This document shows, in pieces, positions 1 through 59,322 of a stretch of 59,322 bases of DNA. Positions within the stretch are counted from its first letter, which is position 1; every line of letters starts with the position of its first letter. The translations under genes and the position numbers were made by a program. Under the pieces are notes generated by a model. The model searched no databases, was not told the origin of the DNA, and saw only the letters and a program-made list of their open reading frames with translations. This stretch comes from a virus (Duplodnaviria; Caudoviricetes): the IMG/VR virus record IMGVR_UViG_3300020045_011589, positions 1 to 59,322 of that record. The stretch is one strand, 5' to 3'.

Positions 1-121
1 TACTCAAAGAGTGGAAGCTTGCTTGCCCTCCAACTAAGTTGGTTTTTCCAGGCAAAGATATTAATAAGCCCTTTAGAGCTGATACATTTTATAGAGTTCA
101 TTTTTTGCCGGCTATAACAAA
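1..121. repeat. Terminal overlap identical to 59202-59322 (circular assembly; unit length 59201 bp)
   Basis: Exact 121-nt identity of both ends; integrase ORF continues in frame across the junction. Confidence 0.97.
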
Positions 122-320
122 AGCTAAAGTTAAAAGAATAAGATTACATGAGCTACGACATACCTTTGCGTCATTATTGATGATGTTGCAAAAAGATAAT
201 AAATTCATTCAAAGCCGGCTTGGACACAACTCACTAGCTATGTTAGATTTATATACTCACCTGCTTGATTCAGGGGATGATTTAGGAAAGAAGTTAGACG
301 GCCTTTTAAAGCTGTCTTAG
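1..320 (+). CDS. int: Tyrosine integrase, C-terminal part
   Basis: HELRHTFAS, LGHNS and LYTH catalytic motifs. Confidence 0.95.
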   Translation, partial: LKEWKLACPPTKLVFPGKDINKPFRADTFYRVHFLPAITKAKVKRIRLHELRHTFASLLMMLQKDNKFIQSRLGHNSLAMLDLYTHLLDSGDDLGKKLDGLLKLS

Positions 321-373
321 AGAAATCTTAGAACGGTTTTTATTGATTGAAAATTACATACCGCTTGAACTGC

Positions 374-416
374 GGGAGGGTGCCCGAGTCTGGTTAAAGG
401 GGACGGACTGTAAATC
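374..416 (+). other. attP core: 5' half of a tRNA-Tyr(GTA)
   Basis: GGGAGGG-TG-CCCG-AGTCTGGTTAA-AGGG-G-ACGGA-CTGTAAA-TC, after which tRNA similarity stops; immediately downstream of int; flanked by TTAGA direct-repeat pairs (317/328 and 523/533) resembling arm sites. Confidence 0.85.
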
Positions 417-588
417 TATTTAAGCCCCTTTTTACCTTCAAGCTAACACCCTCATTTATAGATTAACCAGGCATTATCCTATTACTAGACTTCACTGATT
501 TTCGATGGTTTTCAACTCATGTTTAGAATATCTTAGATTGAATATACAAATATTCTTATCATCAGAATTGGGGAAAAGTGAGGAAGGG

Positions 589-1005
589 TTAATTATCAAG
601 AAGTGTTAGATAATCAAGCAATAAGGCTCTAATTGAGTCCATTTGATGGAGTTCAATACGAGCAATTGGAAACTCTGATAAGAACTCTTTTAATAGTGGC
701 TGAAGCAGGGGAACAATAACAACGCTATCATTATCCAGTCTGGCAACCTCTTCTTTTCTTAGCACATAATCAAACGCACCCTTAACATAAAGCACTGTAC
801 TTAATGGAAAACAACTAATTAACTGATTGTTTCGATCTAAATTATCATGTGCGATAAGAACTAATCTTGAGGGGTGGAGGTTTCTATTGCCTTTTAAGTC
901 AGTTTCAGGGAATTGGATTTTATTATCTGGATAGATATAAATTTCGCCCGCTTTATACTTTGTGCCCGCGAAGTCATTAGCAGTGCATTTAGGACTTTTA
1001 GCCAA
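589..1005 (-). CDS. PemK/MazF-like endoribonuclease toxin
   Basis: GEIY...RLVLI...CFPLST...DSVVIV pattern typical of PemK/MazF; 138 aa. Confidence 0.65.
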   Translation of the reverse strand: MAKSPKCTANDFAGTKYKAGEIYIYPDNKIQFPETDLKGNRNLHPSRLVLIAHDNLDRNNQLISCFPLSTVLYVKGAFDYVLRKEEVARLDNDSVVIVPLLQPLLKEFLSEFPIARIELHQMDSIRALLLDYLTLLDN

Positions 1006-1153
1006 GCTTAGAACTATTGGCAGCTTTTCTAGCTTCGTCCCATTTTTTATGCTCTTCTAAAACCAGTTTTGAGCGCTCATCTGCGCTTCCTAATGTAGAG
1101 CGATCAACCGATTTCAGGATCTTGCGATATTTATCCTTGTTTAGAGATTTCAT
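998..1153 (-). CDS. Small charged protein (51 aa), candidate antitoxin
   Basis: ATG at 1153 with AGAGGTG RBS; overlaps the start of the PemK-like gene. Confidence 0.5.
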   Translation of the reverse strand: MKSLNKDKYRKILKSVDRSTLGSADERSKLVLEEHKKWDEARKAANSSKLG

Positions 1154-1348
1154 TTTGGCACCTCTTTGTATTAATCGGTTATTCGAGTGTAAAACTTTAG
1201 TAATTTTAGATGTGACTCTTTCTAGAGTAGACGTACCCAATAGCGACCTCCTTTTAACATTAGTCTCCACTAAGTAGCTAGGTGTGTCAACAACCCCATA
1301 TCTAGTGGCTCCGCGGGTCCATGGCACAACAATATATGGTAGACAAAA

Positions 1349-1380
1349 CAAAAAAAGCCCCCACAAATTAATGAGAGGGC
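1349..1380 (-). terminator. Intrinsic terminator ending the late/lysis transcript
   Basis: GCCCTCTCAT-TAATT-TGTGGGGGC followed by a T-tract on the minus strand. Confidence 0.7.
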
Positions 1381-1594
1381 GAAAATAGATTAATTATCGT
1401 GCTAGCCTTTAACTAGCGAAAGCATAAGATCACCTTACCTTTCTTATTTTTACAATTATAAAATCTGGTACTACTTATTTATTTAATTATACTACTTAAT
1501 TATAAGTTTGCTTAATAGTTTACATTTTAGGGGTCTTGCCACTAAATTTTGATTTCTGACATAATTAACTAATCTAAATTAAGGAGTAACAAAA

Positions 1595-2083
1595 GTGCCA
1601 AGAGGAGTATATAAGCGAACCCCTGAATATCGCGCCATAATGAGCAAAGCAATGAGTGACAAAAAACACTCGGAAGCATCAAAAGCCAAAATGTCGTTAT
1701 CTAAACTAGGTAAAAAACGTAAACCTTTTAGCGAACAGACTAAAAAAAGAATGTCTGAATCTCACAAAAAGATGGTGGCTAACAAAAACAATAATTGGAA
1801 GGGCGGGCGAAATTTTTGCAAGTCTATTGGGTACATCTATGTGCATTGTCCCAACCACCCAAACTCTAATCATAAAGGATACGTGCTAGAGCACAGATAT
1901 GTTATGTCGAAAAATATCAAAAGGCCTCTCCGAGACAATGAAATTGTTCACCACATAAATGGGGACACCACAGATAACCGAATTGAAAATTTAATCCTTA
2001 TGTTGCATGGAGAACATTCTGCCATGCATAGAAAAGTGGAACATTCCTTAAAATCAAGCAACACTCCGAAAATAAGCAGCTAA
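1595..2083 (+). CDS. HNH homing endonuclease with NUMOD3-like repeats
   Basis: KHSEASKAKMS repeats; EHR...VHHINGDTTDNRIENL; AAGGAG RBS. Confidence 0.9.
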   Translation: MPRGVYKRTPEYRAIMSKAMSDKKHSEASKAKMSLSKLGKKRKPFSEQTKKRMSESHKKMVANKNNNWKGGRNFCKSIGYIYVHCPNHPNSNHKGYVLEHRYVMSKNIKRPLRDNEIVHHINGDTTDNRIENLILMLHGEHSAMHRKVEHSLKSSNTPKISS

Positions 2084-2221
2084 TAAACCAAAAACGCTAA
2101 CTAACACGCTGGCTATCTCTGGCTTGATAACATCGTTAAAATTAATACCGGCCATAGCGCTACAAACCATTGCAGCTATACTAAGATAAGTTCTTTTTCC
2201 TCTTAAATTATTCTTTTTCAT
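2054..2221 (-). CDS. Holin (55 aa, two hydrophobic segments; not in ORF track)
   Basis: AGGAGG RBS; MKKNNLRGKRTYLSIAAMVCSAMAG...IASVLVSVFGLLAAYFRSVA; downstream of the endolysin. Confidence 0.7.
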   Translation of the reverse strand: MKKNNLRGKRTYLSIAAMVCSAMAGINFNDVIKPEIASVLVSVFGLLAAYFRSVA

Positions 2222-2393
2222 TGCTAACCTCCTTAAATAGTGGCGTTAGAGCAGTGTCTTTGGAAACAAGGTTTTTTATTTTAAAATCTCTATTCCCGGC
2301 ACAAGCATTGCACCAAGTTTTTAGTGTTGCCCTGGCTTCTACGATCTGTTCATTGCCGCATTTACAGACAGCCCTAGCTCTTACATCAAACAT
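2208..2393 (-). CDS. Small Cys-rich (zinc-ribbon-like) protein
   Basis: CxC...CxxC; tightly packed in the lysis cassette. Confidence 0.55.
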   Translation of the reverse strand: MFDVRARAVCKCGNEQIVEARATLKTWCNACAGNRDFKIKNLVSKDTALTPLFKEVSNEKE

Positions 2394-2394
2394 T

Positions 2395-3144
2395 TTATTT
2401 AACCAACTTAATTAGCCCATTTGCGATGCCTTGAGCATATGCTTTGTGGCTAATATTGTTGTCTTTAACTGAAGATATAAAACCGGCTTCAACTAAATAA
2501 GATTCGACATGAAGTTGTCTGATCCAGCCCAATCGACCATGACGAGTGGACGTGTCAGGTTTAGATCCACGGTTATCTAGTCCAGTAGCTTTTGATAACT
2601 CACCTGAAATAATTGAAGCCCTGGCGGCCCTGTGAGGATTGCTAGCTAAGAAAAACACCTCAACACCACTTGCCGCTTTTGGCCCTGAATTTTTATGTAT
2701 TTCAATTGCTATGCCATTTTTAAACCGCCTGTTAACCCAAGGTATTTGATCTTGTAAATCATACCGATTAGGTACTTTGTAAACCTTGTAACCAGCGTTC
2801 TTTAATATTTTTTCAAGAGCGTCTGTAATTAGTACCGCCTCAGTTGCCTCTCTGCGACCTAATGCAACAGCGCCGGGATCTGAATCCCCATGCCCGGCCG
2901 CTATGATAAAGGTTCCACGCTTAGGGGTTATCTTTCTTACAGCTCTCTTAGCCAGATAAGCATACATAGCCGTGAGTGTCCGAGGACCTACGTTCTCATC
3001 CCAGAGTTTAGGGTTTTTAAATACTCTCTTTTTAAAAGCGATTGTTTGAGCCTTGGTCTTAGCTCCAAAATCCCCATCGACTTCGCCGACATTAAAACCA
3101 GCCTTTGTTAATAATGTTTGCCAGCGTTTTACATTAAGCTTCAT
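2395..3144 (-). CDS. Endolysin: peptidoglycan-binding domain + N-acetylmuramoyl-L-alanine amidase (Amidase_3)
   Basis: VDGDFGAKT PG-binding motif; AGHGDSDPGA, EIHKNS and LVEAGFI amidase motifs. Confidence 0.92.
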   Translation of the reverse strand: MKLNVKRWQTLLTKAGFNVGEVDGDFGAKTKAQTIAFKKRVFKNPKLWDENVGPRTLTAMYAYLAKRAVRKITPKRGTFIIAAGHGDSDPGAVALGRREATEAVLITDALEKILKNAGYKVYKVPNRYDLQDQIPWVNRRFKNGIAIEIHKNSGPKAASGVEVFFLASNPHRAARASIISGELSKATGLDNRGSKPDTSTRHGRLGWIRQLHVESYLVEAGFISSVKDNNISHKAYAQGIANGLIKLVK

Positions 3145-3262
3145 AGTTCCCCCTTGTTGATTATTCTAATAGGCATTAAGCGCCTGGTTAAGTGATGTTA
3201 AGCGGCTTCACCAAATCGATTGTAAGCGGTTTTAAAATGTGCCTTAAAGTGTTTGTATCTGG

Positions 3263-3649
3263 TTATTTACCAAGAAATTTATCGAAAATTAAATACAAGA
3301 TTACAGCGGTTATCACTGATGTATATATCTTTTCTTTAAAAGCATCTTTTTTTGAAACGGTGTTTTTGAGATTATTTTCGACATCAACTCTAAAGCTTAC
3401 TATGCCTTGATGGATATCCTCTTTGACTTCCTCTATTTTTTGATGGATCCGCTCATGCCCCCTAAGATTGTCCTCATTAGATTTAATAATTGCATCAGCC
3501 ATTTTTTCCATACTGCCGTTTTGTTTTTTGCAATGGTCATCAAATGTTTTTTCTAAAAATCTTACCCGTTGAGCGGTTTCTGCCGCTGCCACTAAATCGG
3601 CTATGTTTGTTGTGTTTACCGCTATTTGCTCTTTACTAGTGAGTGTCAT
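3263..3649 (-). CDS. Coiled-coil protein with C-terminal TM helix (lysis-associated, XhlA-like)
   Basis: Position before endolysin; C-terminal hydrophobic segment. Confidence 0.55.
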   Translation of the reverse strand: MTLTSKEQIAVNTTNIADLVAAAETAQRVRFLEKTFDDHCKKQNGSMEKMADAIIKSNEDNLRGHERIHQKIEEVKEDIHQGIVSFRVDVENNLKNTVSKKDAFKEKIYTSVITAVILYLIFDKFLGK

Positions 3650-5212
3650 TTAAAATCCTTTTCTACTGAGTAATAGGTCTAGTCTATTACCGTCCGAGTC
3701 TAATTGAAGCGTTGCCGATCCTGCTTTAGCGTCAATATCAACCTGGACTATTTTAAATATATTCTTACCGTTAAGTACGTTCGAGCTTGTCATATCAGTT
3801 AATGTTTGAATTGTCGGTTCTAAATCTCTAATTAGAATATTTTTACCAGCTCTTAAATGAGTAACTGGTAAATCAACACCGTTTGAGTCTTTGAGATTAT
3901 TTACTACGACTATTGAGCCTTTGCCTTGCCGTCTTGCTCTATCATCTAAGAATGTATCGCCAACCTGATTAGCTGCTGCAGATGATGTTGTGTCTACTTG
4001 AATTGGGCTTAAAGGGCTTCTAGTTATCCCTTCTGCGTCTAATAGGGAATGGGTAGCGGTTCTAGTAACAGTTAATTTTCCATTACCAGCAGGGTTGTTA
4101 TACTCAACGTCAACGCTGTTAAACTGATTTTCTAAGCTCTCACCGCTTAAATCTGGTTTAGCATATTTTAAGCTAGTCGTATAATGAACTGTGGTTAGAT
4201 CATGAGCTTCAAAACTAAATATCGGACTTCCTTCGACATCGCAATTCCAAACACCATAATTAAAGTTTTCGTACTTATTTAATTCTTTTAATACATCTAA
4301 TGGACTTTGTTTACTTTCAACAAAAAATTCAGGTAATGTATAAGTTCCTGTATCTATTAAAGTTTGGTCGGTTGATATTTTAGGGCAATAATTAGTTAAA
4401 AAATCCTTAATGATTTCATCTGCTTGATAGTTGCCTGTAAAGCCTGATAGTCCGTTAACTCTAATATTGGTTATTTTAGCCCAATAATTTTCATCGGCAG
4501 GTGTAAAACCTGCAACTGATTGTAAGCGAAAAGATAGACATTTCTTACTTGCAGTTATAACTTCTGTTACGCTACCACTTAATGCTCCTGAACCCGCTAG
4601 TGTCCACTCAGCAACATCATCAACATAAAATTCAGTTGAATATGAATGCAGGACAAGCTGAAAATTAGCAGAATTATAGCTTGAACCAGTTGTATAATCA
4701 AAAGTTATAGAGTAAATGTCTTGATTAACCCCACTGGTAGGATGTGCTCTAAGATAACACGTCTCGGAAATTGTGTTAATAACAACTGCTTCACCATTTG
4801 GAAATTTTAAAAATAGTCTATTATTATTATCTTTTTCAACTTTTTCCCATGCCCAATCATCATTAGGAGCTACAGGCGGATTAGTATCCCAAGCATTATA
4901 ACTAACATCGGAATACAGTCTTTTAAAGGACTGATCTGTTAAATGGTTAACGTGTCCTAGTGCGTTTATTACAGCCGCTTGTCTATTTTGCGTAACTCTA
5001 GGTGTTTCAAATACTCTACCGCACCATACTAAACCTATTCCGTCATAAATATGCACATCTTCTAATATTTGGTGAGACTTAATTAAATCTATCGGTATAG
5101 TTATTTCAGCGGTTAATGGTCCACCCTGATTAGAATTAGAATATTTTAAATCATATATCTGCTTAGAGTAATGTTTTTCATTACCTTGGGCATCTGTAAA
5201 TATAACGTTCAT
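3650..5212 (-). CDS. Tail tip/hub protein (Tal-like)
   Basis: Synteny after Dit; VWCGRV and LRAGKNILIRD patterns common in siphovirus hub proteins. Confidence 0.7.
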   Translation of the reverse strand: MNVIFTDAQGNEKHYSKQIYDLKYSNSNQGGPLTAEITIPIDLIKSHQILEDVHIYDGIGLVWCGRVFETPRVTQNRQAAVINALGHVNHLTDQSFKRLYSDVSYNAWDTNPPVAPNDDWAWEKVEKDNNNRLFLKFPNGEAVVINTISETCYLRAHPTSGVNQDIYSITFDYTTGSSYNSANFQLVLHSYSTEFYVDDVAEWTLAGSGALSGSVTEVITASKKCLSFRLQSVAGFTPADENYWAKITNIRVNGLSGFTGNYQADEIIKDFLTNYCPKISTDQTLIDTGTYTLPEFFVESKQSPLDVLKELNKYENFNYGVWNCDVEGSPIFSFEAHDLTTVHYTTSLKYAKPDLSGESLENQFNSVDVEYNNPAGNGKLTVTRTATHSLLDAEGITRSPLSPIQVDTTSSAAANQVGDTFLDDRARRQGKGSIVVVNNLKDSNGVDLPVTHLRAGKNILIRDLEPTIQTLTDMTSSNVLNGKNIFKIVQVDIDAKAGSATLQLDSDGNRLDLLLSRKGF

Positions 5213-8019
5213 TATGTTGTACTCACAGGGTTAAGAAATCTAGGGAAATACGAAATGCTTACATTAACCGGATTATAACCGTCCGTTCCTGTTGAATAAG
5301 TCTTAGTTTCAAGTGCGATAATATTGTTATTAGTACCAGGATTTAATTTAATTCCAGGATCACCAATCCAATCAACATTATCATAACTTTTATTAACAGC
5401 CTCAGCGTCAAAATCTAATGTAATCGGTTTAGCACTTGTAGCAGTAGTTGTGTTTAAGTGTATTTGCCCTGACATTGGTGTAAGTGCAGCCCAATCAGTA
5501 TCAAAATTTATACTTTTAGTACTTCCGTTTTTAGCTTCCAACTTAACTATTGGAGTAGCTGAAACACCGCTTGATAATGGTACTGCAGGAATTGAAATAT
5601 TGCCTAAATCAACTACTTGTTGTTTTGTGGTGTTTGATAGAGATACTGCACTAGAAGCTACTACTGAGCCACCAGCCCAACCAGCACTAGCTCTCATTTG
5701 TACACCATCGGGGTTAGTTGAATTAGTTCTAACACGAGCATAACAGCGGTAGGTGTCTTGGTAGTTAGAGGAATTTGATAATGCCCAAGCGGCTACTTGT
5801 TTTGTCCAAGTATCTCCGCCATCTGTTGTTTTTAATAGTGAATATCCGTCTCCAGCAATAAAGACCACAGATGAATTTATGACTGAAAGTCCATTTAAGC
5901 CGTTTGAAATATTGGAAGTTTGTTCAGTCCAACTTGAGCCATTTATTGTTTTTATAATTTTACCATTCCAGCCAGCTGTAAAGCCAGTAATAGAACTTGA
6001 AAATTGAACATCTTTGCATATCATGTTCGTAGGCATTCCATCTTCTCTATTAACCCAACTTGCACCCCCATTAGTGGTTTTGCATATTAACTTATCTCCA
6101 ACCACCCAGCCTAAATTACTGCTGTTAAAATAAACATTATAAAGTCCTCCTCGTGAACTTGCTGGTATCGTTTTGCTGACCCAGCTTGTTCCGCCATTAG
6201 TTGATTGTGTTACAAAAGCATTTCCTCCAAAATCAATACCAGTAATGCATCCAAGATTGGAATTTATAAAATAAATGCTTTGAAATTGTTGTGCCGTATG
6301 AGTTGATGTTTGTGTATTCCAGCTTGCACCCCCATTAGTGGTTTTTCTTATAACCCTTGTATCTCCAACCACCCAGCCTAAATTACTGCTGTTAAAATGC
6401 ATCCCCCTAAGCCAAGCCAGCGTATTACTAGTCTGGTTAACCCAGCTTGTTCCGCCATTAGTTGATTTTTTTATTACACCGCCACATCCAGCAACAAAAA
6501 TAATATTTGAGGTTGGAGCAGCAATTCCACTTAGATTTTGGGCTGTGCCTGTAGCTGAACTGCTTTTTCTAGTTATTGTTGCTCCACCATTAGTAGTTTT
6601 TAGAATTAGCCCACCATCACAAGCTGCAAATCCTACATTAGCGTTAACCATATCAATAGCGTTAATGTCATCCGAGTTCCCACTTAAATTAGTCCAAGCG
6701 CTTGAACAGGCTGTTCTTGCGAACTCACCATTATAAAACCCTGTACCAGTTGAGCCTTGAAAGTCCTTAATAGGATTAAATATTGATTCTGATATTGCCT
6801 TATCCCTACTTCTACTACCTATAACTAAAGAATTGCCAAAAGCTTTTTGACTAGCAGCTGGTGCATTTAATTTGAATGTTGCAAGACAAGCATAAGCCTG
6901 GTCGGCTGTTGTCCAAGTACATGTTGATGTTTGAGTTCCAGTAGTAGTTAAAGTTTTTGAAGCTACAAATAATCCGCCACAACCACCCGTTTCACTATCA
7001 TCATAGACACTGCTAAAGCTGTTATCCCAAGTATAAGATTCAACAGAAACGCTATCAATCATCATCATAGCAATTGCTATCTCATCATTTTGCGCGGTTG
7101 CAGCTGTTGTGCCTGTTGCAAGGGTTGAAACAGCACCGGCTCCGCTATCATTTTCTACACTTACATCTAATACTCCAGAGGATAATGTCCCTCGATATTC
7201 TCCGGCCCACATAGTACAACCAGCAGCACCCACAGTACCAAGTGACCAAGTGATTGTAGTTTCTGTACCATTAGCTACTTTATAAGCCATAGCTCCGCTT
7301 ACACTTGCACTTGTGTAACTTTGAATTAAGGTAAATCCACTTGGTGGAGTAACCGAGGTTGCATTTTTATCAACACCAATACCTATAACAATTAAATTTC
7401 CAGCTATAGCTGTACTTGATAAAGTAACTGATGGAGATGTTGAAATTACACCGGTGTCAGAAGCTTGTTGTACTAAACCAAAATTACTTGTACTTAGCTC
7501 TAATACTGCAGGTGTTTCTATATCGCCAGATACTGTAGATGGCTGAATAATTGCAGGGGATTTTGAATAATAAAGAGGCCCAATAGTAACTTGAGAGCCA
7601 CGCCAAAATGGTTTACAAACAAGAATTAACTCAACAAGAATGCGGTCATTATCTATAAAGTGTCGCCAGTTAGCAAATGAAAATGCCCCGCTTACTTTAG
7701 TATATAAAACATCAGCATAATTACTATTAGTTGCATTATCGTATTTAAACTCAAATTCTATATTTTTCTTAATTATTTTAGCTTGAAGTGCGCTTAAATT
7801 AGCGTATAAAGTATTTAACGAGGAGCCTAAAACATATACTGGTATTTTATGTTCAACATTATCGTAGTTATCTGAACCCTCTACAATTTCTCCACCATGT
7901 TCATTAATAAATGGTTGTATATCAGTTCTTAGTTGCGGATCGCCAAATTCTACACCATCACCAATTGAATATGCGCTATCATCGTTTATATCTAAGGAAT
8001 CTATTTTGTAAGTTGCCAT
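5212..8019 (-). CDS. Distal tail protein with inserted domains, including a YCF48/BNR (Asp-box-like) beta-propeller
   Basis: LVCKPFWRG Dit-like motif; repeated KTTNGG.SW / GWVVGD blades; follows the tape measure gene. Confidence 0.75.
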   Translation of the reverse strand: MATYKIDSLDINDDSAYSIGDGVEFGDPQLRTDIQPFINEHGGEIVEGSDNYDNVEHKIPVYVLGSSLNTLYANLSALQAKIIKKNIEFEFKYDNATNSNYADVLYTKVSGAFSFANWRHFIDNDRILVELILVCKPFWRGSQVTIGPLYYSKSPAIIQPSTVSGDIETPAVLELSTSNFGLVQQASDTGVISTSPSVTLSSTAIAGNLIVIGIGVDKNATSVTPPSGFTLIQSYTSASVSGAMAYKVANGTETTITWSLGTVGAAGCTMWAGEYRGTLSSGVLDVSVENDSGAGAVSTLATGTTAATAQNDEIAIAMMMIDSVSVESYTWDNSFSSVYDDSETGGCGGLFVASKTLTTTGTQTSTCTWTTADQAYACLATFKLNAPAASQKAFGNSLVIGSRSRDKAISESIFNPIKDFQGSTGTGFYNGEFARTACSSAWTNLSGNSDDINAIDMVNANVGFAACDGGLILKTTNGGATITRKSSSATGTAQNLSGIAAPTSNIIFVAGCGGVIKKSTNGGTSWVNQTSNTLAWLRGMHFNSSNLGWVVGDTRVIRKTTNGGASWNTQTSTHTAQQFQSIYFINSNLGCITGIDFGGNAFVTQSTNGGTSWVSKTIPASSRGGLYNVYFNSSNLGWVVGDKLICKTTNGGASWVNREDGMPTNMICKDVQFSSSITGFTAGWNGKIIKTINGSSWTEQTSNISNGLNGLSVINSSVVFIAGDGYSLLKTTDGGDTWTKQVAAWALSNSSNYQDTYRCYARVRTNSTNPDGVQMRASAGWAGGSVVASSAVSLSNTTKQQVVDLGNISIPAVPLSSGVSATPIVKLEAKNGSTKSINFDTDWAALTPMSGQIHLNTTTATSAKPITLDFDAEAVNKSYDNVDWIGDPGIKLNPGTNNNIIALETKTYSTGTDGYNPVNVSISYFPRFLNPVSTT

Positions 8020-10931
8020 TATGTTACCTGCCTTCTAAGTGAAGTATTTTGACCGATACGGCTAAGATTATCTAAAAAGCCTTTAGCGTCACGTTCATTG
8101 CGTACGTTGGGAAAAACATAAGTTGGCTTTTCGATGGTGTAATAGTTGTTAATTGGCTTTGCACTTGATGAGGCACCAGAATAACCACCAGCCATTGCAG
8201 GGGATAATATAGGCTTTGAAACACCTAAATCATCAAACAATGCTTTAAGTCCATGAACCATAGGATTAGATAAGACATATTCATTTCCACGTTCAGCTAG
8301 CTCGTATAAGCCTTGAGTTGTAACCCAACCGCCAGTAGCACGCTTACCTTTTTTCTTGCCCTTTTTTGGCTTACCAGGTTTTGCAGGAGCTTTTCCAGGC
8401 TTTTTAGCCTCTGCTTTATCCTCTAGGCTCATTAACTTTTTAATTTTAGCTGTAGTATCGCCTATGGCAGTAACCAAAGATGATAATGTTCCTGTAAAAT
8501 CCATTCCTTGAAATTGTGTATTTACATCTGACATCAAAGAACCAATATCCCCGGTCGATAATCCTATGGCTGAAAGATTATCGTTAACCGCTTTTTGATA
8601 CTGTTTTTTGGTGATTTTCCCATCAGCAAGTAATTGTTGTTGATGCTGTATTTCAGCTAAAGCAAGTTGCTTTTTATATTCAAATGACTCTCGTTCTAAT
8701 TGTGCTTTTTCTTCATCTAAATAGCGTTGTTTTTCAGCGCTTGCTGATGTATCACCTTCTGCAATTCGCTTATCAAAATCAGCCATAGCTTTTGCTCTAT
8801 CTTCTGCCGCTATTTTTTTCTCAGTAGGAGTTTTATATCGCCCTAGAGCTGTTCCGATTAAATCATTAAACTTACCGAAAATACTTGATAGGTGATCTTG
8901 AAGTCCAGTTATTTTAGCCTTTATGCTATCGACAACTCTACTCATTGAGTCTTTAAATGCCTGAAGGCCGCTATTAAGTTTTTGCCAGTTTTTAATGCTT
9001 GGAGATTTAGCAAAAGCCTCTCTTAAGCGCTTAAGCCTATTTTCAATAGTTATAGTATCTGAATGAACTTTGTTAATAAATGGTGCAAGTGGTGAGGTTG
9101 TAAAGGGATTTTTAGAAATGCCAGCTGCTAAACCTAATACAATATTTTTACCGATACCCTCAAATACTTTAGATGGTGAGCTTATACCAAGTATCTTTTT
9201 AGCCCAGTCTATTACCGATGTAATCCAGCCGCTAATCTTGCCTTTAATCCAACCATCAAAGCTATTAATGCCTTTCCATAATCCTTTGACTAGGTTTACA
9301 CCAACGTCAACAAGACCACCTGCAAGGCTGCCAAGCACTCCAATAAGTCCTTTAAATAGATCAACTGCTGTTTTTTTAATCGTTTCCCAAGCACCCTTCC
9401 AATCACCTGTAATCAATTGCATAACTGTTTTAATTACACCCAGTATGGTATTGACCCCGGTTGAAACAACGCCTTTAATGACATTCCAAACAGTTTTAAT
9501 AACAGCTGAAATAGTAGGCCATACATAGTCGAAAACAGCCTTAACGGCATACATTACTGTTTTAATAGTGTTCTGGATCAATGGCCAATTTGAACGAACC
9601 CAACTAGTTACTTTGCTGAATTGCTGGACAATAAATCGACCTATATCTAAAACAATAGGTTTTATAGTTCCAATTACGGTTCTGACTATTTGAGATATTG
9701 TTGAAAAAGCAGCCTTAAAGCCGCTCATTTTGGAAGCTGTATTTGTGGAGAGATAATCTATTGTTTTACTTACTTCACCAATAGCGGGTTTTACGATATT
9801 TATAACCGCATCTCTTATAGAAGTAAAAGATATGCCTAAATTATCAAGTACTGGCTTAATCTTGCTCCAGTTTTGATATATTATGTAAGCTAGACCACCA
9901 ATAGCAGCTCCAGCAGCTAGAAAAGGTATTAATGGAGCCATAGCAGCCCAAACGCCTGCAGCCATAGCGTACAATGATGGCACTAAGCCGCCCAGGATTG
10001 CCCCAGCAACTATAAATATAGCTGTATCCATTCCAGGTGGAAATAGCTTCATTAAAGCGCCCCCAAGCCCTAGCTTTGAGACATCGGTACTAAAATTAGT
10101 TAAGACTTTTCCAAGCCCTTCAGCTGCACCTTTTAATTTGTCAAAAAATGAACCCTTGATAATATTGCCTTGCTCATCTAATCCGACTAAAGACCTTGCC
10201 ACCTTAGCGACATTATCGCCAACAGTGGACATAAGACCGGAAAAAGTCTTTGATCCTTTTTCCATGCCCTTATAAAACTGACCACCCTTTGATGTAGCGT
10301 CTTTAAACGCCCCAGCAACCTCATCGGCTGATATACCGCCGGCTTCCATTCTCTTCTTAAGCTCGCCCATGCTCTCGCCAGTTTTCTTAGAAATATATTG
10401 AAGTGGGTTAAAACCTTGGTTTATCATTTGGAGCAAATCTTGACCCATTAAACGACCGGCTGATTGTGTTTGTGAGAAAGCAAGTGTTAATCCTTGAAGT
10501 TTTTCTTTATTGCCCATTGAAATATCGCCCATCATTTTTAAATAAGGCAATACTTTTTTTTCTGAAACTCCAAAACCAAGCAATGTTTTAGAAGCTTTTG
10601 CTAAATCCTCAGTATCAAACGGCGTTATGTTAGCCATATCTGAAAGTTGTTTAAATAACTTTTGACCTTTAGTGGCAGAACCAAGCATTACATCAAAGCT
10701 CATTCTCAAATCTTCCATACTGGCTGCTGATTTAACTCCATAGGCACCAAAGGCAAGTACTCCGGCAGCTACAGCGGCTAGACCACCAAGCAAAGCATAA
10801 GAGCCTGCCTCAGCCGCTTGCATTCTCTTTGAAAAACCACCAAGGGCTTTTTCAGAACCGGCCAAGCCAGATGTGAATCCACTATTGTCTAAGCCTAAAA
10901 CAGCCGTTAAAGTTCCTACGTTTACGCTCAA
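8019..10931 (-). CDS. Tape measure protein
   Basis: 970 aa; ANITPF, GRLMGQDLLQM tape-measure domain; LGISSPSKVF; periodic W/F repeats. Confidence 0.95.
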   Translation of the reverse strand: MSVNVGTLTAVLGLDNSGFTSGLAGSEKALGGFSKRMQAAEAGSYALLGGLAAVAAGVLAFGAYGVKSAASMEDLRMSFDVMLGSATKGQKLFKQLSDMANITPFDTEDLAKASKTLLGFGVSEKKVLPYLKMMGDISMGNKEKLQGLTLAFSQTQSAGRLMGQDLLQMINQGFNPLQYISKKTGESMGELKKRMEAGGISADEVAGAFKDATSKGGQFYKGMEKGSKTFSGLMSTVGDNVAKVARSLVGLDEQGNIIKGSFFDKLKGAAEGLGKVLTNFSTDVSKLGLGGALMKLFPPGMDTAIFIVAGAILGGLVPSLYAMAAGVWAAMAPLIPFLAAGAAIGGLAYIIYQNWSKIKPVLDNLGISFTSIRDAVINIVKPAIGEVSKTIDYLSTNTASKMSGFKAAFSTISQIVRTVIGTIKPIVLDIGRFIVQQFSKVTSWVRSNWPLIQNTIKTVMYAVKAVFDYVWPTISAVIKTVWNVIKGVVSTGVNTILGVIKTVMQLITGDWKGAWETIKKTAVDLFKGLIGVLGSLAGGLVDVGVNLVKGLWKGINSFDGWIKGKISGWITSVIDWAKKILGISSPSKVFEGIGKNIVLGLAAGISKNPFTTSPLAPFINKVHSDTITIENRLKRLREAFAKSPSIKNWQKLNSGLQAFKDSMSRVVDSIKAKITGLQDHLSSIFGKFNDLIGTALGRYKTPTEKKIAAEDRAKAMADFDKRIAEGDTSASAEKQRYLDEEKAQLERESFEYKKQLALAEIQHQQQLLADGKITKKQYQKAVNDNLSAIGLSTGDIGSLMSDVNTQFQGMDFTGTLSSLVTAIGDTTAKIKKLMSLEDKAEAKKPGKAPAKPGKPKKGKKKGKRATGGWVTTQGLYELAERGNEYVLSNPMVHGLKALFDDLGVSKPILSPAMAGGYSGASSSAKPINNYYTIEKPTYVFPNVRNERDAKGFLDNLSRIGQNTSLRRQVT

Positions 10932-10957
10932 TGTTTTTACTCCAATAAAAAAAGCCC

Positions 10958-11164
10958 TTATCGGGCCTTAGCTTTTCTTTCTGCTTTTTTTCTAGCGTCC
11001 TCTTCTAGCGCCGCCTTGACGCTCCAATAAAGAGGCCACAACCTAAATTCAAAAGCACTGATTGGTTTTTTTTCGCCAGTTAAAAGCTCGGCAACTGTAC
11101 ACCCTAGACGCTGTGCCAACGCAAAAGCGCAAAACACTTCCCCGTCTAGGGCTAGGATTTTTTT
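10958..11164 (-). CDS. Tail assembly chaperone, -1 frameshift extension (gpGT-like)
   Basis: -1 frame from A_AAA_AAA gives ILALDGEVFCAFALAQRLGCTVAELL...ISAFEFRLWPLY. Confidence 0.8.
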   Translation of the reverse strand, partial: KKILALDGEVFCAFALAQRLGCTVAELLTGEKKPISAFEFRLWPLYWSVKAALEEDARKKAERKAKAR

Positions 11165-11487
11165 GCTTGACTAGCGAAACCTTTAGATAGTCCAGAAAGT
11201 TCAGAAATTTTTAGAACAATTGAATCAAAAGTAGTTGCAGGCATTGATTGACTAAGCCTTTCAAGCTCTTCATCGCTTAATTTCGGCTCAATAACTCCAG
11301 CTTTAAATATTGCTAACTCAAGTTTATCACCATCTAATTCACCGTTAATGACTGCATTTTTACGAGCCTGTTGCTGTGCCACTTTTGTTAGCCCTTTGAC
11401 TTTGATAAACCCTTCGCCAATTTGAAATTCAACTTCTTGTACTGCACAATTTGCAAATAAATCCTCTGCGGTTAAAGCTTTCCCCAT
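11152..11487 (-). CDS. Tail assembly chaperone (gpG-like)
   Basis: ATG at 11487 with AAGGGGG RBS; ends at a slippery A7 run; position before the tape measure gene. Confidence 0.85.
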   Translation of the reverse strand: MGKALTAEDLFANCAVQEVEFQIGEGFIKVKGLTKVAQQQARKNAVINGELDGDKLELAIFKAGVIEPKLSDEELERLSQSMPATTFDSIVLKISELSGLSKGFASQAKKS

Positions 11488-11567
11488 AATTTCCCCCTTA
11501 AATAAAAAAGCCACCCGTTATTGAGTGGCTAATTGATTGGTGCGTGTATTTAATTTAATGCTTATAT

Positions 11568-12449
11568 TTATACGTTATTTAATTTTGCAAGCGGGCCTTT
11601 GTGCTTTAATGCTGTCTCATTATAAGCAATCGCTGCTTCTTTTTCCGTCACAAATCTTCCAACCTTTAAACGTTTTTTATTGAATTGGAAATCTACTTGC
11701 CATTTTCCAGATGCTTTATCAAAAGAAACCCCTTTATATTTAGAACTTTTTGTTCTTAGATACAATGGCATTTTCTTTGTTTCATTAATTTCTTGAGGAA
11801 AATTCAAACTAGCGAACTCTCCGTGAAATTGAATAGCAGCACGATCATATGTCAAAGCAGCTTCTTTTTCGGAACAGAAAAGGCCTAATACATAATCAGT
11901 GCCATTGGCACTTATATTAACACGCCATTTTTTCGTTTGAACATGCCATGATACACCTTTATATTTAGATGATGTACCTTTTCTTTTTCGAGTATTAAAA
12001 CGGTTTTGCTGCTCAGTAACTATTCGTAAATTACAACGTCTATTATCCAAACCATTACCGTTAATATGGTCGCCTTGCTGTCTATCATCATGTTTTAATC
12101 CAAGTATAAGGCGATGCATTCTAACTCTTTTGCCATTAATTCTTGAAATAGCATAAAAAGTACAATCGGAATTTTTACCGTGCCAATAATACTTAGAAAT
12201 AAGGTTATAGTTATCAATATCTACCAATGCAAATATTTTGGGATAAGTTTTTGTTCCCAAAGGTATTGCTTTTACCGTTTTGTCATCTAATACAATATTC
12301 TTTGTGTTACTTATTTGTTGTAACAATAATTTCTTGATCCAATGATCTTTCCCTTTATAGTTACAAAAAAGGGAACAAAACTTTCCTTTTTTCTGAATCT
12401 GTTTTTTAGTAAGTGGTTTGCCACATTGCTGGCATGTAGTATACTTCAA
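11568..12449 (-). CDS. Cys-rich N-terminus + HNH + two AP2 domains homing endonuclease
   Basis: TTG start after GGAGG; DHINGNGLDNRRCNL; two SSKYKGVS...EAA..Y AP2 repeats. Confidence 0.9.
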   Translation of the reverse strand: MKYTTCQQCGKPLTKKQIQKKGKFCSLFCNYKGKDHWIKKLLLQQISNTKNIVLDDKTVKAIPLGTKTYPKIFALVDIDNYNLISKYYWHGKNSDCTFYAISRINGKRVRMHRLILGLKHDDRQQGDHINGNGLDNRRCNLRIVTEQQNRFNTRKRKGTSSKYKGVSWHVQTKKWRVNISANGTDYVLGLFCSEKEAALTYDRAAIQFHGEFASLNFPQEINETKKMPLYLRTKSSKYKGVSFDKASGKWQVDFQFNKKRLKVGRFVTEKEAAIAYNETALKHKGPLAKLNNV

Positions 12450-12527
12450 TTTATCATTACCTCCTTGTAGGTAGTGGTCACGCCCTTGGCTGTTATCGCA
12501 GTGCAAGGGCTTTTCACTATTATAACA
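12450..12527 (-). promoter_or_regulatory. Conserved nuclease leader, copy 1
   Basis: TGTTATAAT; 29-nt hairpin 12482-12510; TACCT/AGGTA hairpin over the RBS. Confidence 0.8.
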
Positions 12528-12529
12528 TA

Positions 12530-12955
12530 TTATGAAGATGCAGTGCTTCTGACGACCGATCCTGTTATCTGGATTTCGCCCGAAAATTCCACCGCACCAT
12601 CTACGCTAGTTTTGAAATCATACTTTGTTAAAATACCGTTACCTGAATACCTAATGAAATTAGTATTAGTAGAAGCTGTAGAGCTTGCATAATAACTAAA
12701 TGGTTTGATTTTATTAAAAGCCCCATTTAAATAACCATCACATGTTGGATCAGCAAAACCATCAAAGCTAATCGTCCTATCCCTTAAACCAGGAACGTAA
12801 GTCTTAGCACTTTGTGTGCTATTAAATGTTGTTACATCTATTGAATCACCTGCGTTAGCGTAATCAATACTAGTTAGATACGAGCTGATATTTCTTTTTG
12901 TTGTTGACCCGTCAGCCAACATTAGACCGCCATTGCGACCGCTTGTAAATGCCAT
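12530..12955 (-). CDS. Tail tube protein
   Basis: DVTTF...KTYVPGLRD.TISFDG...YSGNGILT...FSGEIQITG lambda-like tube signature. Confidence 0.85.
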   Translation of the reverse strand: MAFTSGRNGGLMLADGSTTKRNISSYLTSIDYANAGDSIDVTTFNSTQSAKTYVPGLRDRTISFDGFADPTCDGYLNGAFNKIKPFSYYASSTASTNTNFIRYSGNGILTKYDFKTSVDGAVEFSGEIQITGSVVRSTASS

Positions 12956-13033
12956 AATTTGTCTCCTTTTTTGACAATAAAAAATGACCCTCATTATGAA
13001 GATCATCAGTAAAACTGTTTATATGTTTTTAAA

Positions 13034-13741
13034 TTACTTTCTTGAAAAGCCTACGTTTGCCGTTGCGGTTGCCGTAGAGTCACTCATTGTGTACTTAAAC
13101 CTTACGTTTTTCTTGATCGCCGTACTTCCCGTTGCAACTCGCTGCCCACTTTGCGCTGATACGGCACTAAATGTAATCAGTGTCGCCCAAGTGGAACCTG
13201 AGGTGTGCTGAATTACAGCTGTTGCTATATTACCGGCACCTGTATCAGTACGTTGAATATAACCAACCATACCATCAACTGAAGATGTCCCTGCATTAGT
13301 AGCACCATTGCCACTAGAGCTTGAGATTACACCGTTAAACAGTGATACGATCCTATCAGCAGCAACCTTGCTTTGCGCCTCAATTGACATCGATACAACT
13401 TCTTCTAGAGGCGTTTTAATATCATATTTTGTTTCAAGTGCCTGCATACCATAACCAAATGAGCCTGTAGACATTCCTTGTGGCCAGTATGTCCAAACCT
13501 TAGCGGCGGTTGAAGCTAGCGCACTATTTAAAGTGCTATCGATGTTTTGACTATCAAATAAACCATCCCCGGATAAAGAAGCGTCTACTAATCCACCTGC
13601 TATATACTCTTTATTTTCTGATGAATTAAAAACAGTTGCGTCTAGCGCACTACCTGACCTTGCTAAGTCAATACTGCTTAAATAATCCCCCATATCCCTG
13701 CCGTCCATTAAAATTACTGAACTCTTACCTGGAATTGCCAT
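13034..13741 (-). CDS. Tail-tube-like paralog with C-terminal extension
   Basis: LDATVF...KEYIAGGLVDASLSGDG parallels the adjacent tube protein. Confidence 0.7.
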   Translation of the reverse strand: MAIPGKSSVILMDGRDMGDYLSSIDLARSGSALDATVFNSSENKEYIAGGLVDASLSGDGLFDSQNIDSTLNSALASTAAKVWTYWPQGMSTGSFGYGMQALETKYDIKTPLEEVVSMSIEAQSKVAADRIVSLFNGVISSSSGNGATNAGTSSVDGMVGYIQRTDTGAGNIATAVIQHTSGSTWATLITFSAVSAQSGQRVATGSTAIKKNVRFKYTMSDSTATATANVGFSRK

Positions 13742-13758
13742 ATTAAATCACCTCCGAT

Positions 13759-14178
13759 TTATGTTGATAAATTTTTCATTGCTTCTATATTAAATGCCAT
13801 TTGGTGACGTTCATTAGAATCTTGGCCCACGTAGAACGGACTGTTGATCGGCGTTAAAGATAAATAAGTCGTCCCCGTTGCACTACTTGATGGCTTTAAG
13901 ACTACATTTACTTGCCCCATTATTATCTTGTAATGCTTTTCAGATGCATTTCTAGCCGTTTGGTAATCTGTTGAGCGATCTAATATTTGCACTCTTGGAT
14001 TTTCCCAAGCAGGCGTTGATGAACCAAATGTAAAATTTGGCTTACGTCCTGAATATTCTTGTACAAAAGTAGCTGTATCAGGTGTAAGCGGCGATTGAAA
14101 TCCTGCAAATAGATTAGTGCCTAATGTTCTACTTGTGCTATTAGAGTCGATCAGATAGCAAATTTCGTCTAAAATCAT
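13759..14178 (-). CDS. Tail terminator/completion protein
   Basis: PRVQILDR, GQDSNERH; synteny. Confidence 0.7.
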   Translation of the reverse strand: MILDEICYLIDSNSTSRTLGTNLFAGFQSPLTPDTATFVQEYSGRKPNFTFGSSTPAWENPRVQILDRSTDYQTARNASEKHYKIIMGQVNVVLKPSSSATGTTYLSLTPINSPFYVGQDSNERHQMAFNIEAMKNLST

Positions 14179-14579
14179 TACTTACCATACCTTTTTAAAT
14201 GTGCGGCGGCTTTAGCAGATAATCTTTCAGCCATGCCATTAGCAGCATTATTTAACGGCTCTTCTAAATACTTTGCTTGACCTACAGGATGTCTTGCAGT
14301 TAAATTTTCATGAACTATTACAGCATACTTACTCGCAGCTCCACCGTAACCAATTGTAACTGTTACCCCATTGCCTTTTATCTCTGGCAATTCTGCATGG
14401 CCAGAGGTTTTTAATGCAGCAGTATCAACCGGCACATAATTATCTTTGCTATCACTAATTATCTCTTGACCCTCTTGATAAAGTGCGGCCCCTAATGCTT
14501 TAGGTGATTCCCTTTTTATTCTATTCAGTATACGGATCAGCTCTTTATCTCCGGTAATCCTTAGTGTTTTACTAGCCAT
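14178..14579 (-). CDS. HK97 gp10-like neck protein
   Basis: VPVDTAALKTSG, YAVIVHE, GQAKYLEEP. Confidence 0.85.
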   Translation of the reverse strand: MASKTLRITGDKELIRILNRIKRESPKALGAALYQEGQEIISDSKDNYVPVDTAALKTSGHAELPEIKGNGVTVTIGYGGAASKYAVIVHENLTARHPVGQAKYLEEPLNNAANGMAERLSAKAAAHLKRYGK

Positions 14580-14581
14580 GT

Positions 14582-14923
14582 TTACCCCTTTGTAGCCTGA
14601 CCGCCGAAATAAACAACTACATGGTGTTGTCCACCTGTGTCGCTTATTCGCTCAATGTTTAAATTAGGCCCGGCACTTCCATCAGGTAAAGTAAATTTAC
14701 CGTTAATGCTTAGAGCCGCGGTACAGTTTAATAAAGCGCTAACAGTTGATATTTTTTCAGTTCCATCAGCTGCTTTGACTAGTTTTTGTTTATATGTAAT
14801 CCTTGCCGGATAGCTAGAATTAGCAGTTGCATGAGTATGTTTTCCATAAGCGTTTATACTGCCAGTAGCGTTATAAACAACTGTATCAACAAGCATATCG
14901 TCAAAGTCACTTTCAAAAGCCAT
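14582..14923 (-). CDS. Head closure/stopper protein
   Basis: Size and synteny; PARI...LVK..DG.E.IS pattern. Confidence 0.7.
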   Translation of the reverse strand: MAFESDFDDMLVDTVVYNATGSINAYGKHTHATANSSYPARITYKQKLVKAADGTEKISTVSALLNCTAALSINGKFTLPDGSAGPNLNIERISDTGGQHHVVVYFGGQATKG

Positions 14924-14932
14924 TATTATTCC

Positions 14933-15694
14933 TTATACATAAAAAGGTATAGATTTCTGCTTAGTCCCTATTCCTATTGATTGATAATGTAAATCAACAT
15001 AGTGCAAAAATGGAACTTGATTTAAGGTATCTGCTGCATCTGCGGGGTTTCTATAACATCTAACTAAAATTAATCCATCTGGTTCTATATCATCCGTATC
15101 AATTTGAGATGCAGATGGACTTGAAGCAGATAGTTGTACCTCTGATAGTAGATGTTGATATTGAGTTCCTGATGCTGTAGCTGTAATAGTTGTTGCTATA
15201 GATGCCGGAAATGCTGCTTGGTTGTGACCTTTTGCATAACTAACATCAAAACTCCATTTTACATTTCCAGGAATACCGCCTGCACCACCTGTATCAACTA
15301 CATTTTGTGACCAATGAGCGTGCAAATACAAATTACTTCCAGGTAAATAATCATGAGGAATATGAAAAAATAAAAATGCCTCATTCATAATTGCATTACT
15401 AAAGGCAAATGCTTTTATATCTCCCCTAAAAGTTGTTAACGTGGGATCGTTAGCTCCAGGTGATAAAACTAAAACATAACCTAAAATGTCACTCCACGGA
15501 AACGTTGGTGTTGTTGTATCTACCTTAATACCTTTGCCCGATGTTTTGGGAAGTGTAAGAAAGTTAGATACTTTTATATCTGAACTAGCAGAAATTGTAT
15601 TATCCGCATTTATTGTTCCGCTAAAAGTAGAATTTCCTGCTACCTGTATTCCGCCTTTGAAGTAATCATTTCTAAAGTGCTTATCAAATCCCAT
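14933..15694 (-). CDS. Virion accessory protein (N-terminus paralogous to 21269-21886)
   Basis: MGFDKHFRNDYFKGG vs MGYDKDFRNKYVKGG; FHIPHDY beta-sandwich-like C-terminal domain. Confidence 0.6.
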   Translation of the reverse strand: MGFDKHFRNDYFKGGIQVAGNSTFSGTINADNTISASSDIKVSNFLTLPKTSGKGIKVDTTTPTFPWSDILGYVLVLSPGANDPTLTTFRGDIKAFAFSNAIMNEAFLFFHIPHDYLPGSNLYLHAHWSQNVVDTGGAGGIPGNVKWSFDVSYAKGHNQAAFPASIATTITATASGTQYQHLLSEVQLSASSPSASQIDTDDIEPDGLILVRCYRNPADAADTLNQVPFLHYVDLHYQSIGIGTKQKSIPFYV

Positions 15695-15703
15695 GATTAT
15701 ATC

Positions 15704-16129
15704 CTAAGTAGTTGTAAGATTATCGCCAACATAATCAAATTGATCTCTTTCAAAGGATGGGGCAACCCTATCCGTATCAACTTCTTGAGTATTTTTATCT
15801 GATACTGAAATTCCACCAGCATAGACCTGCGGTGTTCCTTTAGTTTTGGCACTTGATGTGTATTTATCAGCTAATTCGCTATAATGTTTAAATTTTTGTG
15901 AGGCGCTTAATTTTAGATCCCCAACACTTTTATCAACTTGTTGAGCATATTTAACGGCTAGGGCTTGACAGGCTACACTAGCAGCACCGAACACGTTAGA
16001 TTCTGAATCGATAAAAAAGTTTATTTCCTCATCTTGAAATTCAGGATTAGACGAGTCAGTATCGTTGATTAATAACCTAACTTGGTTCAAGTCAGTTGAC
16101 AAATCACCACTATTATAAGAAAACATCAA
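15704..16129 (-). CDS. Head-tail adaptor
   Basis: VRLLINDTD...FQDEEI...VGDLK.S pattern. Confidence 0.8.
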   Translation of the reverse strand: MMFSYNSGDLSTDLNQVRLLINDTDSSNPEFQDEEINFFIDSESNVFGAASVACQALAVKYAQQVDKSVGDLKLSASQKFKHYSELADKYTSSAKTKGTPQVYAGGISVSDKNTQEVDTDRVAPSFERDQFDYVGDNLTTT

Positions 16130-16479
16130 TACTCACCCTTCACTGTAAACAATTGTCTGTCTGGTGCAGTTTCAATTTTCCCAGCACTACTTGCAAAAGA
16201 TACTTCTCCGACAAATGTGCCTGAAGATGACCAGTGACTAGTAGACCAGGCAAACAAAACAATTCCACTTGTGGGATATGTAATTTGGCCATTGCTATTT
16301 CCACTAGATGTTACGGTAATTGAGAAGTTATTATATGTACTTCCTAGTTCTCGAACTTTTAGACTTACACTATAATTTGTCAGATTCGGCGTTGTGCTTC
16401 CACTTCCGTCTCTAGAGATAGTATATTGAAGTGAGGGTAAACTGTCATTTTTGGTTATCTCGAAATCCTCTAAACTCAT
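16126..16479 (-). CDS. Virion protein, BppU N-terminal-like
   Basis: IT.ND.LP.L...GIV.FAW...GTF.GEV...ETAP. Confidence 0.55.
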   Translation of the reverse strand: MSLEDFEITKNDSLPSLQYTISRDGSGSTTPNLTNYSVSLKVRELGSTYNNFSITVTSSGNSNGQITYPTSGIVLFAWSTSHWSSSGTFVGEVSFASSAGKIETAPDRQLFTVKGEY

Positions 16480-18083
16480 ATGGATATGCCTCTCTTCGCT
16501 GTAATGAGTTGAATTATTTTTTGTTTTTCAATTAGTGTCAACTGCTTGGTGTTTCCGACAAGAATTAATCCAATTCCTTGTTTAGGCAGTTGCCATGCTG
16601 ACAGAACCCTAGTAACAGCATCTACTAGGGTGCCATCATCGGCAATTCCGATTGACATTATTAGACTTAGAATATCCGAGCTGCTGCCGATATCGCTGAT
16701 CGAAAACTGATTTGTACCTGTCAAAACTTCGGTCCCGGCCCCGCTATCAGCAATATCTTTCGTATTGACGCTGTATGCCGTAATGTCGTCTACCGCTGAG
16801 CCGGTGTCCGAAATACTAGAAGTAACGGATATAGCGAGAACTTCAACACTCGCTATAGTGTCCGATAATAATGGAACTTGGTTTGTTACCGATACTTCGT
16901 CTGTTTCTGGCCGATTTATCGTCCAGACTTCAACCGCTGAGCCGGTGTCTTGAACAGAAGCTTGAGCGCTTATCGAGATGCTGTCCCAATCACGCACTAT
17001 TTCCCAACCTTCACTTGATGTGAGGCTATCTGATATATTTTTTTCCTTTACGTTATAGGCAAGGTCAGCTCCTACTCCCACGTCAGATAGAGTAGTTGCT
17101 GCTGTGATGGCAATACCATCCTGACCCGTTCCTGTCTCAAATGGACTCATTACGACAATAGCGTCAGTGACTACATTTTCCGTATCCGGTAAGCCAAAGT
17201 CTATTAACCCGGACTCAGTTCCGATTGCTATATCAGAGGCACTTGCTGTTGCTGATATATTGATTCCCTCAGCTCCGGCTCCTGAATCTGATGCACTTAC
17301 TGGTGTTGCTGCAACAAAGTCCACAAACTCTAAATATGGTCTCCTGTCTGGCGTGTATCCTGTTTGCTCTGGCCCAAACCAGTGGTGAACATTGGGTGTT
17401 GATGTGTATGAGTTGTATATTTCCGCGTTGGAAACCAGTCCGATAACTGTAAAATCAGCAGGGTCTATGACTATCTTGGCCTCATTTAACGCAGTTGATG
17501 TCCGCATAACATTGTTGGAATTGTCAACCGGAGATATTGTCCCTGCTGAATCAGCAACCGCAAGTTCTGCTCCTGAGCCAAAATTCGTATAATCAAAATC
17601 ACTATGTGGCCCGGCGGTTTCCCCTTCCGTCAGACTACGAGGGGTTGTGAAGGGCGTAAATGCCGGATTCTGCCTAAGTCGCGGGTCGGAGACGGTAACT
17701 TTTACAATATGTGTCGGGTCTCCCGGACTATTAGGGTCTTCGTCTGAGTGCATCATGTTTAGCGTGACGCTATCCCATGTTCCAGCTCCAAGAACACTGG
17801 TATCAAAAGTTAAGATAGACCGCGCCAGTGCCGCAAACGTTCCTGTGTTGTACCAATCTGTAACAACATTACCGCCGTTCTGAGTATTTCCCTCAAAGAA
17901 ACCCATGTCGGACGTAGCGGGATAATCCACAAATGCCCCATCAAACGCCCACGCCGTTGAGTTGTACTCTGTGAAGCTAGACGCCAACCAAAGTTTTGCC
18001 TGGGAGCCTGTTTCGCCGTACAGATGCCATGCATACCCATCACCATATGGGACGATTTCAGCATATACTTTTAAATTCGGCAT
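16476..18083 (-). CDS. Fibre/decoration-like virion protein with D(S/T)GxGxE repeats
   Basis: Acidic, Ser/Thr-rich; about 9 degenerate repeats; visibly GC-richer than its flanks. Confidence 0.6.
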   Translation of the reverse strand: MPNLKVYAEIVPYGDGYAWHLYGETGSQAKLWLASSFTEYNSTAWAFDGAFVDYPATSDMGFFEGNTQNGGNVVTDWYNTGTFAALARSILTFDTSVLGAGTWDSVTLNMMHSDEDPNSPGDPTHIVKVTVSDPRLRQNPAFTPFTTPRSLTEGETAGPHSDFDYTNFGSGAELAVADSAGTISPVDNSNNVMRTSTALNEAKIVIDPADFTVIGLVSNAEIYNSYTSTPNVHHWFGPEQTGYTPDRRPYLEFVDFVAATPVSASDSGAGAEGINISATASASDIAIGTESGLIDFGLPDTENVVTDAIVVMSPFETGTGQDGIAITAATTLSDVGVGADLAYNVKEKNISDSLTSSEGWEIVRDWDSISISAQASVQDTGSAVEVWTINRPETDEVSVTNQVPLLSDTIASVEVLAISVTSSISDTGSAVDDITAYSVNTKDIADSGAGTEVLTGTNQFSISDIGSSSDILSLIMSIGIADDGTLVDAVTRVLSAWQLPKQGIGLILVGNTKQLTLIEKQKIIQLITAKRGISI

Positions 18084-18817
18084 TAGAATGTTGAGATTCT
18101 TGGGACGCTCTCGTCACTTATATTTATAGATGGAGTGGCACTGGCGCTCTCGCTCCCACTTCCAGTATCCCCCTGTGTCGCAAGGGTAAGCATAAGAGCT
18201 GCGGCATCAGCTCCGCTTCCAGTGTCCGATATACTCTTTGGTGTAGGAGGTAGGTTAAGGTCAAGATTACTGACAGAACCATCATAAGATACTACAGCCT
18301 CATTATTGAAGCCATGAGCATATCGCCATTTTACCGTACCAAAACCTGCGCGTGATAAAGGAGAGCCGGTCACATGAGTTGTTCTTCCTGAATCGGTATA
18401 AATACCCATAGTGACAATATCATTTCCTGCTGTTCTGGACAGTGAGCAATAATATGTAGTACCTGCCACCAGGACGTATCCTGTGGCGGTTGCTGCTGTC
18501 AAATTTCCTCTATAAATAAACGCCCGATAACCCCCAGCCTCACGATTGAAGTGTGCAGATAGGTCTGTCGCGGCGAACCCCGTTACCCCATCGACAACGT
18601 TTGAGAGTGATATACCACCGACACAGCCGAGAGCAGCGCTTGAGGTTATCACCATTTCCCAGGTAACTGTTAGAGCGTCAAAGGCATCTGCCCCAAAATC
18701 ATAATAGACATATGCATCTACCGAAGCACATGTCGAGACAGTGATACTGCTTGCAGCGACTGTTAAATCAGACGAAGGGTCTACTTCTGTGTATGTTGTA
18801 AAATCTTGCGCCGACAT
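18083..18817 (-). CDS. Virion protein, lectin-like beta domain + DTGSG repeats
   Basis: Beta-rich sequence; shares the repeat motif with its neighbour. Confidence 0.55.
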   Translation of the reverse strand: MSAQDFTTYTEVDPSSDLTVAASSITVSTCASVDAYVYYDFGADAFDALTVTWEMVITSSAALGCVGGISLSNVVDGVTGFAATDLSAHFNREAGGYRAFIYRGNLTAATATGYVLVAGTTYYCSLSRTAGNDIVTMGIYTDSGRTTHVTGSPLSRAGFGTVKWRYAHGFNNEAVVSYDGSVSNLDLNLPPTPKSISDTGSGADAAALMLTLATQGDTGSGSESASATPSINISDESVPRISTF

Positions 18818-18827
18818 AATTAGACTC

Positions 18828-19415
18828 CTATGATAGTGTTATATCAAGCGTCAGTTGCCATACTTGTCCGGAAGCCTTAGTCCCTTGAGCACTAACTTTT
18901 CGATTCAAGTTTTTTGCTGCTGTACTGTTGCCGTTGGCTACGGTAAATTCATTCCAAGCATAATTCGCCTGAGTTGAGCCAAACTCCGAACGCCAAGTGG
19001 CTTTTTGAGCAGTCCCGTAAGTTGGATATGCTGCTGACATAGCAACATATTTTTGCAGGGTGCTGCCTGCCTTTAATGCTATCTGAGTCGATGATGCTGT
19101 TTGCGTGCTACTACCAACTCCTAAATATGCAGCTGTACTATTGAACTTTGTTCCACTACCACTACACATTAGCGTCCATAGCTCGTTAATTCCCTCATTT
19201 AATAAAACATTTCCAGTCACTTGAGATTGCTGGGGCGACCCAAACATACTTTTTGCTTCTGTATCATTGTATATTTTTTGGTTCTTAGCATCATCAGCGC
19301 TTGCATAACGAGTTATTTTCCACTCTGCTTTCTCCGTGAGATACTCCTTAATGCCCGATGCCGCAATAATTCCCACCAAACTCTGCCCCTTACCATATTC
19401 TTGTGCGTTCATCAT
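18828..19415 (-). CDS. Conserved phage structural protein
   Basis: GNVLLNEG, YLGVG, ANYAWNEF, LNRKV, GTKASGQVW. Confidence 0.65.
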   Translation of the reverse strand: MMNAQEYGKGQSLVGIIAASGIKEYLTEKAEWKITRYASADDAKNQKIYNDTEAKSMFGSPQQSQVTGNVLLNEGINELWTLMCSGSGTKFNSTAAYLGVGSSTQTASSTQIALKAGSTLQKYVAMSAAYPTYGTAQKATWRSEFGSTQANYAWNEFTVANGNSTAAKNLNRKVSAQGTKASGQVWQLTLDITLS

Positions 19416-19543
19416 TCTTCATCTCCCTCTATCTTTTCGATTTGTTTCTTTACGTTTTCTGCCGATTCCACGAACTTCTTTGCGAGTTCTATGGGGATTT
19501 CTCGGAATGCATTTTTTACGGGATCAAACATTGTAATAACCAT
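19412..19543 (-). CDS. Small hypothetical protein (43 aa; not in ORF track)
   Basis: AGGAGGAG RBS; MVITMFDPVKNAFREIP...; stop overlaps the next start. Confidence 0.6.
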   Translation of the reverse strand: MVITMFDPVKNAFREIPIELAKKFVESAENVKKQIEKIEGDEE

Positions 19544-19636
19544 TTTATAATCTCCTCCTTGATAAAAATTTCAGTACTTAAAGTCTTTAGTTCGTTTGCT
19601 TATATCTTCTTGGTCTATTTGCGGCATTTATCCATC

Positions 19637-19981
19637 TTAATAACTCGCTGATATCCAAACACTAGCAGTTTCACTTGATGCTGCTGTAACAATAGCTGCT
19701 CTAACATAAGTATATGGGGCACTTGAAAATGTCCTTATATCACCTGATACCTGACCTCCAGAGGTAGCCCAAGTTACTAAAGTTTTCCAACTACTACTGC
19801 CACCACTTATAGAGCCTTGTAGCTGAATTGCATAACCTCTAGTTGTAGCAGTTTTGACAACTTCTATTCCAAAATTATCAAATCCACCACCTAATGGAAA
19901 TTCAATACCAGTACCAGTACTTGCGGCTGATGTATGTGCTCTCATTTCAGGCAATAAATATGCCCTTCTACTTCTTGCCAT
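19637..19981 (-). CDS. Ser/Thr-rich virion protein
   Basis: IQLQGS...W..L...YVRA beta-sandwich pattern; in the head operon. Confidence 0.55.
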   Translation of the reverse strand: MARSRRAYLLPEMRAHTSAASTGTGIEFPLGGGFDNFGIEVVKTATTRGYAIQLQGSISGGSSSWKTLVTWATSGGQVSGDIRTFSSAPYTYVRAAIVTAASSETASVWISASY

Positions 19982-19984
19982 TGT

Positions 19985-20314
19985 TTACTCCTTTAATTTT
20001 TCTATTAATTCCTCTTTAGATACACCAACAGACCTTAAGCCCTGTTCTTTGGCTATCTTTTGCAATTCTTTATAGCTTAAGTCCTCTAGGTTGGCAGCTT
20101 TTACCTCGCCACTATCGACTAATTTTTGGGCCTTTCCGTTGGTTATTTCAGAGATTTCTACTATTCGTCTATGTTCAATGAGGGATGTGATAATCCGTGA
20201 GCGCTTACCGGGTTCTGGTAATTCTTTTATAAAATCTTCTTCAGTTATTTGTGAACCTCGTTCAAAAGGTTCCTCTTTCGTCGCAAACCGGACTTGTTTT
20301 AACACGCAATACAT
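19985..20314 (-). CDS. Protein with C-terminal Rho-N/HeH-like domain
   Basis: LEDLSYKELQKIAKEQGL...SKEELIEKL. Confidence 0.65.
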   Translation of the reverse strand: MYCVLKQVRFATKEEPFERGSQITEEDFIKELPEPGKRSRIITSLIEHRRIVEISEITNGKAQKLVDSGEVKAANLEDLSYKELQKIAKEQGLRSVGVSKEELIEKLKE

Positions 20315-21225
20315 TACTTATCCCCCTTGGTTTCTTTTTTCTCTGGTATTTTATCTTCTTTGAGTGAGCGAACACTTGAATAACCTCTTGGCCCTAGATT
20401 CATGCCATATTTGGCATTTTCCAATGCTCCACCAAGTTGCTGTTCTTGAGCTAAGAGATTTTGCGCTTGATTTTGCGCTTGAATCCTTTGATTCCTAGCC
20501 TGATTTACTCTTTCCTCAAGCTCTTCTATTCTTTTAAGAGACTTAGTAAATCCCCTGGTAACTTCATCATAACCGTATTGATAACCGCTCATTAAAAGAT
20601 CAGATTGTTTTGGTAGAAAAACTTTTATTCCTTGACCTCTAGCCCAGCCCAAATAAAACTCACATGATGGTCTTTGATGACCGTATTCTTGATCTTGAGC
20701 CATATTAACCCCCCAAATATAGATTTCTTTATATCCTAAAGCGACCGCTAAGGCTATCTGCCAAGAAACCGTATTTGTGAAATATTGCCTATCATATTCG
20801 CTAGGAATATCAGCACACATTCCCTCACCAAAGTTATCAAAGATTCTTAATATGTCTTCACGAGGATATTCTATTGAATTAGGAATATCCGGGTGTTTTT
20901 GCCACATAATAACTGGACAGGGTAACTCAGCTAAAGCTTTAGCATGGTTTGGATCTCTAGTCGTTGGAACGCTGCCATGTAATTGAAACCAAGCGTTTGC
21001 TCTTTTAGCCAATATCGGCATTTCCATGTAAAGTTCATTAAGAGGCCAAATATCCATGTCCATATCAAGCCGAGCTTCATTTCTTGAGTCTGGCGCAAAT
21101 CCAATAATCCCTACACGCTCTGATTTTTTAATCGATTGTATCGGGTGTTGTTGTTGATTTTTTTGCTCTTCCAAAATTTCTGATGATGTTTTTAATGCTT
21201 TTTTGTTTAATTTTTGATTTTCCAT
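20314..21225 (-). CDS. Maf/DUF115- or sialyltransferase-like putative glycosyltransferase
   Basis: VGIIGFAP...IWPLN...NTVSWQIALAVALGYKEIYIWGVNM resembles the GxGPS / A..LG.KEI...G.D motifs of Maf/GT29-like folds. Confidence 0.55.
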   Translation of the reverse strand: MENQKLNKKALKTSSEILEEQKNQQQHPIQSIKKSERVGIIGFAPDSRNEARLDMDMDIWPLNELYMEMPILAKRANAWFQLHGSVPTTRDPNHAKALAELPCPVIMWQKHPDIPNSIEYPREDILRIFDNFGEGMCADIPSEYDRQYFTNTVSWQIALAVALGYKEIYIWGVNMAQDQEYGHQRPSCEFYLGWARGQGIKVFLPKQSDLLMSGYQYGYDEVTRGFTKSLKRIEELEERVNQARNQRIQAQNQAQNLLAQEQQLGGALENAKYGMNLGPRGYSSVRSLKEDKIPEKKETKGDK

Positions 21226-21268
21226 AATGCTAGCCTGCCCCCGACAGGCCCAATCCCCCTTTAGATTT

Positions 21269-21886
21269 CTATGTTGTTGTAGATGTGCCTGCTATTGAAG
21301 CAGCGGGTGTATGACTTACTACTACCCATTTAACAGTTGAAGCCCCTAACAAACTAACGCCTTCTCCTCCGCTAGGTAAACTAAATGACTTAATGCCAGT
21401 CCCGCCAGTTGAGGTGATCGTTATTGTCGCAGTAGAAGCCACTCTAATTTTAAAACTAGACGAACTCCCTGATTGAATTAGGGCAATAATATCCTTGCGC
21501 CTGCCCGTAAAGGGTCTAGCAAGATTAAACGACCTAACACCTGGCTTAGTCGACGACAACAAGCTAACACCATAAGCGTTAATTGTTGTCGCAGTAGAAG
21601 ATACCGTCTGAACTGGGACTACACTTCCAGAACTCATAGTTAGTGTCTTGCCGACAGTTATGCCGCTAGTGGCAGTTAAAAGATTGTCAGCTTTCAGTGT
21701 TCCATTGAATGATGAGTTGCCCTGTACCTTAAATGTTCCAGCCACAGTCATATCGGAACTAGCAACTAATGTATTTTCAAAAGATTGGCTGCCTTCAATA
21801 TTAACATTACCTTGAAAAGTAGTATTTCCAACTACAAGCATTCCACCTTTTACATATTTATTCCTAAAATCTTTGTCATATCCCAT
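21269..21886 (-). CDS. Ser/Thr-rich head-associated protein
   Basis: Directly after the major capsid gene; short beta repeats. Confidence 0.6.
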   Translation of the reverse strand: MGYDKDFRNKYVKGGMLVVGNTTFQGNVNIEGSQSFENTLVASSDMTVAGTFKVQGNSSFNGTLKADNLLTATSGITVGKTLTMSSGSVVPVQTVSSTATTINAYGVSLLSSTKPGVRSFNLARPFTGRRKDIIALIQSGSSSSFKIRVASTATITITSTGGTGIKSFSLPSGGEGVSLLGASTVKWVVVSHTPAASIAGTSTTT

Positions 21887-21907
21887 GTCATTCTCCTTTT
21901 ATTAAAC

Positions 21908-21937
21908 GAAAGAGTGCTAAGGGATGCCTAGCACTCT
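21908..21937 (-). terminator. Terminator after major capsid gene
   Basis: AGAGTGCTAGG-CATC-CCTTAGCACTCT followed by T's. Confidence 0.7.
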
Positions 21938-21950
21938 CCGTATTGTTTAA

Positions 21951-22916
21951 TTACGATACGCAGTTGCTGAAGAATACACCGCAATCAGCAGCTACTACCT
22001 TATGATCCCAAGTAGATTTTATTTCTACTCTGTCAGATGATTCTTTTTCTACTCGGATAGTCCTGATACCTTGACCATAACTATTACCTGCTAGACCTGT
22101 CCAAGCAAAAGTATAACCAGCTGATGGCATTTCTAATGCAGGTGATGGATTGACGTAAAGAAGAAGAGCGTCATTGCTTCCTAAAATATAGCCCATGCTT
22201 TCAGTCGCATCTTCAGCGGCTGTGTTTTGTACAGCGTTAGCAACATAAACATGGTCAACTTCAAGCAATGAAGCCAATAGATCAGTTGTAACGTTTCCTT
22301 TTTGGGTGTATTTGACACGATCAAGAACGTCAGCATGATTTTTTAGCGCCCTGAAAACTTTACGACCGATAACTAAACATGTAGCTAACTGTCCTGTTTT
22401 TTGTAGAATACTATCCACTTGAGCACCAACGTCATCAATCGGTGTACCGGCTACAGTATCCCATAACGCACCAGGTATAATATCGGTAGCAGTAGTAGAG
22501 CCTGTCCAAACACCTGTTGTGAAGTAGTTAGAAGCCCAATCAGCCTCACGGGTGATTAACATCCTCTGAGTTAAAAACTTAGCTGTACTTCTATCAAGAT
22601 TGATAGGTTGATCAGCATTCGCACGGTCTTGGTCGTCAATGTTCTTATGTTCAGCCCATTCTTCAGCAAAGTATGAGCCTGTAGACATATTCCATCCGCC
22701 ACCGACTGATTCAGTACCACGAGCGCGTCTTTTAGCACCGGCTGTATTCCAATCACCTCGATCGAATGTAAAATATTTATCGCTCTGTTTTGCAACAGGG
22801 ACGATAGGAAAAACTTGCCCAGCTACAAAATTACTAGCATTTTGCACATAGGCGATAGAGACGTTTGTTAAGGGTTGATCTATGTGGATCATACTCCTTG
22901 TTGGTCTTCCTGGCAT
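21951..22916 (-). CDS. Major capsid protein
   Basis: HIDQPLTNVSIAY...FVAGQVFP.VPV.KQSD.Y lambda gpE-like family signature. Confidence 0.9.
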   Translation of the reverse strand: MPGRPTRSMIHIDQPLTNVSIAYVQNASNFVAGQVFPIVPVAKQSDKYFTFDRGDWNTAGAKRRARGTESVGGGWNMSTGSYFAEEWAEHKNIDDQDRANADQPINLDRSTAKFLTQRMLITREADWASNYFTTGVWTGSTTATDIIPGALWDTVAGTPIDDVGAQVDSILQKTGQLATCLVIGRKVFRALKNHADVLDRVKYTQKGNVTTDLLASLLEVDHVYVANAVQNTAAEDATESMGYILGSNDALLLYVNPSPALEMPSAGYTFAWTGLAGNSYGQGIRTIRVEKESSDRVEIKSTWDHKVVAADCGVFFSNCVS

Positions 22917-23095
22917 AATTGCCCTCCTTAGATTATTTGCATCACCTCCCCCAAGATGACCCCCGGATTAATTAGTAATGGCCCAACGGGGATTCGGGGG
23001 GAATCCGTTCAGCTAAAGTCTCGACTTCTAACCTAGTTAGGCCATAAAAAAAGCCGCCCTAAGGCAGCCCCTTTACAGCTTATATGTGAATATTA

Positions 23096-23506
23096 TTAAG
23101 TTGTGATACCTAAGATATTCATTTGAAGACTACCGATAGAACCGGATGAGCCACCAGCACTTAGCCAAGGCCCTACAATTATATCTCTAGCAACCGCATC
23201 AGATGTTGATGCAATTACTCCAGCTGCACCAATTACTGCGCGACTACCTGGTATAAGAGCAGTAGAACCGCAAACTGCCTTACTAACTCCGCCATTAAAA
23301 ATAGCAATAGAGCAAGCTTCACCAGCTACTGTTGGCGCATCTTGTAGAATCCCCACAATAGGTGTTACTACGTTTGTAGCGTTAGTTGTTCCGGCTGCAA
23401 AGTAGCCCTCAGAGCTTGATGCTTTAACTGCTTTGTATTGTGCAGTAGATAAAGCAGTAGAATTTGCTCTTAGCGATATGTACTTTAAGCTTTGTTCGTA
23501 TCCCAT
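23096..23506 (-). CDS. Capsid cement/decoration protein
   Basis: QYKAVK...GILQDAP..GEA...GVSK; directly upstream of the capsid gene. Confidence 0.75.
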   Translation of the reverse strand: MGYEQSLKYISLRANSTALSTAQYKAVKASSSEGYFAAGTTNATNVVTPIVGILQDAPTVAGEACSIAIFNGGVSKAVCGSTALIPGSRAVIGAAGVIASTSDAVARDIIVGPWLSAGGSSGSIGSLQMNILGITT

Positions 23507-24399
23507 TATTTATCTCCTTTCTCTTCTTTATGTTGTGCGTAAATTTCTTGACCCTCTTTTGTGTCTAATAGAGCGTCCATCGCTTGCTCTTTGCTGATAT
23601 TGTCACGTTTAGCGATTTCATCAGCTTTGGCTTCTAACTTAGATTCAGCATCAGTTTCATTATCGGAACCTGAGCGGCCTAGTTCTTTAGTTAGATCGAT
23701 TTGTGATTGAGCAGATTTTAAAGTTTCACGTAATTGCTTACCAAACTCTTCACCTTGCTCATCAGCTGAACGTAGCATTTTAGCGACTTTTCCAACATCA
23801 CCTAATTTGTCAAGTTCTTTAGCTTCGTCATTGTATTGCTTAGATATACGCAATTCTTTTTCTGATTTAGCTAACTCTTCTGCATCTGCGGCTTTCTTTT
23901 CCAAATCTTCAAACTTTTTAAGAATTTCAGGTGAAGCGCCTTTTAAAACTTCTTCTTCCTTGTCTTCTTTTTTGCCAAGTTTTTCAACTTTAGCTTCCAA
24001 CTCGTCAACTTTGTCGGCTTTCTTTTGCAAATCTTCTATATCTGCAACTTTGCCTTCAAGGTCTTCAAGGTGTTTTTGTACTTCTTCGGGTAGTCCCTTT
24101 ATAACTTCTTCAGTTATAGCCATTTGGCCTCCTTTTTCTATTTCGCCTTTCGGCATATCATCTGGCATTCCCATAAGCGCTTTTATGGCACTCATAGCCG
24201 CTTTGAGCTTATCCATTGATGCGCTACTTATTTTCTTGCCAGCTTTATCAATATTTTCTTTTGGCATATTTTCACCACCTTCACCATTATTTTCTTTATC
24301 CTCATCATGTCTTTTAACTATTAACCAAGTTCTTTTATTGGCCGCAGCGTCAACCCCTGCGACTTTATCGATTTCAAGATCCACTAACTTTTTAGCCAT
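23506..24399 (-). CDS. Capsid scaffolding protein
   Basis: LVDLEIDKVAGVDAAANK N-terminus; long acidic coiled coil; KELG.SG. Confidence 0.75.
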   Translation of the reverse strand: MAKKLVDLEIDKVAGVDAAANKRTWLIVKRHDEDKENNGEGGENMPKENIDKAGKKISSASMDKLKAAMSAIKALMGMPDDMPKGEIEKGGQMAITEEVIKGLPEEVQKHLEDLEGKVADIEDLQKKADKVDELEAKVEKLGKKEDKEEEVLKGASPEILKKFEDLEKKAADAEELAKSEKELRISKQYNDEAKELDKLGDVGKVAKMLRSADEQGEEFGKQLRETLKSAQSQIDLTKELGRSGSDNETDAESKLEAKADEIAKRDNISKEQAMDALLDTKEGQEIYAQHKEEKGDK

Positions 24400-24875
24400 T
24401 ACTCCCGCTTTCCTTTTCCCTCCATTGAAAATCCATTACGATCGCCATTTTCAACTTTGGTAAAATAGTCCTCATTCCAAATAACACCCATTAGCCAAGT
24501 ACCAGCCTTGACTACTTGTCTATCAACAACAAAATCAGCCGGTGCTATATAGCTTTCAACAACATCGCCTAAATTATTATCAAATTCGGTATTAACATGC
24601 ATATCGTTAAGACCTGCACCCTTAGATATGTCCTCATAAATATCAGTAATATCAAGCGTCACTTTGTCATCAGCTTTTATAATTGCGTCAAGAATGGATA
24701 AAGCAGATTTTGTTAATTGGCTATTGCCTTGTAATTTACGGTTAAATTTCCAACAAACAAGCTCTATTTCATCAGCCGTTGTGTAATCGCCCTGTGAATC
24801 AACTACATCAGGTTCGTAAACAATGCCTAATGTGTATCGTTTTTTATCGTTCTTTTGAATGAATTTGATATCCAT
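24399..24875 (-). CDS. XkdF-like prohead serine protease
   Basis: GIVYEPDVVDSQGD, VVESYIAP, GTWLMG, GFSMEG. Confidence 0.85.
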   Translation of the reverse strand: MDIKFIQKNDKKRYTLGIVYEPDVVDSQGDYTTADEIELVCWKFNRKLQGNSQLTKSALSILDAIIKADDKVTLDITDIYEDISKGAGLNDMHVNTEFDNNLGDVVESYIAPADFVVDRQVVKAGTWLMGVIWNEDYFTKVENGDRNGFSMEGKGKRE

Positions 24876-25003
24876 AAAACTCCTTAAATTAGTCCTTAAA
24901 CGCAAAAAAGAGGGACGCTTATTACAAAGTAAGAGCCTAACTCTTTAACTTAGTAAGTAGCGTCCCTCTAAAAGGTCGTCTTTTAACTAAATATTTTTTA
25001 TAT

Positions 25004-25127
25004 TAACTAAAATTCAATGTTGCAAATTCACCATGATATTTTTTAGCTGCTTTATCGTAAGCCTTAGCATTTACATTCAGTAAAAGGTGTAATTTTACAA
25101 GATTTTGTTAATCCGGCTACTTTCATA
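25004..25127 (-). pseudogene. Remnant of a deleted AP2-domain endonuclease
   Basis: RBS+ATG followed out of frame by AKAYDKAAKKYHGEFATLNFS*, matching the AP2 end of 11568-12449. Confidence 0.65.
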
Positions 25128-25182
25128 TATCCCCCCAAAATAAAAAAACGCCCCTGAAAAGGACGTTTAGAATAGTTATTAG

Positions 25183-25242
25183 ATTTTAGGCAGCGTAAAA
25201 CACCACTGTAAATATTATAACCTACCGCTTAATAAATGTAAA
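25183..25242 (-). promoter_or_regulatory. Head-gene promoter (TTTACA-17-TATAAT) plus shared GGTG.TTTACG.CTGCC motif
   Basis: -35 at 25237-25242, -10 at 25214-25219; motif also present at 43442-43465. Confidence 0.7.
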
Positions 25243-25251
25243 CAACTTTTT

Positions 25252-25446
25252 TTAAGAAACTTTTACAATAGTCTTATATGAATAACTAGCACTTATAGTT
25301 TGAAATCCCCGGCTAACTTCACCATTAACATATAAGGTTATTTCTTTATCATATTGACACCTAACGCTTACATCTCCATTAACATAAGCTATTATACGGT
25401 TACATTTTATACAGCGTAATGGTTGTAAGCTTTGAGTTGAGTTCAT
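25252..25446 (-). CDS. Mu Com-like zinc-finger protein
   Basis: LRCIKCNRII...VRC; typical position after the gpF-like gene. Confidence 0.6.
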   Translation of the reverse strand: MNSTQSLQPLRCIKCNRIIAYVNGDVSVRCQYDKEITLYVNGEVSRGFQTISASYSYKTIVKVS

Positions 25447-26348
25447 TTTTTACCTTTCTTCTGCTGTATTGATTCAGAGCAACGGCATTTTATGTGGAGA
25501 TGAGGGGTCATATCCCCACTAGAATATGGCTTATCTAATTCTGTTATTTGTCCATGCATTGCTAAACAGCGATCACACCTACGGTCGTCAGGGGTAGTAA
25601 GCCAGCGCCGTTCCCACTCCGCCGTATTTATGTAATTTTCTTTAAGCGCTTGATCTAAAATAGCCCTATTACCCTCTTTGGCAGCTATTTGAGTTTCATT
25701 AATTGCTATTGTCTCAGCACGCTCTTTTAGTTTCTTCTGGTAATACTTTGCAACCTGTTTATCAACTTGTTCTGGCGTAAACTTATTGCCGATTTCTAAT
25801 CTAGCTTTAAAATTCTGTACAGCCCTAGCGTCTCTATCTGTTAAGCCGATTAAATTTCTAATCTCTTTAGCCGTCTTTTTAGGCGCTATCCCGTCCTTTT
25901 GACCTCTTAGGATAATCTCTTTAATAGCTTTTTTAGTTTCCTCACCTACATTGGTAATTAGTTGTGCAGCGTTTTGAGCTATCCATTTTTCAGCTTCTAT
26001 ATTTGATAGCGTTAAAGATTGCGTTATCCCTATATCAGGTAGAAATGTTTTGCCGGCAACCTTAGCAGCCTCTTTAAATACTTGTGCTAGTGCTTGATTG
26101 ATTTTATTTAATGCTAAACCAAATGCAGCCCAATCTATTAAATTTTCAGCCGCTTTAAAATTTCCAGCTTTAAGCGCTTTCTCAAGCTTACCTAAGTCGA
26201 TATCCTTTTGAGCCTTAGCGATTGCCTTTAAAAAGTCTTTACGTACGCTAGGAGCCATTTTATCGGCTATGCGATGATACCTTTTATAAGGTTCATCTGC
26301 TTTAGCTAGGAAGTCATTGAAGATTTTAAGTAGTTTAATCTTGTTCAC
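25443..26348 (-). CDS. Head morphogenesis protein (Mu gpF/SPP1 gp7 family)
   Basis: RAETIAINE, W....D.R.C..C...HG, PHLHIKCRCS. Confidence 0.9.
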   Translation of the reverse strand: MNKIKLLKIFNDFLAKADEPYKRYHRIADKMAPSVRKDFLKAIAKAQKDIDLGKLEKALKAGNFKAAENLIDWAAFGLALNKINQALAQVFKEAAKVAGKTFLPDIGITQSLTLSNIEAEKWIAQNAAQLITNVGEETKKAIKEIILRGQKDGIAPKKTAKEIRNLIGLTDRDARAVQNFKARLEIGNKFTPEQVDKQVAKYYQKKLKERAETIAINETQIAAKEGNRAILDQALKENYINTAEWERRWLTTPDDRRCDRCLAMHGQITELDKPYSSGDMTPHLHIKCRCSESIQQKKGKK

Positions 26349-27749
26349 TTAAATAGCCTCTTCTATCTTCTTAACTAATCCTTTGACCGCTTCAACAACT
26401 GTTTCCTCTTTTTCAGCTTCTTCAGCTTTAACCTCAAGATTATCGTCTTCATCAGGGTCTTCATCTGGCTTTAAGGGAAAACTTGCGGCTTCTCTTAGAT
26501 AGTTATCAAGCTCATGGTCATTACTTAAATCAATTCCAGAACCAGATAATGCTTTAATGTATTCACCTAGCTCTTTTAAGTCAGGAGTCTCTATGTCCCC
26601 TGGCACGTATTGTGGTAAATTTTCCAAGCTTCTACCGTTTAACTCGAATAATCTCGGTACGGCATGTCTATTGATAACACTTGCTACCATCTTTAACAAA
26701 GTCCCGATAGCATTAGCAAATAAGTCAGAGTGAGAGCTAGATAATGCAAAGCTTCCAACACTATTTGAACCTAACAAAAGGAATTGAGCTAGTAAGGTCA
26801 TGGCTATACGCTGATCAAATCTTTGAATAATCTGGTTAGTATCAAAATTACGCTTACCGCCCGATGTTAAAAGGCTCAACTCTAATGTTCTGTTTCCGTT
26901 CTCATCGAACTTAGAAGGGAACACAACACCCTCTTGCTCATCACGTTTAATATTTACTGCTATCTTTTTAGCGTTAGCTAATGCAGCCTTTAGCCCTGCG
27001 GGTGCATTAGCATCAGTCCATTCCTCCGGCACAAAAATAACTGGAAGTCCCGCTAGGTCACGCTCAATGCCAATTGACTCAATGGTTTCTATCCTCGATT
27101 TTCTATACCAGCTAATGTATGCTTTTTTGAGCAGTGACATACCTTCCGGGTTGCCTTTTCTTAGGGTTGTTCTAAAAAGTAGCGATTTTTCAATAGGAAT
27201 ATAGCGTCTTATATAATCAGGTGCAGCTGATTGATTCATTCCACGCAAGCTACCGTCTTCATCAAAATCCCAGTTTAATAGACTTTCCTGGTCTCTTACT
27301 GCAAACTTGCGCCAACCTATTTTGCCATCGTTGTATTTACTACGCTTAGATGGCTCGCTACTGGCCCCACTACGGTACTTATAAACAATCTCAAAGTAAC
27401 CAAAACCATGGACAAGTACCCCGTTTATTATCTCAGCTACAGTGTCATCCCAGCTATCGCTAAGATCGTCCTTACATCCCTCTAAGAATAGTTTATTGTC
27501 CTCACCCTCCTTGTCATCAGTTGCCGCTTGCACTCGCCATTCAGCTCGTCTGATAAACATTTCAATTTCATATAAGACAGCACCGATAACTGAATCAGTC
27601 TCAGCCATTTGCTTATATGTTTTATGCCGCATTGAATAGGACAATAGGGGTCTTAATTCTTCTTCATAAATATAGCCGGAGAATTGTTTTAATCCGCTTC
27701 TACCAAGTTCAGCGAAATTATCATATCCTTCTTCTTTTTTTTCTTCCAA
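26349..27749 (-). CDS. Portal protein (DUF935/Mu gp29-like)
   Basis: NPEGMSLL, GIERDLAGLP, LAQFL.LG...GSFALS; follows terminase. Confidence 0.9.
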   Translation of the reverse strand: MEEKKEEGYDNFAELGRSGLKQFSGYIYEEELRPLLSYSMRHKTYKQMAETDSVIGAVLYEIEMFIRRAEWRVQAATDDKEGEDNKLFLEGCKDDLSDSWDDTVAEIINGVLVHGFGYFEIVYKYRSGASSEPSKRSKYNDGKIGWRKFAVRDQESLLNWDFDEDGSLRGMNQSAAPDYIRRYIPIEKSLLFRTTLRKGNPEGMSLLKKAYISWYRKSRIETIESIGIERDLAGLPVIFVPEEWTDANAPAGLKAALANAKKIAVNIKRDEQEGVVFPSKFDENGNRTLELSLLTSGGKRNFDTNQIIQRFDQRIAMTLLAQFLLLGSNSVGSFALSSSHSDLFANAIGTLLKMVASVINRHAVPRLFELNGRSLENLPQYVPGDIETPDLKELGEYIKALSGSGIDLSNDHELDNYLREAASFPLKPDEDPDEDDNLEVKAEEAEKEETVVEAVKGLVKKIEEAI

Positions 27750-27763
27750 GGGGTACTCCTTTT

Positions 27764-29065
27764 TTAAATTATATTAGGGCTTACACGGGTTAGATCGTCA
27801 GTGCCGAGGTCATAATCTCTAGGCTTCTTTTTAGCAAAGTCATCTTCTCGACTATATCTTGTTCCATCAATTGCGTGATTTTCTTTATCAGGAAATCTTT
27901 CTTTAATAGTGCCGTCCTTAGTCCTTTCAAGGGCATAATTAACAAACTCCCTAGAAGCTAGAGGGCATCTGTTGGGATCAATAACTATCAGCTCTAACTC
28001 TTGCAGCGTTTTAACGCCAAACTCTACGGAACCAGGGCCTTTTTTAGCGCCTTTTATTCTCATTCCAAAATCTTTAAGCTCGGCGATACTCTTAGGCTCT
28101 GCACTATCTGCAATTGTTAATGTTTGTCTATGGTGAGGTTTTGTCTTGGCATAAAACTGTCGATTACCGATAGTTATTCCGCTTATCTCATCGAATAAAT
28201 AAAGCCTTCGTCTTGTTGAATCAAAGTGATTTCTACCAAACCACAGAGGATTAGCAGCATACCCAAAGTCTAGTCCCTGGCTTATGTTGTCAAATATGGC
28301 TATCTCTTCATCATCAATATCTCTAATCTTGATATTGTTAAAGACTTCTAAACCAGTTCCAACTTCTAAACCTAAGTATTCATGTTCATATGCAGTTTCG
28401 TTAACATTTTTAAGATGTTCTGCTTCTGCTATAAATGCTTGACCTAACCATTCTTTAGGTACTTCTAGATAAGTTGATTCATGCACTCGTCTACCAGGCT
28501 TTTTAATCTTAGCTTCTTGATTAACCCAACTACGACCGCTTTTAGGTGGATTATAAGAGTAAAAAGATACTCGCTTCTCATCATTCTCACCACGAAATAA
28601 TGATTGTATTATCTTTCTAAGTTCCTCTGGTCCAGCAAACTGGTCTAACTCCTCAAACCAGACATACTTAATATATCCACGCCCTAGGTTAATTGATTTA
28701 ACCTTGCTAGGCTTATCTGCGCCCTTAAAGACTATCTTTTGACCTGTCGGCTTATAGATAATCTGCATAGGGGAAACTTGAAACTTAAATAAGTCAGTGA
28801 TCCCCATCTTAGCGATCGTCCAAGTTAATTGTCCAAAAACAGTGTCTCTAAGATCATTCTGATAACGCCTAAAAACAACCCCATTAGCATTACTATCTTT
28901 TATTATTCCTAATAGAATTTGAATACTGACAAAGGTAGATTTTGTTGATCCCCTCCCACCTCTTAACCAATATTCTCCATAGGTATTTTCTTTTATCTCA
29001 TGATGTAATTTATAAAAACCTGATGCTATAAGTCCCGCTAAATCAATATTCACAGACTTTAGCAC
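27764..29065 (-). CDS. terL: Terminase large subunit (PBSX family)
   Basis: GGRGSTKS Walker A, WFEE Walker B, GLDFG, ADSAEPKSI, NHAIDGTRY; probable start GTG at 29053. Confidence 0.95.
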   Translation of the reverse strand: MLKSVNIDLAGLIASGFYKLHHEIKENTYGEYWLRGGRGSTKSTFVSIQILLGIIKDSNANGVVFRRYQNDLRDTVFGQLTWTIAKMGITDLFKFQVSPMQIIYKPTGQKIVFKGADKPSKVKSINLGRGYIKYVWFEELDQFAGPEELRKIIQSLFRGENDEKRVSFYSYNPPKSGRSWVNQEAKIKKPGRRVHESTYLEVPKEWLGQAFIAEAEHLKNVNETAYEHEYLGLEVGTGLEVFNNIKIRDIDDEEIAIFDNISQGLDFGYAANPLWFGRNHFDSTRRRLYLFDEISGITIGNRQFYAKTKPHHRQTLTIADSAEPKSIAELKDFGMRIKGAKKGPGSVEFGVKTLQELELIVIDPNRCPLASREFVNYALERTKDGTIKERFPDKENHAIDGTRYSREDDFAKKKPRDYDLGTDDLTRVSPNII

Positions 29066-29756
29066 CTTTTGATAAATTATCGCTTGCCCATAAAGGTTGA
29101 AGATTGGAAAAATTGAAACACTTTTTTTGTTGGATTTCGTCTCTTAAATCATATGATGCACATGGTTTTATATGATCAATATGCCATTCACCATAATTTT
29201 CCCAACTCATACCGCTATTAAATTGTCTTTCGATATGAGCTTTTAGCTCTTCATTGGTGCAGCCAATTATCTGATAAAAACTATCGCTTTTCCTTACTCC
29301 ATTAAGAATTGAGTTTAATCTTCGCCTTAAATTACTCAACAAACGGTACTGGACATCTTCTCTCTTTTTTGCATAATAAGCTAAGCGTTGTTTATTTGTT
29401 TTCTTATACCATTGGCGTCTAACCTGATTTACATGCTCTTTGTTTTCCTTTTCCCATTTGCAACTAGCCGCTATTCTTTTTTTTCTATCTTTGTAATAAC
29501 GTCTTTTATCAAGTTCTCTAGCTTTTTCAGGATTCGCTTTATACCAATCATTTGTTCTTTTTAAACATTTCTCGCGGTGTTTTATATATTGTGCTCTTTC
29601 TTGCTGTTTAGCTTTTACTAAATTGCTGTTACGCCATTCAACTCTATCTTTTCTGCAACATTCAGCGCATCGTGATTTATAACCATTTTTTTTATATTTA
29701 TCTTTATGAAATTCACTTAATGGCTTTTCAACGCCACACTTACTACATTTTTTCAT
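29043..29756 (-). CDS. HNH endonuclease between terS and terL
   Basis: KKCSKC..EKPLSEF; WHIDHIKPC...NLQPLWASDNLSKG. Confidence 0.9.
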   Translation of the reverse strand: MKKCSKCGVEKPLSEFHKDKYKKNGYKSRCAECCRKDRVEWRNSNLVKAKQQERAQYIKHREKCLKRTNDWYKANPEKARELDKRRYYKDRKKRIAASCKWEKENKEHVNQVRRQWYKKTNKQRLAYYAKKREDVQYRLLSNLRRRLNSILNGVRKSDSFYQIIGCTNEELKAHIERQFNSGMSWENYGEWHIDHIKPCASYDLRDEIQQKKCFNFSNLQPLWASDNLSKGAKVCEY

Positions 29757-30277
29757 TTAGATTTAGTCTTGGGCTTAGATTTAGGGATATTGTCAACAAT
29801 CGTTATATTAATATTTCCTAGTAATGCGCTATCGTCTTTAAACATTCCAAGGTGTTTACCAAGCAATTCAAGTGCTTTTAGCTTGTTATGAAGTTTAAAT
29901 TTGGTGGTAGTGGCTTTAGGGCCTTCTGTTTCGCTAAGTTCTTCTATACAAGCAACATCTTCCATTGTTAAATCGCCTGAATCCCTAAGCGTTATCCCAA
30001 ACGATCCCCAATTAGCAAATTGGCGCATATCTGAAAAAGCAATCCTATTTAGTTCAGCCAATACTTTATCTTGAGTGATGCCTGTTCTTTCAGCCCTTTT
30101 GTCAAAGGCTTCTTGTATAGCTTCTTGAATACTAAGTTTTGATAAGTTTTGACCAGCTATCACATTTGCTGTTTTCTTGCTATAACAAGCCCTAATAGCC
30201 GCTTGAGTAGCGTTAAGATCAATTAAGTATTCATCAACAAATTTCTTTTGCTTATCTGTTAACCCTGGCTTTGCCAT
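29753..30277 (-). CDS. terS: Terminase small subunit
   Basis: LTDKQKKFVDEYLIDLNATQAAIRA; KLKALELLGKHLGMF. Confidence 0.95.
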   Translation of the reverse strand: MAKPGLTDKQKKFVDEYLIDLNATQAAIRACYSKKTANVIAGQNLSKLSIQEAIQEAFDKRAERTGITQDKVLAELNRIAFSDMRQFANWGSFGITLRDSGDLTMEDVACIEELSETEGPKATTTKFKLHNKLKALELLGKHLGMFKDDSALLGNINITIVDNIPKSKPKTKSK

Positions 30278-30459
30278 TCTTTTTCATCTACCTCAATAGT
30301 TATCCTTAATGGCTTTTGACTAAATAGCGTTAGATTCGATATTGCTTCTCTTTCACTGCCTGGTATATCGATTTTCACGCGAGCATTGCCATCTGTGCCA
30401 TCAACGCTTATTGCGCTTAATAACGGTGCGATTGATCCACTAAATTCAATTTTTTCCAT
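30259..30459 (-). CDS. Hypothetical protein
   Basis: Strong RBS; overlaps the terS start. Confidence 0.6.
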   Translation of the reverse strand: MEKIEFSGSIAPLLSAISVDGTDGNARVKIDIPGSEREAISNLTLFSQKPLRITIEVDEKEWQSQG

Positions 30460-30633
30460 ACTTCCCCCTTTAGTTTTTGCTTATAAAATAGAACCAGCCC
30501 CAACATAAATGCTAGGACTGGCATTACTCCCCTTGCCATAGACTTCCCTGTCTTAATTAATTCAAGCTCATTAAGTGTTTGACCAACGCTTAAGAATTTG
30601 CCTGTATCGTAGATGTTCGAAGTGACAAGGGGA

Positions 30634-31297
30634 TTATTTAATTAATCTAATAGCTTCAAAAGCTTCCGCTGCTTTTAATCCAGCCATTGAGCCTCTGTAC
30701 ATAGCAAGACTTTTAACAATTTCTATGCTACGAGGGTGCGGATAATCTCTCATCTCTTCTTTATAACAATCTAATGCTTTTAATTTATCGTCTAATGTAG
30801 CGCTTATATCAATAAACACATTGGGCTTAAATGTATCTGGATGGTTCCATTCTGTGCTTGATAAAACCTCGAATGCGTATAGTTCTTTTATTTCGCCTCG
30901 TCTAGCAACTGCTGTCTTTACTGCTTTAGCGGTTATAACGTGATCCAAATTTAGGCATTTTTCAGAGTGACTGAACAATATCGATGGATTGACAACGCTT
31001 ATTGCAGTTTCTATCTTTTGAATAACGCTTAATAGTGAAACCTTATCAAATTCGTTGTCCTCAAGCTTTACTCCACCAACGCCAATTAACTCTTTAGCGC
31101 CTAATATATTTAAAACGCTTTGTTTCACCTTATCTTGTTCTGTTTGTTCCCCAAATGTTCTTGCCGGCCGGCCTGAACCTAGCCAAAAAATAAAGACCTC
31201 ATGGCCTTCATCGGTTAGCTTTTTAATTGTTCCGCCCATTGATAATGTTTCATCATCAGGGATGAGAGGCTATAACTAATATTCGTTTAGCGCTCAT
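30634..31297 (-). CDS. PIG-L/LmbE-family N-deacetylase requiring a +1 shift at CCC-TGA (or a frameshifted pseudogene)
   Basis: ATG 31297 MSAKRILVIASHP then TGA; the +1 frame continues DDETLSMGG, restoring HPDDE; DH, HPRS and AEAF motifs. Confidence 0.8.
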
Positions 31298-31954
31298 TTA
31301 TTGACCACCCCCAAGCAAAAACTCAGCGAATTTAAAATTCATTTCATTGTCGATATCGATTGATCTGTTTGGATCTGTTAAAAATGGTATTGGATTTAAG
31401 TCTAACCAATCATCAGCCTTAAGGAATGGTTTTGTTTTCGCCATTATTATTGAGCCATCATGTTTATAAGTTGGTGTTAAATCTTGTCTTTTAGATTCAA
31501 ACTCCTCATCTCTTGGCCACAATTTGCATTGCTCGATAGTTAAAGCCCATTGTGGTGGATATTCGTATTCTGAAATTGACATCAAGCAATCGGCATTACT
31601 TGACCAGAGCTTACTATAAGCACTATCTATATCGCTACTTGTTCTTAAAGGACTAGTTGGCAATAATAAAACAAACTGATCTGTTCTAAAGGGTAATGGA
31701 CTACTCAAAATATCTTTACAGACATCAAAAACCGTAGCAGTATCTGTTGCTAACTCCGGCCTTCTTAAATGAACTGAATAGTTGCTATGCTTTGGAAAAT
31801 CTTTATCATCTGTAGATATAATTATTCCAGTAATATTTACACTTTTTTGAGCCGCTTCAATCGTCCATTGAATAAGTGGCTTTCCAGCTAAAAGTTTCAT
31901 ATTCTTGTTTGGCAACCGTTCTGAATTTTTTTTGCAAGGTATAATGGCAATCAA
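31298..31954 (-). CDS. neuA: CMP-nonulosonate synthetase (NeuA/PseF family cytidylyltransferase)
   Basis: IIP...SERLPNKN...GKPLI, STD, PTSPLR, SIDID. Confidence 0.9.
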   Translation of the reverse strand: MIAIIPCKKNSERLPNKNMKLLAGKPLIQWTIEAAQKSVNITGIIISTDDKDFPKHSNYSVHLRRPELATDTATVFDVCKDILSSPLPFRTDQFVLLLPTSPLRTSSDIDSAYSKLWSSNADCLMSISEYEYPPQWALTIEQCKLWPRDEEFESKRQDLTPTYKHDGSIIMAKTKPFLKADDWLDLNPIPFLTDPNRSIDIDNEMNFKFAEFLLGGGQ

Positions 31955-32595
31955 TTTTTTAATATCTCCAAACTTCTATCTCCATGATTAAATAACAAAT
32001 CTATCACGCTTAAATTATCATTTTTATCCTGATATTCTTGGAATATTGGCTTAACGCCTGCTTTTTCAAAGGCTTCTATGTCGCAGTAATTCTTGCCCTC
32101 GCCACCAAATATGTAGCAATCGCTTTTAAGTACTTTACACATATCTAGTACTAAATCGCTCTTTAAGCCCTTAAAGTTGTAATTAGACGCTTTATAATAT
32201 GTAACATTGATATTTAGTACATGTAGCAAGTGCTTTAAAATATATTCGTTCAGTTCATCTAATAGCTGCCATTTACGACTGTAAACATCTTCAAAAAATG
32301 GCCAATACTCTTTAAAATAAGGTTTTTTACAGTAAGCTAGTTGAATTGATTTAGCATGTTTAGATCGCCAATTACTATCTACTATCTCTACATCTTTTAT
32401 TAGCTGATCTCGCCCACCTTTAACCGGAACAGTTAAAAGTATTTTACCGTTAGCCCCTTTAATATAGTTTCGGTTCTCAAATGCCTTTGGGCTAAACCTA
32501 ACTGCGTTAAAGTTACAAAAAGCATCAGCTTGCAAAATCTTATTTATAAGTCCACCCCACGGAAGATATGCGGTTTGATGCGCTGTTAAGATCAC
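31951..32595 (-). CDS. wbqC: WbqC-like protein
   Basis: HQTAYLPW, NRNYIK, LTVPV, LSVIDLLFNHG. Confidence 0.9.
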   Translation of the reverse strand: MILTAHQTAYLPWGGLINKILQADAFCNFNAVRFSPKAFENRNYIKGANGKILLTVPVKGGRDQLIKDVEIVDSNWRSKHAKSIQLAYCKKPYFKEYWPFFEDVYSRKWQLLDELNEYILKHLLHVLNINVTYYKASNYNFKGLKSDLVLDMCKVLKSDCYIFGGEGKNYCDIEAFEKAGVKPIFQEYQDKNDNLSVIDLLFNHGDRSLEILKN

Positions 32596-32780
32596 TTAAA
32601 CATCCCTATAAAAGCCTCTTTAATTGCTGCCCCTAGCTTTCTAAAAGATTGCCTAAGATCTTCTATAGCTAGTGGTAAAGTTAAACATTTTCTATGCCAA
32701 TTACCGTCATACCAAAGGCCATCGTTAAAGGTTACTAGGTCTTTATCTTTAATTGGTTTATTGCAATAAAAACAATCCAT
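32592..32780 (-). CDS. Small Cys/His protein
   Basis: CxxC...HxxC; RBS present. Confidence 0.5.
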   Translation of the reverse strand: MDCFYCNKPIKDKDLVTFNDGLWYDGNWHRKCLTLPLAIEDLRQSFRKLGAAIKEAFIGMFK

Positions 32781-32788
32781 TTGTCCCC

Positions 32789-33367
32789 CTAAGAGCTGGC
32801 AGTAGGACTTGAACCCACAACCTGTTTATATTTAGCATATTGTTTTGCCCAATACCCTCTTGGTGGTTTTTTTATGCCATACAATTTGCACCTTTTAGAG
32901 ATTGCAACACTTGTTACGCTATATTCTCTTGCTATTTGTTCACAGGATTTTTCCCAAACTAATTTAGTTAATTCATCTTTTGTAATATTAAAACGTCTTT
33001 TTCCTTGTTTGTAGCATTTAACAGAACAATACTTATTGTAATTTTTAACTGCTAAAAACGTATTTTTACAAAATAAGCATATTCTTTCTTCGGAAACATA
33101 ATTACCTCTTTCTTTGTGATGCTGTAATATATGACTGCTTAAGGTTAGAACTATAATATTTTCAATCCTGTTATCTAGCTTGTTACCGTTTATGTGATGC
33201 ACTACTTCTTGTCGTTTAAGCCATCTGCCCATCTTAATTGAAGCAATATGCCTATGATAAGCAACTAATCCCCCTTTGTTTGCGAGTGGGTGATAAGGAT
33301 CATAAAATCTATCATACGGACACTTATTGGCTTTAATTAATTTTATTTTTTTATCATAAATTATCAT
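32789..33367 (-). CDS. HNH homing endonuclease
   Basis: VHHINGNKLDNRIENI; C-terminal KKPPRGYWAK; own TGTTATAAT promoter. Confidence 0.9.
   Translation of the reverse strand: MIIYDKKIKLIKANKCPYDRFYDPYHPLANKGGLVAYHRHIASIKMGRWLKRQEVVHHINGNKLDNRIENIIVLTLSSHILQHHKERGNYVSEERICLFCKNTFLAVKNYNKYCSVKCYKQGKRRFNITKDELTKLVWEKSCEQIAREYSVTSVAISKRCKLYGIKKPPRGYWAKQYAKYKQVVGSSPTASS
32792..32826 (-). tRNA. tRNA 3'-half remnant (variable loop, T-arm, acceptor strand) inside the HNH 3' end
   Basis: AGGTT-GTGGG-TTCAAGT-CCTAC-TGCCAGC-T. Confidence 0.7.
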
Positions 33368-33418
33368 TTAAACCCCCTACTTGTAATATTATAACAAATA
33401 CTAGGTTTAAATTACATG

Positions 33419-33489
33419 AGCTGGTGAAAAGAATCGAACTTTTATTTAATGCTTACAAGGCAATTGTTTTTCCTTTAAACTACACCAGC
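33419..33489 (-). tRNA. tRNA-Thr(TGT), AT-rich
   Basis: GCTGGTG/CACCAGC acceptor, GTTT/AAAC D-stem, CTTGTAA loop, AAAAG-TTCGATT-CTTTT T-arm; no encoded CCA. Confidence 0.75.
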
Positions 33490-33491
33490 AT

Positions 33492-34235
33492 TTATAAAAT
33501 TGCATATGATAAAGTGCTTGTGAACGGAAAACGCTTAACGCTAAGATTATTTAACTTAAAATAGCTAAATACTGATTTACTTTCCCCGCTCCAATTTCTT
33601 GATCCGAGTTCGTCAAAAATTATGCATGCCCCTTTAGGCATTCTTGGTACAAAATGCTCTAATGCGGATAATGTTGGTTTCTCTATATCAAAATCTAATA
33701 CTAAAAGTGCGACCACTAACGATGGATTATACTTTATATATTTAGGGATAGTCTTACAAGCGTCCCCTCTTACTGTTTCAATCTTTTTTATATGGCCGAC
33801 TGCTCTATTGCTGTCAAATAATTCTGCTGCCTCATTGATTACCGCTTCACTGTCTACATTAAAACCGCCGTCTTTACCCTCGCCTGTATTTTTATCGGAA
33901 TCAGTAAATGATTTATGTCCTGAAAATGTATCAAACGCTATAACACGCCGTGGATTTACCGGCTCATATATAGCTGATAGCTGCCCCCATAAAAGAGTAG
34001 CGCCTCCAAATAGGGCGCCCCCTTCGACTACGTCCCCATGTACTGGTAAAATCTTTTGAAATAGTTCGACCCTTGCTAAATACTTGCTTAATTGTTGCCG
34101 AGAGCAAAACAAAGGCCAATTATTAGCTTTCTCAAAGCCTGACATTGGTGCTGAATTAAAAAATGCCTCCATATTGGAAGCATAATCTTGTTCTTTATCT
34201 GTTCTAGTCGCTTGACTAAATCTGTATGCCCCCAA
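33492..34235 (-). CDS. TylF/MycF-like sugar O-methyltransferase
   Basis: GDVVEGG, FDTFSG, GDACKTIP, LDFDIEKPT, FDEL. Confidence 0.8.
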   Translation of the reverse strand: MGAYRFSQATRTDKEQDYASNMEAFFNSAPMSGFEKANNWPLFCSRQQLSKYLARVELFQKILPVHGDVVEGGALFGGATLLWGQLSAIYEPVNPRRVIAFDTFSGHKSFTDSDKNTGEGKDGGFNVDSEAVINEAAELFDSNRAVGHIKKIETVRGDACKTIPKYIKYNPSLVVALLVLDFDIEKPTLSALEHFVPRMPKGACIIFDELGSRNWSGESKSVFSYFKLNNLSVKRFPFTSTLSYAIL

Positions 34236-34243
34236 AATTCCCC

Positions 34244-34504
34244 CTAGTCGTCAAACTTAGCTAACACCTTGCTTTGGCTCATTACTAAGCAATCCATATT
34301 GTCTATTTTAATTGTTTTTATCTTAGTAGAGTCTTTGAATACAACCCTGTCGCCTATTTCAATATCTTCTACCTTGCTGCCTATGGCCAAAATCTTGCCT
34401 GTTAACGGTATCTCATTGTTTACTAGTAAAATACCGCTTTTTGTTTCTTTTTCTGCTTCTTCTTTTGAAATTATTACTTTGTCACTGATTGTTCTAAATT
34501 TCAA
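34244..34504 (-). CDS. groES: Co-chaperonin GroES-like protein
   Basis: DKVII...ETKSGILL...GKILAIG...GDRVVF. Confidence 0.85.
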   Translation of the reverse strand: MKFRTISDKVIISKEEAEKETKSGILLVNNEIPLTGKILAIGSKVEDIEIGDRVVFKDSTKIKTIKIDNMDCLVMSQSKVLAKFDD

Positions 34505-35158
34505 TTAATCCCCCTGTTTTTCCCTATAAACCGTGAAGCAAACGTCCCCCGGCCAATAATGCATTTTCATAGTAATAAATGGACTAAATTTAGTAACAAA
34601 CTCAAGTATTGCATGAGGTTCTAATCTTAACTCTGTCTTACTATCGCCGAATGGATGAGTTGATACGCCTGTGAAAGCAATTGTCCCTTTAGATAAGCGC
34701 ACCATATGAGTTATTAGCTCAAATACTTTATTAACGCCCTCTTTTGTTACCGGAAGCTTATAAAACAGCCCCTGCGATAAGATAATGTCATACTGTTTAG
34801 GCTTGCCAGTTAATGGGCCTAATGGTTGATAATCGCATAAATCAGCATGGATTAAATTAAGATCAGGATATTCTTTTTTACCTACCTCTATGCACTTATT
34901 AGATATATCTATTCCGGTATATTTTATTTTTGGATACTTTTTTATTAAATAGTTGCCTAGATTGCCAGTACCACAACCAACCTCAAGAACAGTTTTATCA
35001 TTTAAATCCGCTACTTCTGACAAGACTTTATACCGAGCGTTTAATGATTCTTGACTACCTGCATCAGCCGATTTGTAGCCGGATCCATGCTTTTGAGCCA
35101 GATCGTCATAATAGCCCGCAATATCTGGCTTTTTACTAAGAATATGGACGTTAGACAT
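34505..35158 (-). CDS. Class I SAM-dependent methyltransferase
   Basis: VLEVGCGTG, YTGIDIS. Confidence 0.85.
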   Translation of the reverse strand: MSNVHILSKKPDIAGYYDDLAQKHGSGYKSADAGSQESLNARYKVLSEVADLNDKTVLEVGCGTGNLGNYLIKKYPKIKYTGIDISNKCIEVGKKEYPDLNLIHADLCDYQPLGPLTGKPKQYDIILSQGLFYKLPVTKEGVNKVFELITHMVRLSKGTIAFTGVSTHPFGDSKTELRLEPHAILEFVTKFSPFITMKMHYWPGDVCFTVYREKQGD

Positions 35159-35642
35159 CTTCTTTGATGATCTTAACTTTTTGTGGTTCGGCCTCTACCT
35201 TTACATTACCAATTTTATAGCAAATAACTGTAACATCTTTAGGCTTTAAGCCTTTTTCTTTTAACTTTTCGCTAACATCAGCTAAGAATTTGGCTTCATC
35301 TTCATTTTCGGCGACTACTTTCTTTTCTAAAATGATTTCTTCTTTTTTGCTTACCACTGTTACTTCATAAAGCGTTTTCATGTTTTCCCCCTTGGTTTTT
35401 TCTTTATTATTAAAAAGCTTTTTAAGACCTTCAGCATCTGCTAAATCAGAATTTCCTCTGTATGGGACTGGATGAACTGTTGGTAATGAACCATATCCAT
35501 AGTCTAAAGCAGACCAGCTTGTTGTTTTGCATCTTTGACAAGCATCTGTTCCAGCCAAACTGCAACAACAAGCATATGACGTAGTCACTGTTGCGCTTGT
35601 AGCTTCTACACTAAACCCCGTATTTACATGGTTAAATTTCAT
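35151..35642 (-). CDS. Hypothetical protein (possibly two fused small ORFs)
   Basis: Cys-rich N-half; internal RBS+ATG at MKTLYEV. Confidence 0.45.
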   Translation of the reverse strand: MKFNHVNTGFSVEATSATVTTSYACCCSLAGTDACQRCKTTSWSALDYGYGSLPTVHPVPYRGNSDLADAEGLKKLFNNKEKTKGENMKTLYEVTVVSKKEEIILEKKVVAENEDEAKFLADVSEKLKEKGLKPKDVTVICYKIGNVKVEAEPQKVKIIKEDV

Positions 35643-36033
35643 TAAGTACCCCCTTAAGTGTGGTTACGACTTGCTTTTGTTCTTCTAGTGTTATGCTCGG
35701 ATAAAAAGGCAAGCTTAATATCTCTGAAAATGCCCTTTTGCTTTCAATAAGATCATCCGGGCAACCATAATCATATACCGGTAATTCACAACAGATACCC
35801 TTGGCTTTCATTTGCTCACTTATTTTTTGAGCATTTTTTACTCTTATTGTGTATCGATAAGGACTTTTTACATCAACAAATTTACAATCTTCAGGTAACC
35901 AGAATAATAATTCATCATAGTGAGCAGCTTTACGTTGCCTTTCTTCTTGTATCTCTTTTAACCGCTCTAACTTCTTAATTGCTATAACCGCCGACACATC
36001 ATTCGATAAATCGTTAGCTGGCAAGACTTTCAA
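35632..36033 (-). CDS. DegT/DnrJ/EryC1/StrS aminotransferase, C-terminal half
   Basis: D..A.IA..KL.RL, YRYTIR, ILSLPFYPSIT.EEQ; TTG start overlaps the endonuclease stop. Confidence 0.85.
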   Translation of the reverse strand: MKVLPANDLSNDVSAVIAIKKLERLKEIQEERQRKAAHYDELLFWLPEDCKFVDVKSPYRYTIRVKNAQKISEQMKAKGICCELPVYDYGCPDDLIESKRAFSEILSLPFYPSITLEEQKQVVTTLKGVLNEI

Positions 36034-37121
36034 TTGAAATCAACTACCTTTAATAAAGCTTGTTTTGGATTTTTACGAATATCTTTTTCCCATATCCGGA
36101 CTACTTTATAACCCTTATTAATCATCCAAGTATCTCTTCTTTTATCTCTAGCCTTAACTTTTGGTAACATATGCCAATAATCACCATCACACTCTATTGC
36201 TAGTTTTTTACTTGGAATGAAAATATCCACTCTTGACCATCCAATAGGATATTGTGTTATATATTCCACCTCTAAACCATCAAGCACTTTGTGTATAGCA
36301 ATTTCAATTGAAGAAGGGCTAGCCGTTTTTGCTGCTTCATGCATTTTTAGCATATGACTATTCACAAATTCAGGTTCTTGAGACTTCCACCATTCTTTAA
36401 CTTTTAATCCGTGCTCTGGGTTTTTCCTACCTTTTAATTTTTGTCTAATTTTTTCCTTAGATCCCTCAGACCAAACCCTGTTTTTATTGCGCTCAATAAG
36501 AATGTTTATGGTTTTTTCTGATACCTTTCTTCCCATCTGTGCATTGCTAATATTTTTCTTGTGTTCATCTGTAAGTTTTTTGCCTAACTGCGATTGCCTC
36601 ATTTTTTCTATTGTTTCAATTGAGCACTTCATGCCCTTTCGAGGCGAGGGCTTGCCCCTAAGAGAAGTCCTCATTTTTTCTATGTGTTCTTTAGATAATT
36701 TTCTGCCCTTGAGTATTTTTGATATTTTATCTTTTGTTTCCTGACTATGCTTTTTACCTTTAGATGCTTTACTTAATTTAAGCCTAGTTTCTGAAGAACA
36801 TTCTCTTCCTATATTAGCTTTACTTATTTTCTCTCTTGTTTTACTAGAAACCTTATGCCCCATTAATGCTCGGCTAAGCTTTTTACAAGCTTCTGGGGGT
36901 ATTTTCTTCCCCTTATGGGATTCACTCATTTTTTGTCTTGTCTCTAATGAACGACTTTTACCTTTATTCGCTCTACTAATCTTATCTTTGGTCTCTTGGC
37001 CGTGTTTTTTCCCAAGAAAAGAGTGTTTCCCAGTGCAAAAGTTAGAACAATATTTGCCATTTCTTTTGATTTGCTGTTCGGTAAGTGGTTTAGAGCAATA
37101 TAAACACGTGGTATACTTCAT
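36030..37121 (-). CDS. Cys-rich N-terminus + NUMOD3 repeats + DUF559/Vsr-like (PD-D/ExK) endonuclease
   Basis: Many K.S.ET..K.S repeats; VDIFIP, IECDGDYWH, GYKVVRIWE. Confidence 0.88.
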   Translation of the reverse strand: MKYTTCLYCSKPLTEQQIKRNGKYCSNFCTGKHSFLGKKHGQETKDKISRANKGKSRSLETRQKMSESHKGKKIPPEACKKLSRALMGHKVSSKTREKISKANIGRECSSETRLKLSKASKGKKHSQETKDKISKILKGRKLSKEHIEKMRTSLRGKPSPRKGMKCSIETIEKMRQSQLGKKLTDEHKKNISNAQMGRKVSEKTINILIERNKNRVWSEGSKEKIRQKLKGRKNPEHGLKVKEWWKSQEPEFVNSHMLKMHEAAKTASPSSIEIAIHKVLDGLEVEYITQYPIGWSRVDIFIPSKKLAIECDGDYWHMLPKVKARDKRRDTWMINKGYKVVRIWEKDIRKNPKQALLKVVDFN

Positions 37122-37230
37122 TATATCGAGCCTCCTAGTTAGGTTCGGTCATGCTCTGGGAAGTTAGCGCTTCGCCAGGGCTTTATTTATCTTATTATAC
37201 CAGAACAAGCGTTTGGTTTAAACTATTTTT
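37122..37230 (-). promoter_or_regulatory. Conserved nuclease leader, copy 2
   Basis: TGGTATAAT; 29-nt hairpin 37153-37181; RBS hairpin. Confidence 0.8.
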
Positions 37231-37835
37231 TGATCCCCATAATAGCGATATTTTTTAACTTTTTTTACTAGCCTTTTATCGCCTGCAACAATGCCCCCGC
37301 CTGTACTACCGATTAGTTTTGTTGGCCAAAAACTTGAGATGCAAAGTGTTCCATTCATTAAAAAAACACCATGTGCCATATCTTCAACAATAGAAACTCC
37401 AAGCTTTTGCAAGCTCTTAATATCACAATAAGCACCAAACGTATGTACCGCTATAATAGCCTTTGTTTTATCCGTTATCCTTTTTCCAACGTCTTTTGGA
37501 TCAAGCGTTAGGTCGTCTTTAATGTCAGCTAATATGGGCTTTGCTCCTATACTTAATGCTGATATTTGGAGTGCGCTACATGAATATCCAGGAACTATTA
37601 CTTCATCACCATCACTAACCCCAAGAGCTATCAAGGCAAGCTTTAAAGCACTCAAGCCACTTGATACCATTGCGGCATCTTCTGACTTAACAGTACAGGC
37701 CCAAAGCCTCTCAAGTTCTTTCACTTTAGGTCCGGCTATTATCTGACCGCTTTTAATTACCCTTGCTGCTGCTAAAGCCTCAAGAGTAGAAAACTCGACT
37801 TTATTGTGTTTTACGCAAGTATGATTGGTTTGCAT
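37218..37835 (-). CDS. DegT-family aminotransferase, N-terminal half
   Basis: GPKVKELE, SSGLSALKLAL, GDEVIVP, VEDMAHG, SFWPTKL (PLP Lys). Confidence 0.9.
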   Translation of the reverse strand: MQTNHTCVKHNKVEFSTLEALAAARVIKSGQIIAGPKVKELERLWACTVKSEDAAMVSSGLSALKLALIALGVSDGDEVIVPGYSCSALQISALSIGAKPILADIKDDLTLDPKDVGKRITDKTKAIIAVHTFGAYCDIKSLQKLGVSIVEDMAHGVFLMNGTLCISSFWPTKLIGSTGGGIVAGDKRLVKKVKKYRYYGDQKIV

Positions 37836-38728
37836 ATTCCCATTTCGTTTAATGCTGGTAAATAATATTCTAAAAAATTGTCAAACTGTTGTTTTGTATT
37901 ATTTTTGGTTCCATATATTCTATGAAAATCCCAATGACAATCTATACATAATGTAATGCCATTATTAAGATCTGTTCTCAATCTTTTATTGTTTTTATAA
38001 TTATAAATATGATGCGCACATATATTTTCTTTTGATCCACATATTTGGCAAGTAAAAAAGTCTCGTTTGTAAATTGCTATTCGCCATTGTTTGTATTCAT
38101 CATAATTTCTTTTATCTCTTCTTTCTTCATCTGTTAAATTTGGGTTCCAGCTCGGATTATTTTTTCCTCTCTGCTTTAATCCCAGCTCTTTAAGATGTTT
38201 TGCCAGATTTATTTTATGCTCTTCAGATAACGGCTTGCCTTTTTTCGCCTTGCTCATATTACGTATTGATTCCTCTGAACGTCTTATCCCTGTTAGCGCC
38301 TTACTTATTTTTTGTTTTGTTTCTTCGGAATGTTTTTTGCCTATTTGAAGAAGACTCATCTTGAGCCTTGTTTTTTTGTTATGCTTACAACCAAGGTGAT
38401 AATTATTTCCTATTTTGCTTAAACCTATTTTATGTTTAGTTTCATCAGATAATTTTCTACCTTTTTGCGCTACACTCATTTTCTTTTTACTTTTATCAGA
38501 ATGCTTTCTGCCCTTACTGTTTGCAGAATTTGCACAAGTCTTAGAACAGAATAAACGATAGCTACGTCCTTTAAATGTTTTGCCACAATGCTTGCAGATA
38601 ACTTCAATTTCTTTGCCCTTATTCCAGGGTATCTTGTTGGCACAAGCTAAAGAACAATATTTGTTTTTATTTTTAATCTGCTTTTTTTTGAGTGGTTTAG
38701 AGCATTGTTGGCACGTGGTATACTTCAT
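37811..38728 (-). CDS. Cys-rich N-terminus + NUMOD3 + HNH endonuclease
   Basis: RDFFTCQICG, AHHI, NGITLCIDCH. Confidence 0.9.
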   Translation of the reverse strand: MKYTTCQQCSKPLKKKQIKNKNKYCSLACANKIPWNKGKEIEVICKHCGKTFKGRSYRLFCSKTCANSANSKGRKHSDKSKKKMSVAQKGRKLSDETKHKIGLSKIGNNYHLGCKHNKKTRLKMSLLQIGKKHSEETKQKISKALTGIRRSEESIRNMSKAKKGKPLSEEHKINLAKHLKELGLKQRGKNNPSWNPNLTDEERRDKRNYDEYKQWRIAIYKRDFFTCQICGSKENICAHHIYNYKNNKRLRTDLNNGITLCIDCHWDFHRIYGTKNNTKQQFDNFLEYYLPALNEMGICKPIILA

Positions 38729-38836
38729 TTGTAATTACCTCCTCTGTAGGTAGTTGCCATGCTCCCAGTAGTTTGCGCTACGTGGGAGCGATTTATTATA
38801 TTATACCACTTCAAGCGCTAGGTTACTATTGTTTTT
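38729..38836 (-). promoter_or_regulatory. Conserved nuclease leader, copy 3
   Basis: TGGTATAAT; 29-nt hairpin 38761-38789; TACCT/AGGTA hairpin over the RBS. Confidence 0.8.
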
Positions 38837-39044
38837 AATAAAAAAGCGCCCCCTAAGAGCGCTCTTAAAAAACATTATGTTATTGTTTGTTATTTCTTTA
38901 TCTGCGTATCTTCGCTTTTTGCCATATTAGCCACTATAAATAATGCTTCTTCCTTGCTGAACCCAGCCTTCATTAGCTCAAGATATATCTCGTGAAGCGC
39001 CATTGTAGCTGCTTGGAGGTTAGTTAATATCTTGTCTAAATCGC

Positions 39045-39473
39045 TTATAACGACTCCATTCTAATAATCTCGTCTTTAATTCCTGCCCTGATAAACCCTA
39101 GCTTAGAAAATAACCTAAGACTTGGTTTATTATCAACTCTAACATAGGCTATAAATCTATTAATTGACCACCTTTTAAGTACTTCTCTCATAGCTTGATT
39201 AAGACAAACTACGGCTAAACCTTTTGATCTGTACTCCGGTGATAAATAAATAGATACTATAGCGTTATTGTCGTCTTTATCAAATCTTAGCATGCCAGAG
39301 TTTGATTGAATTAAAAATAATAATATGTTCTCTTGTTTAATGGCTTGGGCATACCATATCCTGTGTTCATCCCAACCGACTGACTTTTGTAATGCAGATA
39401 ATTCTATAGCTTCTTCTAGGTTGCGAAACTTAAAAAACTGCTTAATATCCTGCTCGGTAGCGTAAGAAATCAT
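39045..39473 (-). CDS. pseH: GNAT N-acetyltransferase, PseH-like
   Basis: FRN, EH..WY, G.LRFD, YRSKGLA, N.PS.RLF.KLGF; pse context. Confidence 0.75.
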   Translation of the reverse strand: MISYATEQDIKQFFKFRNLEEAIELSALQKSVGWDEHRIWYAQAIKQENILLFLIQSNSGMLRFDKDDNNAIVSIYLSPEYRSKGLAVVCLNQAMREVLKRWSINRFIAYVRVDNKPSLRLFSKLGFIRAGIKDEIIRMESL

Positions 39474-40351
39474 TTTATTGCTTTGACTAATGCTTTAAGT
39501 TCTTCTTTATCTTTAGAAAAGTGATGATCAGGTCCGGCAAGTGTCTTATCGCTTGTATAATGGCATTCAATCCATAAAGCCCCAAGTTCTTCTGCTCTAA
39601 TTGCTGATTCATTGCCAAGTGAATGATCGCTATATCCAACTGTATAACCTAATTCTTGCATATGCTTTATTTTCCATAGCTTTGGATTCTTGCAGGGATA
39701 TTCACTTACGCAATGCAACCAAAGTGATGCAGGAAAATGCTTTTTTAACTCATTAAGATGAATAAAGTTTTGTATATGCCCTGTTGAAATTACAATAGGT
39801 TTGATACATAAATCTATCATCTGTTGCATCATTGCATCTTTAGTTATCATATCTGATGCAATTTTAAAATAATCGGTGTAGCTCGATACTTCTCTTACAC
39901 CTTTAGCACTTGTAGTTGTAATGCCGAATATAAGATCGTGTTCTTTGGCTCTTTTGTAGCAAGCTTTTACAAAGTCTAAGCTTATTTCATGTCTTTTAAA
40001 AAACTCATAATAGTTTTCATAGACTTCTTTAAGCAAAAATCGACTATGCGCTATTGATGATAAGTTATCAAACTGTCTATACTTAATTGTTTTACTGCCC
40101 GGACTGCAGAAATCATCAGCCCTTAGGAATTGGATTTTAACAGCCTGTGCCCCTGTTTCTGCTACTTCGTCAATCATTTGTAGTGCTAGATCAAGATCAT
40201 TTTGATGGTTAACGCCTAATTCTGCCGATATTATCGGAATGCTGCCATATGCTATTTTATGTCCTGCTATTTCAAGCATTTTTATATCTCTCATGGTCTT
40301 TAATGGGTGGACCGCCGACCTCGCCAACACTTTCAGGTAAAACATATTCAT
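39470..40351 (-). CDS. NeuB/PseI-family nonulosonate synthase, paralog lacking the SAF domain
   Basis: AELGVNHQ, AVKIQ, KIAS, ISTG, LHCVSEYP, GYSDHS, IECHYT, GPDH; true start probably ~20 codons downstream. Confidence 0.88.
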   Translation of the reverse strand: MNMFYLKVLARSAVHPLKTMRDIKMLEIAGHKIAYGSIPIISAELGVNHQNDLDLALQMIDEVAETGAQAVKIQFLRADDFCSPGSKTIKYRQFDNLSSIAHSRFLLKEVYENYYEFFKRHEISLDFVKACYKRAKEHDLIFGITTTSAKGVREVSSYTDYFKIASDMITKDAMMQQMIDLCIKPIVISTGHIQNFIHLNELKKHFPASLWLHCVSEYPCKNPKLWKIKHMQELGYTVGYSDHSLGNESAIRAEELGALWIECHYTSDKTLAGPDHHFSKDKEELKALVKAIK

Positions 40352-41339
40352 TTCGGTTAACGTAAATGCTTAATGCCTTACCGATCACAAGGTAATCATA
40401 TACAGCCGACCAGCCATTCCCAGGCCTGCGACAAGCTAAATCTTCACGTTTAATAACTTCGCCCTTTTTCATATTGCGGTTGTATACTAAGCTTGTGAAG
40501 TATAGATTTTTGCTAGATATATCCTTAAGTGATGGATATAGTCCCTCACGCCCTAATAATGGCTTTTCATCGGCCTCGATTTTGATATTATCTCTATCGG
40601 CTTCTAGTTTGCGTATTTCTGCAACCCATTTTTTAAATTCTGTTGGGTTTAGTGCAGCATCTTGATGATGTCCTTTAGTATCAGTAAATGGAGTTAAACG
40701 CTTTTCTATTATTTCAGCGCCAAGTAAAATAGCTATTTTGTCTGGCCTTATATCTTTATCGCCACTACTAAAACCAATTGGTATATCGTATTTTTTCCTT
40801 AAATAAGATATTGATAATAAATTTAACTCTTCTTTAGTTCCATGAGATTCATATAGCAAACTAACTTTTGCGTTCTTATCATGGCTATAGATAAACTCTA
40901 GAATATTATCCACTTCACCGCTAATAACAGCTCCGATATCAATCATTATCGGCAATCCTGTTTTAATACCGGCTAAAATTAACGGGAAACTCCTAGAATC
41001 CCAACCCCCAATTTTGCAGGTACTTATACCTATTTGCTCCATAATTGGAAAATAATCTATAGTGCCTACGCTTGCAAAATATTCAATCCCTATTTTTCTG
41101 CAATGATCTGCTAGTTTAAACCAATCGTTATCATCTTTAAACCTATAACTTTCAATAACGTCATATAGGTTTTTGCCTTCAAACTTGATATCTTTTTGTG
41201 CAAGAAGTTCTTCGGGATTGCTAGCGATAAATTTAATTGCATCTGCGCTCGCTTCTTTAGCTGCCGTAGCTGCCTGCATTGCTGCTTTAACGTCGCCAAA
41301 ATGTGTCGACCCTGCTTCTGCAATAATTTTTAAGCTCAT
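40272..41339 (-). CDS. NeuB/PseI-family nonulosonate synthase with SAF/AFP domain (divergent active site)
   Basis: IIAEAGSTH, ADAIKF, LGAEIIEKR, RRPGNG; canonical SDH is replaced by SSG. Confidence 0.85.
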   Translation of the reverse strand: MSLKIIAEAGSTHFGDVKAAMQAATAAKEASADAIKFIASNPEELLAQKDIKFEGKNLYDVIESYRFKDDNDWFKLADHCRKIGIEYFASVGTIDYFPIMEQIGISTCKIGGWDSRSFPLILAGIKTGLPIMIDIGAVISGEVDNILEFIYSHDKNAKVSLLYESHGTKEELNLLSISYLRKKYDIPIGFSSGDKDIRPDKIAILLGAEIIEKRLTPFTDTKGHHQDAALNPTEFKKWVAEIRKLEADRDNIKIEADEKPLLGREGLYPSLKDISSKNLYFTSLVYNRNMKKGEVIKREDLACRRPGNGWSAVYDYLVIGKALSIYVNRNEYVLPESVGEVGGPPIKDHERYKNA

Positions 41340-42412
41340 AAATCCCCCCGATATTCCTTTATAGTTTCAATAACATAATCGACTTGCTCATCCGTTAATG
41401 ATGCATACATTGGGATACTTAAAATCTCATTAGCCGCTTTTTCAGCATTAGGGCAAATACCATCTTTGTAACCTAGATTTTGGTAATAAGGATGCAAATA
41501 AACTAATGGTGAATAATTAATTTGCGACCCAATACCCTTGTCCTGTAAATATTTTCTTAACTTATCTCGCTCTTTAATTCGAATAACGTATAAATGGAAT
41601 GCATGTAGAATGTCTTTAGCTCTAGGTATCGCTATATCAAGTTCATCATATTTTTTAGCTATTTGATTTTTTCTTTTAATAAATCCATCTAATTTATTAA
41701 GTTGAGATAATCCTAAAGCACACTGAAAATCGGTTATTTTGTAGTTAAATGAAAGCTCATACATTAAACCGTTTTTTCTACCACTATCCCTAAAGCTTCT
41801 AGCCTTATTCGCTATATAGTTATAATCAGTAAAGATAACGCCACCCTCGCCAGTGGTCATATTTTTTATAGCATTAGTGCTTGTACATGTTATATGAGCT
41901 AAAGAGCCAACTGGGCTATCCTTATACGTAGCCCCGATTGAATGAGCTGCATCTGCTATTAAAAATAAATTATGTTTGCTAGCAATCTCTTTTAATCTAT
42001 CGTAATTACAAGGATGTCCGGCGTAGTCTATACATAAAATAGCTTTTGTTTTAGATGTTATTTTATCTTCTATTAGTTCTGTATCTATAAGCAATGAATC
42101 GTCTACATCAACAAATACCGGTACACCACCATTAGCTAGGATTGCATTTGAGGTTGCTATAAAAGTTAGTGGAGATGTTATTACCTCATCACCTGGTTTA
42201 ATCACTGTTTTAAGTGCAATGATTAAAGCAGATGTTCCACTATTTACCGCTATAGCGTTTCCTGATCCTGTATAGTTATTAAAAGCCTGCTCATATTCTG
42301 TTATTTTAGGGCCACACGTTAGCCAATCGCTTCTAAGGGATTCTGATACTGCCATTACATCAAATATATCTATTGATTGTCTTGAATAAGGTATCAAGCT
42401 TTGCATGCACAC
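41336..42412 (-). CDS. pseC: PseC-like UDP-sugar 4-aminotransferase
   Basis: IPYSRQSI, WLTCGP, NSGTSAL, DAAHSIG, KNMTTGEGG, NYKITDFQCALG. Confidence 0.88.
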   Translation of the reverse strand: MCMQSLIPYSRQSIDIFDVMAVSESLRSDWLTCGPKITEYEQAFNNYTGSGNAIAVNSGTSALIIALKTVIKPGDEVITSPLTFIATSNAILANGGVPVFVDVDDSLLIDTELIEDKITSKTKAILCIDYAGHPCNYDRLKEIASKHNLFLIADAAHSIGATYKDSPVGSLAHITCTSTNAIKNMTTGEGGVIFTDYNYIANKARSFRDSGRKNGLMYELSFNYKITDFQCALGLSQLNKLDGFIKRKNQIAKKYDELDIAIPRAKDILHAFHLYVIRIKERDKLRKYLQDKGIGSQINYSPLVYLHPYYQNLGYKDGICPNAEKAANEILSIPMYASLTDEQVDYVIETIKEYRGDL

Positions 42413-43386
42413 TTACATCCTTGTTTTCCAGCCATCGCTTTTAACTCATCAACGCTAAACCATTTAGTGTTTGTATCAGATCGATATTCGCTATCATTAA
42501 AATACAAACCGTTTACTAATCGTTTTCTCTCAAACACAGGGAAAGCCGGATAAATAACACATCTATTGGCTTGTTTTATAGTTCTATGCGCTTCTTCTAT
42601 TGTTATTAAGGTTTCATGTAGCTTTTCGCCTGGACGTATACCAACAATCTCTGTTTTGCATTCCGGTGCTATAGCTTGTGCTAAATCAACTATTTTGCAT
42701 GACGGTATCAAGGGGATAAAAATTTCAGCCCCTTGCATGTCATTTAAAGCCTCAACTACGAACTCACAAGCTTGTTCTAATGTGATCCAGAAACGTGTCA
42801 TATCGTAATGAGTAATCGGTATAACCCCTGTTTTGCGCTTTTCATTAAAGAATGGCACAACGGAGCCACGGCTATTAATGACATTTCCATATCTAACAAC
42901 GGAAAATTTAGTTGCAGTACCGCTAGCATAAGCATTGCCTTGGATAAATAGCTTTTCAGCCATTAGCTTAGTAGCACCGTAAGCGTTAGCCGGATTACAT
43001 GCTTTATCAGTTGATAGTGCTATTACTTTTTCTACGCCTTGATTAATAGCGGCTTCAATAAGGTTTTGACTACCGATTACATTGGTTTTTACAGCCTCAT
43101 AGGGATTGTATTCGATTGCTGGCACTTGTTTGAGGGCGCAGGCATGCACTACTATGTCAACGCCTCTTAAAGCGATTTCAAGCCTATCCTTATCCCTAAT
43201 ATCGCCTATGAAATATCTAATCCGATCGTCTTTGAACTTTTGCTGCATTTCAAATTGCTTAAGTTCATCACGGCTATAAACAATTATTTTTTTAGGATTT
43301 AGATTGTCGAGTGCATAACGTGTAAACGCTTGACCAAATGAACCCGTAGCCCCCGTGCAAAGTATTGTTTTATTACTTAAATCCAT
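42394..43386 (-). CDS. pseB: UDP-GlcNAc 4,6-dehydratase (inverting)
   Basis: TGATGSFG, SRDELKQ, ALKQVP, LSTDKA, YGATK, RYGNV..SRGSV, MTRFWITL, GIRPGEKLHE. Confidence 0.95.
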   Translation of the reverse strand: MDLSNKTILCTGATGSFGQAFTRYALDNLNPKKIIVYSRDELKQFEMQQKFKDDRIRYFIGDIRDKDRLEIALRGVDIVVHACALKQVPAIEYNPYEAVKTNVIGSQNLIEAAINQGVEKVIALSTDKACNPANAYGATKLMAEKLFIQGNAYASGTATKFSVVRYGNVINSRGSVVPFFNEKRKTGVIPITHYDMTRFWITLEQACEFVVEALNDMQGAEIFIPLIPSCKIVDLAQAIAPECKTEIVGIRPGEKLHETLITIEEAHRTIKQANRCVIYPAFPVFERKRLVNGLYFNDSEYRSDTNTKWFSVDELKAMAGKQGCKCACKA

Positions 43387-43441
43387 TTTCCCCCAAATAA
43401 AAAAACACCCACTAAGTAGGTGTTAATAAAGTTTTTATTTA

Positions 43442-43552
43442 ATTTTTGGCAGCCGTAAACCACCAAGTTCCCTGTCAGGGAATCGAACCCCGTCTAACCA
43501 TTCAAGGATGAAATACAACTAAATTATACCCCTAGCAATTGCTAAGTGTCAA
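43442..43552 (-). promoter_or_regulatory. Promoter of the sugar/packaging operon (TTGACA-18-TATAAT) with palindromic spacer and shared motif
   Basis: -35 at 43547-43552, -10 at 43523-43528; perfect palindrome TAGCAATTGCTA in the spacer; motif at 43442-43465. Confidence 0.8.
43468..43510 (-). tRNA. tRNA 3'-half remnant (possible TTG anticodon)
   Basis: CCTTGAA...CGGGG-TTCGATT-CCCTG-ACAGGGA; no 5' half found. Confidence 0.5.
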
Positions 43553-43654
43553 ACAAAAAAATAACTCCTGGGGGAAGCGCCAATCTCCCCATCTTTATCG
43601 GTCGTAACCTAGAGACTTAACTCGTTCTGGAAGCGCATTTGCCAGTCTCAGGAG

Positions 43655-44602
43655 TTATCCCTTAATTACCGCCAATGGCTCTAGTGTTATTACGATCTCA
43701 ACTAAATCACTCTGTTGATCCATAACTAAATCAATGTCTTTATAGGCCCCTGATGCTTCATCAAGGTCTTTCTTACCTCTTATGCCATGAATAATGCCTT
43801 TAGCATCTAAGCGTTTGATTTCATCTTCTAAGACAAGTTCTCTTTGGGCAGCTTTGCGCCCCATTAAACGACCAGCCCCATGTGAGCAGCTATTAAAGCT
43901 TTCTGGATTGCCCAGCCCTTTAACAATGTAGCTTTTAGTTCCTTGAGAACCGGGGATAATGCCTAGCTGTCCGGCTTTTGCAGAAGTAGCGCCTTTTCTG
44001 TGAACCATTACATTCTTATCAAAGTGTTTTTCCATAGCTGCATAATTGTGATGAATATTAATTGATTGCTTAGAAGTAGTTCCTGCTGGAAAAATAGCTT
44101 TGATTCGCTCCATCATTAATTGACGATTTTCTAATGCAAAATCAAGACAATATTTCATTTCGTCTAAATAGTTCTTTGCTTCTTCACTTTCAAGTGGTAA
44201 AAAAGCTAATTCCCAAGTATCAGGAACACTTGAAAACAGTTTTTTATTTAATTCTCTCGCTAAATTGTTGTAGTGTTTGGCAACTTGAAGCCCTAAATTA
44301 CGACTACCACTATGTATCATTATCCAAATGTAACCATCATCGCCTTTTTGAATTTCGATAAAATGATTACCGCCACCAAGCGTTCCAATACTTTTTTCAG
44401 CATTGTCATATTCTCTTAAAAATACTGTTTCTGGTCTTGACTGTTCAAAAAATAATTTTGGTGTTAAAATCCCTTTTTGTGGCTCCTTGTGTTTGCTAAA
44501 CCCTACTGGAATAGCCTTTCTAATCTCACTCATTATTTTCTTTAAGGTATTAGTATCTAGCTCAGTTAATGAGGTTTTAACAGCAGCCATACCGCAACCA
44601 AT
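43655..44602 (-). pseudogene. rtcB: RtcB RNA ligase, N-terminally truncated
   Basis: GTLGGGNHF, HSGSR, HHNYA, HRKGAT, SHGAGR, DEA..AYK; homology begins at IGCGM with an in-frame stop just upstream. Confidence 0.85.
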
Positions 44603-44834
44603 CCATTACTAAATCGGCAATTCTTTTATTAAATTCGGCTACAAGCTCATCTTCAATGGTGTCATGCAAAAATGCGGCGGCCACTACTTCGTCATCATAA
44701 GAGAAATTATTCACAGTATACCCGACATGTGATACATGAACAGTAAAATAATCAAGCCCCTCATCATCTTTTTGACCCCTATGTTTTTCCTCTGCAAATA
44801 CGATTGCTTTTTTTAATAACTCAAAACTATCCAT
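44577..44834 (-). pseudogene. HD-domain (RelA/SpoT-hydrolase-like) protein, C-terminally truncated
   Basis: A.EKH.GQ, H...V, AAFLHDTIED; runs out of frame into rtcB sequence. Confidence 0.75.
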
Positions 44835-45176
44835 CTATACAGCCACCTCATCTCTTTTAATCGCACAGCTTCCATCGGCCCTTAAGTTGCCACATTTCCA
44901 ACCCACTACATCTTTACAGTCCTCATATGGAGTACAACCCAATATTTCTAACTCCCTAGTTCTTAAAAATGCATTAATGAAGTTAGCTATCTTTTGGGCG
45001 TTTCTCTCTTGCTGCTTAAGCATTTCAATCGATTTATGATCATGCTTTGTAAAACTGCCCTTGCTTTTAGCTCCACCCGGTAATCCATCACTTTCAATCG
45101 ACTTACCCCATCCATGTATAGCAACATGTTTTAAGTCCTCTATTGCATTAGCGTATTCTGTAAATACTGAACTCAT
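44835..45176 (-). CDS. Hypothetical protein (candidate late regulator by position)
   Basis: Near the end of the early region; Cys-rich C-terminus. Confidence 0.4.
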   Translation of the reverse strand: MSSVFTEYANAIEDLKHVAIHGWGKSIESDGLPGGAKSKGSFTKHDHKSIEMLKQQERNAQKIANFINAFLRTRELEILGCTPYEDCKDVVGWKCGNLRADGSCAIKRDEVAV

Positions 45177-45630
45177 TTAAACCTCACTTCTTTGTAGTAA
45201 CATTTATCAACTGTAAAATTTACTTCTTGGTTAAACAGACTGCATAAACCAGGCTTAGTGAATTTGCACTTATCCGGTACTTCTAAAGGCTTGAACTTTG
45301 GGTCAAAACCTGTACAAAACTTTTGCTGCATAGCTTGTTTTAATTTTTCTTCTTCATGCTCTTCTACGATCCTTAGTGTGGTCCCTAGTGACATGCCATC
45401 TCCTTTAAAACATCCTTATCTTTTTTAATACACTTGCCCTTGCCGCCCTTGCTAAGTATTTTTGCTAGATAGCAATACATATCTCCGCTTTTATTAATGA
45501 TCAATAAATTGCACTCACTACATAATCTTGCCTCGATTTTTTCGATCAACTTCCTCCTTTTTTAAAACATTGGAGGGCCGGTATACCCCAGACGATCCTT
45601 CTCAGTGGCGCTGGCGGCCCTCCAACTTAG

Positions 45631-46203
45631 TTAAACTATTCCTGCTTTATGATGTATTCTCGCGTGTTCTTGCCTGTTAGTTATCTGTAAATTCTCAATT
45701 CTGTTATCTAATCCATCGCCATTTATATGATGTACAATTTCGTTAGATTCCAAATAACGGCCTATGTGTTGCTCCATAACTAACCTGTGTTCTGCTACTT
45801 TGCCTTTATGAGCATTAGGATGGTTAGGTGCATAAACATATTTATGACTCCTATAAACCTCAACACCGCCTTTCCAGGCAGGATGCTTTTGCCCAACATT
45901 GAAACCCCGCTCTTTTTGTGTAGCCCTCCATTTTTCGGTTGCTCCTGGCTTTCTCATTGGATTGTCATAAATTGCTACCTGCTTTTGTAAGCGAGAAACC
46001 TTTTTGTACTTGCAAACTTTTGAACAAACTCTATTTGGATTAGTTTTATATTTAATCTCAAATATTTTTCCACATTCCTCACAAATAGCAGATCCATAAT
46101 CAACCCTTTTACTCTTAGCCAAACATTCCTTAGAGCAATAAGCTCTCGGGCGGCCCCGGCTATCTATTGCCTCTCTACCGCATTGCTTACATATTGCTTT
46201 CAT
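45631..46203 (-). CDS. HNH homing endonuclease with Cys repeats
   Basis: AEHRLVME, VHHINGDGLDNRIENL. Confidence 0.9.
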   Translation of the reverse strand: MKAICKQCGREAIDSRGRPRAYCSKECLAKSKRVDYGSAICEECGKIFEIKYKTNPNRVCSKVCKYKKVSRLQKQVAIYDNPMRKPGATEKWRATQKERGFNVGQKHPAWKGGVEVYRSHKYVYAPNHPNAHKGKVAEHRLVMEQHIGRYLESNEIVHHINGDGLDNRIENLQITNRQEHARIHHKAGIV

Positions 46204-46262
46204 TTCAATCTCCTATCCAGATTGAAAGGGGGAAAGGGATAGGCTCTCCCCCCGACAATCAA

Positions 46263-46802
46263 TTAAATTAGTCCTGCTCTTCTTGCTCCCACCCAGGGAG
46301 TCCATTTATTACCTGCTCTTTTAAAAACTATCCTTGCGCAAGCTATGTTTGTTTCTGGCTCAAGAAGCTCCTGTTTGCTTTTGCCAAAAAACCGCCCCCA
46401 CGTCTTGAAATTCAGCTGAAGAAGGCCAAAATCCTGCGTTCTACTTACAGCGTTAGGATCACCACCGCTTTCATACTTCATGGTAATTAAGGCGTTATTA
46501 ACCTCATTTGCCGGGAAGTACTTAGCTACTAGGCTTCTCCATCTCTCAACGCCATGACCGTTAGCTAGCTTTTCAGCCTTTTTCTTGGCCCTAAAAATAG
46601 CCAGTTTAGCCTCAAGCTTTTTTTCTAATTTCTCTATTTTGTTTTTGTGATCAATATTTAGTTTTCTCATCTTATTTAGTTGTTGTTCTGTTGCTTTGTT
46701 TCTCTTATTACTACGCTCTAGGTCTGCATTAGCACTTATGTTGTAAATAAAAAGTGTTGCTATTAAGAACAGAGCGATCATTGATATTACTTCGTTTCTC
46801 AA
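46263..46802 (-). CDS. Membrane-anchored lytic transglycosylase (SLT-like)
   Basis: N-terminal TM, coiled coil, ESGGDPNA, DFGLLQ.N, W.PW. Confidence 0.85.
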   Translation of the reverse strand: MRNEVISMIALFLIATLFIYNISANADLERSNKRNKATEQQLNKMRKLNIDHKNKIEKLEKKLEAKLAIFRAKKKAEKLANGHGVERWRSLVAKYFPANEVNNALITMKYESGGDPNAVSRTQDFGLLQLNFKTWGRFFGKSKQELLEPETNIACARIVFKRAGNKWTPWVGARRAGLI

Positions 46803-46854
46803 GTTAGTCTCCTTATTTCGTGTAATTGCTTACCTTAATTCGTGAGATTTGTCC

Positions 46855-47262
46855 TTAAGCCTCAACTCCTTTATGGTTGGTTGACATTGGCCCTTCTTGG
46901 TCTGTCATAGGCTCACACCTCACTTTCTTGTTGGAATTTAAATAGGCGATTAAAATAACGCAGTAATTAGCCAGGTCTAAAAGCGTGTCCTCTACGCTTT
47001 CATCTTTAACTTTGTAGGTTCCTGCCTTAAAAAAGTTGAATATCCGGCTTACCTTGTCGCTTATCCTTACTAAAATCCCTTGCTCGGTTGCTACGCCAAA
47101 GTTTTCGCACATTTTGAAATTCTTAAAAGGCTCGCCGGCTGCATAGTCGTGGCCTTTGGCATCCAAGATGGTTTGCATTTTGTTTAATATTTCCGTGTAC
47201 TCAATCATCGTAATAACCTGTACGTCCGTATTTTTGTCGTTTCGCTTCGTATTTTTTCGCAC
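46855..47262 (-). CDS. DUF1599-like (nucleotide-modification-associated) protein
   Basis: K.HDY, VRI.DK..RI, DESVEDTLLDLANY. Confidence 0.75.
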   Translation of the reverse strand: MRKNTKRNDKNTDVQVITMIEYTEILNKMQTILDAKGHDYAAGEPFKNFKMCENFGVATEQGILVRISDKVSRIFNFFKAGTYKVKDESVEDTLLDLANYCVILIAYLNSNKKVRCEPMTDQEGPMSTNHKGVEA

Positions 47263-47872
47263 TCATGCCGGTTATCTCTTCAAGCGCTTCTTTGTTGATA
47301 TTTAATGGCTTCTCAGCTTTCCTTTTTTGATGGCCCCGGATAGCCGCTTCTCTATGTTTTTGCTGTATTTCAGGCGTTCTAGGGTGTTGGCCTCTTCCGT
47401 TCTGGTTGTATCTGTCTTTAGCGTTTAATACTTCGGCAAGTTCAGGGTGCTTATTTTTCCATTTATAAAATGTTGCTGTACTTACGCCTATCTCTGTAAA
47501 TATTTCATTATTGCTTAAGCCTCTTTGGGCGAGATTTTTTATTTCTTCAAATATTTCAGGGCTGTATTTGATCCTTTTTTTATTGGCTTTAGGCTCTTCT
47601 TGGAAATTTTCAGGAAATTTTCGACCAGTTTTTGACAATGTGACTTTTGTGTCGATATTATCGGCGGGTTTGTTAATGGGGGCCTCTTCGGCTAATGGCT
47701 GTTGCTCTTTTAGCCATTTTTCAAAGCCAGATTCATTAACGCCGTTAGGGAATTGAGCCCGACCGTAAGCACACCAAGCCACCTGATAAGCATCGATTAA
47801 GATGGCTTTAATAAGCTGGTAATCAGCCTTATCAATGCCATATAATCTATCTAGTGCCTTAAGTGCTTTCAT
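47201..47872 (-). CDS. HTH-containing protein
   Basis: GLSNNEI...IGVSTATFYKWK. Confidence 0.6.
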   Translation of the reverse strand: MKALKALDRLYGIDKADYQLIKAILIDAYQVAWCAYGRAQFPNGVNESGFEKWLKEQQPLAEEAPINKPADNIDTKVTLSKTGRKFPENFQEEPKANKKRIKYSPEIFEEIKNLAQRGLSNNEIFTEIGVSTATFYKWKNKHPELAEVLNAKDRYNQNGRGQHPRTPEIQQKHREAAIRGHQKRKAEKPLNINKEALEEITGMSAKKYEAKRQKYGRTGYYDD

Positions 47873-49493
47873 TGTTTATCTGAACCTCCAAAATTTATAA
47901 ACGTTCATAGCGACAACAAAAAGGCCAAAGCCTGCATAAATCCAAAGCATTGTACTTGCTAGTTGTGCTGTCTCGGCCCAAAGCCTAGTTTCTGTCATAA
48001 CAAAATCCTTTCTGTAATAAAAAAGGACTATCAACCGGATATAATTCCGATGTGATAGCCCATGTCTCCCAAGTGCTCAAATATTTAATTAGCTGTTACT
48101 TTGTTTCTATTTGGCCTTTTTCATCCGATACTCAGCCATAAAAATTTCATTTTGAAGTATTTCTCTTGCATACTCTGCCTCAAATTGTTTGTCCATTAAC
48201 TTAATTAGATCTTTTTTCCTAATTTTATTTGCACGATCTCTGCGAACTATTAGCTCATCTAATTTCTTAGCCTTTTCCGAATAGTCCATTGTTTTAGAAT
48301 TTATGATTTCGGCACATTTTTTGTGGATAGCAATTAATTCCGTTCCTATACTAATGAGTTCATCAACCTCCATCTTGGCACGATTAGCAGCTGTAGAAAG
48401 TCGAATGTACTCTTTTTTCATAGAATCAAGAACTATTTGCTCTGCAGTTATCAATTAATCCCTCCGTAATTTTTTAGTTACATCAATACCGATGATCCGG
48501 TTATTCTTATAGATCACAAATTCTGCTTTACCATCACTTGTTAAAAAAGAATAAAGCTCAGCCAACTCCTCTGGCTTTAATCCTTTTATAAGAGCTGTCA
48601 TTACTGATTCAATTGCTGGTTTTACTGTTATCTTTGCTACATTCATTATCTGCTGCCTTTAGTTGTTCTCCGTTTAAAAAAATTTTATTTATTCTTATCT
48701 TGCTATTAATGTGTATTTCTTGAGTTATTGTTTTTATGTCCATAACTTTTTTTACTTTTATTAACCCTAATAAATACTCATTCGTTCTTTCTAATTGTGC
48801 GCATTTGTCAACCAACACTATTTTTTCATCTGGTATTGTTTGAGTACTCACTTAACCCTCCTTTAATGCTTTGATTTCTATATCTATCAAGTTACAAGCT
48901 GTGTGTCTATGGTAGTTTGGTAAGTGCCAATTTATCTTTTTCTTTAACTCTTTTACAAAATCCTCTCTAGCCTTGCGCTTCTCTTTTTCGATAAGGGCTT
49001 GGAGTTCTTTGTATCCACCAAAATAATTTCCATCATTTTTTTCAAGTATTGATGTTATATTTTGCTTTAATTCGCTCATTTAGTCACATCCTTTAAGTTA
49101 GTGCTAGCAGGGTGTCCATAAAAGCGCCTACCTAATTATGGGACGTTTTAGGGCGCAAATGCGCTCCACCAAGGCTTGTCATGTTTACACCCCACCAGCT
49201 AATCGTTTGCTATATTTTCAAGTTTATCTATAAATGATTTTTTTCCTAGCCAATCCACCAGCAGCAATAAACAGGCGTCGCAAAGACTTACCGCCCCAAG
49301 ACACCCTAATTTGGGAGACGTTAGCTTAATCATTTATTTATTCCTCTCCCTTGATGACTGCTTGATAATCTTTAATTAGCGCAACACCTAACAGCTAATA
49401 TTTTTAACATTTTGATATCAATATATAAAAGCGCTCCTAACATAAGCCAAGCCACAAACGGTACTGCTCCGATGATGATTTTTAGATATGGGT

Positions 49494-49928
49494 TCATTTA
49501 TGTTCCTTTAGTAAGTGTTTGTGTTCGTAGATATTGCCGATGATTTCAAAGGTTTCAGCAGCTATTGATGCTCTGTCGGAATAAGCTGGATATTTTTCAT
49601 CTTTGCCATGTGAAATCCACCCAGAATTAGGTATAAGTTTTACAAAAAAACCTGCTTCTTCTTCATCAAACTCAACTACCCACAAGTCAGATATAACTGG
49701 ATTTTTAACAATATCGCCCTCAAATATTTCCAAGCCGTTGCAGTCGAGTAAGCCTGTAAATTGCATAAGGATACAATCATCAGCTAATTCAATCTCTGTA
49801 TTAGGCGTGTCATAACTTTTACTTGCCTCGGTATATGCTTTGCCATCAAAAGAAATCCAATCACCATAACTATCATCAATCATTTGCTTGCGCTTTTTAT
49901 CCCAAGCCCTAAACTTAATGGTTCTCAT
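49494..49928 (-). CDS. YopX family protein
   Basis: IKFRAWD, LMQFTGL.D.NG.EIFEGDIV, EIIGNIYE. Confidence 0.92.
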   Translation of the reverse strand: MRTIKFRAWDKKRKQMIDDSYGDWISFDGKAYTEASKSYDTPNTEIELADDCILMQFTGLLDCNGLEIFEGDIVKNPVISDLWVVEFDEEEAGFFVKLIPNSGWISHGKDEKYPAYSDRASIAAETFEIIGNIYEHKHLLKEHK

Positions 49929-50742
49929 TCGCTCTCCTTTTTCTCTCCTAATTTGCTCCTAATTGCTCCTACTAGATATTTAATCCTGGCATCATCTGAT
50001 GGTAATGGTAGGCATTGATATTGATGGAATATATAATTTTTAATTGGCGCACCATACAGCCTAGTTTCTCCACCTGGGAATAAACTCTGCATAAAATTAC
50101 TTTCAGGGCTGAAAAGTAGGTCGGTCAGGCTGTACTCTGTATAACAATCCTTTGGTGGCATTGAAACAAGCTCACCATCTTTACTATATTTTGCTTTCTT
50201 CTTCATGTGAAATCTGACAGCTACTTTTCCCTTAGCAATCATCGGACTGTCTGTAGTGCTAATTTTAAATCCATCTTTATTAGCATATCCAAAGCAATCA
50301 AAGCCATTATCAACTGCCAAGCGCAATAGGTCGGCTAAGTTATTCATTGTTGACCTCGATTAGCTTGTTTTCGATTAAATAGATAAGTAATTTTGCTCTG
50401 GCATCTGCTTCGGTCTGTTCCATAAAACTAATATCTGGGTCAAAATTTCTCACAATATGACCCATCATACTTCTTCGTGTTGAAGTATCATCTGGCAATA
50501 ATTCGCCTAGCTCGGCGACCGTGTAGGCTTGGCATACTGGTTTATAGCCAGTCATTTCTGTAAAATCACTCCAATCAACAATATGAAAAACTTTAGGTGG
50601 CAAACTTTTATTTCCATCCCATATTGGAATAGCCCAATAAAAATAACTGTCATAAATAACCCTAAGCTTTTTTATATTTTCGCCAAGTTCAAAGCTACAA
50701 ACTTGTTTTTCTAGCTTCATCTGCTCCCCCAGTTCCTTAATC

Positions 50743-51240
50743 TCATAATGTATAATCTGTATTTTGAACCAACCAAGCAATTCCAACACAAACTGCATCT
50801 ACGATATGCTGGTTGCTTTTGTTGGGTATTTCTATTCGGCTCTTTAGTGCTCGTCTTAAATCGGCTTTACTACAGTTGCCTTTGCCTGTAATAAGCTTTT
50901 TAACTGTTCCAGGGTGCATAGTAGCTTTTTCTCTTTTAAAATCCTCAACAAGTAGCTCTATGATCCCCTCAACTTTAAATTTTTCAGATTTTGTATTTGA
51001 GCCATAAACAATTAGTTCTTCAAAAACTACTAAGTCAAGATAAGGAAACGATTCTATAAGGGCTTTTAGTTCATCCCTAATTTTTGCAAAACTGCCATCA
51101 AATTTAATGCTTCCAACTTCCTTTAGTTTTCGCTCACCGCTGTTACCGAAGCCAAAATAAGCCCAACCTGTAGTTTCCCCAGGGTCTAGCGCTAAAAAAT
51201 TGATTGCTGATCTCTTAGTTATCGTCATTTGTTTCCTCAA
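50743..51240 (-). CDS. ruvC: RuvC-like Holliday junction resolvase
   Basis: LALDPG..TGWA, VVFEE, VKK.ITGKGN..K, DA. Confidence 0.85.
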   Translation of the reverse strand: MRKQMTITKRSAINFLALDPGETTGWAYFGFGNSGERKLKEVGSIKFDGSFAKIRDELKALIESFPYLDLVVFEELIVYGSNTKSEKFKVEGIIELLVEDFKREKATMHPGTVKKLITGKGNCSKADLRRALKSRIEIPNKSNQHIVDAVCVGIAWLVQNTDYTL

Positions 51241-51832
51241 AATCTTCTTGATCTAATAATCCAAAACACCAAACCCAACTGCTATCATCTAAATAAAGTC
51301 TTGGATAATCCCAGATATTTTGCCCTTCTTCTTTCATGTAGCGAACTTTATCTAATGGCAATCCTGGCATATCTACAAAATGACATCTGCAATGGTAGTC
51401 TTGATAAATCAAAAACCCATAACGTCCATCTTCATCTCTTTTAGGAAGCCTCACCCAACCAACATTTTTAAGGTTGCAATCAGTTATGTAGTGATTGATA
51501 TTGTTGATAGCGTTTTCCTCTGTTGTGCTTGATACTGGCCCACTTCCTGGGTTAATAATTATTGTTTCTATCATTTAGCTGTCCTCTCTGGCTTGGATGT
51601 TGTTAACCTCTGTTTTTTCTGCGTAAAAGTTATTAACCTTTCGAAATGTTAAATTAGATGAAATATCGCCCATAATGCCCCAACCCATCCACAAAAAAGC
51701 AGCTGTATCAAGGGTTCCCTCTATGCCATTTACAGGCGTTTTGTTAAACCCAAAATAAGCGGTTTCAGCGAACCAGAGAATAAACCCGGCTATGACCATG
51801 AGTTTGTAAAAGTTTTTCTTATCTGTTTTCAT

Positions 51833-52165
51833 CTATGCCACTCCTGGTTGGTTGATATGGTTTTGTTTAATTTTCATTTCCTGATATTTAATGTGCTTAG
51901 TTAGACCTAGCTCCTCAAGTAACGGCATTAATCTTGATTTATCCGCATGGATCCAAGGCACATGGTGACAATCACAAAGAGGGATTCCGTTTTCAACTAC
52001 ATCGTCACCATTTTGACCTTTAGACCAACAATGATGAGCTTGCACTAGGTAAAATGGCGTTTGACAACCTGGAACTATGCAGCGTTTACCGAGTAAGGCA
52101 AAGACCTTTTGTGAGAATTTAGAATCCTTTGTTCTTGGGTATTTAGGGCAACTAACCATGAGCAA
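51833..52165 (-). CDS. Small HNH-like protein
   Basis: C.VPGC, AHH, N.IPLC..HH. Confidence 0.6.
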   Translation of the reverse strand: MLMVSCPKYPRTKDSKFSQKVFALLGKRCIVPGCQTPFYLVQAHHCWSKGQNGDDVVENGIPLCDCHHVPWIHADKSRLMPLLEELGLTKHIKYQEMKIKQNHINQPGVA

Positions 52166-52979
52166 CCTTTTGCTTTTGTCTGTAGCTTTCGCCTTTAAGT
52201 TCCGTGATAAAGCATCGGGCTTTTAGGCGGTCTATCATTCGTTTAGCGTAACCATCGACGCTTTCCATATCCCCTACTGTGAAATTAGAAGTAATGATTA
52301 TTGATTTGTCGTTACGTTCTCTCTCGGCTATCAGATAATCTATTTCGCTATCAGTGAACTCGCTGCGGTACTCTTGCCCTAGGTCATCAATAACAAGTAG
52401 GGTGGCGTTAACGAAGCGCCTTTTAATTAGCTCACGCTCTTTATTGGTAACGTCTTTTAGGATTTGAATTAATCTTGGAGCGGCTACAAAGGCATGGTCT
52501 GCGACATCGTTGCAAATTGACTTTGCTAAGGCTGTTTTTCCAAGTCCGGGATCACCGAGCAATAATAATCCTGTTCCTGTACCTACTAAGTTAGATAGGT
52601 TGCTGGCGGTTTCATGTGCGGCTTTAAACACTTTTGTGGTTAGCTCATATTCATCAAACCCAAGAGCGCCAACCACTTTAAATCTATCGGCTATCTGTTG
52701 TTCCTGTGTTCTGGTTACTTCTATCCGCCGGCCGTTAAATGTTTTAGATGGGTTTTTACCATAGCGGTAATAATCCCTAAAATTATGCAAGTAGATTTTT
52801 ACAAACGCTAAGGGCATATGATCGCCCCTAAACTGCTTTAGCTGGTTATAAACCTTTGGCTTTTCGCTTTCGGTAAGGTTAAGCAAAGCAACCTCTTTTT
52901 TAATCTCTTTTTCGATAGAACTTTTTTGGCCCTCTATCATTGTTTCCTCCGTCCACGCTGGCAAGTGTATTTTTTGCAT
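52152..52979 (-). CDS. DnaC/IstB-like helicase loader ATPase
   Basis: GDPGLGKT, LLVIDDLGQE, IITSN, DRL, GESYR. Confidence 0.9.
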   Translation of the reverse strand: MQKIHLPAWTEETMIEGQKSSIEKEIKKEVALLNLTESEKPKVYNQLKQFRGDHMPLAFVKIYLHNFRDYYRYGKNPSKTFNGRRIEVTRTQEQQIADRFKVVGALGFDEYELTTKVFKAAHETASNLSNLVGTGTGLLLLGDPGLGKTALAKSICNDVADHAFVAAPRLIQILKDVTNKERELIKRRFVNATLLVIDDLGQEYRSEFTDSEIDYLIAERERNDKSIIITSNFTVGDMESVDGYAKRMIDRLKARCFITELKGESYRQKQKVAHG

Positions 52980-53673
52980 TAAAGCCTCCTTTTTGGCTAT
53001 TAGAAAACCAGTTGATTAAAAACTTGGCATAGTTCTTTTTTGCTTTATTGGGATTGGCAACAAGCCAACATTTAGCAGCTTTTATTTCTTGGTCGATATC
53101 AACCGCCGGGTAAGCTTCTTTCCAAAGCTTTTTATCTTCTGCGGTTATTCCGGTAAAGGTTTTTTTCTTAAAATCGAAATCAATCTTATTAGTAGTATTT
53201 TCCTCTTCCTCTTCCTCTTCCTCTTCCGAGTTCAAACGTCCTTTGAACGCCGCTTGAACGTCGTTTAAAAGCCCTTTATCTACACCTTTTAATTGCTCAA
53301 GAACGCCGTAAAATATTTTATAATAGTCCTGGTAAAGGTAGGTTTCTGGTAGTTCGCTTATTTCGGCGGCTGCTTTTTTGGCATGATTTGCGCTTGCTAA
53401 TGGGTTGTGTTCAAACCACGATGGGATAAAAACTACTTTGGCTTTTGGATCATACTCAACAAAGCCTTTAATTTGGCCTAAATTCTCTTTTATTTTTTCT
53501 TCTTCCCACTCTAAGTCTTCTGACATATAGGGAATCGGTAGGCGATATAAACCAACAATATTGGTATGTGGATTAGTCCATAAATAGATCAATAAAAATT
53601 TGGAGTCGTCTGTTAATTCCCCAATTTTGGGATTTGTCCAAAACTTTTTATAGATCTTTGAGTATTCTGCCAA
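52900..53673 (-). CDS. Replication initiator protein
   Basis: FW...L..YL.TNPH.N..G.Y winged-helix-like N-terminus; poly-E linker; W..AYP..D / F..NW C-terminus; upstream of the loader. Confidence 0.8.
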   Translation of the reverse strand: MAEYSKIYKKFWTNPKIGELTDDSKFLLIYLWTNPHTNIVGLYRLPIPYMSEDLEWEEEKIKENLGQIKGFVEYDPKAKVVFIPSWFEHNPLASANHAKKAAAEISELPETYLYQDYYKIFYGVLEQLKGVDKGLLNDVQAAFKGRLNSEEEEEEEEENTTNKIDFDFKKKTFTGITAEDKKLWKEAYPAVDIDQEIKAAKCWLVANPNKAKKNYAKFLINWFSNSQKGGFNAKNTLASVDGGNNDRGPKKFYRKRD

Positions 53674-53746
53674 CTACTGCCCCTATCTAGTTCGATTGCT
53701 TTTGCTTACCAAGTCAGTGCTTGGTTAAATGTTAAAAATATATAGG

Positions 53747-53897
53747 CTGCTCAAGTGGGACTTGAACCCACAATCTATGGCTATCTCATATTTTCAGGTA
53801 ATTACTCCTTATCTTTTGAGAAACACCATTTGCCTTACCCGTCTAGGGTTTTAAAGCCCTCCGCCTGCGCTTGGCGTTGTCGTTTGGCTATTGAGCA
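53747..53897 (-). ncRNA. Enlarged tRNA-like RNA (151 nt)
   Basis: TGCTCAA/TTGAGCA acceptor, GCC/GGC D-stem, AGGG-CTTTAAAA-CCCT arm, ~70-nt insertion, GTGGG-TTCAAGT-CCCAC T-arm. Confidence 0.7.
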
Positions 53898-53932
53898 ACC
53901 TAATCTCTATAACGCCTCACTCGGCTTTTTAG

Positions 53933-54020
53933 CAGCGGTGGTAGGATTCGAACCTACGACCCACCCCAAAAACAAGTACTTATTTCTGGTTAGGCTCTGA
54001 CCAACTGAGCTTACACCGCC
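53933..54020 (-). ncRNA. tRNA-like RNA with the anticodon arm replaced by a long hairpin
   Basis: GGCGGTG/CACCGCT, GCTC-AGTTGGTCA-GAGC, GTAGG-TTCGAAT-CCTAC; arm CCAGAAATAA-GTAC-TTGTTTTTGG. Confidence 0.75.
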
Positions 54021-54598
54021 ATATTTAGGTGGCTGACAGGCTTTCGTGCTATAGTACTCACCTGCCAGACCGACCTAGCTTTAAACTAAGCTCCATAAAA
54101 CTAAATTTGCATATAATGTTGCTAAGGTAATAACCCCTGCTATCAATTGGCCCACTCTTTTCAGAGATCGGACTAAATTAGCCTTAATAGCAGAGGACTT
54201 TTTAATTTTTAGTCCTGTTCTTTGTCTGATACCAATTTCATTAACCAGGATTAACTCCTGGCGGTTATTGATGTAAGCGGTCATAGACTAGCCACCGCCC
54301 TAGCTGATACCTCTGGCGCATAATACCTGTAAATTCCTTTTTGCTTGTCTATGCACTGAATATCCATACCTTTGCGCCTAAGCTCTGATATCCTTGCCCT
54401 GTATTCTGTAGGGCATATCTTTAATAGCTGTTCTAAATGAACTACGTGAGCCGGAGATACGTTAAATAAATTCTTGATCTGATACTGTTGTGTTGGCTTT
54501 TTCATTGATTGAACTTTCATTTTTCTGCTATCCTTTCAAAGTTAGTTACCCGCTAACAATTGGGCTTTACCCGGCCTATATGACCGGGTATCGCTCTT

Positions 54599-55429
54599 TT
54601 ACATTTCATCAGGCCAATCGCTTGTATCTGCCTTACCTAAAGCCTTATCCACTTCCTCATCAGTGCTTAGTGCCTCGTTAAGCCTAGTTTCAACTTCCTT
54701 AGCCTTAACATCAACTTGAGGGTTAACGTCAGCCATCTTATTTAATTCACTGATTACCTTGCTGGCTTGTTGTGAGGTTAATTCTTTTGAGCTACCAACC
54801 TTGTACTCCATAGCTAAGTTCTGTTTCATCTTTTCGATGGAGATTCCTTTAGCTTGAGATATGGCATATATAGCCTTGAGTTGTGGCGCTGTAGCCATTG
54901 GAATAGTAGCCGGGTCTGGCGTTAAAGGCTTGGCCACTGACTTAGGCTTATTATTGCCTAAAGGTTTCCCCCACTCGTCAATTTCAACCCACTTAGGCGG
55001 CATACTGTAAAGGTGGCGCCCGATACCAAACTTAACCGCTGCTCTTTTAAACGAATCAGAAAATGAAGCCTTTAATGGTTCGGGTTCATTATCTCGATCA
55101 GAGTTTGGGTAACCTACATCTGATTTAGTAATCCCCAAGATAGTCAGCTGACACTCTGTAGCGCCTGTCTTTTGATCTAAGACGATATAGCTATCATGCC
55201 AATTGTTTTGACCGACAACTTCATCTAAGCGCTCCATTACGTTTCTAGCGTCTACATAGCTAGCCATTTGAGCCTTAGTGCCCTTGGGATACTTGCCACC
55301 CTCTTTTTTCTTGGTGGTGTGCATAACACGTTCTTTGATCTCATTGGTAAAAGGCTTTGCCAATTTATCCCAGAGATCGCTATTCTTTACTTGCGGCAAT
55401 TCTTTAACTGCTTGTTCCAATGCACTCAA
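54599..55429 (-). CDS. Rad52/Sak-like single-strand annealing protein
   Basis: YVDARNVMERLDEVVG..NW, KAS.SD.FKRAAVKFGIGR.LY. Confidence 0.9.
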   Translation of the reverse strand: MSALEQAVKELPQVKNSDLWDKLAKPFTNEIKERVMHTTKKKEGGKYPKGTKAQMASYVDARNVMERLDEVVGQNNWHDSYIVLDQKTGATECQLTILGITKSDVGYPNSDRDNEPEPLKASFSDSFKRAAVKFGIGRHLYSMPPKWVEIDEWGKPLGNNKPKSVAKPLTPDPATIPMATAPQLKAIYAISQAKGISIEKMKQNLAMEYKVGSSKELTSQQASKVISELNKMADVNPQVDVKAKEVETRLNEALSTDEEVDKALGKADTSDWPDEM

Positions 55430-55430
55430 T

Positions 55431-55832
55431 TTAAACTCCTTCGATTTTTAAAGATTGACTAATTTTTTCGGTCAAGGCTCCTTCAATAATTTTACGAACC
55501 TCGCCACCTTCTTTTAGCAACTCTCTGATATCTCGCCACATAGGGGTAACTTTTACCGCCTGAATAAACCTGTCTGCACCGATTAAAGGAACTAATTGAT
55601 GTATGGAATCGTCAAACTCCCTTTTGGTGATTGTTGTGATAGTTACCTTGTAGTCCCCAATCGTTCTTTTAGAGGCCTGTAACTCGTCCATGAAGCCTAG
55701 CATTTGCGCTTCAAGGTCTTTGATTTGGTGGCCGATATCTTGGCGTTGTCTTTTTAGTTCAGCTATTTTATCGACTAACTGAACTTCGTTTAAGACTTCT
55801 CCTGTTTGTGAATCTACCAATGTTTTTGACAT
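55431..55832 (-). CDS. Hypothetical early protein (recombination module)
   Basis: VD..TGEV motif, coiled coil; adjacent to the annealase. Confidence 0.5.
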   Translation of the reverse strand: MSKTLVDSQTGEVLNEVQLVDKIAELKRQRQDIGHQIKDLEAQMLGFMDELQASKRTIGDYKVTITTITKREFDDSIHQLVPLIGADRFIQAVKVTPMWRDIRELLKEGGEVRKIIEGALTEKISQSLKIEGV

Positions 55833-55931
55833 AACTTTTCACCTCGCTTTCTAGTGGATTTAAAATATTTGTAGTCGTCATGGCTACCTAAAGCCCAAAA
55901 CGCTAATTTCGTTAGGTAATAGTCAAATAGT

Positions 55932-56174
55932 TTAGCTAGCTTGTTCATTTCTTAACCCTAAAATTTCATCAACAAAGGCTGGTCTTGCTCGCCTTATTGC
56001 CGGTTTTTTTGTATGCGCTAAAACTTCATCGAGATTGAAAAAATATTGTTTGCCGATTTTGTAACACGGTATGCGTTTATCTTTAGCTAATCGCCATACT
56101 CTTAATTGGTATTTATCTTCATTTGATTTAAATAGAACTTTGGCAAGTTCTTTTATAGTTAAAAGATTAGGCAT
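55932..56174 (-). CDS. Excisionase-like HTH protein
   Basis: LLTIKELA..L...IP.YKIG..YFF. Confidence 0.75.
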   Translation of the reverse strand: MPNLLTIKELAKVLFKSNEDKYQLRVWRLAKDKRIPCYKIGKQYFFNLDEVLAHTKKPAIRRARPAFVDEILGLRNEQAS

Positions 56175-56439
56175 TATTAACCTCTAATTTAGGCGAGGCA
56201 GGTTTTAACTTAGGAGTTTTTTGTTCCTTAAAAGCGAACTCCGAGGGCAAAAAAATGTCGGTTACACTTTTACCAAAGAATATCGCTATTTTACACATAG
56301 TTGAATAATCGGGATCAACATCATCATTGATAATCTTGTACCATTGCTTGCGACTGATACCTATTCTATCGGCCTCGTCTGTTACCGATAAGTTTCTTTG
56401 CTTTCTTATTTTGTTTAAAATCTTAATTGACTTCTTCAT
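56167..56439 (-). CDS. Cro-like XRE HTH regulator
   Basis: IRKQRNLS...A..IGISR...I...P...KIA.FFG.SV.DIF. Confidence 0.85.
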   Translation of the reverse strand: MKKSIKILNKIRKQRNLSVTDEADRIGISRKQWYKIINDDVDPDYSTMCKIAIFFGKSVTDIFLPSEFAFKEQKTPKLKPASPKLEVNNA

Positions 56440-56460
56440 GTGTGTTCCCTTTCGAGTAAC

Positions 56461-56489
56461 AATATATACCTTATTATCGACATTGTCAA
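56461..56489 (-). promoter_or_regulatory. Early lytic promoter TTGACA-17-TATATT
   Basis: Consensus hexamers with 17-nt spacing upstream of the Cro-like gene. Confidence 0.75.
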
Positions 56490-56646
56490 GCCAAAACTTT
56501 AATAAATTTATTGCCCTTTTTACCTGGCATTATGTAGACTATATGCAAAAGATAGGCAATATTATGTTCCTTATTAGAAAATAATTTTTTTGTAACCTGG
56601 AAGTAGCGAACGCTAGATTGGACAAATAGCAACCGATGTACCTAAA

Positions 56647-57093
56647 ATGGAGTACTCAATGCAATACAGCAATAAACTAATAGGGTTGAAGCTGAAAGAG
56701 ATCAGAGAAGAACATCTTGATTGGTCAGTACAAAAAGCAGCAAAAGTTTCAGAAGAAAAATATAAACAAGGAATAATAACCAAAAAATTTACTGCCGGAC
56801 AAGTAAGCGATTGGGAAAACGCCGTAAAAGGATTACCCACTTGGAGACTAGCAGAAGCACTTGAAGTTTACGGAATTTCATTAGCTCATTTTTTTGAACT
56901 AATAGAAGGACAAAGAGTAACAGTTGATATTACAGATTTACTTCCTAAATATAAACAAAGAGTTTGGGATCAAGTAAACGAATATCGGGAGTTTAGCAAG
57001 ATGATAGAAAAAAACCCTAAAGAAGAAACTGAATATAAGCCAAGCGATCCACAAAAAAAACCAAAGGATCAAAGAAGGTCAGCAGCAAGTTAA
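56647..57093 (+). CDS. CI-like repressor (XRE HTH)
   Basis: IG.KLKEIRE...VSDWEN...YGISL; divergent from Cro. Confidence 0.75.
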   Translation: MEYSMQYSNKLIGLKLKEIREEHLDWSVQKAAKVSEEKYKQGIITKKFTAGQVSDWENAVKGLPTWRLAEALEVYGISLAHFFELIEGQRVTVDITDLLPKYKQRVWDQVNEYREFSKMIEKNPKEETEYKPSDPQKKPKDQRRSAAS

Positions 57094-57172
57094 CCAGTGT
57101 TAAGATTAAGCGTATTGGTAAGGTAACGCATATAATAAGAGTTAAAAGGGGATATTTAAGAAAGGACTAAAA

Positions 57173-57919
57173 GTGTCTGAAAAAAAGAAGTGGTATCAGT
57201 CTACGTTAACAATTGTCTTGTTTGGTTTTTTACTCCCACCGATTGGGCTTGTACTAGCAGCGATTAATCCACACTATAAAAACAAAACAAAGCTTATTAG
57301 CAGTAGCATAATAGGACTATGGTTTGTTTTAATGCTGGCTTCCAGCGGTGATACTAAGCCTAGTGTAAAGCAAGCACCCCCCGAACAGAAACAGGTCGTT
57401 AAAAAAGTTGATGATACTGATGAGGACATCAAAAAGGCTACCGAATACTACGACGAAGCAGTGTCTTTACAGGCCCAAGCAAAATATGATCAAGCCCTCG
57501 AAGCCATACAAGAAGCAGTTGATATGGAAATTACAGATGTAAATTTAAGAAGTAAAATATCTGATAAAAAAGTGGAGATTGAAAAGCTAAAAAAACTAAG
57601 AGAAGAAGAGGTCAATAAATTAGCAAAAGAAGCCGAGGCAAAAGAGGCAGCGCAACAACAAGCTGCTGAAAAGGCTGCCGCTGAAAAGGCTGCGAATACA
57701 TTTACCGACGGGACATATCTTGTGAATACTGATATCAAGCCTGGAACCTATCGTGGTACGTTGACAGGTGATACAGGCTATTGGGCTAGATTGCGTGATA
57801 CGAGCGGCGGCTTGAATAGCATTATCGCAAATGGACTTCCCAGCGGGCCTTTTGTTTTGACAATAAGTAGTAGTGATAATGCTATAGAGATAAGAAATGT
57901 AACACTAGTCAAAATGTAG
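57173..57919 (+). CDS. Membrane protein (lysogeny moron)
   Basis: KKWYQ + 2 TM segments; helical linker; DGTYLV..DI.PGTY...YWARL...IIAN C-terminal domain. Confidence 0.7.
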   Translation: MSEKKKWYQSTLTIVLFGFLLPPIGLVLAAINPHYKNKTKLISSSIIGLWFVLMLASSGDTKPSVKQAPPEQKQVVKKVDDTDEDIKKATEYYDEAVSLQAQAKYDQALEAIQEAVDMEITDVNLRSKISDKKVEIEKLKKLREEEVNKLAKEAEAKEAAQQQAAEKAAAEKAANTFTDGTYLVNTDIKPGTYRGTLTGDTGYWARLRDTSGGLNSIIANGLPSGPFVLTISSSDNAIEIRNVTLVKM

Positions 57920-57949
57920 GCTGGCAATGCAAATAAGAAAAGGGGGAAA

Positions 57950-58465
57950 ATGAAAAGATTAATTAGCTTGTTGAGCATCATTGTTTTGTTAGGATTGCCA
58001 GGTTCAGCGTTTGCAAGTCATTTAGTCGTGCTTTCAAGCCCCATAAACGGAGCTAAAATTATTGAGGATCGCCCATCTTTCTATTTCGATTATGAGTGTG
58101 GTGTCGCCAACGATTATGCGGTGATTGAAGTGGCTACAAGGCCCGATGTCGGTTCTGATGGTAAGTTTTATAGTGAGAACGTAGTTATTTGGGACTTAGT
58201 TAATTATCCACAAAAATGGTATAAAAGCAGCTCTACAAAACTAAAAAGCGGAACCTATTATTGGCATATTTCGCATTCAGGGAGTTGCGGCGATAGCGTT
58301 GATTATCATACCGTTTTTAGCTCGATGTGGTCATTTAAAAAACTGACAAAAACAAGAGTATCTAAATCTAGTCACAAAAAATGCAAAGATAAAAAATATC
58401 ATGCCAAGCACTGCAAAACGATAAAAAAACATCAAAAGAAATGTACTAAAGTTATTTACAAATAA
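57950..58465 (+). CDS. Secreted protein with Lys/His/Cys-rich tail
   Basis: Signal peptide ending AFA; GTYYW Ig-like motif. Confidence 0.65.
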   Translation: MKRLISLLSIIVLLGLPGSAFASHLVVLSSPINGAKIIEDRPSFYFDYECGVANDYAVIEVATRPDVGSDGKFYSENVVIWDLVNYPQKWYKSSSTKLKSGTYYWHISHSGSCGDSVDYHTVFSSMWSFKKLTKTRVSKSSHKKCKDKKYHAKHCKTIKKHQKKCTKVIYK

Positions 58466-59322
58466 ATGGCTATAGCAGATAAGAACGGCTTTAAGTATAT
58501 AGTTCAATCCCTACCGGACAGAAAACAAAAATGGATCCCACTCGGCAAGATGTCTAAGACAAAGGCCCGGGAATTAGAGCATGAATATAAAATAAGAAAT
58601 AGAAAAGCCGGATTTAAAGATATTCACGATGTAACCTTTAGTCAACTAGCGTCAATTTACTTAAGATATCAAAAACCACGATTACAACTATCCACCTTTA
58701 AAGGCTATGAGTATATGCTTAGAGTCCACGTACTCCCTTACTTTGAGGACTATAAGTTAGGCGATATAACGCCATTTGTTTTGGATCAGTACATTGCAGA
58801 TAAAAAAACAGAAACAAAGTTAAGCAATAAATCTATCGGCTATCAATTAAAACTAATCAAGGCCATGTTTAAAAAGGCTATTATATGGGATTTGGTAGAC
58901 AGTAACCCGGTTGAAAAGATTGAACTTCCAAAGGTATCTAAATATAAGGCTAAATACTTAGAACCAGAGGAGCTGACACGACTTTTAAGCCAGTTTGATG
59001 GTAATTTGAAGCATAAGGCTTTTGTTACCACGATAGCGCTTACAGGATTGCGTAGAAGCGAGGCATTGGGTCTTTATTGGGATGATATAGACTTTGACAA
59101 CAATACTTTAATGATTAAGAGAGCTTATGTTTTAAAGCAATTCGGGCCAACTAAAAACAAAGAGGAGCGCATGGCTTTATTAACACCGGTCTTAGCGGTG
59201 ATACTCAAAGAGTGGAAGCTTGCTTGCCCTCCAACTAAGTTGGTTTTTCCAGGCAAAGATATTAATAAGCCCTTTAGAGCTGATACATTTTATAGAGTTC
59301 ATTTTTTGCCGGCTATAACAAA
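58466..59322 (+). CDS. int: Tyrosine integrase, N-terminal part (351 aa in total, continues at 122-320)
   Basis: ATG at 58466 directly after the upstream stop; manual translation MAIADKNG...ALTGLRRSEALGL (catalytic Arg box); joins in frame with 39..320. Confidence 0.93.
   Translation, partial: MAIADKNGFKYIVQSLPDRKQKWIPLGKMSKTKARELEHEYKIRNRKAGFKDIHDVTFSQLASIYLRYQKPRLQLSTFKGYEYMLRVHVLPYFEDYKLGDITPFVLDQYIADKKTETKLSNKSIGYQLKLIKAMFKKAIIWDLVDSNPVEKIELPKVSKYKAKYLEPEELTRLLSQFDGNLKHKAFVTTIALTGLRRSEALGLYWDDIDFDNNTLMIKRAYVLKQFGPTKNKEERMALLTPVLAVILKEWKLACPPTKLVFPGKDINKPFRADTFYRVHFLPAIT
59202..59322. repeat. Terminal overlap identical to 1-121
   Basis: Exact duplicate of the first 121 nt. Confidence 0.97.

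Follow-up and report, generated by a model that had tools for sequence, protein, structure and literature searches.

Phage genomes very often contain homing endonuclease genes. In IS10/Tn10, the promoter of RNA-OUT lies inside the 5' end of the gene for a selfish DNA enzyme and faces the promoter of that gene; RNA-OUT, for which Rfam includes a family, is a small and stable antisense RNA that forms a stem-loop and can pair with the ribosome binding site (RBS) region. In SymR-SymE, a type I toxin-antitoxin system of E. coli, the antisense promoter lies in the first codons of a nuclease-like toxin gene, and the RNA covers the Shine-Dalgarno (SD) sequence and the start. The RNA CfrI is reportedly about 225 nt long and is said to link psbA to F-CphI, and the PeSL cassettes, reportedly described by Arbiol et al. 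in 2010, are said to consist of a promoter and a stem-loop, to flank variable genes and to mark recombination joints in T4-type phages. The available text of PMC12197685 names P22 sar and CfrI of cyanophage S-PM2 as phage-encoded cis-antisense RNAs, the former covering an RBS and the latter overlapping the 5' side of a homing endonuclease gene (PMC12197685). According to the available part of PMC2988022, the control of homing endonucleases is known mainly from T4-type phages, in the form of RBS-sequestering hairpins (I-TevI, I-TevII, I-TevIII, segB and Aeh1 mobE), late promoters and autorepression; this T4-type control is exerted in the mRNA itself, with the RBS released by way of a late promoter that lies in the structure (PMC2988022).

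We analysed the viral record IMGVR_UViG_3300020045_011589, a stretch of 59,322 nt (the window), the terminase of which is nearest to Bacillota phage terminases. It carries exactly three copies of a module, each before a minus-strand nuclease gene (starts at 12449, 37121 and 38728). Like IS10 RNA-OUT, the module has sequence signals for an antisense promoter that lies in the 5' part of the coding sequence and faces the promoter of the gene, and a predicted small structured antisense RNA (55-71 nt, two hairpins, an anti-SD word) complementary to the RBS; mutual inhibition of related copies would be possible in both. It differs from RNA-OUT in that there is no sequence or model match, in that its predicted RNA has two hairpins with a bulged terminator, in that it would act on homing endonucleases and further phage-borne nucleases instead of a transposase, and in that the family spans contigs of 38% to 74% GC. 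The predicted antisense promoter in the first codons and the RNA over the SD/start region also resemble SymR, but there is no Rfam match, the setting is phage homing cassettes rather than an SOS gene, and no SymE-family protein was found among the window proteins or the Pfam families listed (25 of 47 in the tally of 150 proteins given below). With the T4-type hairpins the module shares the purpose of low endonuclease translation and an SD within a hairpin, but here the promoter precedes the two hairpins, and it is the opposite strand that carries the selected structure. The module is also, like the PeSL cassettes, a short promoter-plus-stem-loop cassette, and the unrelated proteins behind it share the leader and roughly the first 10-30 codons; PeSL cassettes, compared by description, are reportedly limited to T4-type phages and are not known as antisense RNA genes. 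P22 sar and CfrI, likewise compared by description, are not presented in the available text of PMC12197685 as a conserved structured family travelling with nuclease genes.

We consider it likely that each copy encodes a cis-antisense RNA of approximately 62 nt that runs across the SD and acts like IS10 RNA-OUT or SymR. The leader is probably a small antisense RNA gene, common to many unrelated phages, that holds the nuclease level low. From the strand of the structure, its covariation, the constant spacing of promoter- and terminator-like signals and the association with mobile nucleases, we infer that the antisense RNA is made and that it represses its gene.

Three module copies and their nuclease genes

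The elements that an initial annotation had described as shared by the three loci are all present in all three copies where it had placed them on the minus strand: TGnTATAAT, a promoter element, the 29-nt hairpin with its bulge, a further hairpin at the SD and a common Cys-rich N-terminus, which is a zinc finger. The hairpins read as quoted there. In copy 1, the extended -10 element TGtTATAAT (12527-12519, minus strand, as are all elements of this paragraph) is followed by the 29-nt hairpin GCCCTTG-C-ACTG-CGATAA-CAGC-CAAGGGC (12510-12482), GTGAC (12481-12477), the SD AAGGAGG (about 12466-12460) and a TTG start codon at 12449. In copy 2, the gene-strand promoter TTTAAA-17-TG-TATAAT (37194..37222), with an extended -10 element TGGTATAAT ending at 37194, precedes the hairpin GCCCTGG-C-GAAG-CGCTAA-CTTC-CCAGAGC (37181-37153; one C.A mismatch in the outer stem), ATGAC (37152-37148), the SD AGGAGG (37136-37131) and an ATG at 37121. 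Copy 3 consists of the extended -10 element TGGTATAAT (38808-38800), the hairpin GCTCCCA-C-GTAG-CGCAAA-CTAC-TGGGAGC (38789-38761), ATGGC (38760-38756), the SD GGAGG (38742-38738) and an ATG at 38728. The upstream stretch AATAGT..AACC.A.CGCTTG, said to be common to copies 2 and 3, was confirmed, and the -35 region falls within it. A covariance model built from 70 copies scored the window copies at 50-59 bits and the next best window match at 13 bits, while a loose hairpin pattern with one mismatch allowed gave four window matches against 1.19 expected, three of the four being the known copies.

Gene 1 (11568..12449, minus strand), flanked by the tail-tube gene and the tail gene that follows it, encodes a homing endonuclease with a zinc finger, HNH_3 and AP2 domains according to Pfam. 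Gene 2 (36030..37121, minus strand), with a zinc finger, NUMOD3 repeats and an MTES_1575/DUF559 Vsr-like nuclease domain (Pfam), interrupts a DegT aminotransferase gene; 96 nt separate the stop of the N-terminal half from the endonuclease start, and the start of the C-terminal half overlaps the endonuclease stop. Gene 3 (37811..38728, minus strand) encodes two zinc fingers, NUMOD3 repeats and HNH (Pfam). All three nucleases begin with MKYTTCxxCxKPLxxxQIxxxxK(Y/F)CSxxC. The likeness between the window proteins P0003 and P0001 is confined to residues 1-29, and P0003 and P0002 have residues 1-166 in common. Related HNH-AP2 genes in the Bacillus phages 268TH002 and Stahl have no module, as expected for an add-on and in line with the comparison that the initial annotation had proposed.

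Covariation and strand of the structure

In the alignment of 70 copies, 95.1% of the cells were paired versus 76.5% in shuffles, and both-side changes occurred in 148 cells versus 40 in shuffles, a value reached by none of 500 shuffles; slid controls were 30-45% paired. Covariation alone is silent on the strand of a structure, and here a comparison of G.U with C.A reversed the first reading. A C.A mismatch on one strand is a G.U pair on the opposite strand. Read on the gene strand, all 38 non-Watson-Crick cells of the alignment (38/38) were C.A or A.C and none was G.U, and because G.U had been counted as a gene-strand pair when the 70 copies were chosen, the selection bias opposed this result. 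A strand-neutral selection, requiring at least 8 of 11 strict Watson-Crick pairs, kept 222 of the 265 unique pattern matches listed; on the gene strand these had 63 C.A, 7 G.U and 29 other cells (binomial p 2e-12), and the hairpin energy was lower on the antisense strand in 205 of the 222. Gene-strand G.U occurs in a minority of copies, as the 7 cells just given and Pan2 show. The SD-hairpin region, which played no part in copy selection, was more stable antisense in 155 of 176 copies (-9.2 versus -6.0 kcal/mol), and its folds contained G.U in 277 of 1455 pairs antisense versus 75 of 1202 on the gene strand. As the 176-copy set was defined by perfect antisense pairing of hairpin 1, its zero broken hairpin-1 pairs are true by construction, and energy comparisons of the whole leader or of hairpin 1 on this set are biased; the hairpin-2 tests, the promoter tests and the strand-neutral test of 222 copies are free of this bias. 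Asymmetry of the G.U type points to structure at the RNA level. Judging from the C.A versus G.U counts and the fold energies, selection acts on the structure of the antisense strand and not on the mRNA leader, where the initial annotation had placed it.

It is unlikely that the module works as an mRNA leader, in which a 5'-terminal hairpin would stabilise the message or bind a protein, the second hairpin would bury the SD and the zinc finger might feed back. Both hairpins do fold in gene-strand RNA of copies 1, 2 and 3, the second holding part of the SD (-19.8, -17.7 and -21.6 kcal/mol, with z-scores of -2.9, -1.75 and -3.6), a gene-strand promoter lies just upstream, and the T4-type RBS-sequestering hairpins documented in the available part of PMC2988022 offer a precedent. 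However, both hairpins are weaker on the gene strand, the mismatches there are C.A where the other strand has G.U, and the conserved antisense -10 element in the first codons and the A-rich tract upstream of the hairpin (both described below) would be left unexplained. Many proteins lacking the zinc finger are preceded by the module, which also argues against the proposed autoregulation by the shared domain.

Predicted antisense RNA, its promoter and its terminator

The antisense RNA predicted for copy 1 (12452..12514, plus strand) folds at -28.4 kcal/mol (z -5.3), versus -19.8 kcal/mol for the gene strand. With ends inferred from the promoter and the U tail, it consists of a 5' stem-loop with the anti-SD word CCUCCU, a GUCAC linker, the terminator hairpin (12482-12510) and a UUUU tail. 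For copy 2 (37124..37187, plus strand; terminator hairpin 37153-37181) the energy is -27.8 kcal/mol (z -3.9) versus -17.7, and for copy 3 (38731..38795, plus strand; terminator hairpin 38761-38789) it is -29.1 kcal/mol (z -5.2) versus -21.6. Copies 1 and 3 hardly differ in their 5' stem-loops. Among the copies listed (n=147), the predicted RNA measures 55-71 nt, with a median of 62 nt.

Antisense promoter-like sites occupy the same relative place in all three window genes: TTGCCA-16-TATACT (12418..12445, plus strand; 10/12 matches) in codons 2-11 of the HNH-AP2 gene, and TTTAGA-17-TG-TATACT in the first codons of gene 2 (37089..37117, plus strand) and gene 3 (38696..38724, plus strand). Promoter-like matches occur in the window at chance density (3 versus 2.4 expected; 8 versus 7.3 expected), so the case for a promoter rests on positional conservation rather than on single-site scores. 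Opposite gene positions -3 to +14, an antisense TANNNT was present in 119 of 131 GC-rich copies versus 4-5 of 131 in four control windows, and in 31 of 45 AT-rich copies versus 6-14 of 45 in controls; its position showed sharp peaks, with 60 copies at +8 and 29 at +11. At one further locus, L024, the promoter scan found the predicted site TTGCCT-17-CATAAT. Because the first codons contain these antisense signals, their nucleotide conservation would not be due to the protein domain alone, and a promoter embedded on the other strand would explain the shared first codons of unrelated proteins.

On the gene strand, 114 of 176 copies have a TANNNT 6-21 nt before the hairpin, versus 14 of 176 in a control window, and in the window copies the -10 element is 8-12 nt upstream. 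With the -10 element thus upstream of the first hairpin, the module does not match a T4-type hairpin with an internal late promoter.

On the gene strand, the 8 nt before the hairpin average 4.2 A, i.e. antisense U, at a median of 62% GC, and the 8 nt after it average 1.0 T. By eye and by folding, the antisense strand continues after the hairpin with UUUUC in copy 1, UUUAUUUA in copy 2 and GAUUUAUU in copy 3, and a hairpin with such a U-rich tail resembles an intrinsic terminator. A simple terminator scan, the rules of which disallow bulges, left these hairpins uncalled, and the U tail is short in GC-rich copies, often 3 U. Both the tail and the strand asymmetry would also suit a mere antisense-strand terminator, stopping stray transcription from the inserted gene into the upstream phage gene with no dedicated RNA involved. 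We regard this as improbable, since a -10 element lies at a fixed distance and predicts a narrow length range, and since the 5' stem-loop of the short RNA, for which a bare terminator would have no need, is likewise better formed antisense, with many G.U pairs.

Occurrence in other phages

Pattern scans of viral contigs recovered hundreds of covarying hairpin copies about 26 nt before start codons; all were found with patterns derived from the window hairpin, and counts apply among the matches listed. The first scan gave at least 120 matches, 89 of the 120 listed with at least 9 of 11 stem pairs although the pattern forced only 3. Scans leaving the loop or the 3' flank free returned, in that order, at least 107 and at least 106 unique matches; the inner stem was present in about 80 of the 107 listed, and 104 of the 106 listed had at least 10 of 11 pairs. 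The stems covary in the 70 copies, as the initial annotation had described for the window. Across other phages, however, two of the sequences that it gave are not fixed: the loop is a variable hexaloop in which CGnnAA is not constant, and RTGRC was found in only 29 of 104 listed copies when the 3' flank was left free (consensus N-Y-G-R-C). The distance to the SD/start codon was constant among the copies listed (16-36 nt, median 26), and the covariance model usually found one copy per locus. The module was seen in Arthrobacter phages, a Pseudanabaena cyanophage and the window phage.

These searches thus found the further nuclease-linked copies that had been anticipated, and the idea of a portable module with a swapped nuclease payload was borne out, with HNH-AP2, Vsr-like and HNH nucleases in the window and HNH_3, HNH, Endonuclease VII, GIY-YIG, LAGLIDADG, TnpB and integrases elsewhere. 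For 150 non-redundant downstream proteins among the matches listed, Pfam gave HNH_3 40, HNH 19, HNH_5 12, Endonuclease_7 5, integrase 6, GIY-YIG 2, LAGLIDADG 1 and OrfB_IS605 1, counts that partly overlap and come from the 25 of 47 families listed. Of the first 61 downstream proteins, roughly one in four was not a nuclease; these were small proteins of unknown function from one group of related contigs. Rfam 15 matched only two tRNAs in the whole window on both strands, and permissive scans (E up to 10 for window positions 36900-38900, E up to 1 for five other motif loci) had no match across the motif.

It is very improbable that the module acts as DNA, whether as a single-stranded hairpin for an HUH enzyme (IS200/IS605-type or other), as an operator bound by a protein or as a piece of a group I intron splitting DegT: the ends of IS200/IS605 elements are imperfect hairpins, a TnpB gene follows one copy (1 of the 150 listed cases) and copy 2 lies within a split gene, but a second copy at the right end is absent, with only three upstream copies in the window, the spacing to the SD and start codon is fixed, the G.U-type asymmetry indicates RNA, and the same leader precedes two window copies outside genes. 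An IS200/IS605-type element would not fit, as the covariance model found no downstream partner hairpin in the window or at the other loci. Rfam models detected no group I intron core in the window or at the five other motif loci; this and the gap and overlap at the split DegT gene described above speak against a group I intron there.

Discussion

As an antisense RNA gene, the module would be a compact control cassette of about 130 bp with two promoters face to face. The gene-strand TGnTATAAT promoter would produce the nuclease mRNA, and the opposite-strand promoter, within nuclease codons 2-12, a small RNA of about 62 nt that would cross the start-codon region and the SD and end at the 29-nt bulged hairpin. 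This RNA would comprise two hairpins, a 5' stem-loop with the anti-SD CCUCC at the stem/loop border and the terminator. Overlapping the leader, it would be complementary to the RBS; being fully complementary to the mRNA leader, it could pair with any leader-bearing transcript, including read-through from the upstream operon. Pairing would block ribosome binding and/or open the duplex to RNase, head-on transcription might add interference, and a potentially harmful nuclease would be kept at a low, buffered level. The suggestion that the module tightly limits expression is thus plausible, although by way of an antisense RNA. The hairpin would also halt antisense transcription short of the upstream phage gene, and since no U tail follows it on the gene strand, the phage operon should not be terminated. 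As any cis-antisense pair forms complementary hairpins on both strands, the mRNA SD hairpin may act as well.

More tentatively, with the balance slightly against it, the roughly 130-bp unit of facing promoters and a 62-nt two-hairpin antisense RNA could be a mobile silencer cassette, spread with and swapped among selfish nuclease genes in phages of several bacterial phyla. Such a cassette, having its antisense promoter within the first codons, would force unrelated proteins to share an N-terminal peptide. Silencing in trans may occur between related copies, along the lines of multicopy inhibition or of homing elements that compete, and the cassette may act like a type I antitoxin, rendering the nuclease gene tolerable to the host phage.

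If true, many unrelated phages would control homing endonucleases by a second, general means, namely a conserved antisense RNA gene, and viromes would contain a small-RNA family of considerable size that is as yet unannotated. A small, self-insulated "tight-off" expression cassette would also be a candidate for cloning toxic genes. In addition, the module exposes annotation errors: the annotated start codon of Persistence gp34 is the RTG just past the hairpin, and the Pan2 HNH gene, annotated as 69 aa, has an open frame of 252 aa.

The three endonuclease genes and their common leader

The record (59,322 bp, with terminal repeats) carries nearly all of its genes on the minus strand. Three of these minus-strand genes encode endonucleases with the following Pfam domains: HNH_3 and AP2 in gene 1 (11568-12449), NUMOD3 and the Vsr-like MTES_1575/DUF559 in gene 2 (36030-37121), and NUMOD3 and HNH in gene 3 (37811-38728). 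Each is preceded by a cassette with an extended −10 promoter, TGnTATAAT, followed 8-12 nt further on by a 29-nt hairpin (hairpin 1), in which stems of 7 and 4 bp are separated by a bulged C and closed by a 6-nt loop. After this come GTGAC, ATGAC or ATGGC, a small second hairpin around AGGAGG (hairpin 2), and the start codon. The peptide MKYTTCxxCxKPLxxxQIxxxxK(Y/F)CSxxC is common to the three products. The common leader and N-terminus described in the initial annotation were therefore confirmed, as all of the elements were found and a covariance model of hairpin 1 scored the three hairpins at 50-59 bits, with everything else in the window at 13 bits or less. Of the three products, P0003 has only residues 1-29 in common with P0001 (72% identity); its similarity to P0002 covers the finger plus the NUMOD3 repeats (residues 1-166, 41%), the nuclease ends being different. 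Residues ~44-70 of endonuclease 3 form a second CxxC...CSxxC finger (VICKHCGKTF...FCSKTC).

A classical terminator, consisting of a G+C-rich inverted repeat and a run of six T, follows the GNAT gene and lies immediately ahead of copy 3 (38836-38866, minus strand). Because of this terminator, expression of copy 3 probably depends on its own promoter.

The conserved structure belongs to the antisense strand

Covariation was assessed using 70 of 73 copies of hairpin 1; L039, L094 and L100 were excluded as doubtful since they have no downstream ORF and carry GCGC-type stems. The stems covary strongly, as had been proposed from the three window copies: 95.1% of the stem cells are paired compared to 76.5% in shuffles, and 148 cells are changed on both sides compared to 40 in shuffles, a value reached in 0 of 500 shuffles. 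Slid controls of the same 70 copies were 30-45% paired. A further set consists of the three window copies plus 135 of 171 others, with 10 of the first 145 skipped by hand and those after the 145th left out.

In the 70-copy alignment, all 38 cells that are not Watson-Crick on the gene strand are C.A or A.C, and none is G.U. As C.A on the gene strand is G.U on the other, the antisense strand pairs at every cell. Because G.U had counted as a gene-strand pair when these copies were selected, the selection bias opposed this result. A pattern-free, strand-neutral selection drew in many unrelated hairpins and was replaced by a rule requiring strict Watson-Crick pairing at 8 or more of the 11 positions; 222 of the 265 unique pattern matches listed satisfy it. 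Among these 222 copies, the gene strand has 63 C.A, 7 G.U and 29 other mismatches (p = 2e-12), and in 205 the antisense form of hairpin 1 is the more stable one. The type of mismatch is decisive: the structure belongs to the antisense strand. The 29-nt hairpins of the initial annotation are present and covarying, and what has to be revised is their assignment to the strand of the gene.

Hairpin 2, a region unused in any selection, favors the same strand: its antisense fold is the more stable of the two in 155 of 176 copies, with G.U accounting for 277 of 1455 pairs in the antisense folds versus 75 of 1202 in the gene-strand folds. Since perfect antisense pairing of hairpin 1 was the criterion for choosing the 176 copies, their whole-leader and hairpin-1 energies and their unbroken pairs carry no weight beyond the strand-neutral count. 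The antisense transcripts of the three window copies each fold into two clean hairpins (−28.4, −27.8 and −29.1 kcal/mol; z −5.3, −3.9 and −5.2), compared to −19.8, −17.7 and −21.6 kcal/mol for the gene-strand folds.

Several other readings of the structure were considered. A tRNA-like minihelix or RNase P mimic, a boxB/nut or put-like antiterminator, and a ribozyme seem to suit the geometry poorly (stems of 7 bp and 4-5 bp with one bulge, a variable loop of 4-6 nt and no CCA), and these readings are moot because the structure falls on the antisense strand. A group I intron in DegT was rejected, as no Rfam group I model matched, and IS605-type ends were rejected, as copies occur upstream of the genes with no downstream partner.

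A predicted antisense RNA

On the antisense strand, hairpin 1 is followed by a U-rich tail (UUUUC, UUUAUUUA and GAUUUAUU in the window). Among the 176 copies this tail has a mean of 4.2 U in 8 nt at a median GC content of 62%, against a mean of 1.0 T in the opposite flank. A simple terminator scan, whose rules admit no bulge, did not call these hairpins. About 60 nt upstream of the tail, within the first codons of the nuclease gene, there is an antisense promoter-like site, TTGCCA-16-TATACT in copy 1 (12418-12445) and TTTAGA-17-TG-TATACT in copies 2 and 3 (37089-37117 and 38696-38724). The K-Y-T codons coincide with its −10 element and the (S/G)-K codons with its −35 element. Single promoter matches within the window occur at chance density; across the family, an antisense TANNNT opposite positions −3 to +14 was found in 119 of 131 GC-rich copies versus 4-5 of 131 in four control windows, and in 31 of 45 AT-rich copies versus 6-14 of 45 in controls, with a sharp peak at +8. 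The same motif in the sense orientation occurs at this place in only 11 of 176 copies. The predicted RNA would have a median length of 62 nt (range 55-71). In 114 of 176 copies (control, 14 of 176) it is faced by a gene-strand −10 element located 6-21 nt past the hairpin, and an anti-SD word is present at the stem/loop border of the 5' stem-loop in 121 of 176. Copies 1 and 3 have almost the same 5' stem-loop, and the two RNAs may therefore act on each other.

The predicted embedded antisense promoter explains the shared N-terminal nucleotides at least in part. In a group of related contigs (L024, 7530-7558; L043, L045, L056 and L080), unrelated small proteins all begin with MNTKVDEGK and have only their first 9-10 codons in common, and a promoter-like TTGCCT-17-CATAAT, located by scan on the antisense strand, spans exactly the MNTKVDEGK codons. 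Other sets of proteins in this contig group start with MN(D/K)NPIQSNLPEF or M..KLTPHNSFKVTL.

The N-terminal finger itself is a real, generic small zinc finger that recurs in many proteins. An exhaustive profile search yielded 132 proteins, many with several repeats, and the finger is also carried by HNH_3 plus AP2, HNH_3, and NUMOD3 plus Vsr-like proteins. A related-locus search with a 38-aa finger alignment gave 83 pattern matches and none confirmed, a homologous-protein search with finger residues 1-40 returned the query itself only, and a DNA pattern for MKYTTCxxC found 7 loci, none of them related.

Based on these sequence features, the family is filed as a predicted case of cis-antisense control of a selfish nuclease by a conserved, portable, structured RNA. 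The cassette would encode a cis-antisense RNA that matches the mRNA leader base for base over its full length, SD sequence included. This RNA could pair with every leader-bearing transcript, including read-through from the tail or sugar operon, and such pairing would block ribosome entry and/or cause duplex cleavage, with convergent transcription adding interference. The putative terminator hairpin would shield the upstream phage gene from antisense transcription, and, as the hairpin has no U tail on the gene strand, it should not stop the phage's own operon.

Such a design works like IS10 RNA-OUT/RNA-IN and like SymR/SymE. It also resembles phage P22 sar, cited in the review PMC12197685, which likewise cites CfrI, an antisense RNA beside a cyanophage homing endonuclease gene. 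An antisense RNA has been reported for the EcoRI restriction-modification system (PMC3141266). Control of T4-type homing endonucleases involves RBS hairpins with internal late promoters and autorepression; in passages of PMC2988022, "antisense" refers to stray transcripts from invading promoters and to the orientation of segD only, and no regulatory RNA is described. Our literature search found no description of the family, and the terms HNH, homing and endonuclease are absent from two 2026 preprints on non-coding element discovery.

Distribution of the element

IMG/VR was scanned with a pattern in which 15 positions across the hairpin and 3' flank were fixed and three stem pairs were forced. 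At least 120 matches were obtained; 89 of the 120 listed have at least 9 of 11 stem pairs, and 14 of these 89 are without an ORF by the rule used. Two further scans left either the loop or the 3' flank free in order to remove ascertainment on each. With the loop free, the inner stem and bulged C were kept in ~80 of the 107 unique matches listed, and the hexaloop varies in sequence, C....A and U....G being frequent, so that CGnnAA can no longer be regarded as a fixed part of the leader. With the flank free, 104 of the 106 unique matches listed have at least 10 of 11 pairs. The RTGRC flank, which had also been taken as fixed, is present in only 29 of 104 listed copies; the consensus is N-Y-G-R-C, whose third position is G in 89 of 104, and purines occupy the upstream 3-5 nt in 92-93% of copies. 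A leader peptide starting at this RTG was rejected: R occurs in only 59 of the 104 listed copies, CTG and TTG are also common, and relative to the RTG the frame of the main start is 0, 1 or 2 in 51, 28 and 56 of 135 copies. The distance from the hairpin end to the start codon is 16-36 nt (median 26), and the GC content of the surrounding DNA ranges from 38 to 74%.

The downstream proteins are counted from a set of 150 non-redundant sequences (of 164); an earlier set comprised 61 of 64 unique proteins, shorter ones than 60 aa being left out. Pfam families among the 150, whose counts overlap in part, include HNH_3 (40), HNH (19), HNH_5 (12), Endonuclease_7 (5), GIY-YIG (2), LAGLIDADG (1), TnpB (1), integrase (6) and serine recombinase (1). 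In bacterial genome contigs, 28 of 120 pattern matches listed have at least 9 of 11 pairs, and ~20 of the 120 look real (10-11 pairs), mostly in Actinomycetota-type MAGs. All copies trace to patterns from this window and the counts are of matches listed, so the family is at least of this size. The initial annotation had made its portable, uncatalogued module depend on further nuclease-linked copies and on absence from known families; the covariance model and scans of viral contigs yielded such copies and Rfam 15 holds no family matching the motif, and these tests thus do not refute the proposal.

Named phages with model matches are Arthrobacter phage Persistence, which has two copies, one ahead of gp34 (endonuclease) and the other ahead of gp41 (HNH), and Pseudanabaena phage Pan2, whose single copy precedes an HNH gene located between head and tail genes. 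For Persistence gp34 (L135, 1104), the start codon was annotated at the RTG that immediately follows the hairpin, and the Pan2_09 "HNH endonuclease" (L136, 2530-3288) is annotated as 69 aa, although the open frame running from just after the hairpin spans 252 aa; both are likely annotation slips. Acinetobacter phage TCUAN1 was dismissed as a carrier, as the 39 nt matched by BLAST are situated ~100 nt upstream of the hairpin and no copy was detected with the model. Nor was the motif detected in Bacillus phages 268TH002 and Stahl, where related HNH-AP2 genes abut a DnaB-like helicase gene (L443, 1552-1564, and L444, 1501-1504) and are without promoter, leader or finger. The nuclease payload therefore occurs with and without the cassette.

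The phage and its neighboring genes

A search for close relatives of the phage with empty sites, which would define the ends of the inserts, gave no megablast match and no tail-tube relative in viral contigs. Host assignment rests on terminase similarity of at most 48.5% identity, the top matches listed being from human-faecal phage contigs and from phages of Geobacillus, Clostridium and Staphylococcus.

The copy-2 endonuclease cassette (36030-37121) splits a DegT/DnrJ-type aminotransferase gene into two minus-strand halves, 37218-37835 and 35632-36033, which we take to be a "gene in pieces" like Aeh1 nrdA/mobE. Aligned to an intact paralogue (41336-42412), the N-half corresponds to residues 4-208 and the C-half to residues 228-352. 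The TTG start of the C-half (36033) overlaps the stop codon of endonuclease 2, and because of this overlap the two may be translationally coupled.

A sugar-pathway cluster on the minus strand (34505-35158 and 39045-43386) contains two adjacent NeuB-family ORFs with an 80-nt overlap, together with genes for the intact DegT, a dehydratase (Polysacc_synt_2), an acetyltransferase (GNAT) and a methyltransferase, and looks like one for the synthesis of a nonulosonic (pseudaminic- or legionaminic-type) acid. Two tRNA genes are also present on the minus strand, at 33419-33489 and 53933-54020.

Follow-up and report, generated by a model that had tools for sequence, protein, structure and literature searches.

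Three nuclease genes with a common leader

The window analysed here is the whole IMG/VR virus record IMGVR_UViG_3300020045_011589 (59,322 bp), which carries direct terminal repeats. Nearly all of its genes lie on the minus strand, and a tyrosine integrase gene runs off its right end. The large terminase is nearest to those of phages of Geobacillus, Clostridium and Staphylococcus, at less than 50% identity; this kinship, taken together with the integrase, makes a temperate phage with a Firmicute host probable. A DNA search of a phage collection with the window phage gave no match.

Three minus-strand genes (Table 1) have in common the start MKYTTC and a 29-residue, four-cysteine zinc ribbon, and differ in their remaining architectures. 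The cassette 1 gene splits a DegT aminotransferase gene, whose relatives are all at most 39% identical. At the DNA level, the three cassettes share a module extending from the promoter to about codon 30, with a mean column identity of about 74% across leader and N-terminus. Since the copies are paralogs, their recurrence inside the window has no independent weight.

Table 1. Coordinates of the three cassettes in the window; promoters and RNA features are predicted.
Feature	Position	Strand	Description
Cassette 1 gene	36030..37121	-	zinc ribbon, NUMOD3 repeats, Vsr-like REase_MTES_1575/DUF559 nuclease
Cassette 1 predicted antisense promoter	37089..37117	+	TTTAGA 37089-37094, TG 37109-37110, TATACT 37112-37117; spacing 17
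Cassette 1 two-hairpin element	37125..37181	+	covariance model R1, 73.1 bits
Cassette 1 hairpin A	37125-37149	+	CCTCC at 37131-37135, complement of the gene's Shine-Dalgarno sequence
Cassette 1 hairpin B	37153-37181	+	29 nt; joined to hairpin A by a CAT linker
Cassette 1 tail	37182..37190	+	T-rich, terminator-like; predicted 3' end of antisense RNA
Cassette 1 sense promoter (predicted)	37194..37222	-	TTTAAA-17-TATAAT with TG, 10/12; faces antisense promoter
Cassette 2 gene	37811..38728	-	zinc ribbon, NUMOD3, HNH nuclease
Cassette 2 predicted antisense promoter	38696..38724	+	TTTAGA-17-TATACT with TG
Cassette 2 two-hairpin element	38731..38789	+	hairpin A 38731-38757, hairpin B 38761-38789; R1, 80.1 bits
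Cassette 2 tail	38790..38799	+	GATTTATTAT; weakest T tract of the three
Cassette 2 sense extended -10 box	38800..38808	-	TGGTATAAT
Terminator ahead of cassette 2 sense box	38865-38843	-	
Cassette 3 gene	11568..12449	-	TTG start; zinc ribbon, HNH_3, two AP2 domains
Cassette 3 predicted antisense promoter	12418..12445	+	TTGCCA-16-TATACT, without TG
Cassette 3 two-hairpin element	12453..12510	+	hairpin A 12453-12478, hairpin B 12482-12510; R1, 81.5 bits
Cassette 3 tail	12511..12518	+	TTTTCACT
Cassette 3 sense extended -10 box	12519..12527	-	TGTTATAAT

A two-hairpin element on the plus strand

Opposite the leader of each gene, the plus strand folds into two hairpins. Hairpin A, of 9-10 pairs, holds an anti-Shine-Dalgarno CCUCC in stem and loop; hairpin B is built of 12 pairs with a single bulged G and is topped by U.UNNC.G. 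The 29-nt hairpins with T-rich tails that a first-pass annotation had described from the sequence are present in all three cassettes, where hairpin B is directly followed by TTTATTTA (cassette 1), GATTTATT (cassette 2) and TTTTCACT (cassette 3). Hairpin B and its tail resemble an intrinsic terminator (-16.4 to -17.5 kcal/mol), and all three are among the five strongest such sites on the plus strand. Rfam gives no match at the gathering score across the window, nor at E <= 5 across the leaders.

The anatomy and the strand on which pairing is kept are computed directly. On the plus strand the elements of cassettes 1, 2 and 3 fold with -27.8, -29.1 and -28.4 kcal/mol (z of -3.6, -5.0 and -5.7), against -17.7, -21.6 and -19.8 kcal/mol (z of -2.2, -3.8 and -2.9) for the minus strand at identical coordinates. 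The three copies comprise 65 pair cells. On the plus strand 54 of these are Watson-Crick and the other 11 G-U, which makes the latter A-C on the minus; the reverse case does not occur. Hairpin B pairs in 36 of 36 cells on the plus strand and in 31 of 36 on the minus, with compensatory changes at 6 of its 12 pairs, and the sense form of hairpin A is left with about 5 contiguous pairs and two A-C mismatches per copy. Two other candidates in the leader were set aside: a short upstream reading frame after hairpin B' (as hairpin B reads in the sense strand), which starts with AUG or GUG, does not keep its length and lacks a usable ribosome site, and a weak hairpin that the sense strand forms around the start codon, which shows no covariation.

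Promoter-like boxes in the first codons

The plus-strand promoter boxes that the annotation had placed in the first codons of the three genes all occur where it put them: they overlap codons 2-4 (K-Y-T) and 10-11, the cassette 1 promoter lying inside codons 2-11. They match the consensus at 9 of 12 positions in cassettes 1 and 2 each and at 10 of 12 in cassette 3. TATACT ends 7, 6 and 7 nt ahead of the first base of hairpin A in cassettes 1, 2 and 3, and this base is a purine in the window cassettes. The codons that build TATACT include AAG (30% of Lys codons) and ACC (14% of Thr codons), which are used here despite being minor; in the same zinc ribbon elsewhere, the residues ahead of the first Cys vary.

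By number, such boxes are unremarkable in this AT-rich genome, and their -35 hexamers are weak. Promoter-like hexamers are no denser than in shuffled sequence (16 vs 15.8 per 5 kb and 13 vs 12.6 per 4 kb), promoter-like sites show no excess genome-wide (163 vs 176 +/- 14.5 in shuffles), and neither do sites with TG and a -10 match of at least 5/6 (8 vs 7.6 +/- 3.1 expected). The plus strand holds 108 promoter-like sites and the minus strand 55. The window alone thus proves little, since its hexamers occur at shuffle density and its copies are paralogous. What exceeds chance is the placement of the putative box at a constant distance from the same RNA element in unrelated phages.

A family of elements in unrelated phages

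A covariance model (R1) was built from the three window copies and covers the two plus-strand hairpins; across the window it finds these three copies and nothing further. Relatives were collected with a search pattern composed of those bases of hairpin B and the linker in which the three copies agree, and 16 bases of hairpin B are fixed in it. At least 118 viral stretches fit the pattern; R1 finds 75 places (E <= 1e-3, 30-72 bits) in 74 of the 80 loci among the matches listed, all at full model length save one that is clipped by the end of its locus. The pattern imposes the sequence conservation of hairpin B but neither the base pairs nor hairpin A or the flanks. Rfam has no family for the two-hairpin element.

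Searches that start from the proteins do not lead to this family. A degenerate pattern for the MKYTTC start has no match in viral contigs; its one match in metagenomes lies inside an unrelated reading frame and its one match in a high-GC genome is likewise due to chance. An alignment search with the N-terminus gave no confirmed locus, and a word-based protein search with residues 1-45 returned the query alone. Whole-protein searches with cassettes 1 and 2 gave 58 loci, which match mostly through NUMOD3 repeats and in no case start with MKYTTC, while cassette 3 gave no locus; a zinc-ribbon pattern gave 6 loci with different N-termini and without such a leader. The RNA element is absent from the 64 loci of the protein-based searches.

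In most members among the matches listed, the opposite strand has a gene start only a few bases from the element; at 13 R1 places there is no reading frame of at least 60 aa in that position, several of these places lying at the ends of loci. The 53 distinct downstream reading frames among the matches listed fall into HNH_3 (11), HNH (6), HNH_5 (4) and HNH_4 (4), counts that may overlap, and into Endonuclease VII (2), LAGLIDADG (1), PD-(D/E)XK (1), phage integrase (3) and primase-polymerase (3); many of the proteins belong to no Pfam family. The association with nuclease genes proposed in the annotation holds for the three window genes, but elsewhere integrase and primase-polymerase genes carry the cassette too. 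R1 also matches three cultured phages: Propionibacterium phage Anatole (45.8 bits), Pseudanabaena phage Pan2 (42.4 bits) and Acetobacter phage phiAP1 (31.1 bits). In Anatole, 7 nt separate the end of a TAGAAT from the element, which a second TAGAAT faces from the opposite side; the HNH reading frame extends, far upstream of its annotated start, to a GTG beside the element (251 aa).

Strand, promoter and terminator signals across the family

The members are partly related to one another and their alignment (A7) is fitted to the R1 model, limits within which the following counts are to be read. Among the matches listed, 78 rows reduce to 63 distinct hairpin B sequences once duplicates are merged, and their pair cells comprise 664 Watson-Crick, 92 G-U, 0 A-C and 0 other combinations. 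At the six pairs that the pattern leaves free, 24 of the 378 cells are G-U and none is A-C. For hairpin B alone, folding energy favours the complement in 34 of the 63 sequences, so that its strands are separated by the G-U/A-C count only. For hairpin A, 59 members outside the window among the matches listed were compared, after removal of one row whose segment fell short of 14 nt; in 47 of the 59 the element strand gives the more stable fold, with mean energies of -7.73 vs -4.80 kcal/mol and 82 vs 17 G-U pairs (Wilcoxon p 3e-8); an anti-Shine-Dalgarno sequence is present in 38 of the 59 segments.

For the -10 box, the count covers those of the matches listed that are distinct, lie outside the window and are preceded by 120 nt or more of sequence, 55 members in all. 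In 22 of the 55, TANNNT stands on the element strand at a distance of exactly 7 nt ahead of the element, whereas background positions average 0.36 and never exceed 2; it lies at 5 nt in 5 and at 6 nt in 4 members. Overall, 30 of these 55 have the box at 5-8 nt, 8 of the 30 with TG, and 25 lack it; -35 matches in the family are mostly weak. The box is present over a G+C range of 36-71% among the contigs and falls into each of the three codon phases (19, 5 and 2 of 26), and the N-terminal peptides differ among members, so an explanation of its conservation by the encoded amino acids is unlikely. The far end of the element is conserved in position as well: among the matches listed, T stands at +3 after hairpin B in 48 of 59 members and at +4 in 46, G is absent at +2 and +3, and the T fraction is 0.61 in the first 8 nt vs 0.26 at nt 31-60. 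Many members, cassette 2 and phage Anatole among them, have only a short T tract.

A predicted sense promoter facing the antisense one

On the minus strand of all three cassettes, hairpin B' is preceded at 8-12 nt by a perfect extended -10 box, TGnTATAAT; together they make up 3 of the 4 occurrences of TGNTATAAT in the genome. From this position the nuclease mRNA is predicted to start just ahead of the hairpin, and the two predicted promoters to point at each other across about 65 bp. In the family, among the matches listed, the sense strand likewise has an excess of TANNNT at 11-21 nt upstream of hairpin B', and facing predicted promoters are thus a family trait. The minus-strand TGnTATAAT promoter had no place in the first-pass account.

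A predicted antisense RNA over the nuclease leader

In the reading that we favour, at a probability of roughly 0.6, the element encodes a plus-strand antisense small RNA which would cover the leader of the nuclease mRNA and most likely repress the gene. A promoter-like signal in the expected position, a structure kept on the antisense strand and a terminator-like 3' end together give the element the predicted organisation of a cis-encoded antisense small RNA gene. The cassette would be a compact pair of facing promoters: the minus-strand TGnTATAAT would direct synthesis of the nuclease mRNA, with the complement of the element as its 5' leader, and the plus-strand promoter, whose -10 TATACT lies in codons 2-4, would yield an RNA of about 60-70 nt. 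The small RNA would begin with the first base of hairpin A, exposing the anti-Shine-Dalgarno sequence in loop and stem, and end with hairpin B and a U tract.

We infer that this RNA is made. Fully complementary to the mRNA leader, it would most likely pair with it, starting loop to loop, and the ribosome site would be covered, the duplex cut, or both; head-on transcription could add interference. That the RNA represses rather than stabilises its target and when it acts are inferred as well: a host-type promoter might keep the nuclease silent in the lysogen, a timing that is conceivable because the phage carries an integrase. The antisense RNA of about 60 nt proposed in the annotation gains support across phages from the strand of pairing, the position of TANNNT and the T tract, whereas the type I toxin-antitoxin logic that the annotation attached to it is conjectural; the cassette is specific neither to nuclease genes nor to this phage.

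Other explanations of the element

It is unlikely, in our estimate, that the element acts in the sense mRNA only and that the plus-strand boxes are by-products. Hairpin B', at the 5' terminus, would then stabilise the message, and hairpin A' would partly sequester the Shine-Dalgarno sequence, in the manner of T-even homing-endonuclease genes. For T4 and Aeh1 nuclease genes, control by hairpins that mask the ribosome-binding site is documented in the excerpted text of PMC2988022, and hairpins in the 5'UTR are reported for Vsr-like and GIY-YIG nucleases in fractured genes in that of PMC2677866. The leader itself holds the same hairpins in a weaker form and begins with one; the sense strand folds better than its shuffles (z of -2.2 to -3.8), and both the perfect extended -10 boxes of the three cassettes and the family-wide TANNNT enrichment upstream of hairpin B' point the same way. 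Against a sense-only role, every non-Watson-Crick cell is A-C on the sense strand, in 11 of 65 cells in the window and in 24 vs 0 at the free pairs of the family, and sense hairpin A retains only some 5 contiguous pairs. A purely sense-strand role also leaves unexplained why TANNNT is fixed 7 nt beyond the element in unrelated coding sequences, and why a T tract follows on the other strand. The sense-strand structures may instead have a role alongside the antisense RNA.

It is improbable that the boxes are due to chance and that the structure serves a role outside RNA, e.g., as a single-stranded DNA hairpin in recombination or replication of a mobile cassette. G-T pairs are tolerated in DNA hairpins too, the hexamers occur at the density expected from shuffles, and the cassette travels with mobile nuclease genes of several families; yet the TANNNT peak (22 of 55 against 0.36) and the T tract are features of a transcription unit, and no function at the DNA level predicts an anti-Shine-Dalgarno sequence in 38 of 59 hairpin A segments. 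Least probable of all is that hairpin B and its T tract are a mere insulator, with no dedicated promoter and no regulatory RNA, which stops stray antisense transcription from the AT-rich nuclease gene before it reaches the upstream phage genes. The rank of the three hairpins among the five strongest terminator-like sites of the plus strand and the twofold number of promoter-like sites on that strand (108 vs 55) would suit an insulator, which would account neither for hairpin A with its anti-Shine-Dalgarno sequence and plus-strand-specific pairing nor for a -10 box at a fixed 7 nt.

A possible mobile brake cassette

The antisense reading can be extended to the family as a whole. At slightly below even odds, we consider it possible that the element encodes small RNAs of a widespread but uncatalogued phage class and forms a self-contained, mobile "brake cassette". 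Two facing promoters, the antisense RNA and the leader would move as one unit between unrelated genes, and the targets would be genes that are dangerous when expressed at the wrong time: homing endonucleases, which span at least four nuclease folds, as well as integrases and primase-polymerases. The phages that carry it would have hosts as diverse as Firmicutes, Actinobacteria, Proteobacteria and Cyanobacteria. A conserved factor of host or phage may dock at the top of hairpin B, which is near-constant (GUU..CGC loop and bulged G).

Phage control of selfish nuclease genes is known mainly from T4, where it relies on mRNA hairpins and late promoters. If the antisense reading is true, a portable antisense-RNA gene set into the first codons and the leader would be a widely used alternative to the T4 solution. 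The cassette would then constrain the coding of the first five codons and explain why unrelated nucleases have a common leader. Such a cassette could be misannotated as a 5'UTR riboswitch or as a terminator. The presence of members in the cultured phages Anatole, Pan2 and phiAP1 makes the reading directly testable.

Comparison with known regulators

SymE is an SOS-induced, AbrB/MazE-like protein under LexA and Lon control. The targets of the window cassettes are NUMOD3/Vsr-like, NUMOD3/HNH and HNH_3/AP2 nucleases rather than a toxin of the AbrB/MazE fold, the cassettes show none of the SOS induction or the LexA and Lon control of symE, and Rfam gives no SymR match in the window or the leaders. 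What is similar is the predicted layout: in the excerpted description, SymR is a 77-nt RNA opposite the 5' end of symE, with a promoter embedded in the coding sequence (PMC1891008), and the likeness drawn in the annotation is a fair analogy in geometry only.

Structured leaders directly upstream of free-standing homing-endonuclease genes link the cassettes to two described groups. [quoted passage not shown] Both groups of leaders are read as sense-strand structures with the promoter inside the hairpin, whereas the pairing of the cassette is kept on the opposite strand. The sense TGnTATAAT lies 8-12 nt upstream of hairpin B', not nested within it, and both hairpins are in the predicted transcript. 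An antisense-RNA leader cassette of homing endonucleases was not found in the literature as excerpted; Supplementary Figure S4 of PMC2677866, on leader motifs, may bear on the overlap. According to the excerpts of PMC2984593 and PMC12197685, the sole published antisense RNA found opposite a phage homing-endonuclease gene is CfrI of cyanophage S-PM2, an RNA of about 225 nt that links the nuclease gene to psbA and, unlike the window elements, does not form a 5'-leader cassette.

A parallel in function comes from transposons, in which cis-antisense RNAs hold down the transposase: art200 acts on tnpA in IS200, and RNA-OUT on RNA-IN in IS10 (PMC4513863, in excerpt). The same excerpts place the art200 promoter in or beside the start of the coding sequence, give the tnpA mRNA leader a stem-loop over the Shine-Dalgarno sequence, and have pairing begin at the loops and block 30S binding. 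There is no sequence or structural homology to the cassette (no Rfam match). In these systems, as is predicted for the cassette, a mobile element controls its own nuclease by a cis-antisense RNA. The target of art200 and RNA-OUT is a transposase, whereas that of the cassette is a phage homing endonuclease or another phage gene; unlike them, the cassette, in a likely Firmicute host, appears portable between unrelated genes.

Zinc Ribbon, Leaders and Promoter-Like Sites

A single N-terminal zinc ribbon, C..C.KPL...QI....K[YF]CS..C, is common to three different nuclease architectures in the window, those of the three cassette genes with MKYTTC starts. The ribbon matches no Pfam family at E <= 0.01 and is present in six further viral loci (L062-L067), where the residues preceding the first Cys differ. 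A fourth homing-endonuclease-like gene, encoding 162 aa with NUMOD3 and HNH_3, lacks both the MKYTTC start and the RNA element, the predicted two-hairpin plus-strand structure opposite each cassette leader.

On the mRNA strand, AUG or GUG directly follows B' (the mRNA-strand form of hairpin B). In cassettes 2 and 3 the frame that begins there is 11 codons long and ends in a UGA that overlaps the start codon of the nuclease; the cassette 1 frame has 5 codons. These short leader frames are probably incidental, since a usable ribosome-binding site is absent from them. Across the whole window, promoter-like hexamer pairs are twofold more frequent on the non-coding plus strand than on the coding minus strand (108 vs 55); the sole TGNTATAAT, the sense extended -10 box, remaining in the genome outside the cassettes lies just downstream of a tRNA gene.

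Coordinates of features in the viral record
Feature	Position	Strand	Detail
DegT N part	37218-37835	minus	Pfam profile positions 9-203
DegT C part	35632-36033	minus	Pfam profile positions 223-359
Zinc ribbon copies	37032-37121, 38639-38728, 12360-12449	minus
AUG or GUG after B'	37150-37152, 38758-38760, 12479-12481	minus
NUMOD3 + HNH_3 gene	1595-2083	plus
Apparent sugar pathway	39045-41339	minus
TGNTATAAT outside cassettes	33388-33396	minus
tRNA gene	33419-33489
Tyrosine integrase ORF	58466-59320	plus	extends past record end

In Propionibacterium phage Anatole, the HNH endonuclease (gene 2, L218 729-1484) is annotated as starting at locus position 1217, but its ORF stays open as far as position 1484, where there is a GTG. 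Read from that GTG, the gene encodes a typical C..GC N-terminus and directly adjoins the RNA element, so the annotated start is probably wrong.

Phage Lifestyle and the Split DegT Gene

The phage, which carries a tyrosine integrase, is probably temperate; its record has direct terminal repeats and may be a circular assembly. The phage also appears to encode a nonulosonic-acid (sialic/pseudaminic-type) sugar pathway, comprising two NeuB-family synthases, a GNAT acetyltransferase and the split DegT aminotransferase.

This DegT/DnrJ/EryC1 aminotransferase gene (35632-37835, minus) is interrupted by cassette 1, and the TTG start of its C part overlaps the stop codon of the cassette 1 nuclease. The arrangement resembles the "fractured genes" that have been reported with Vsr-like nucleases (PMC2677866), but no split intein was seen.
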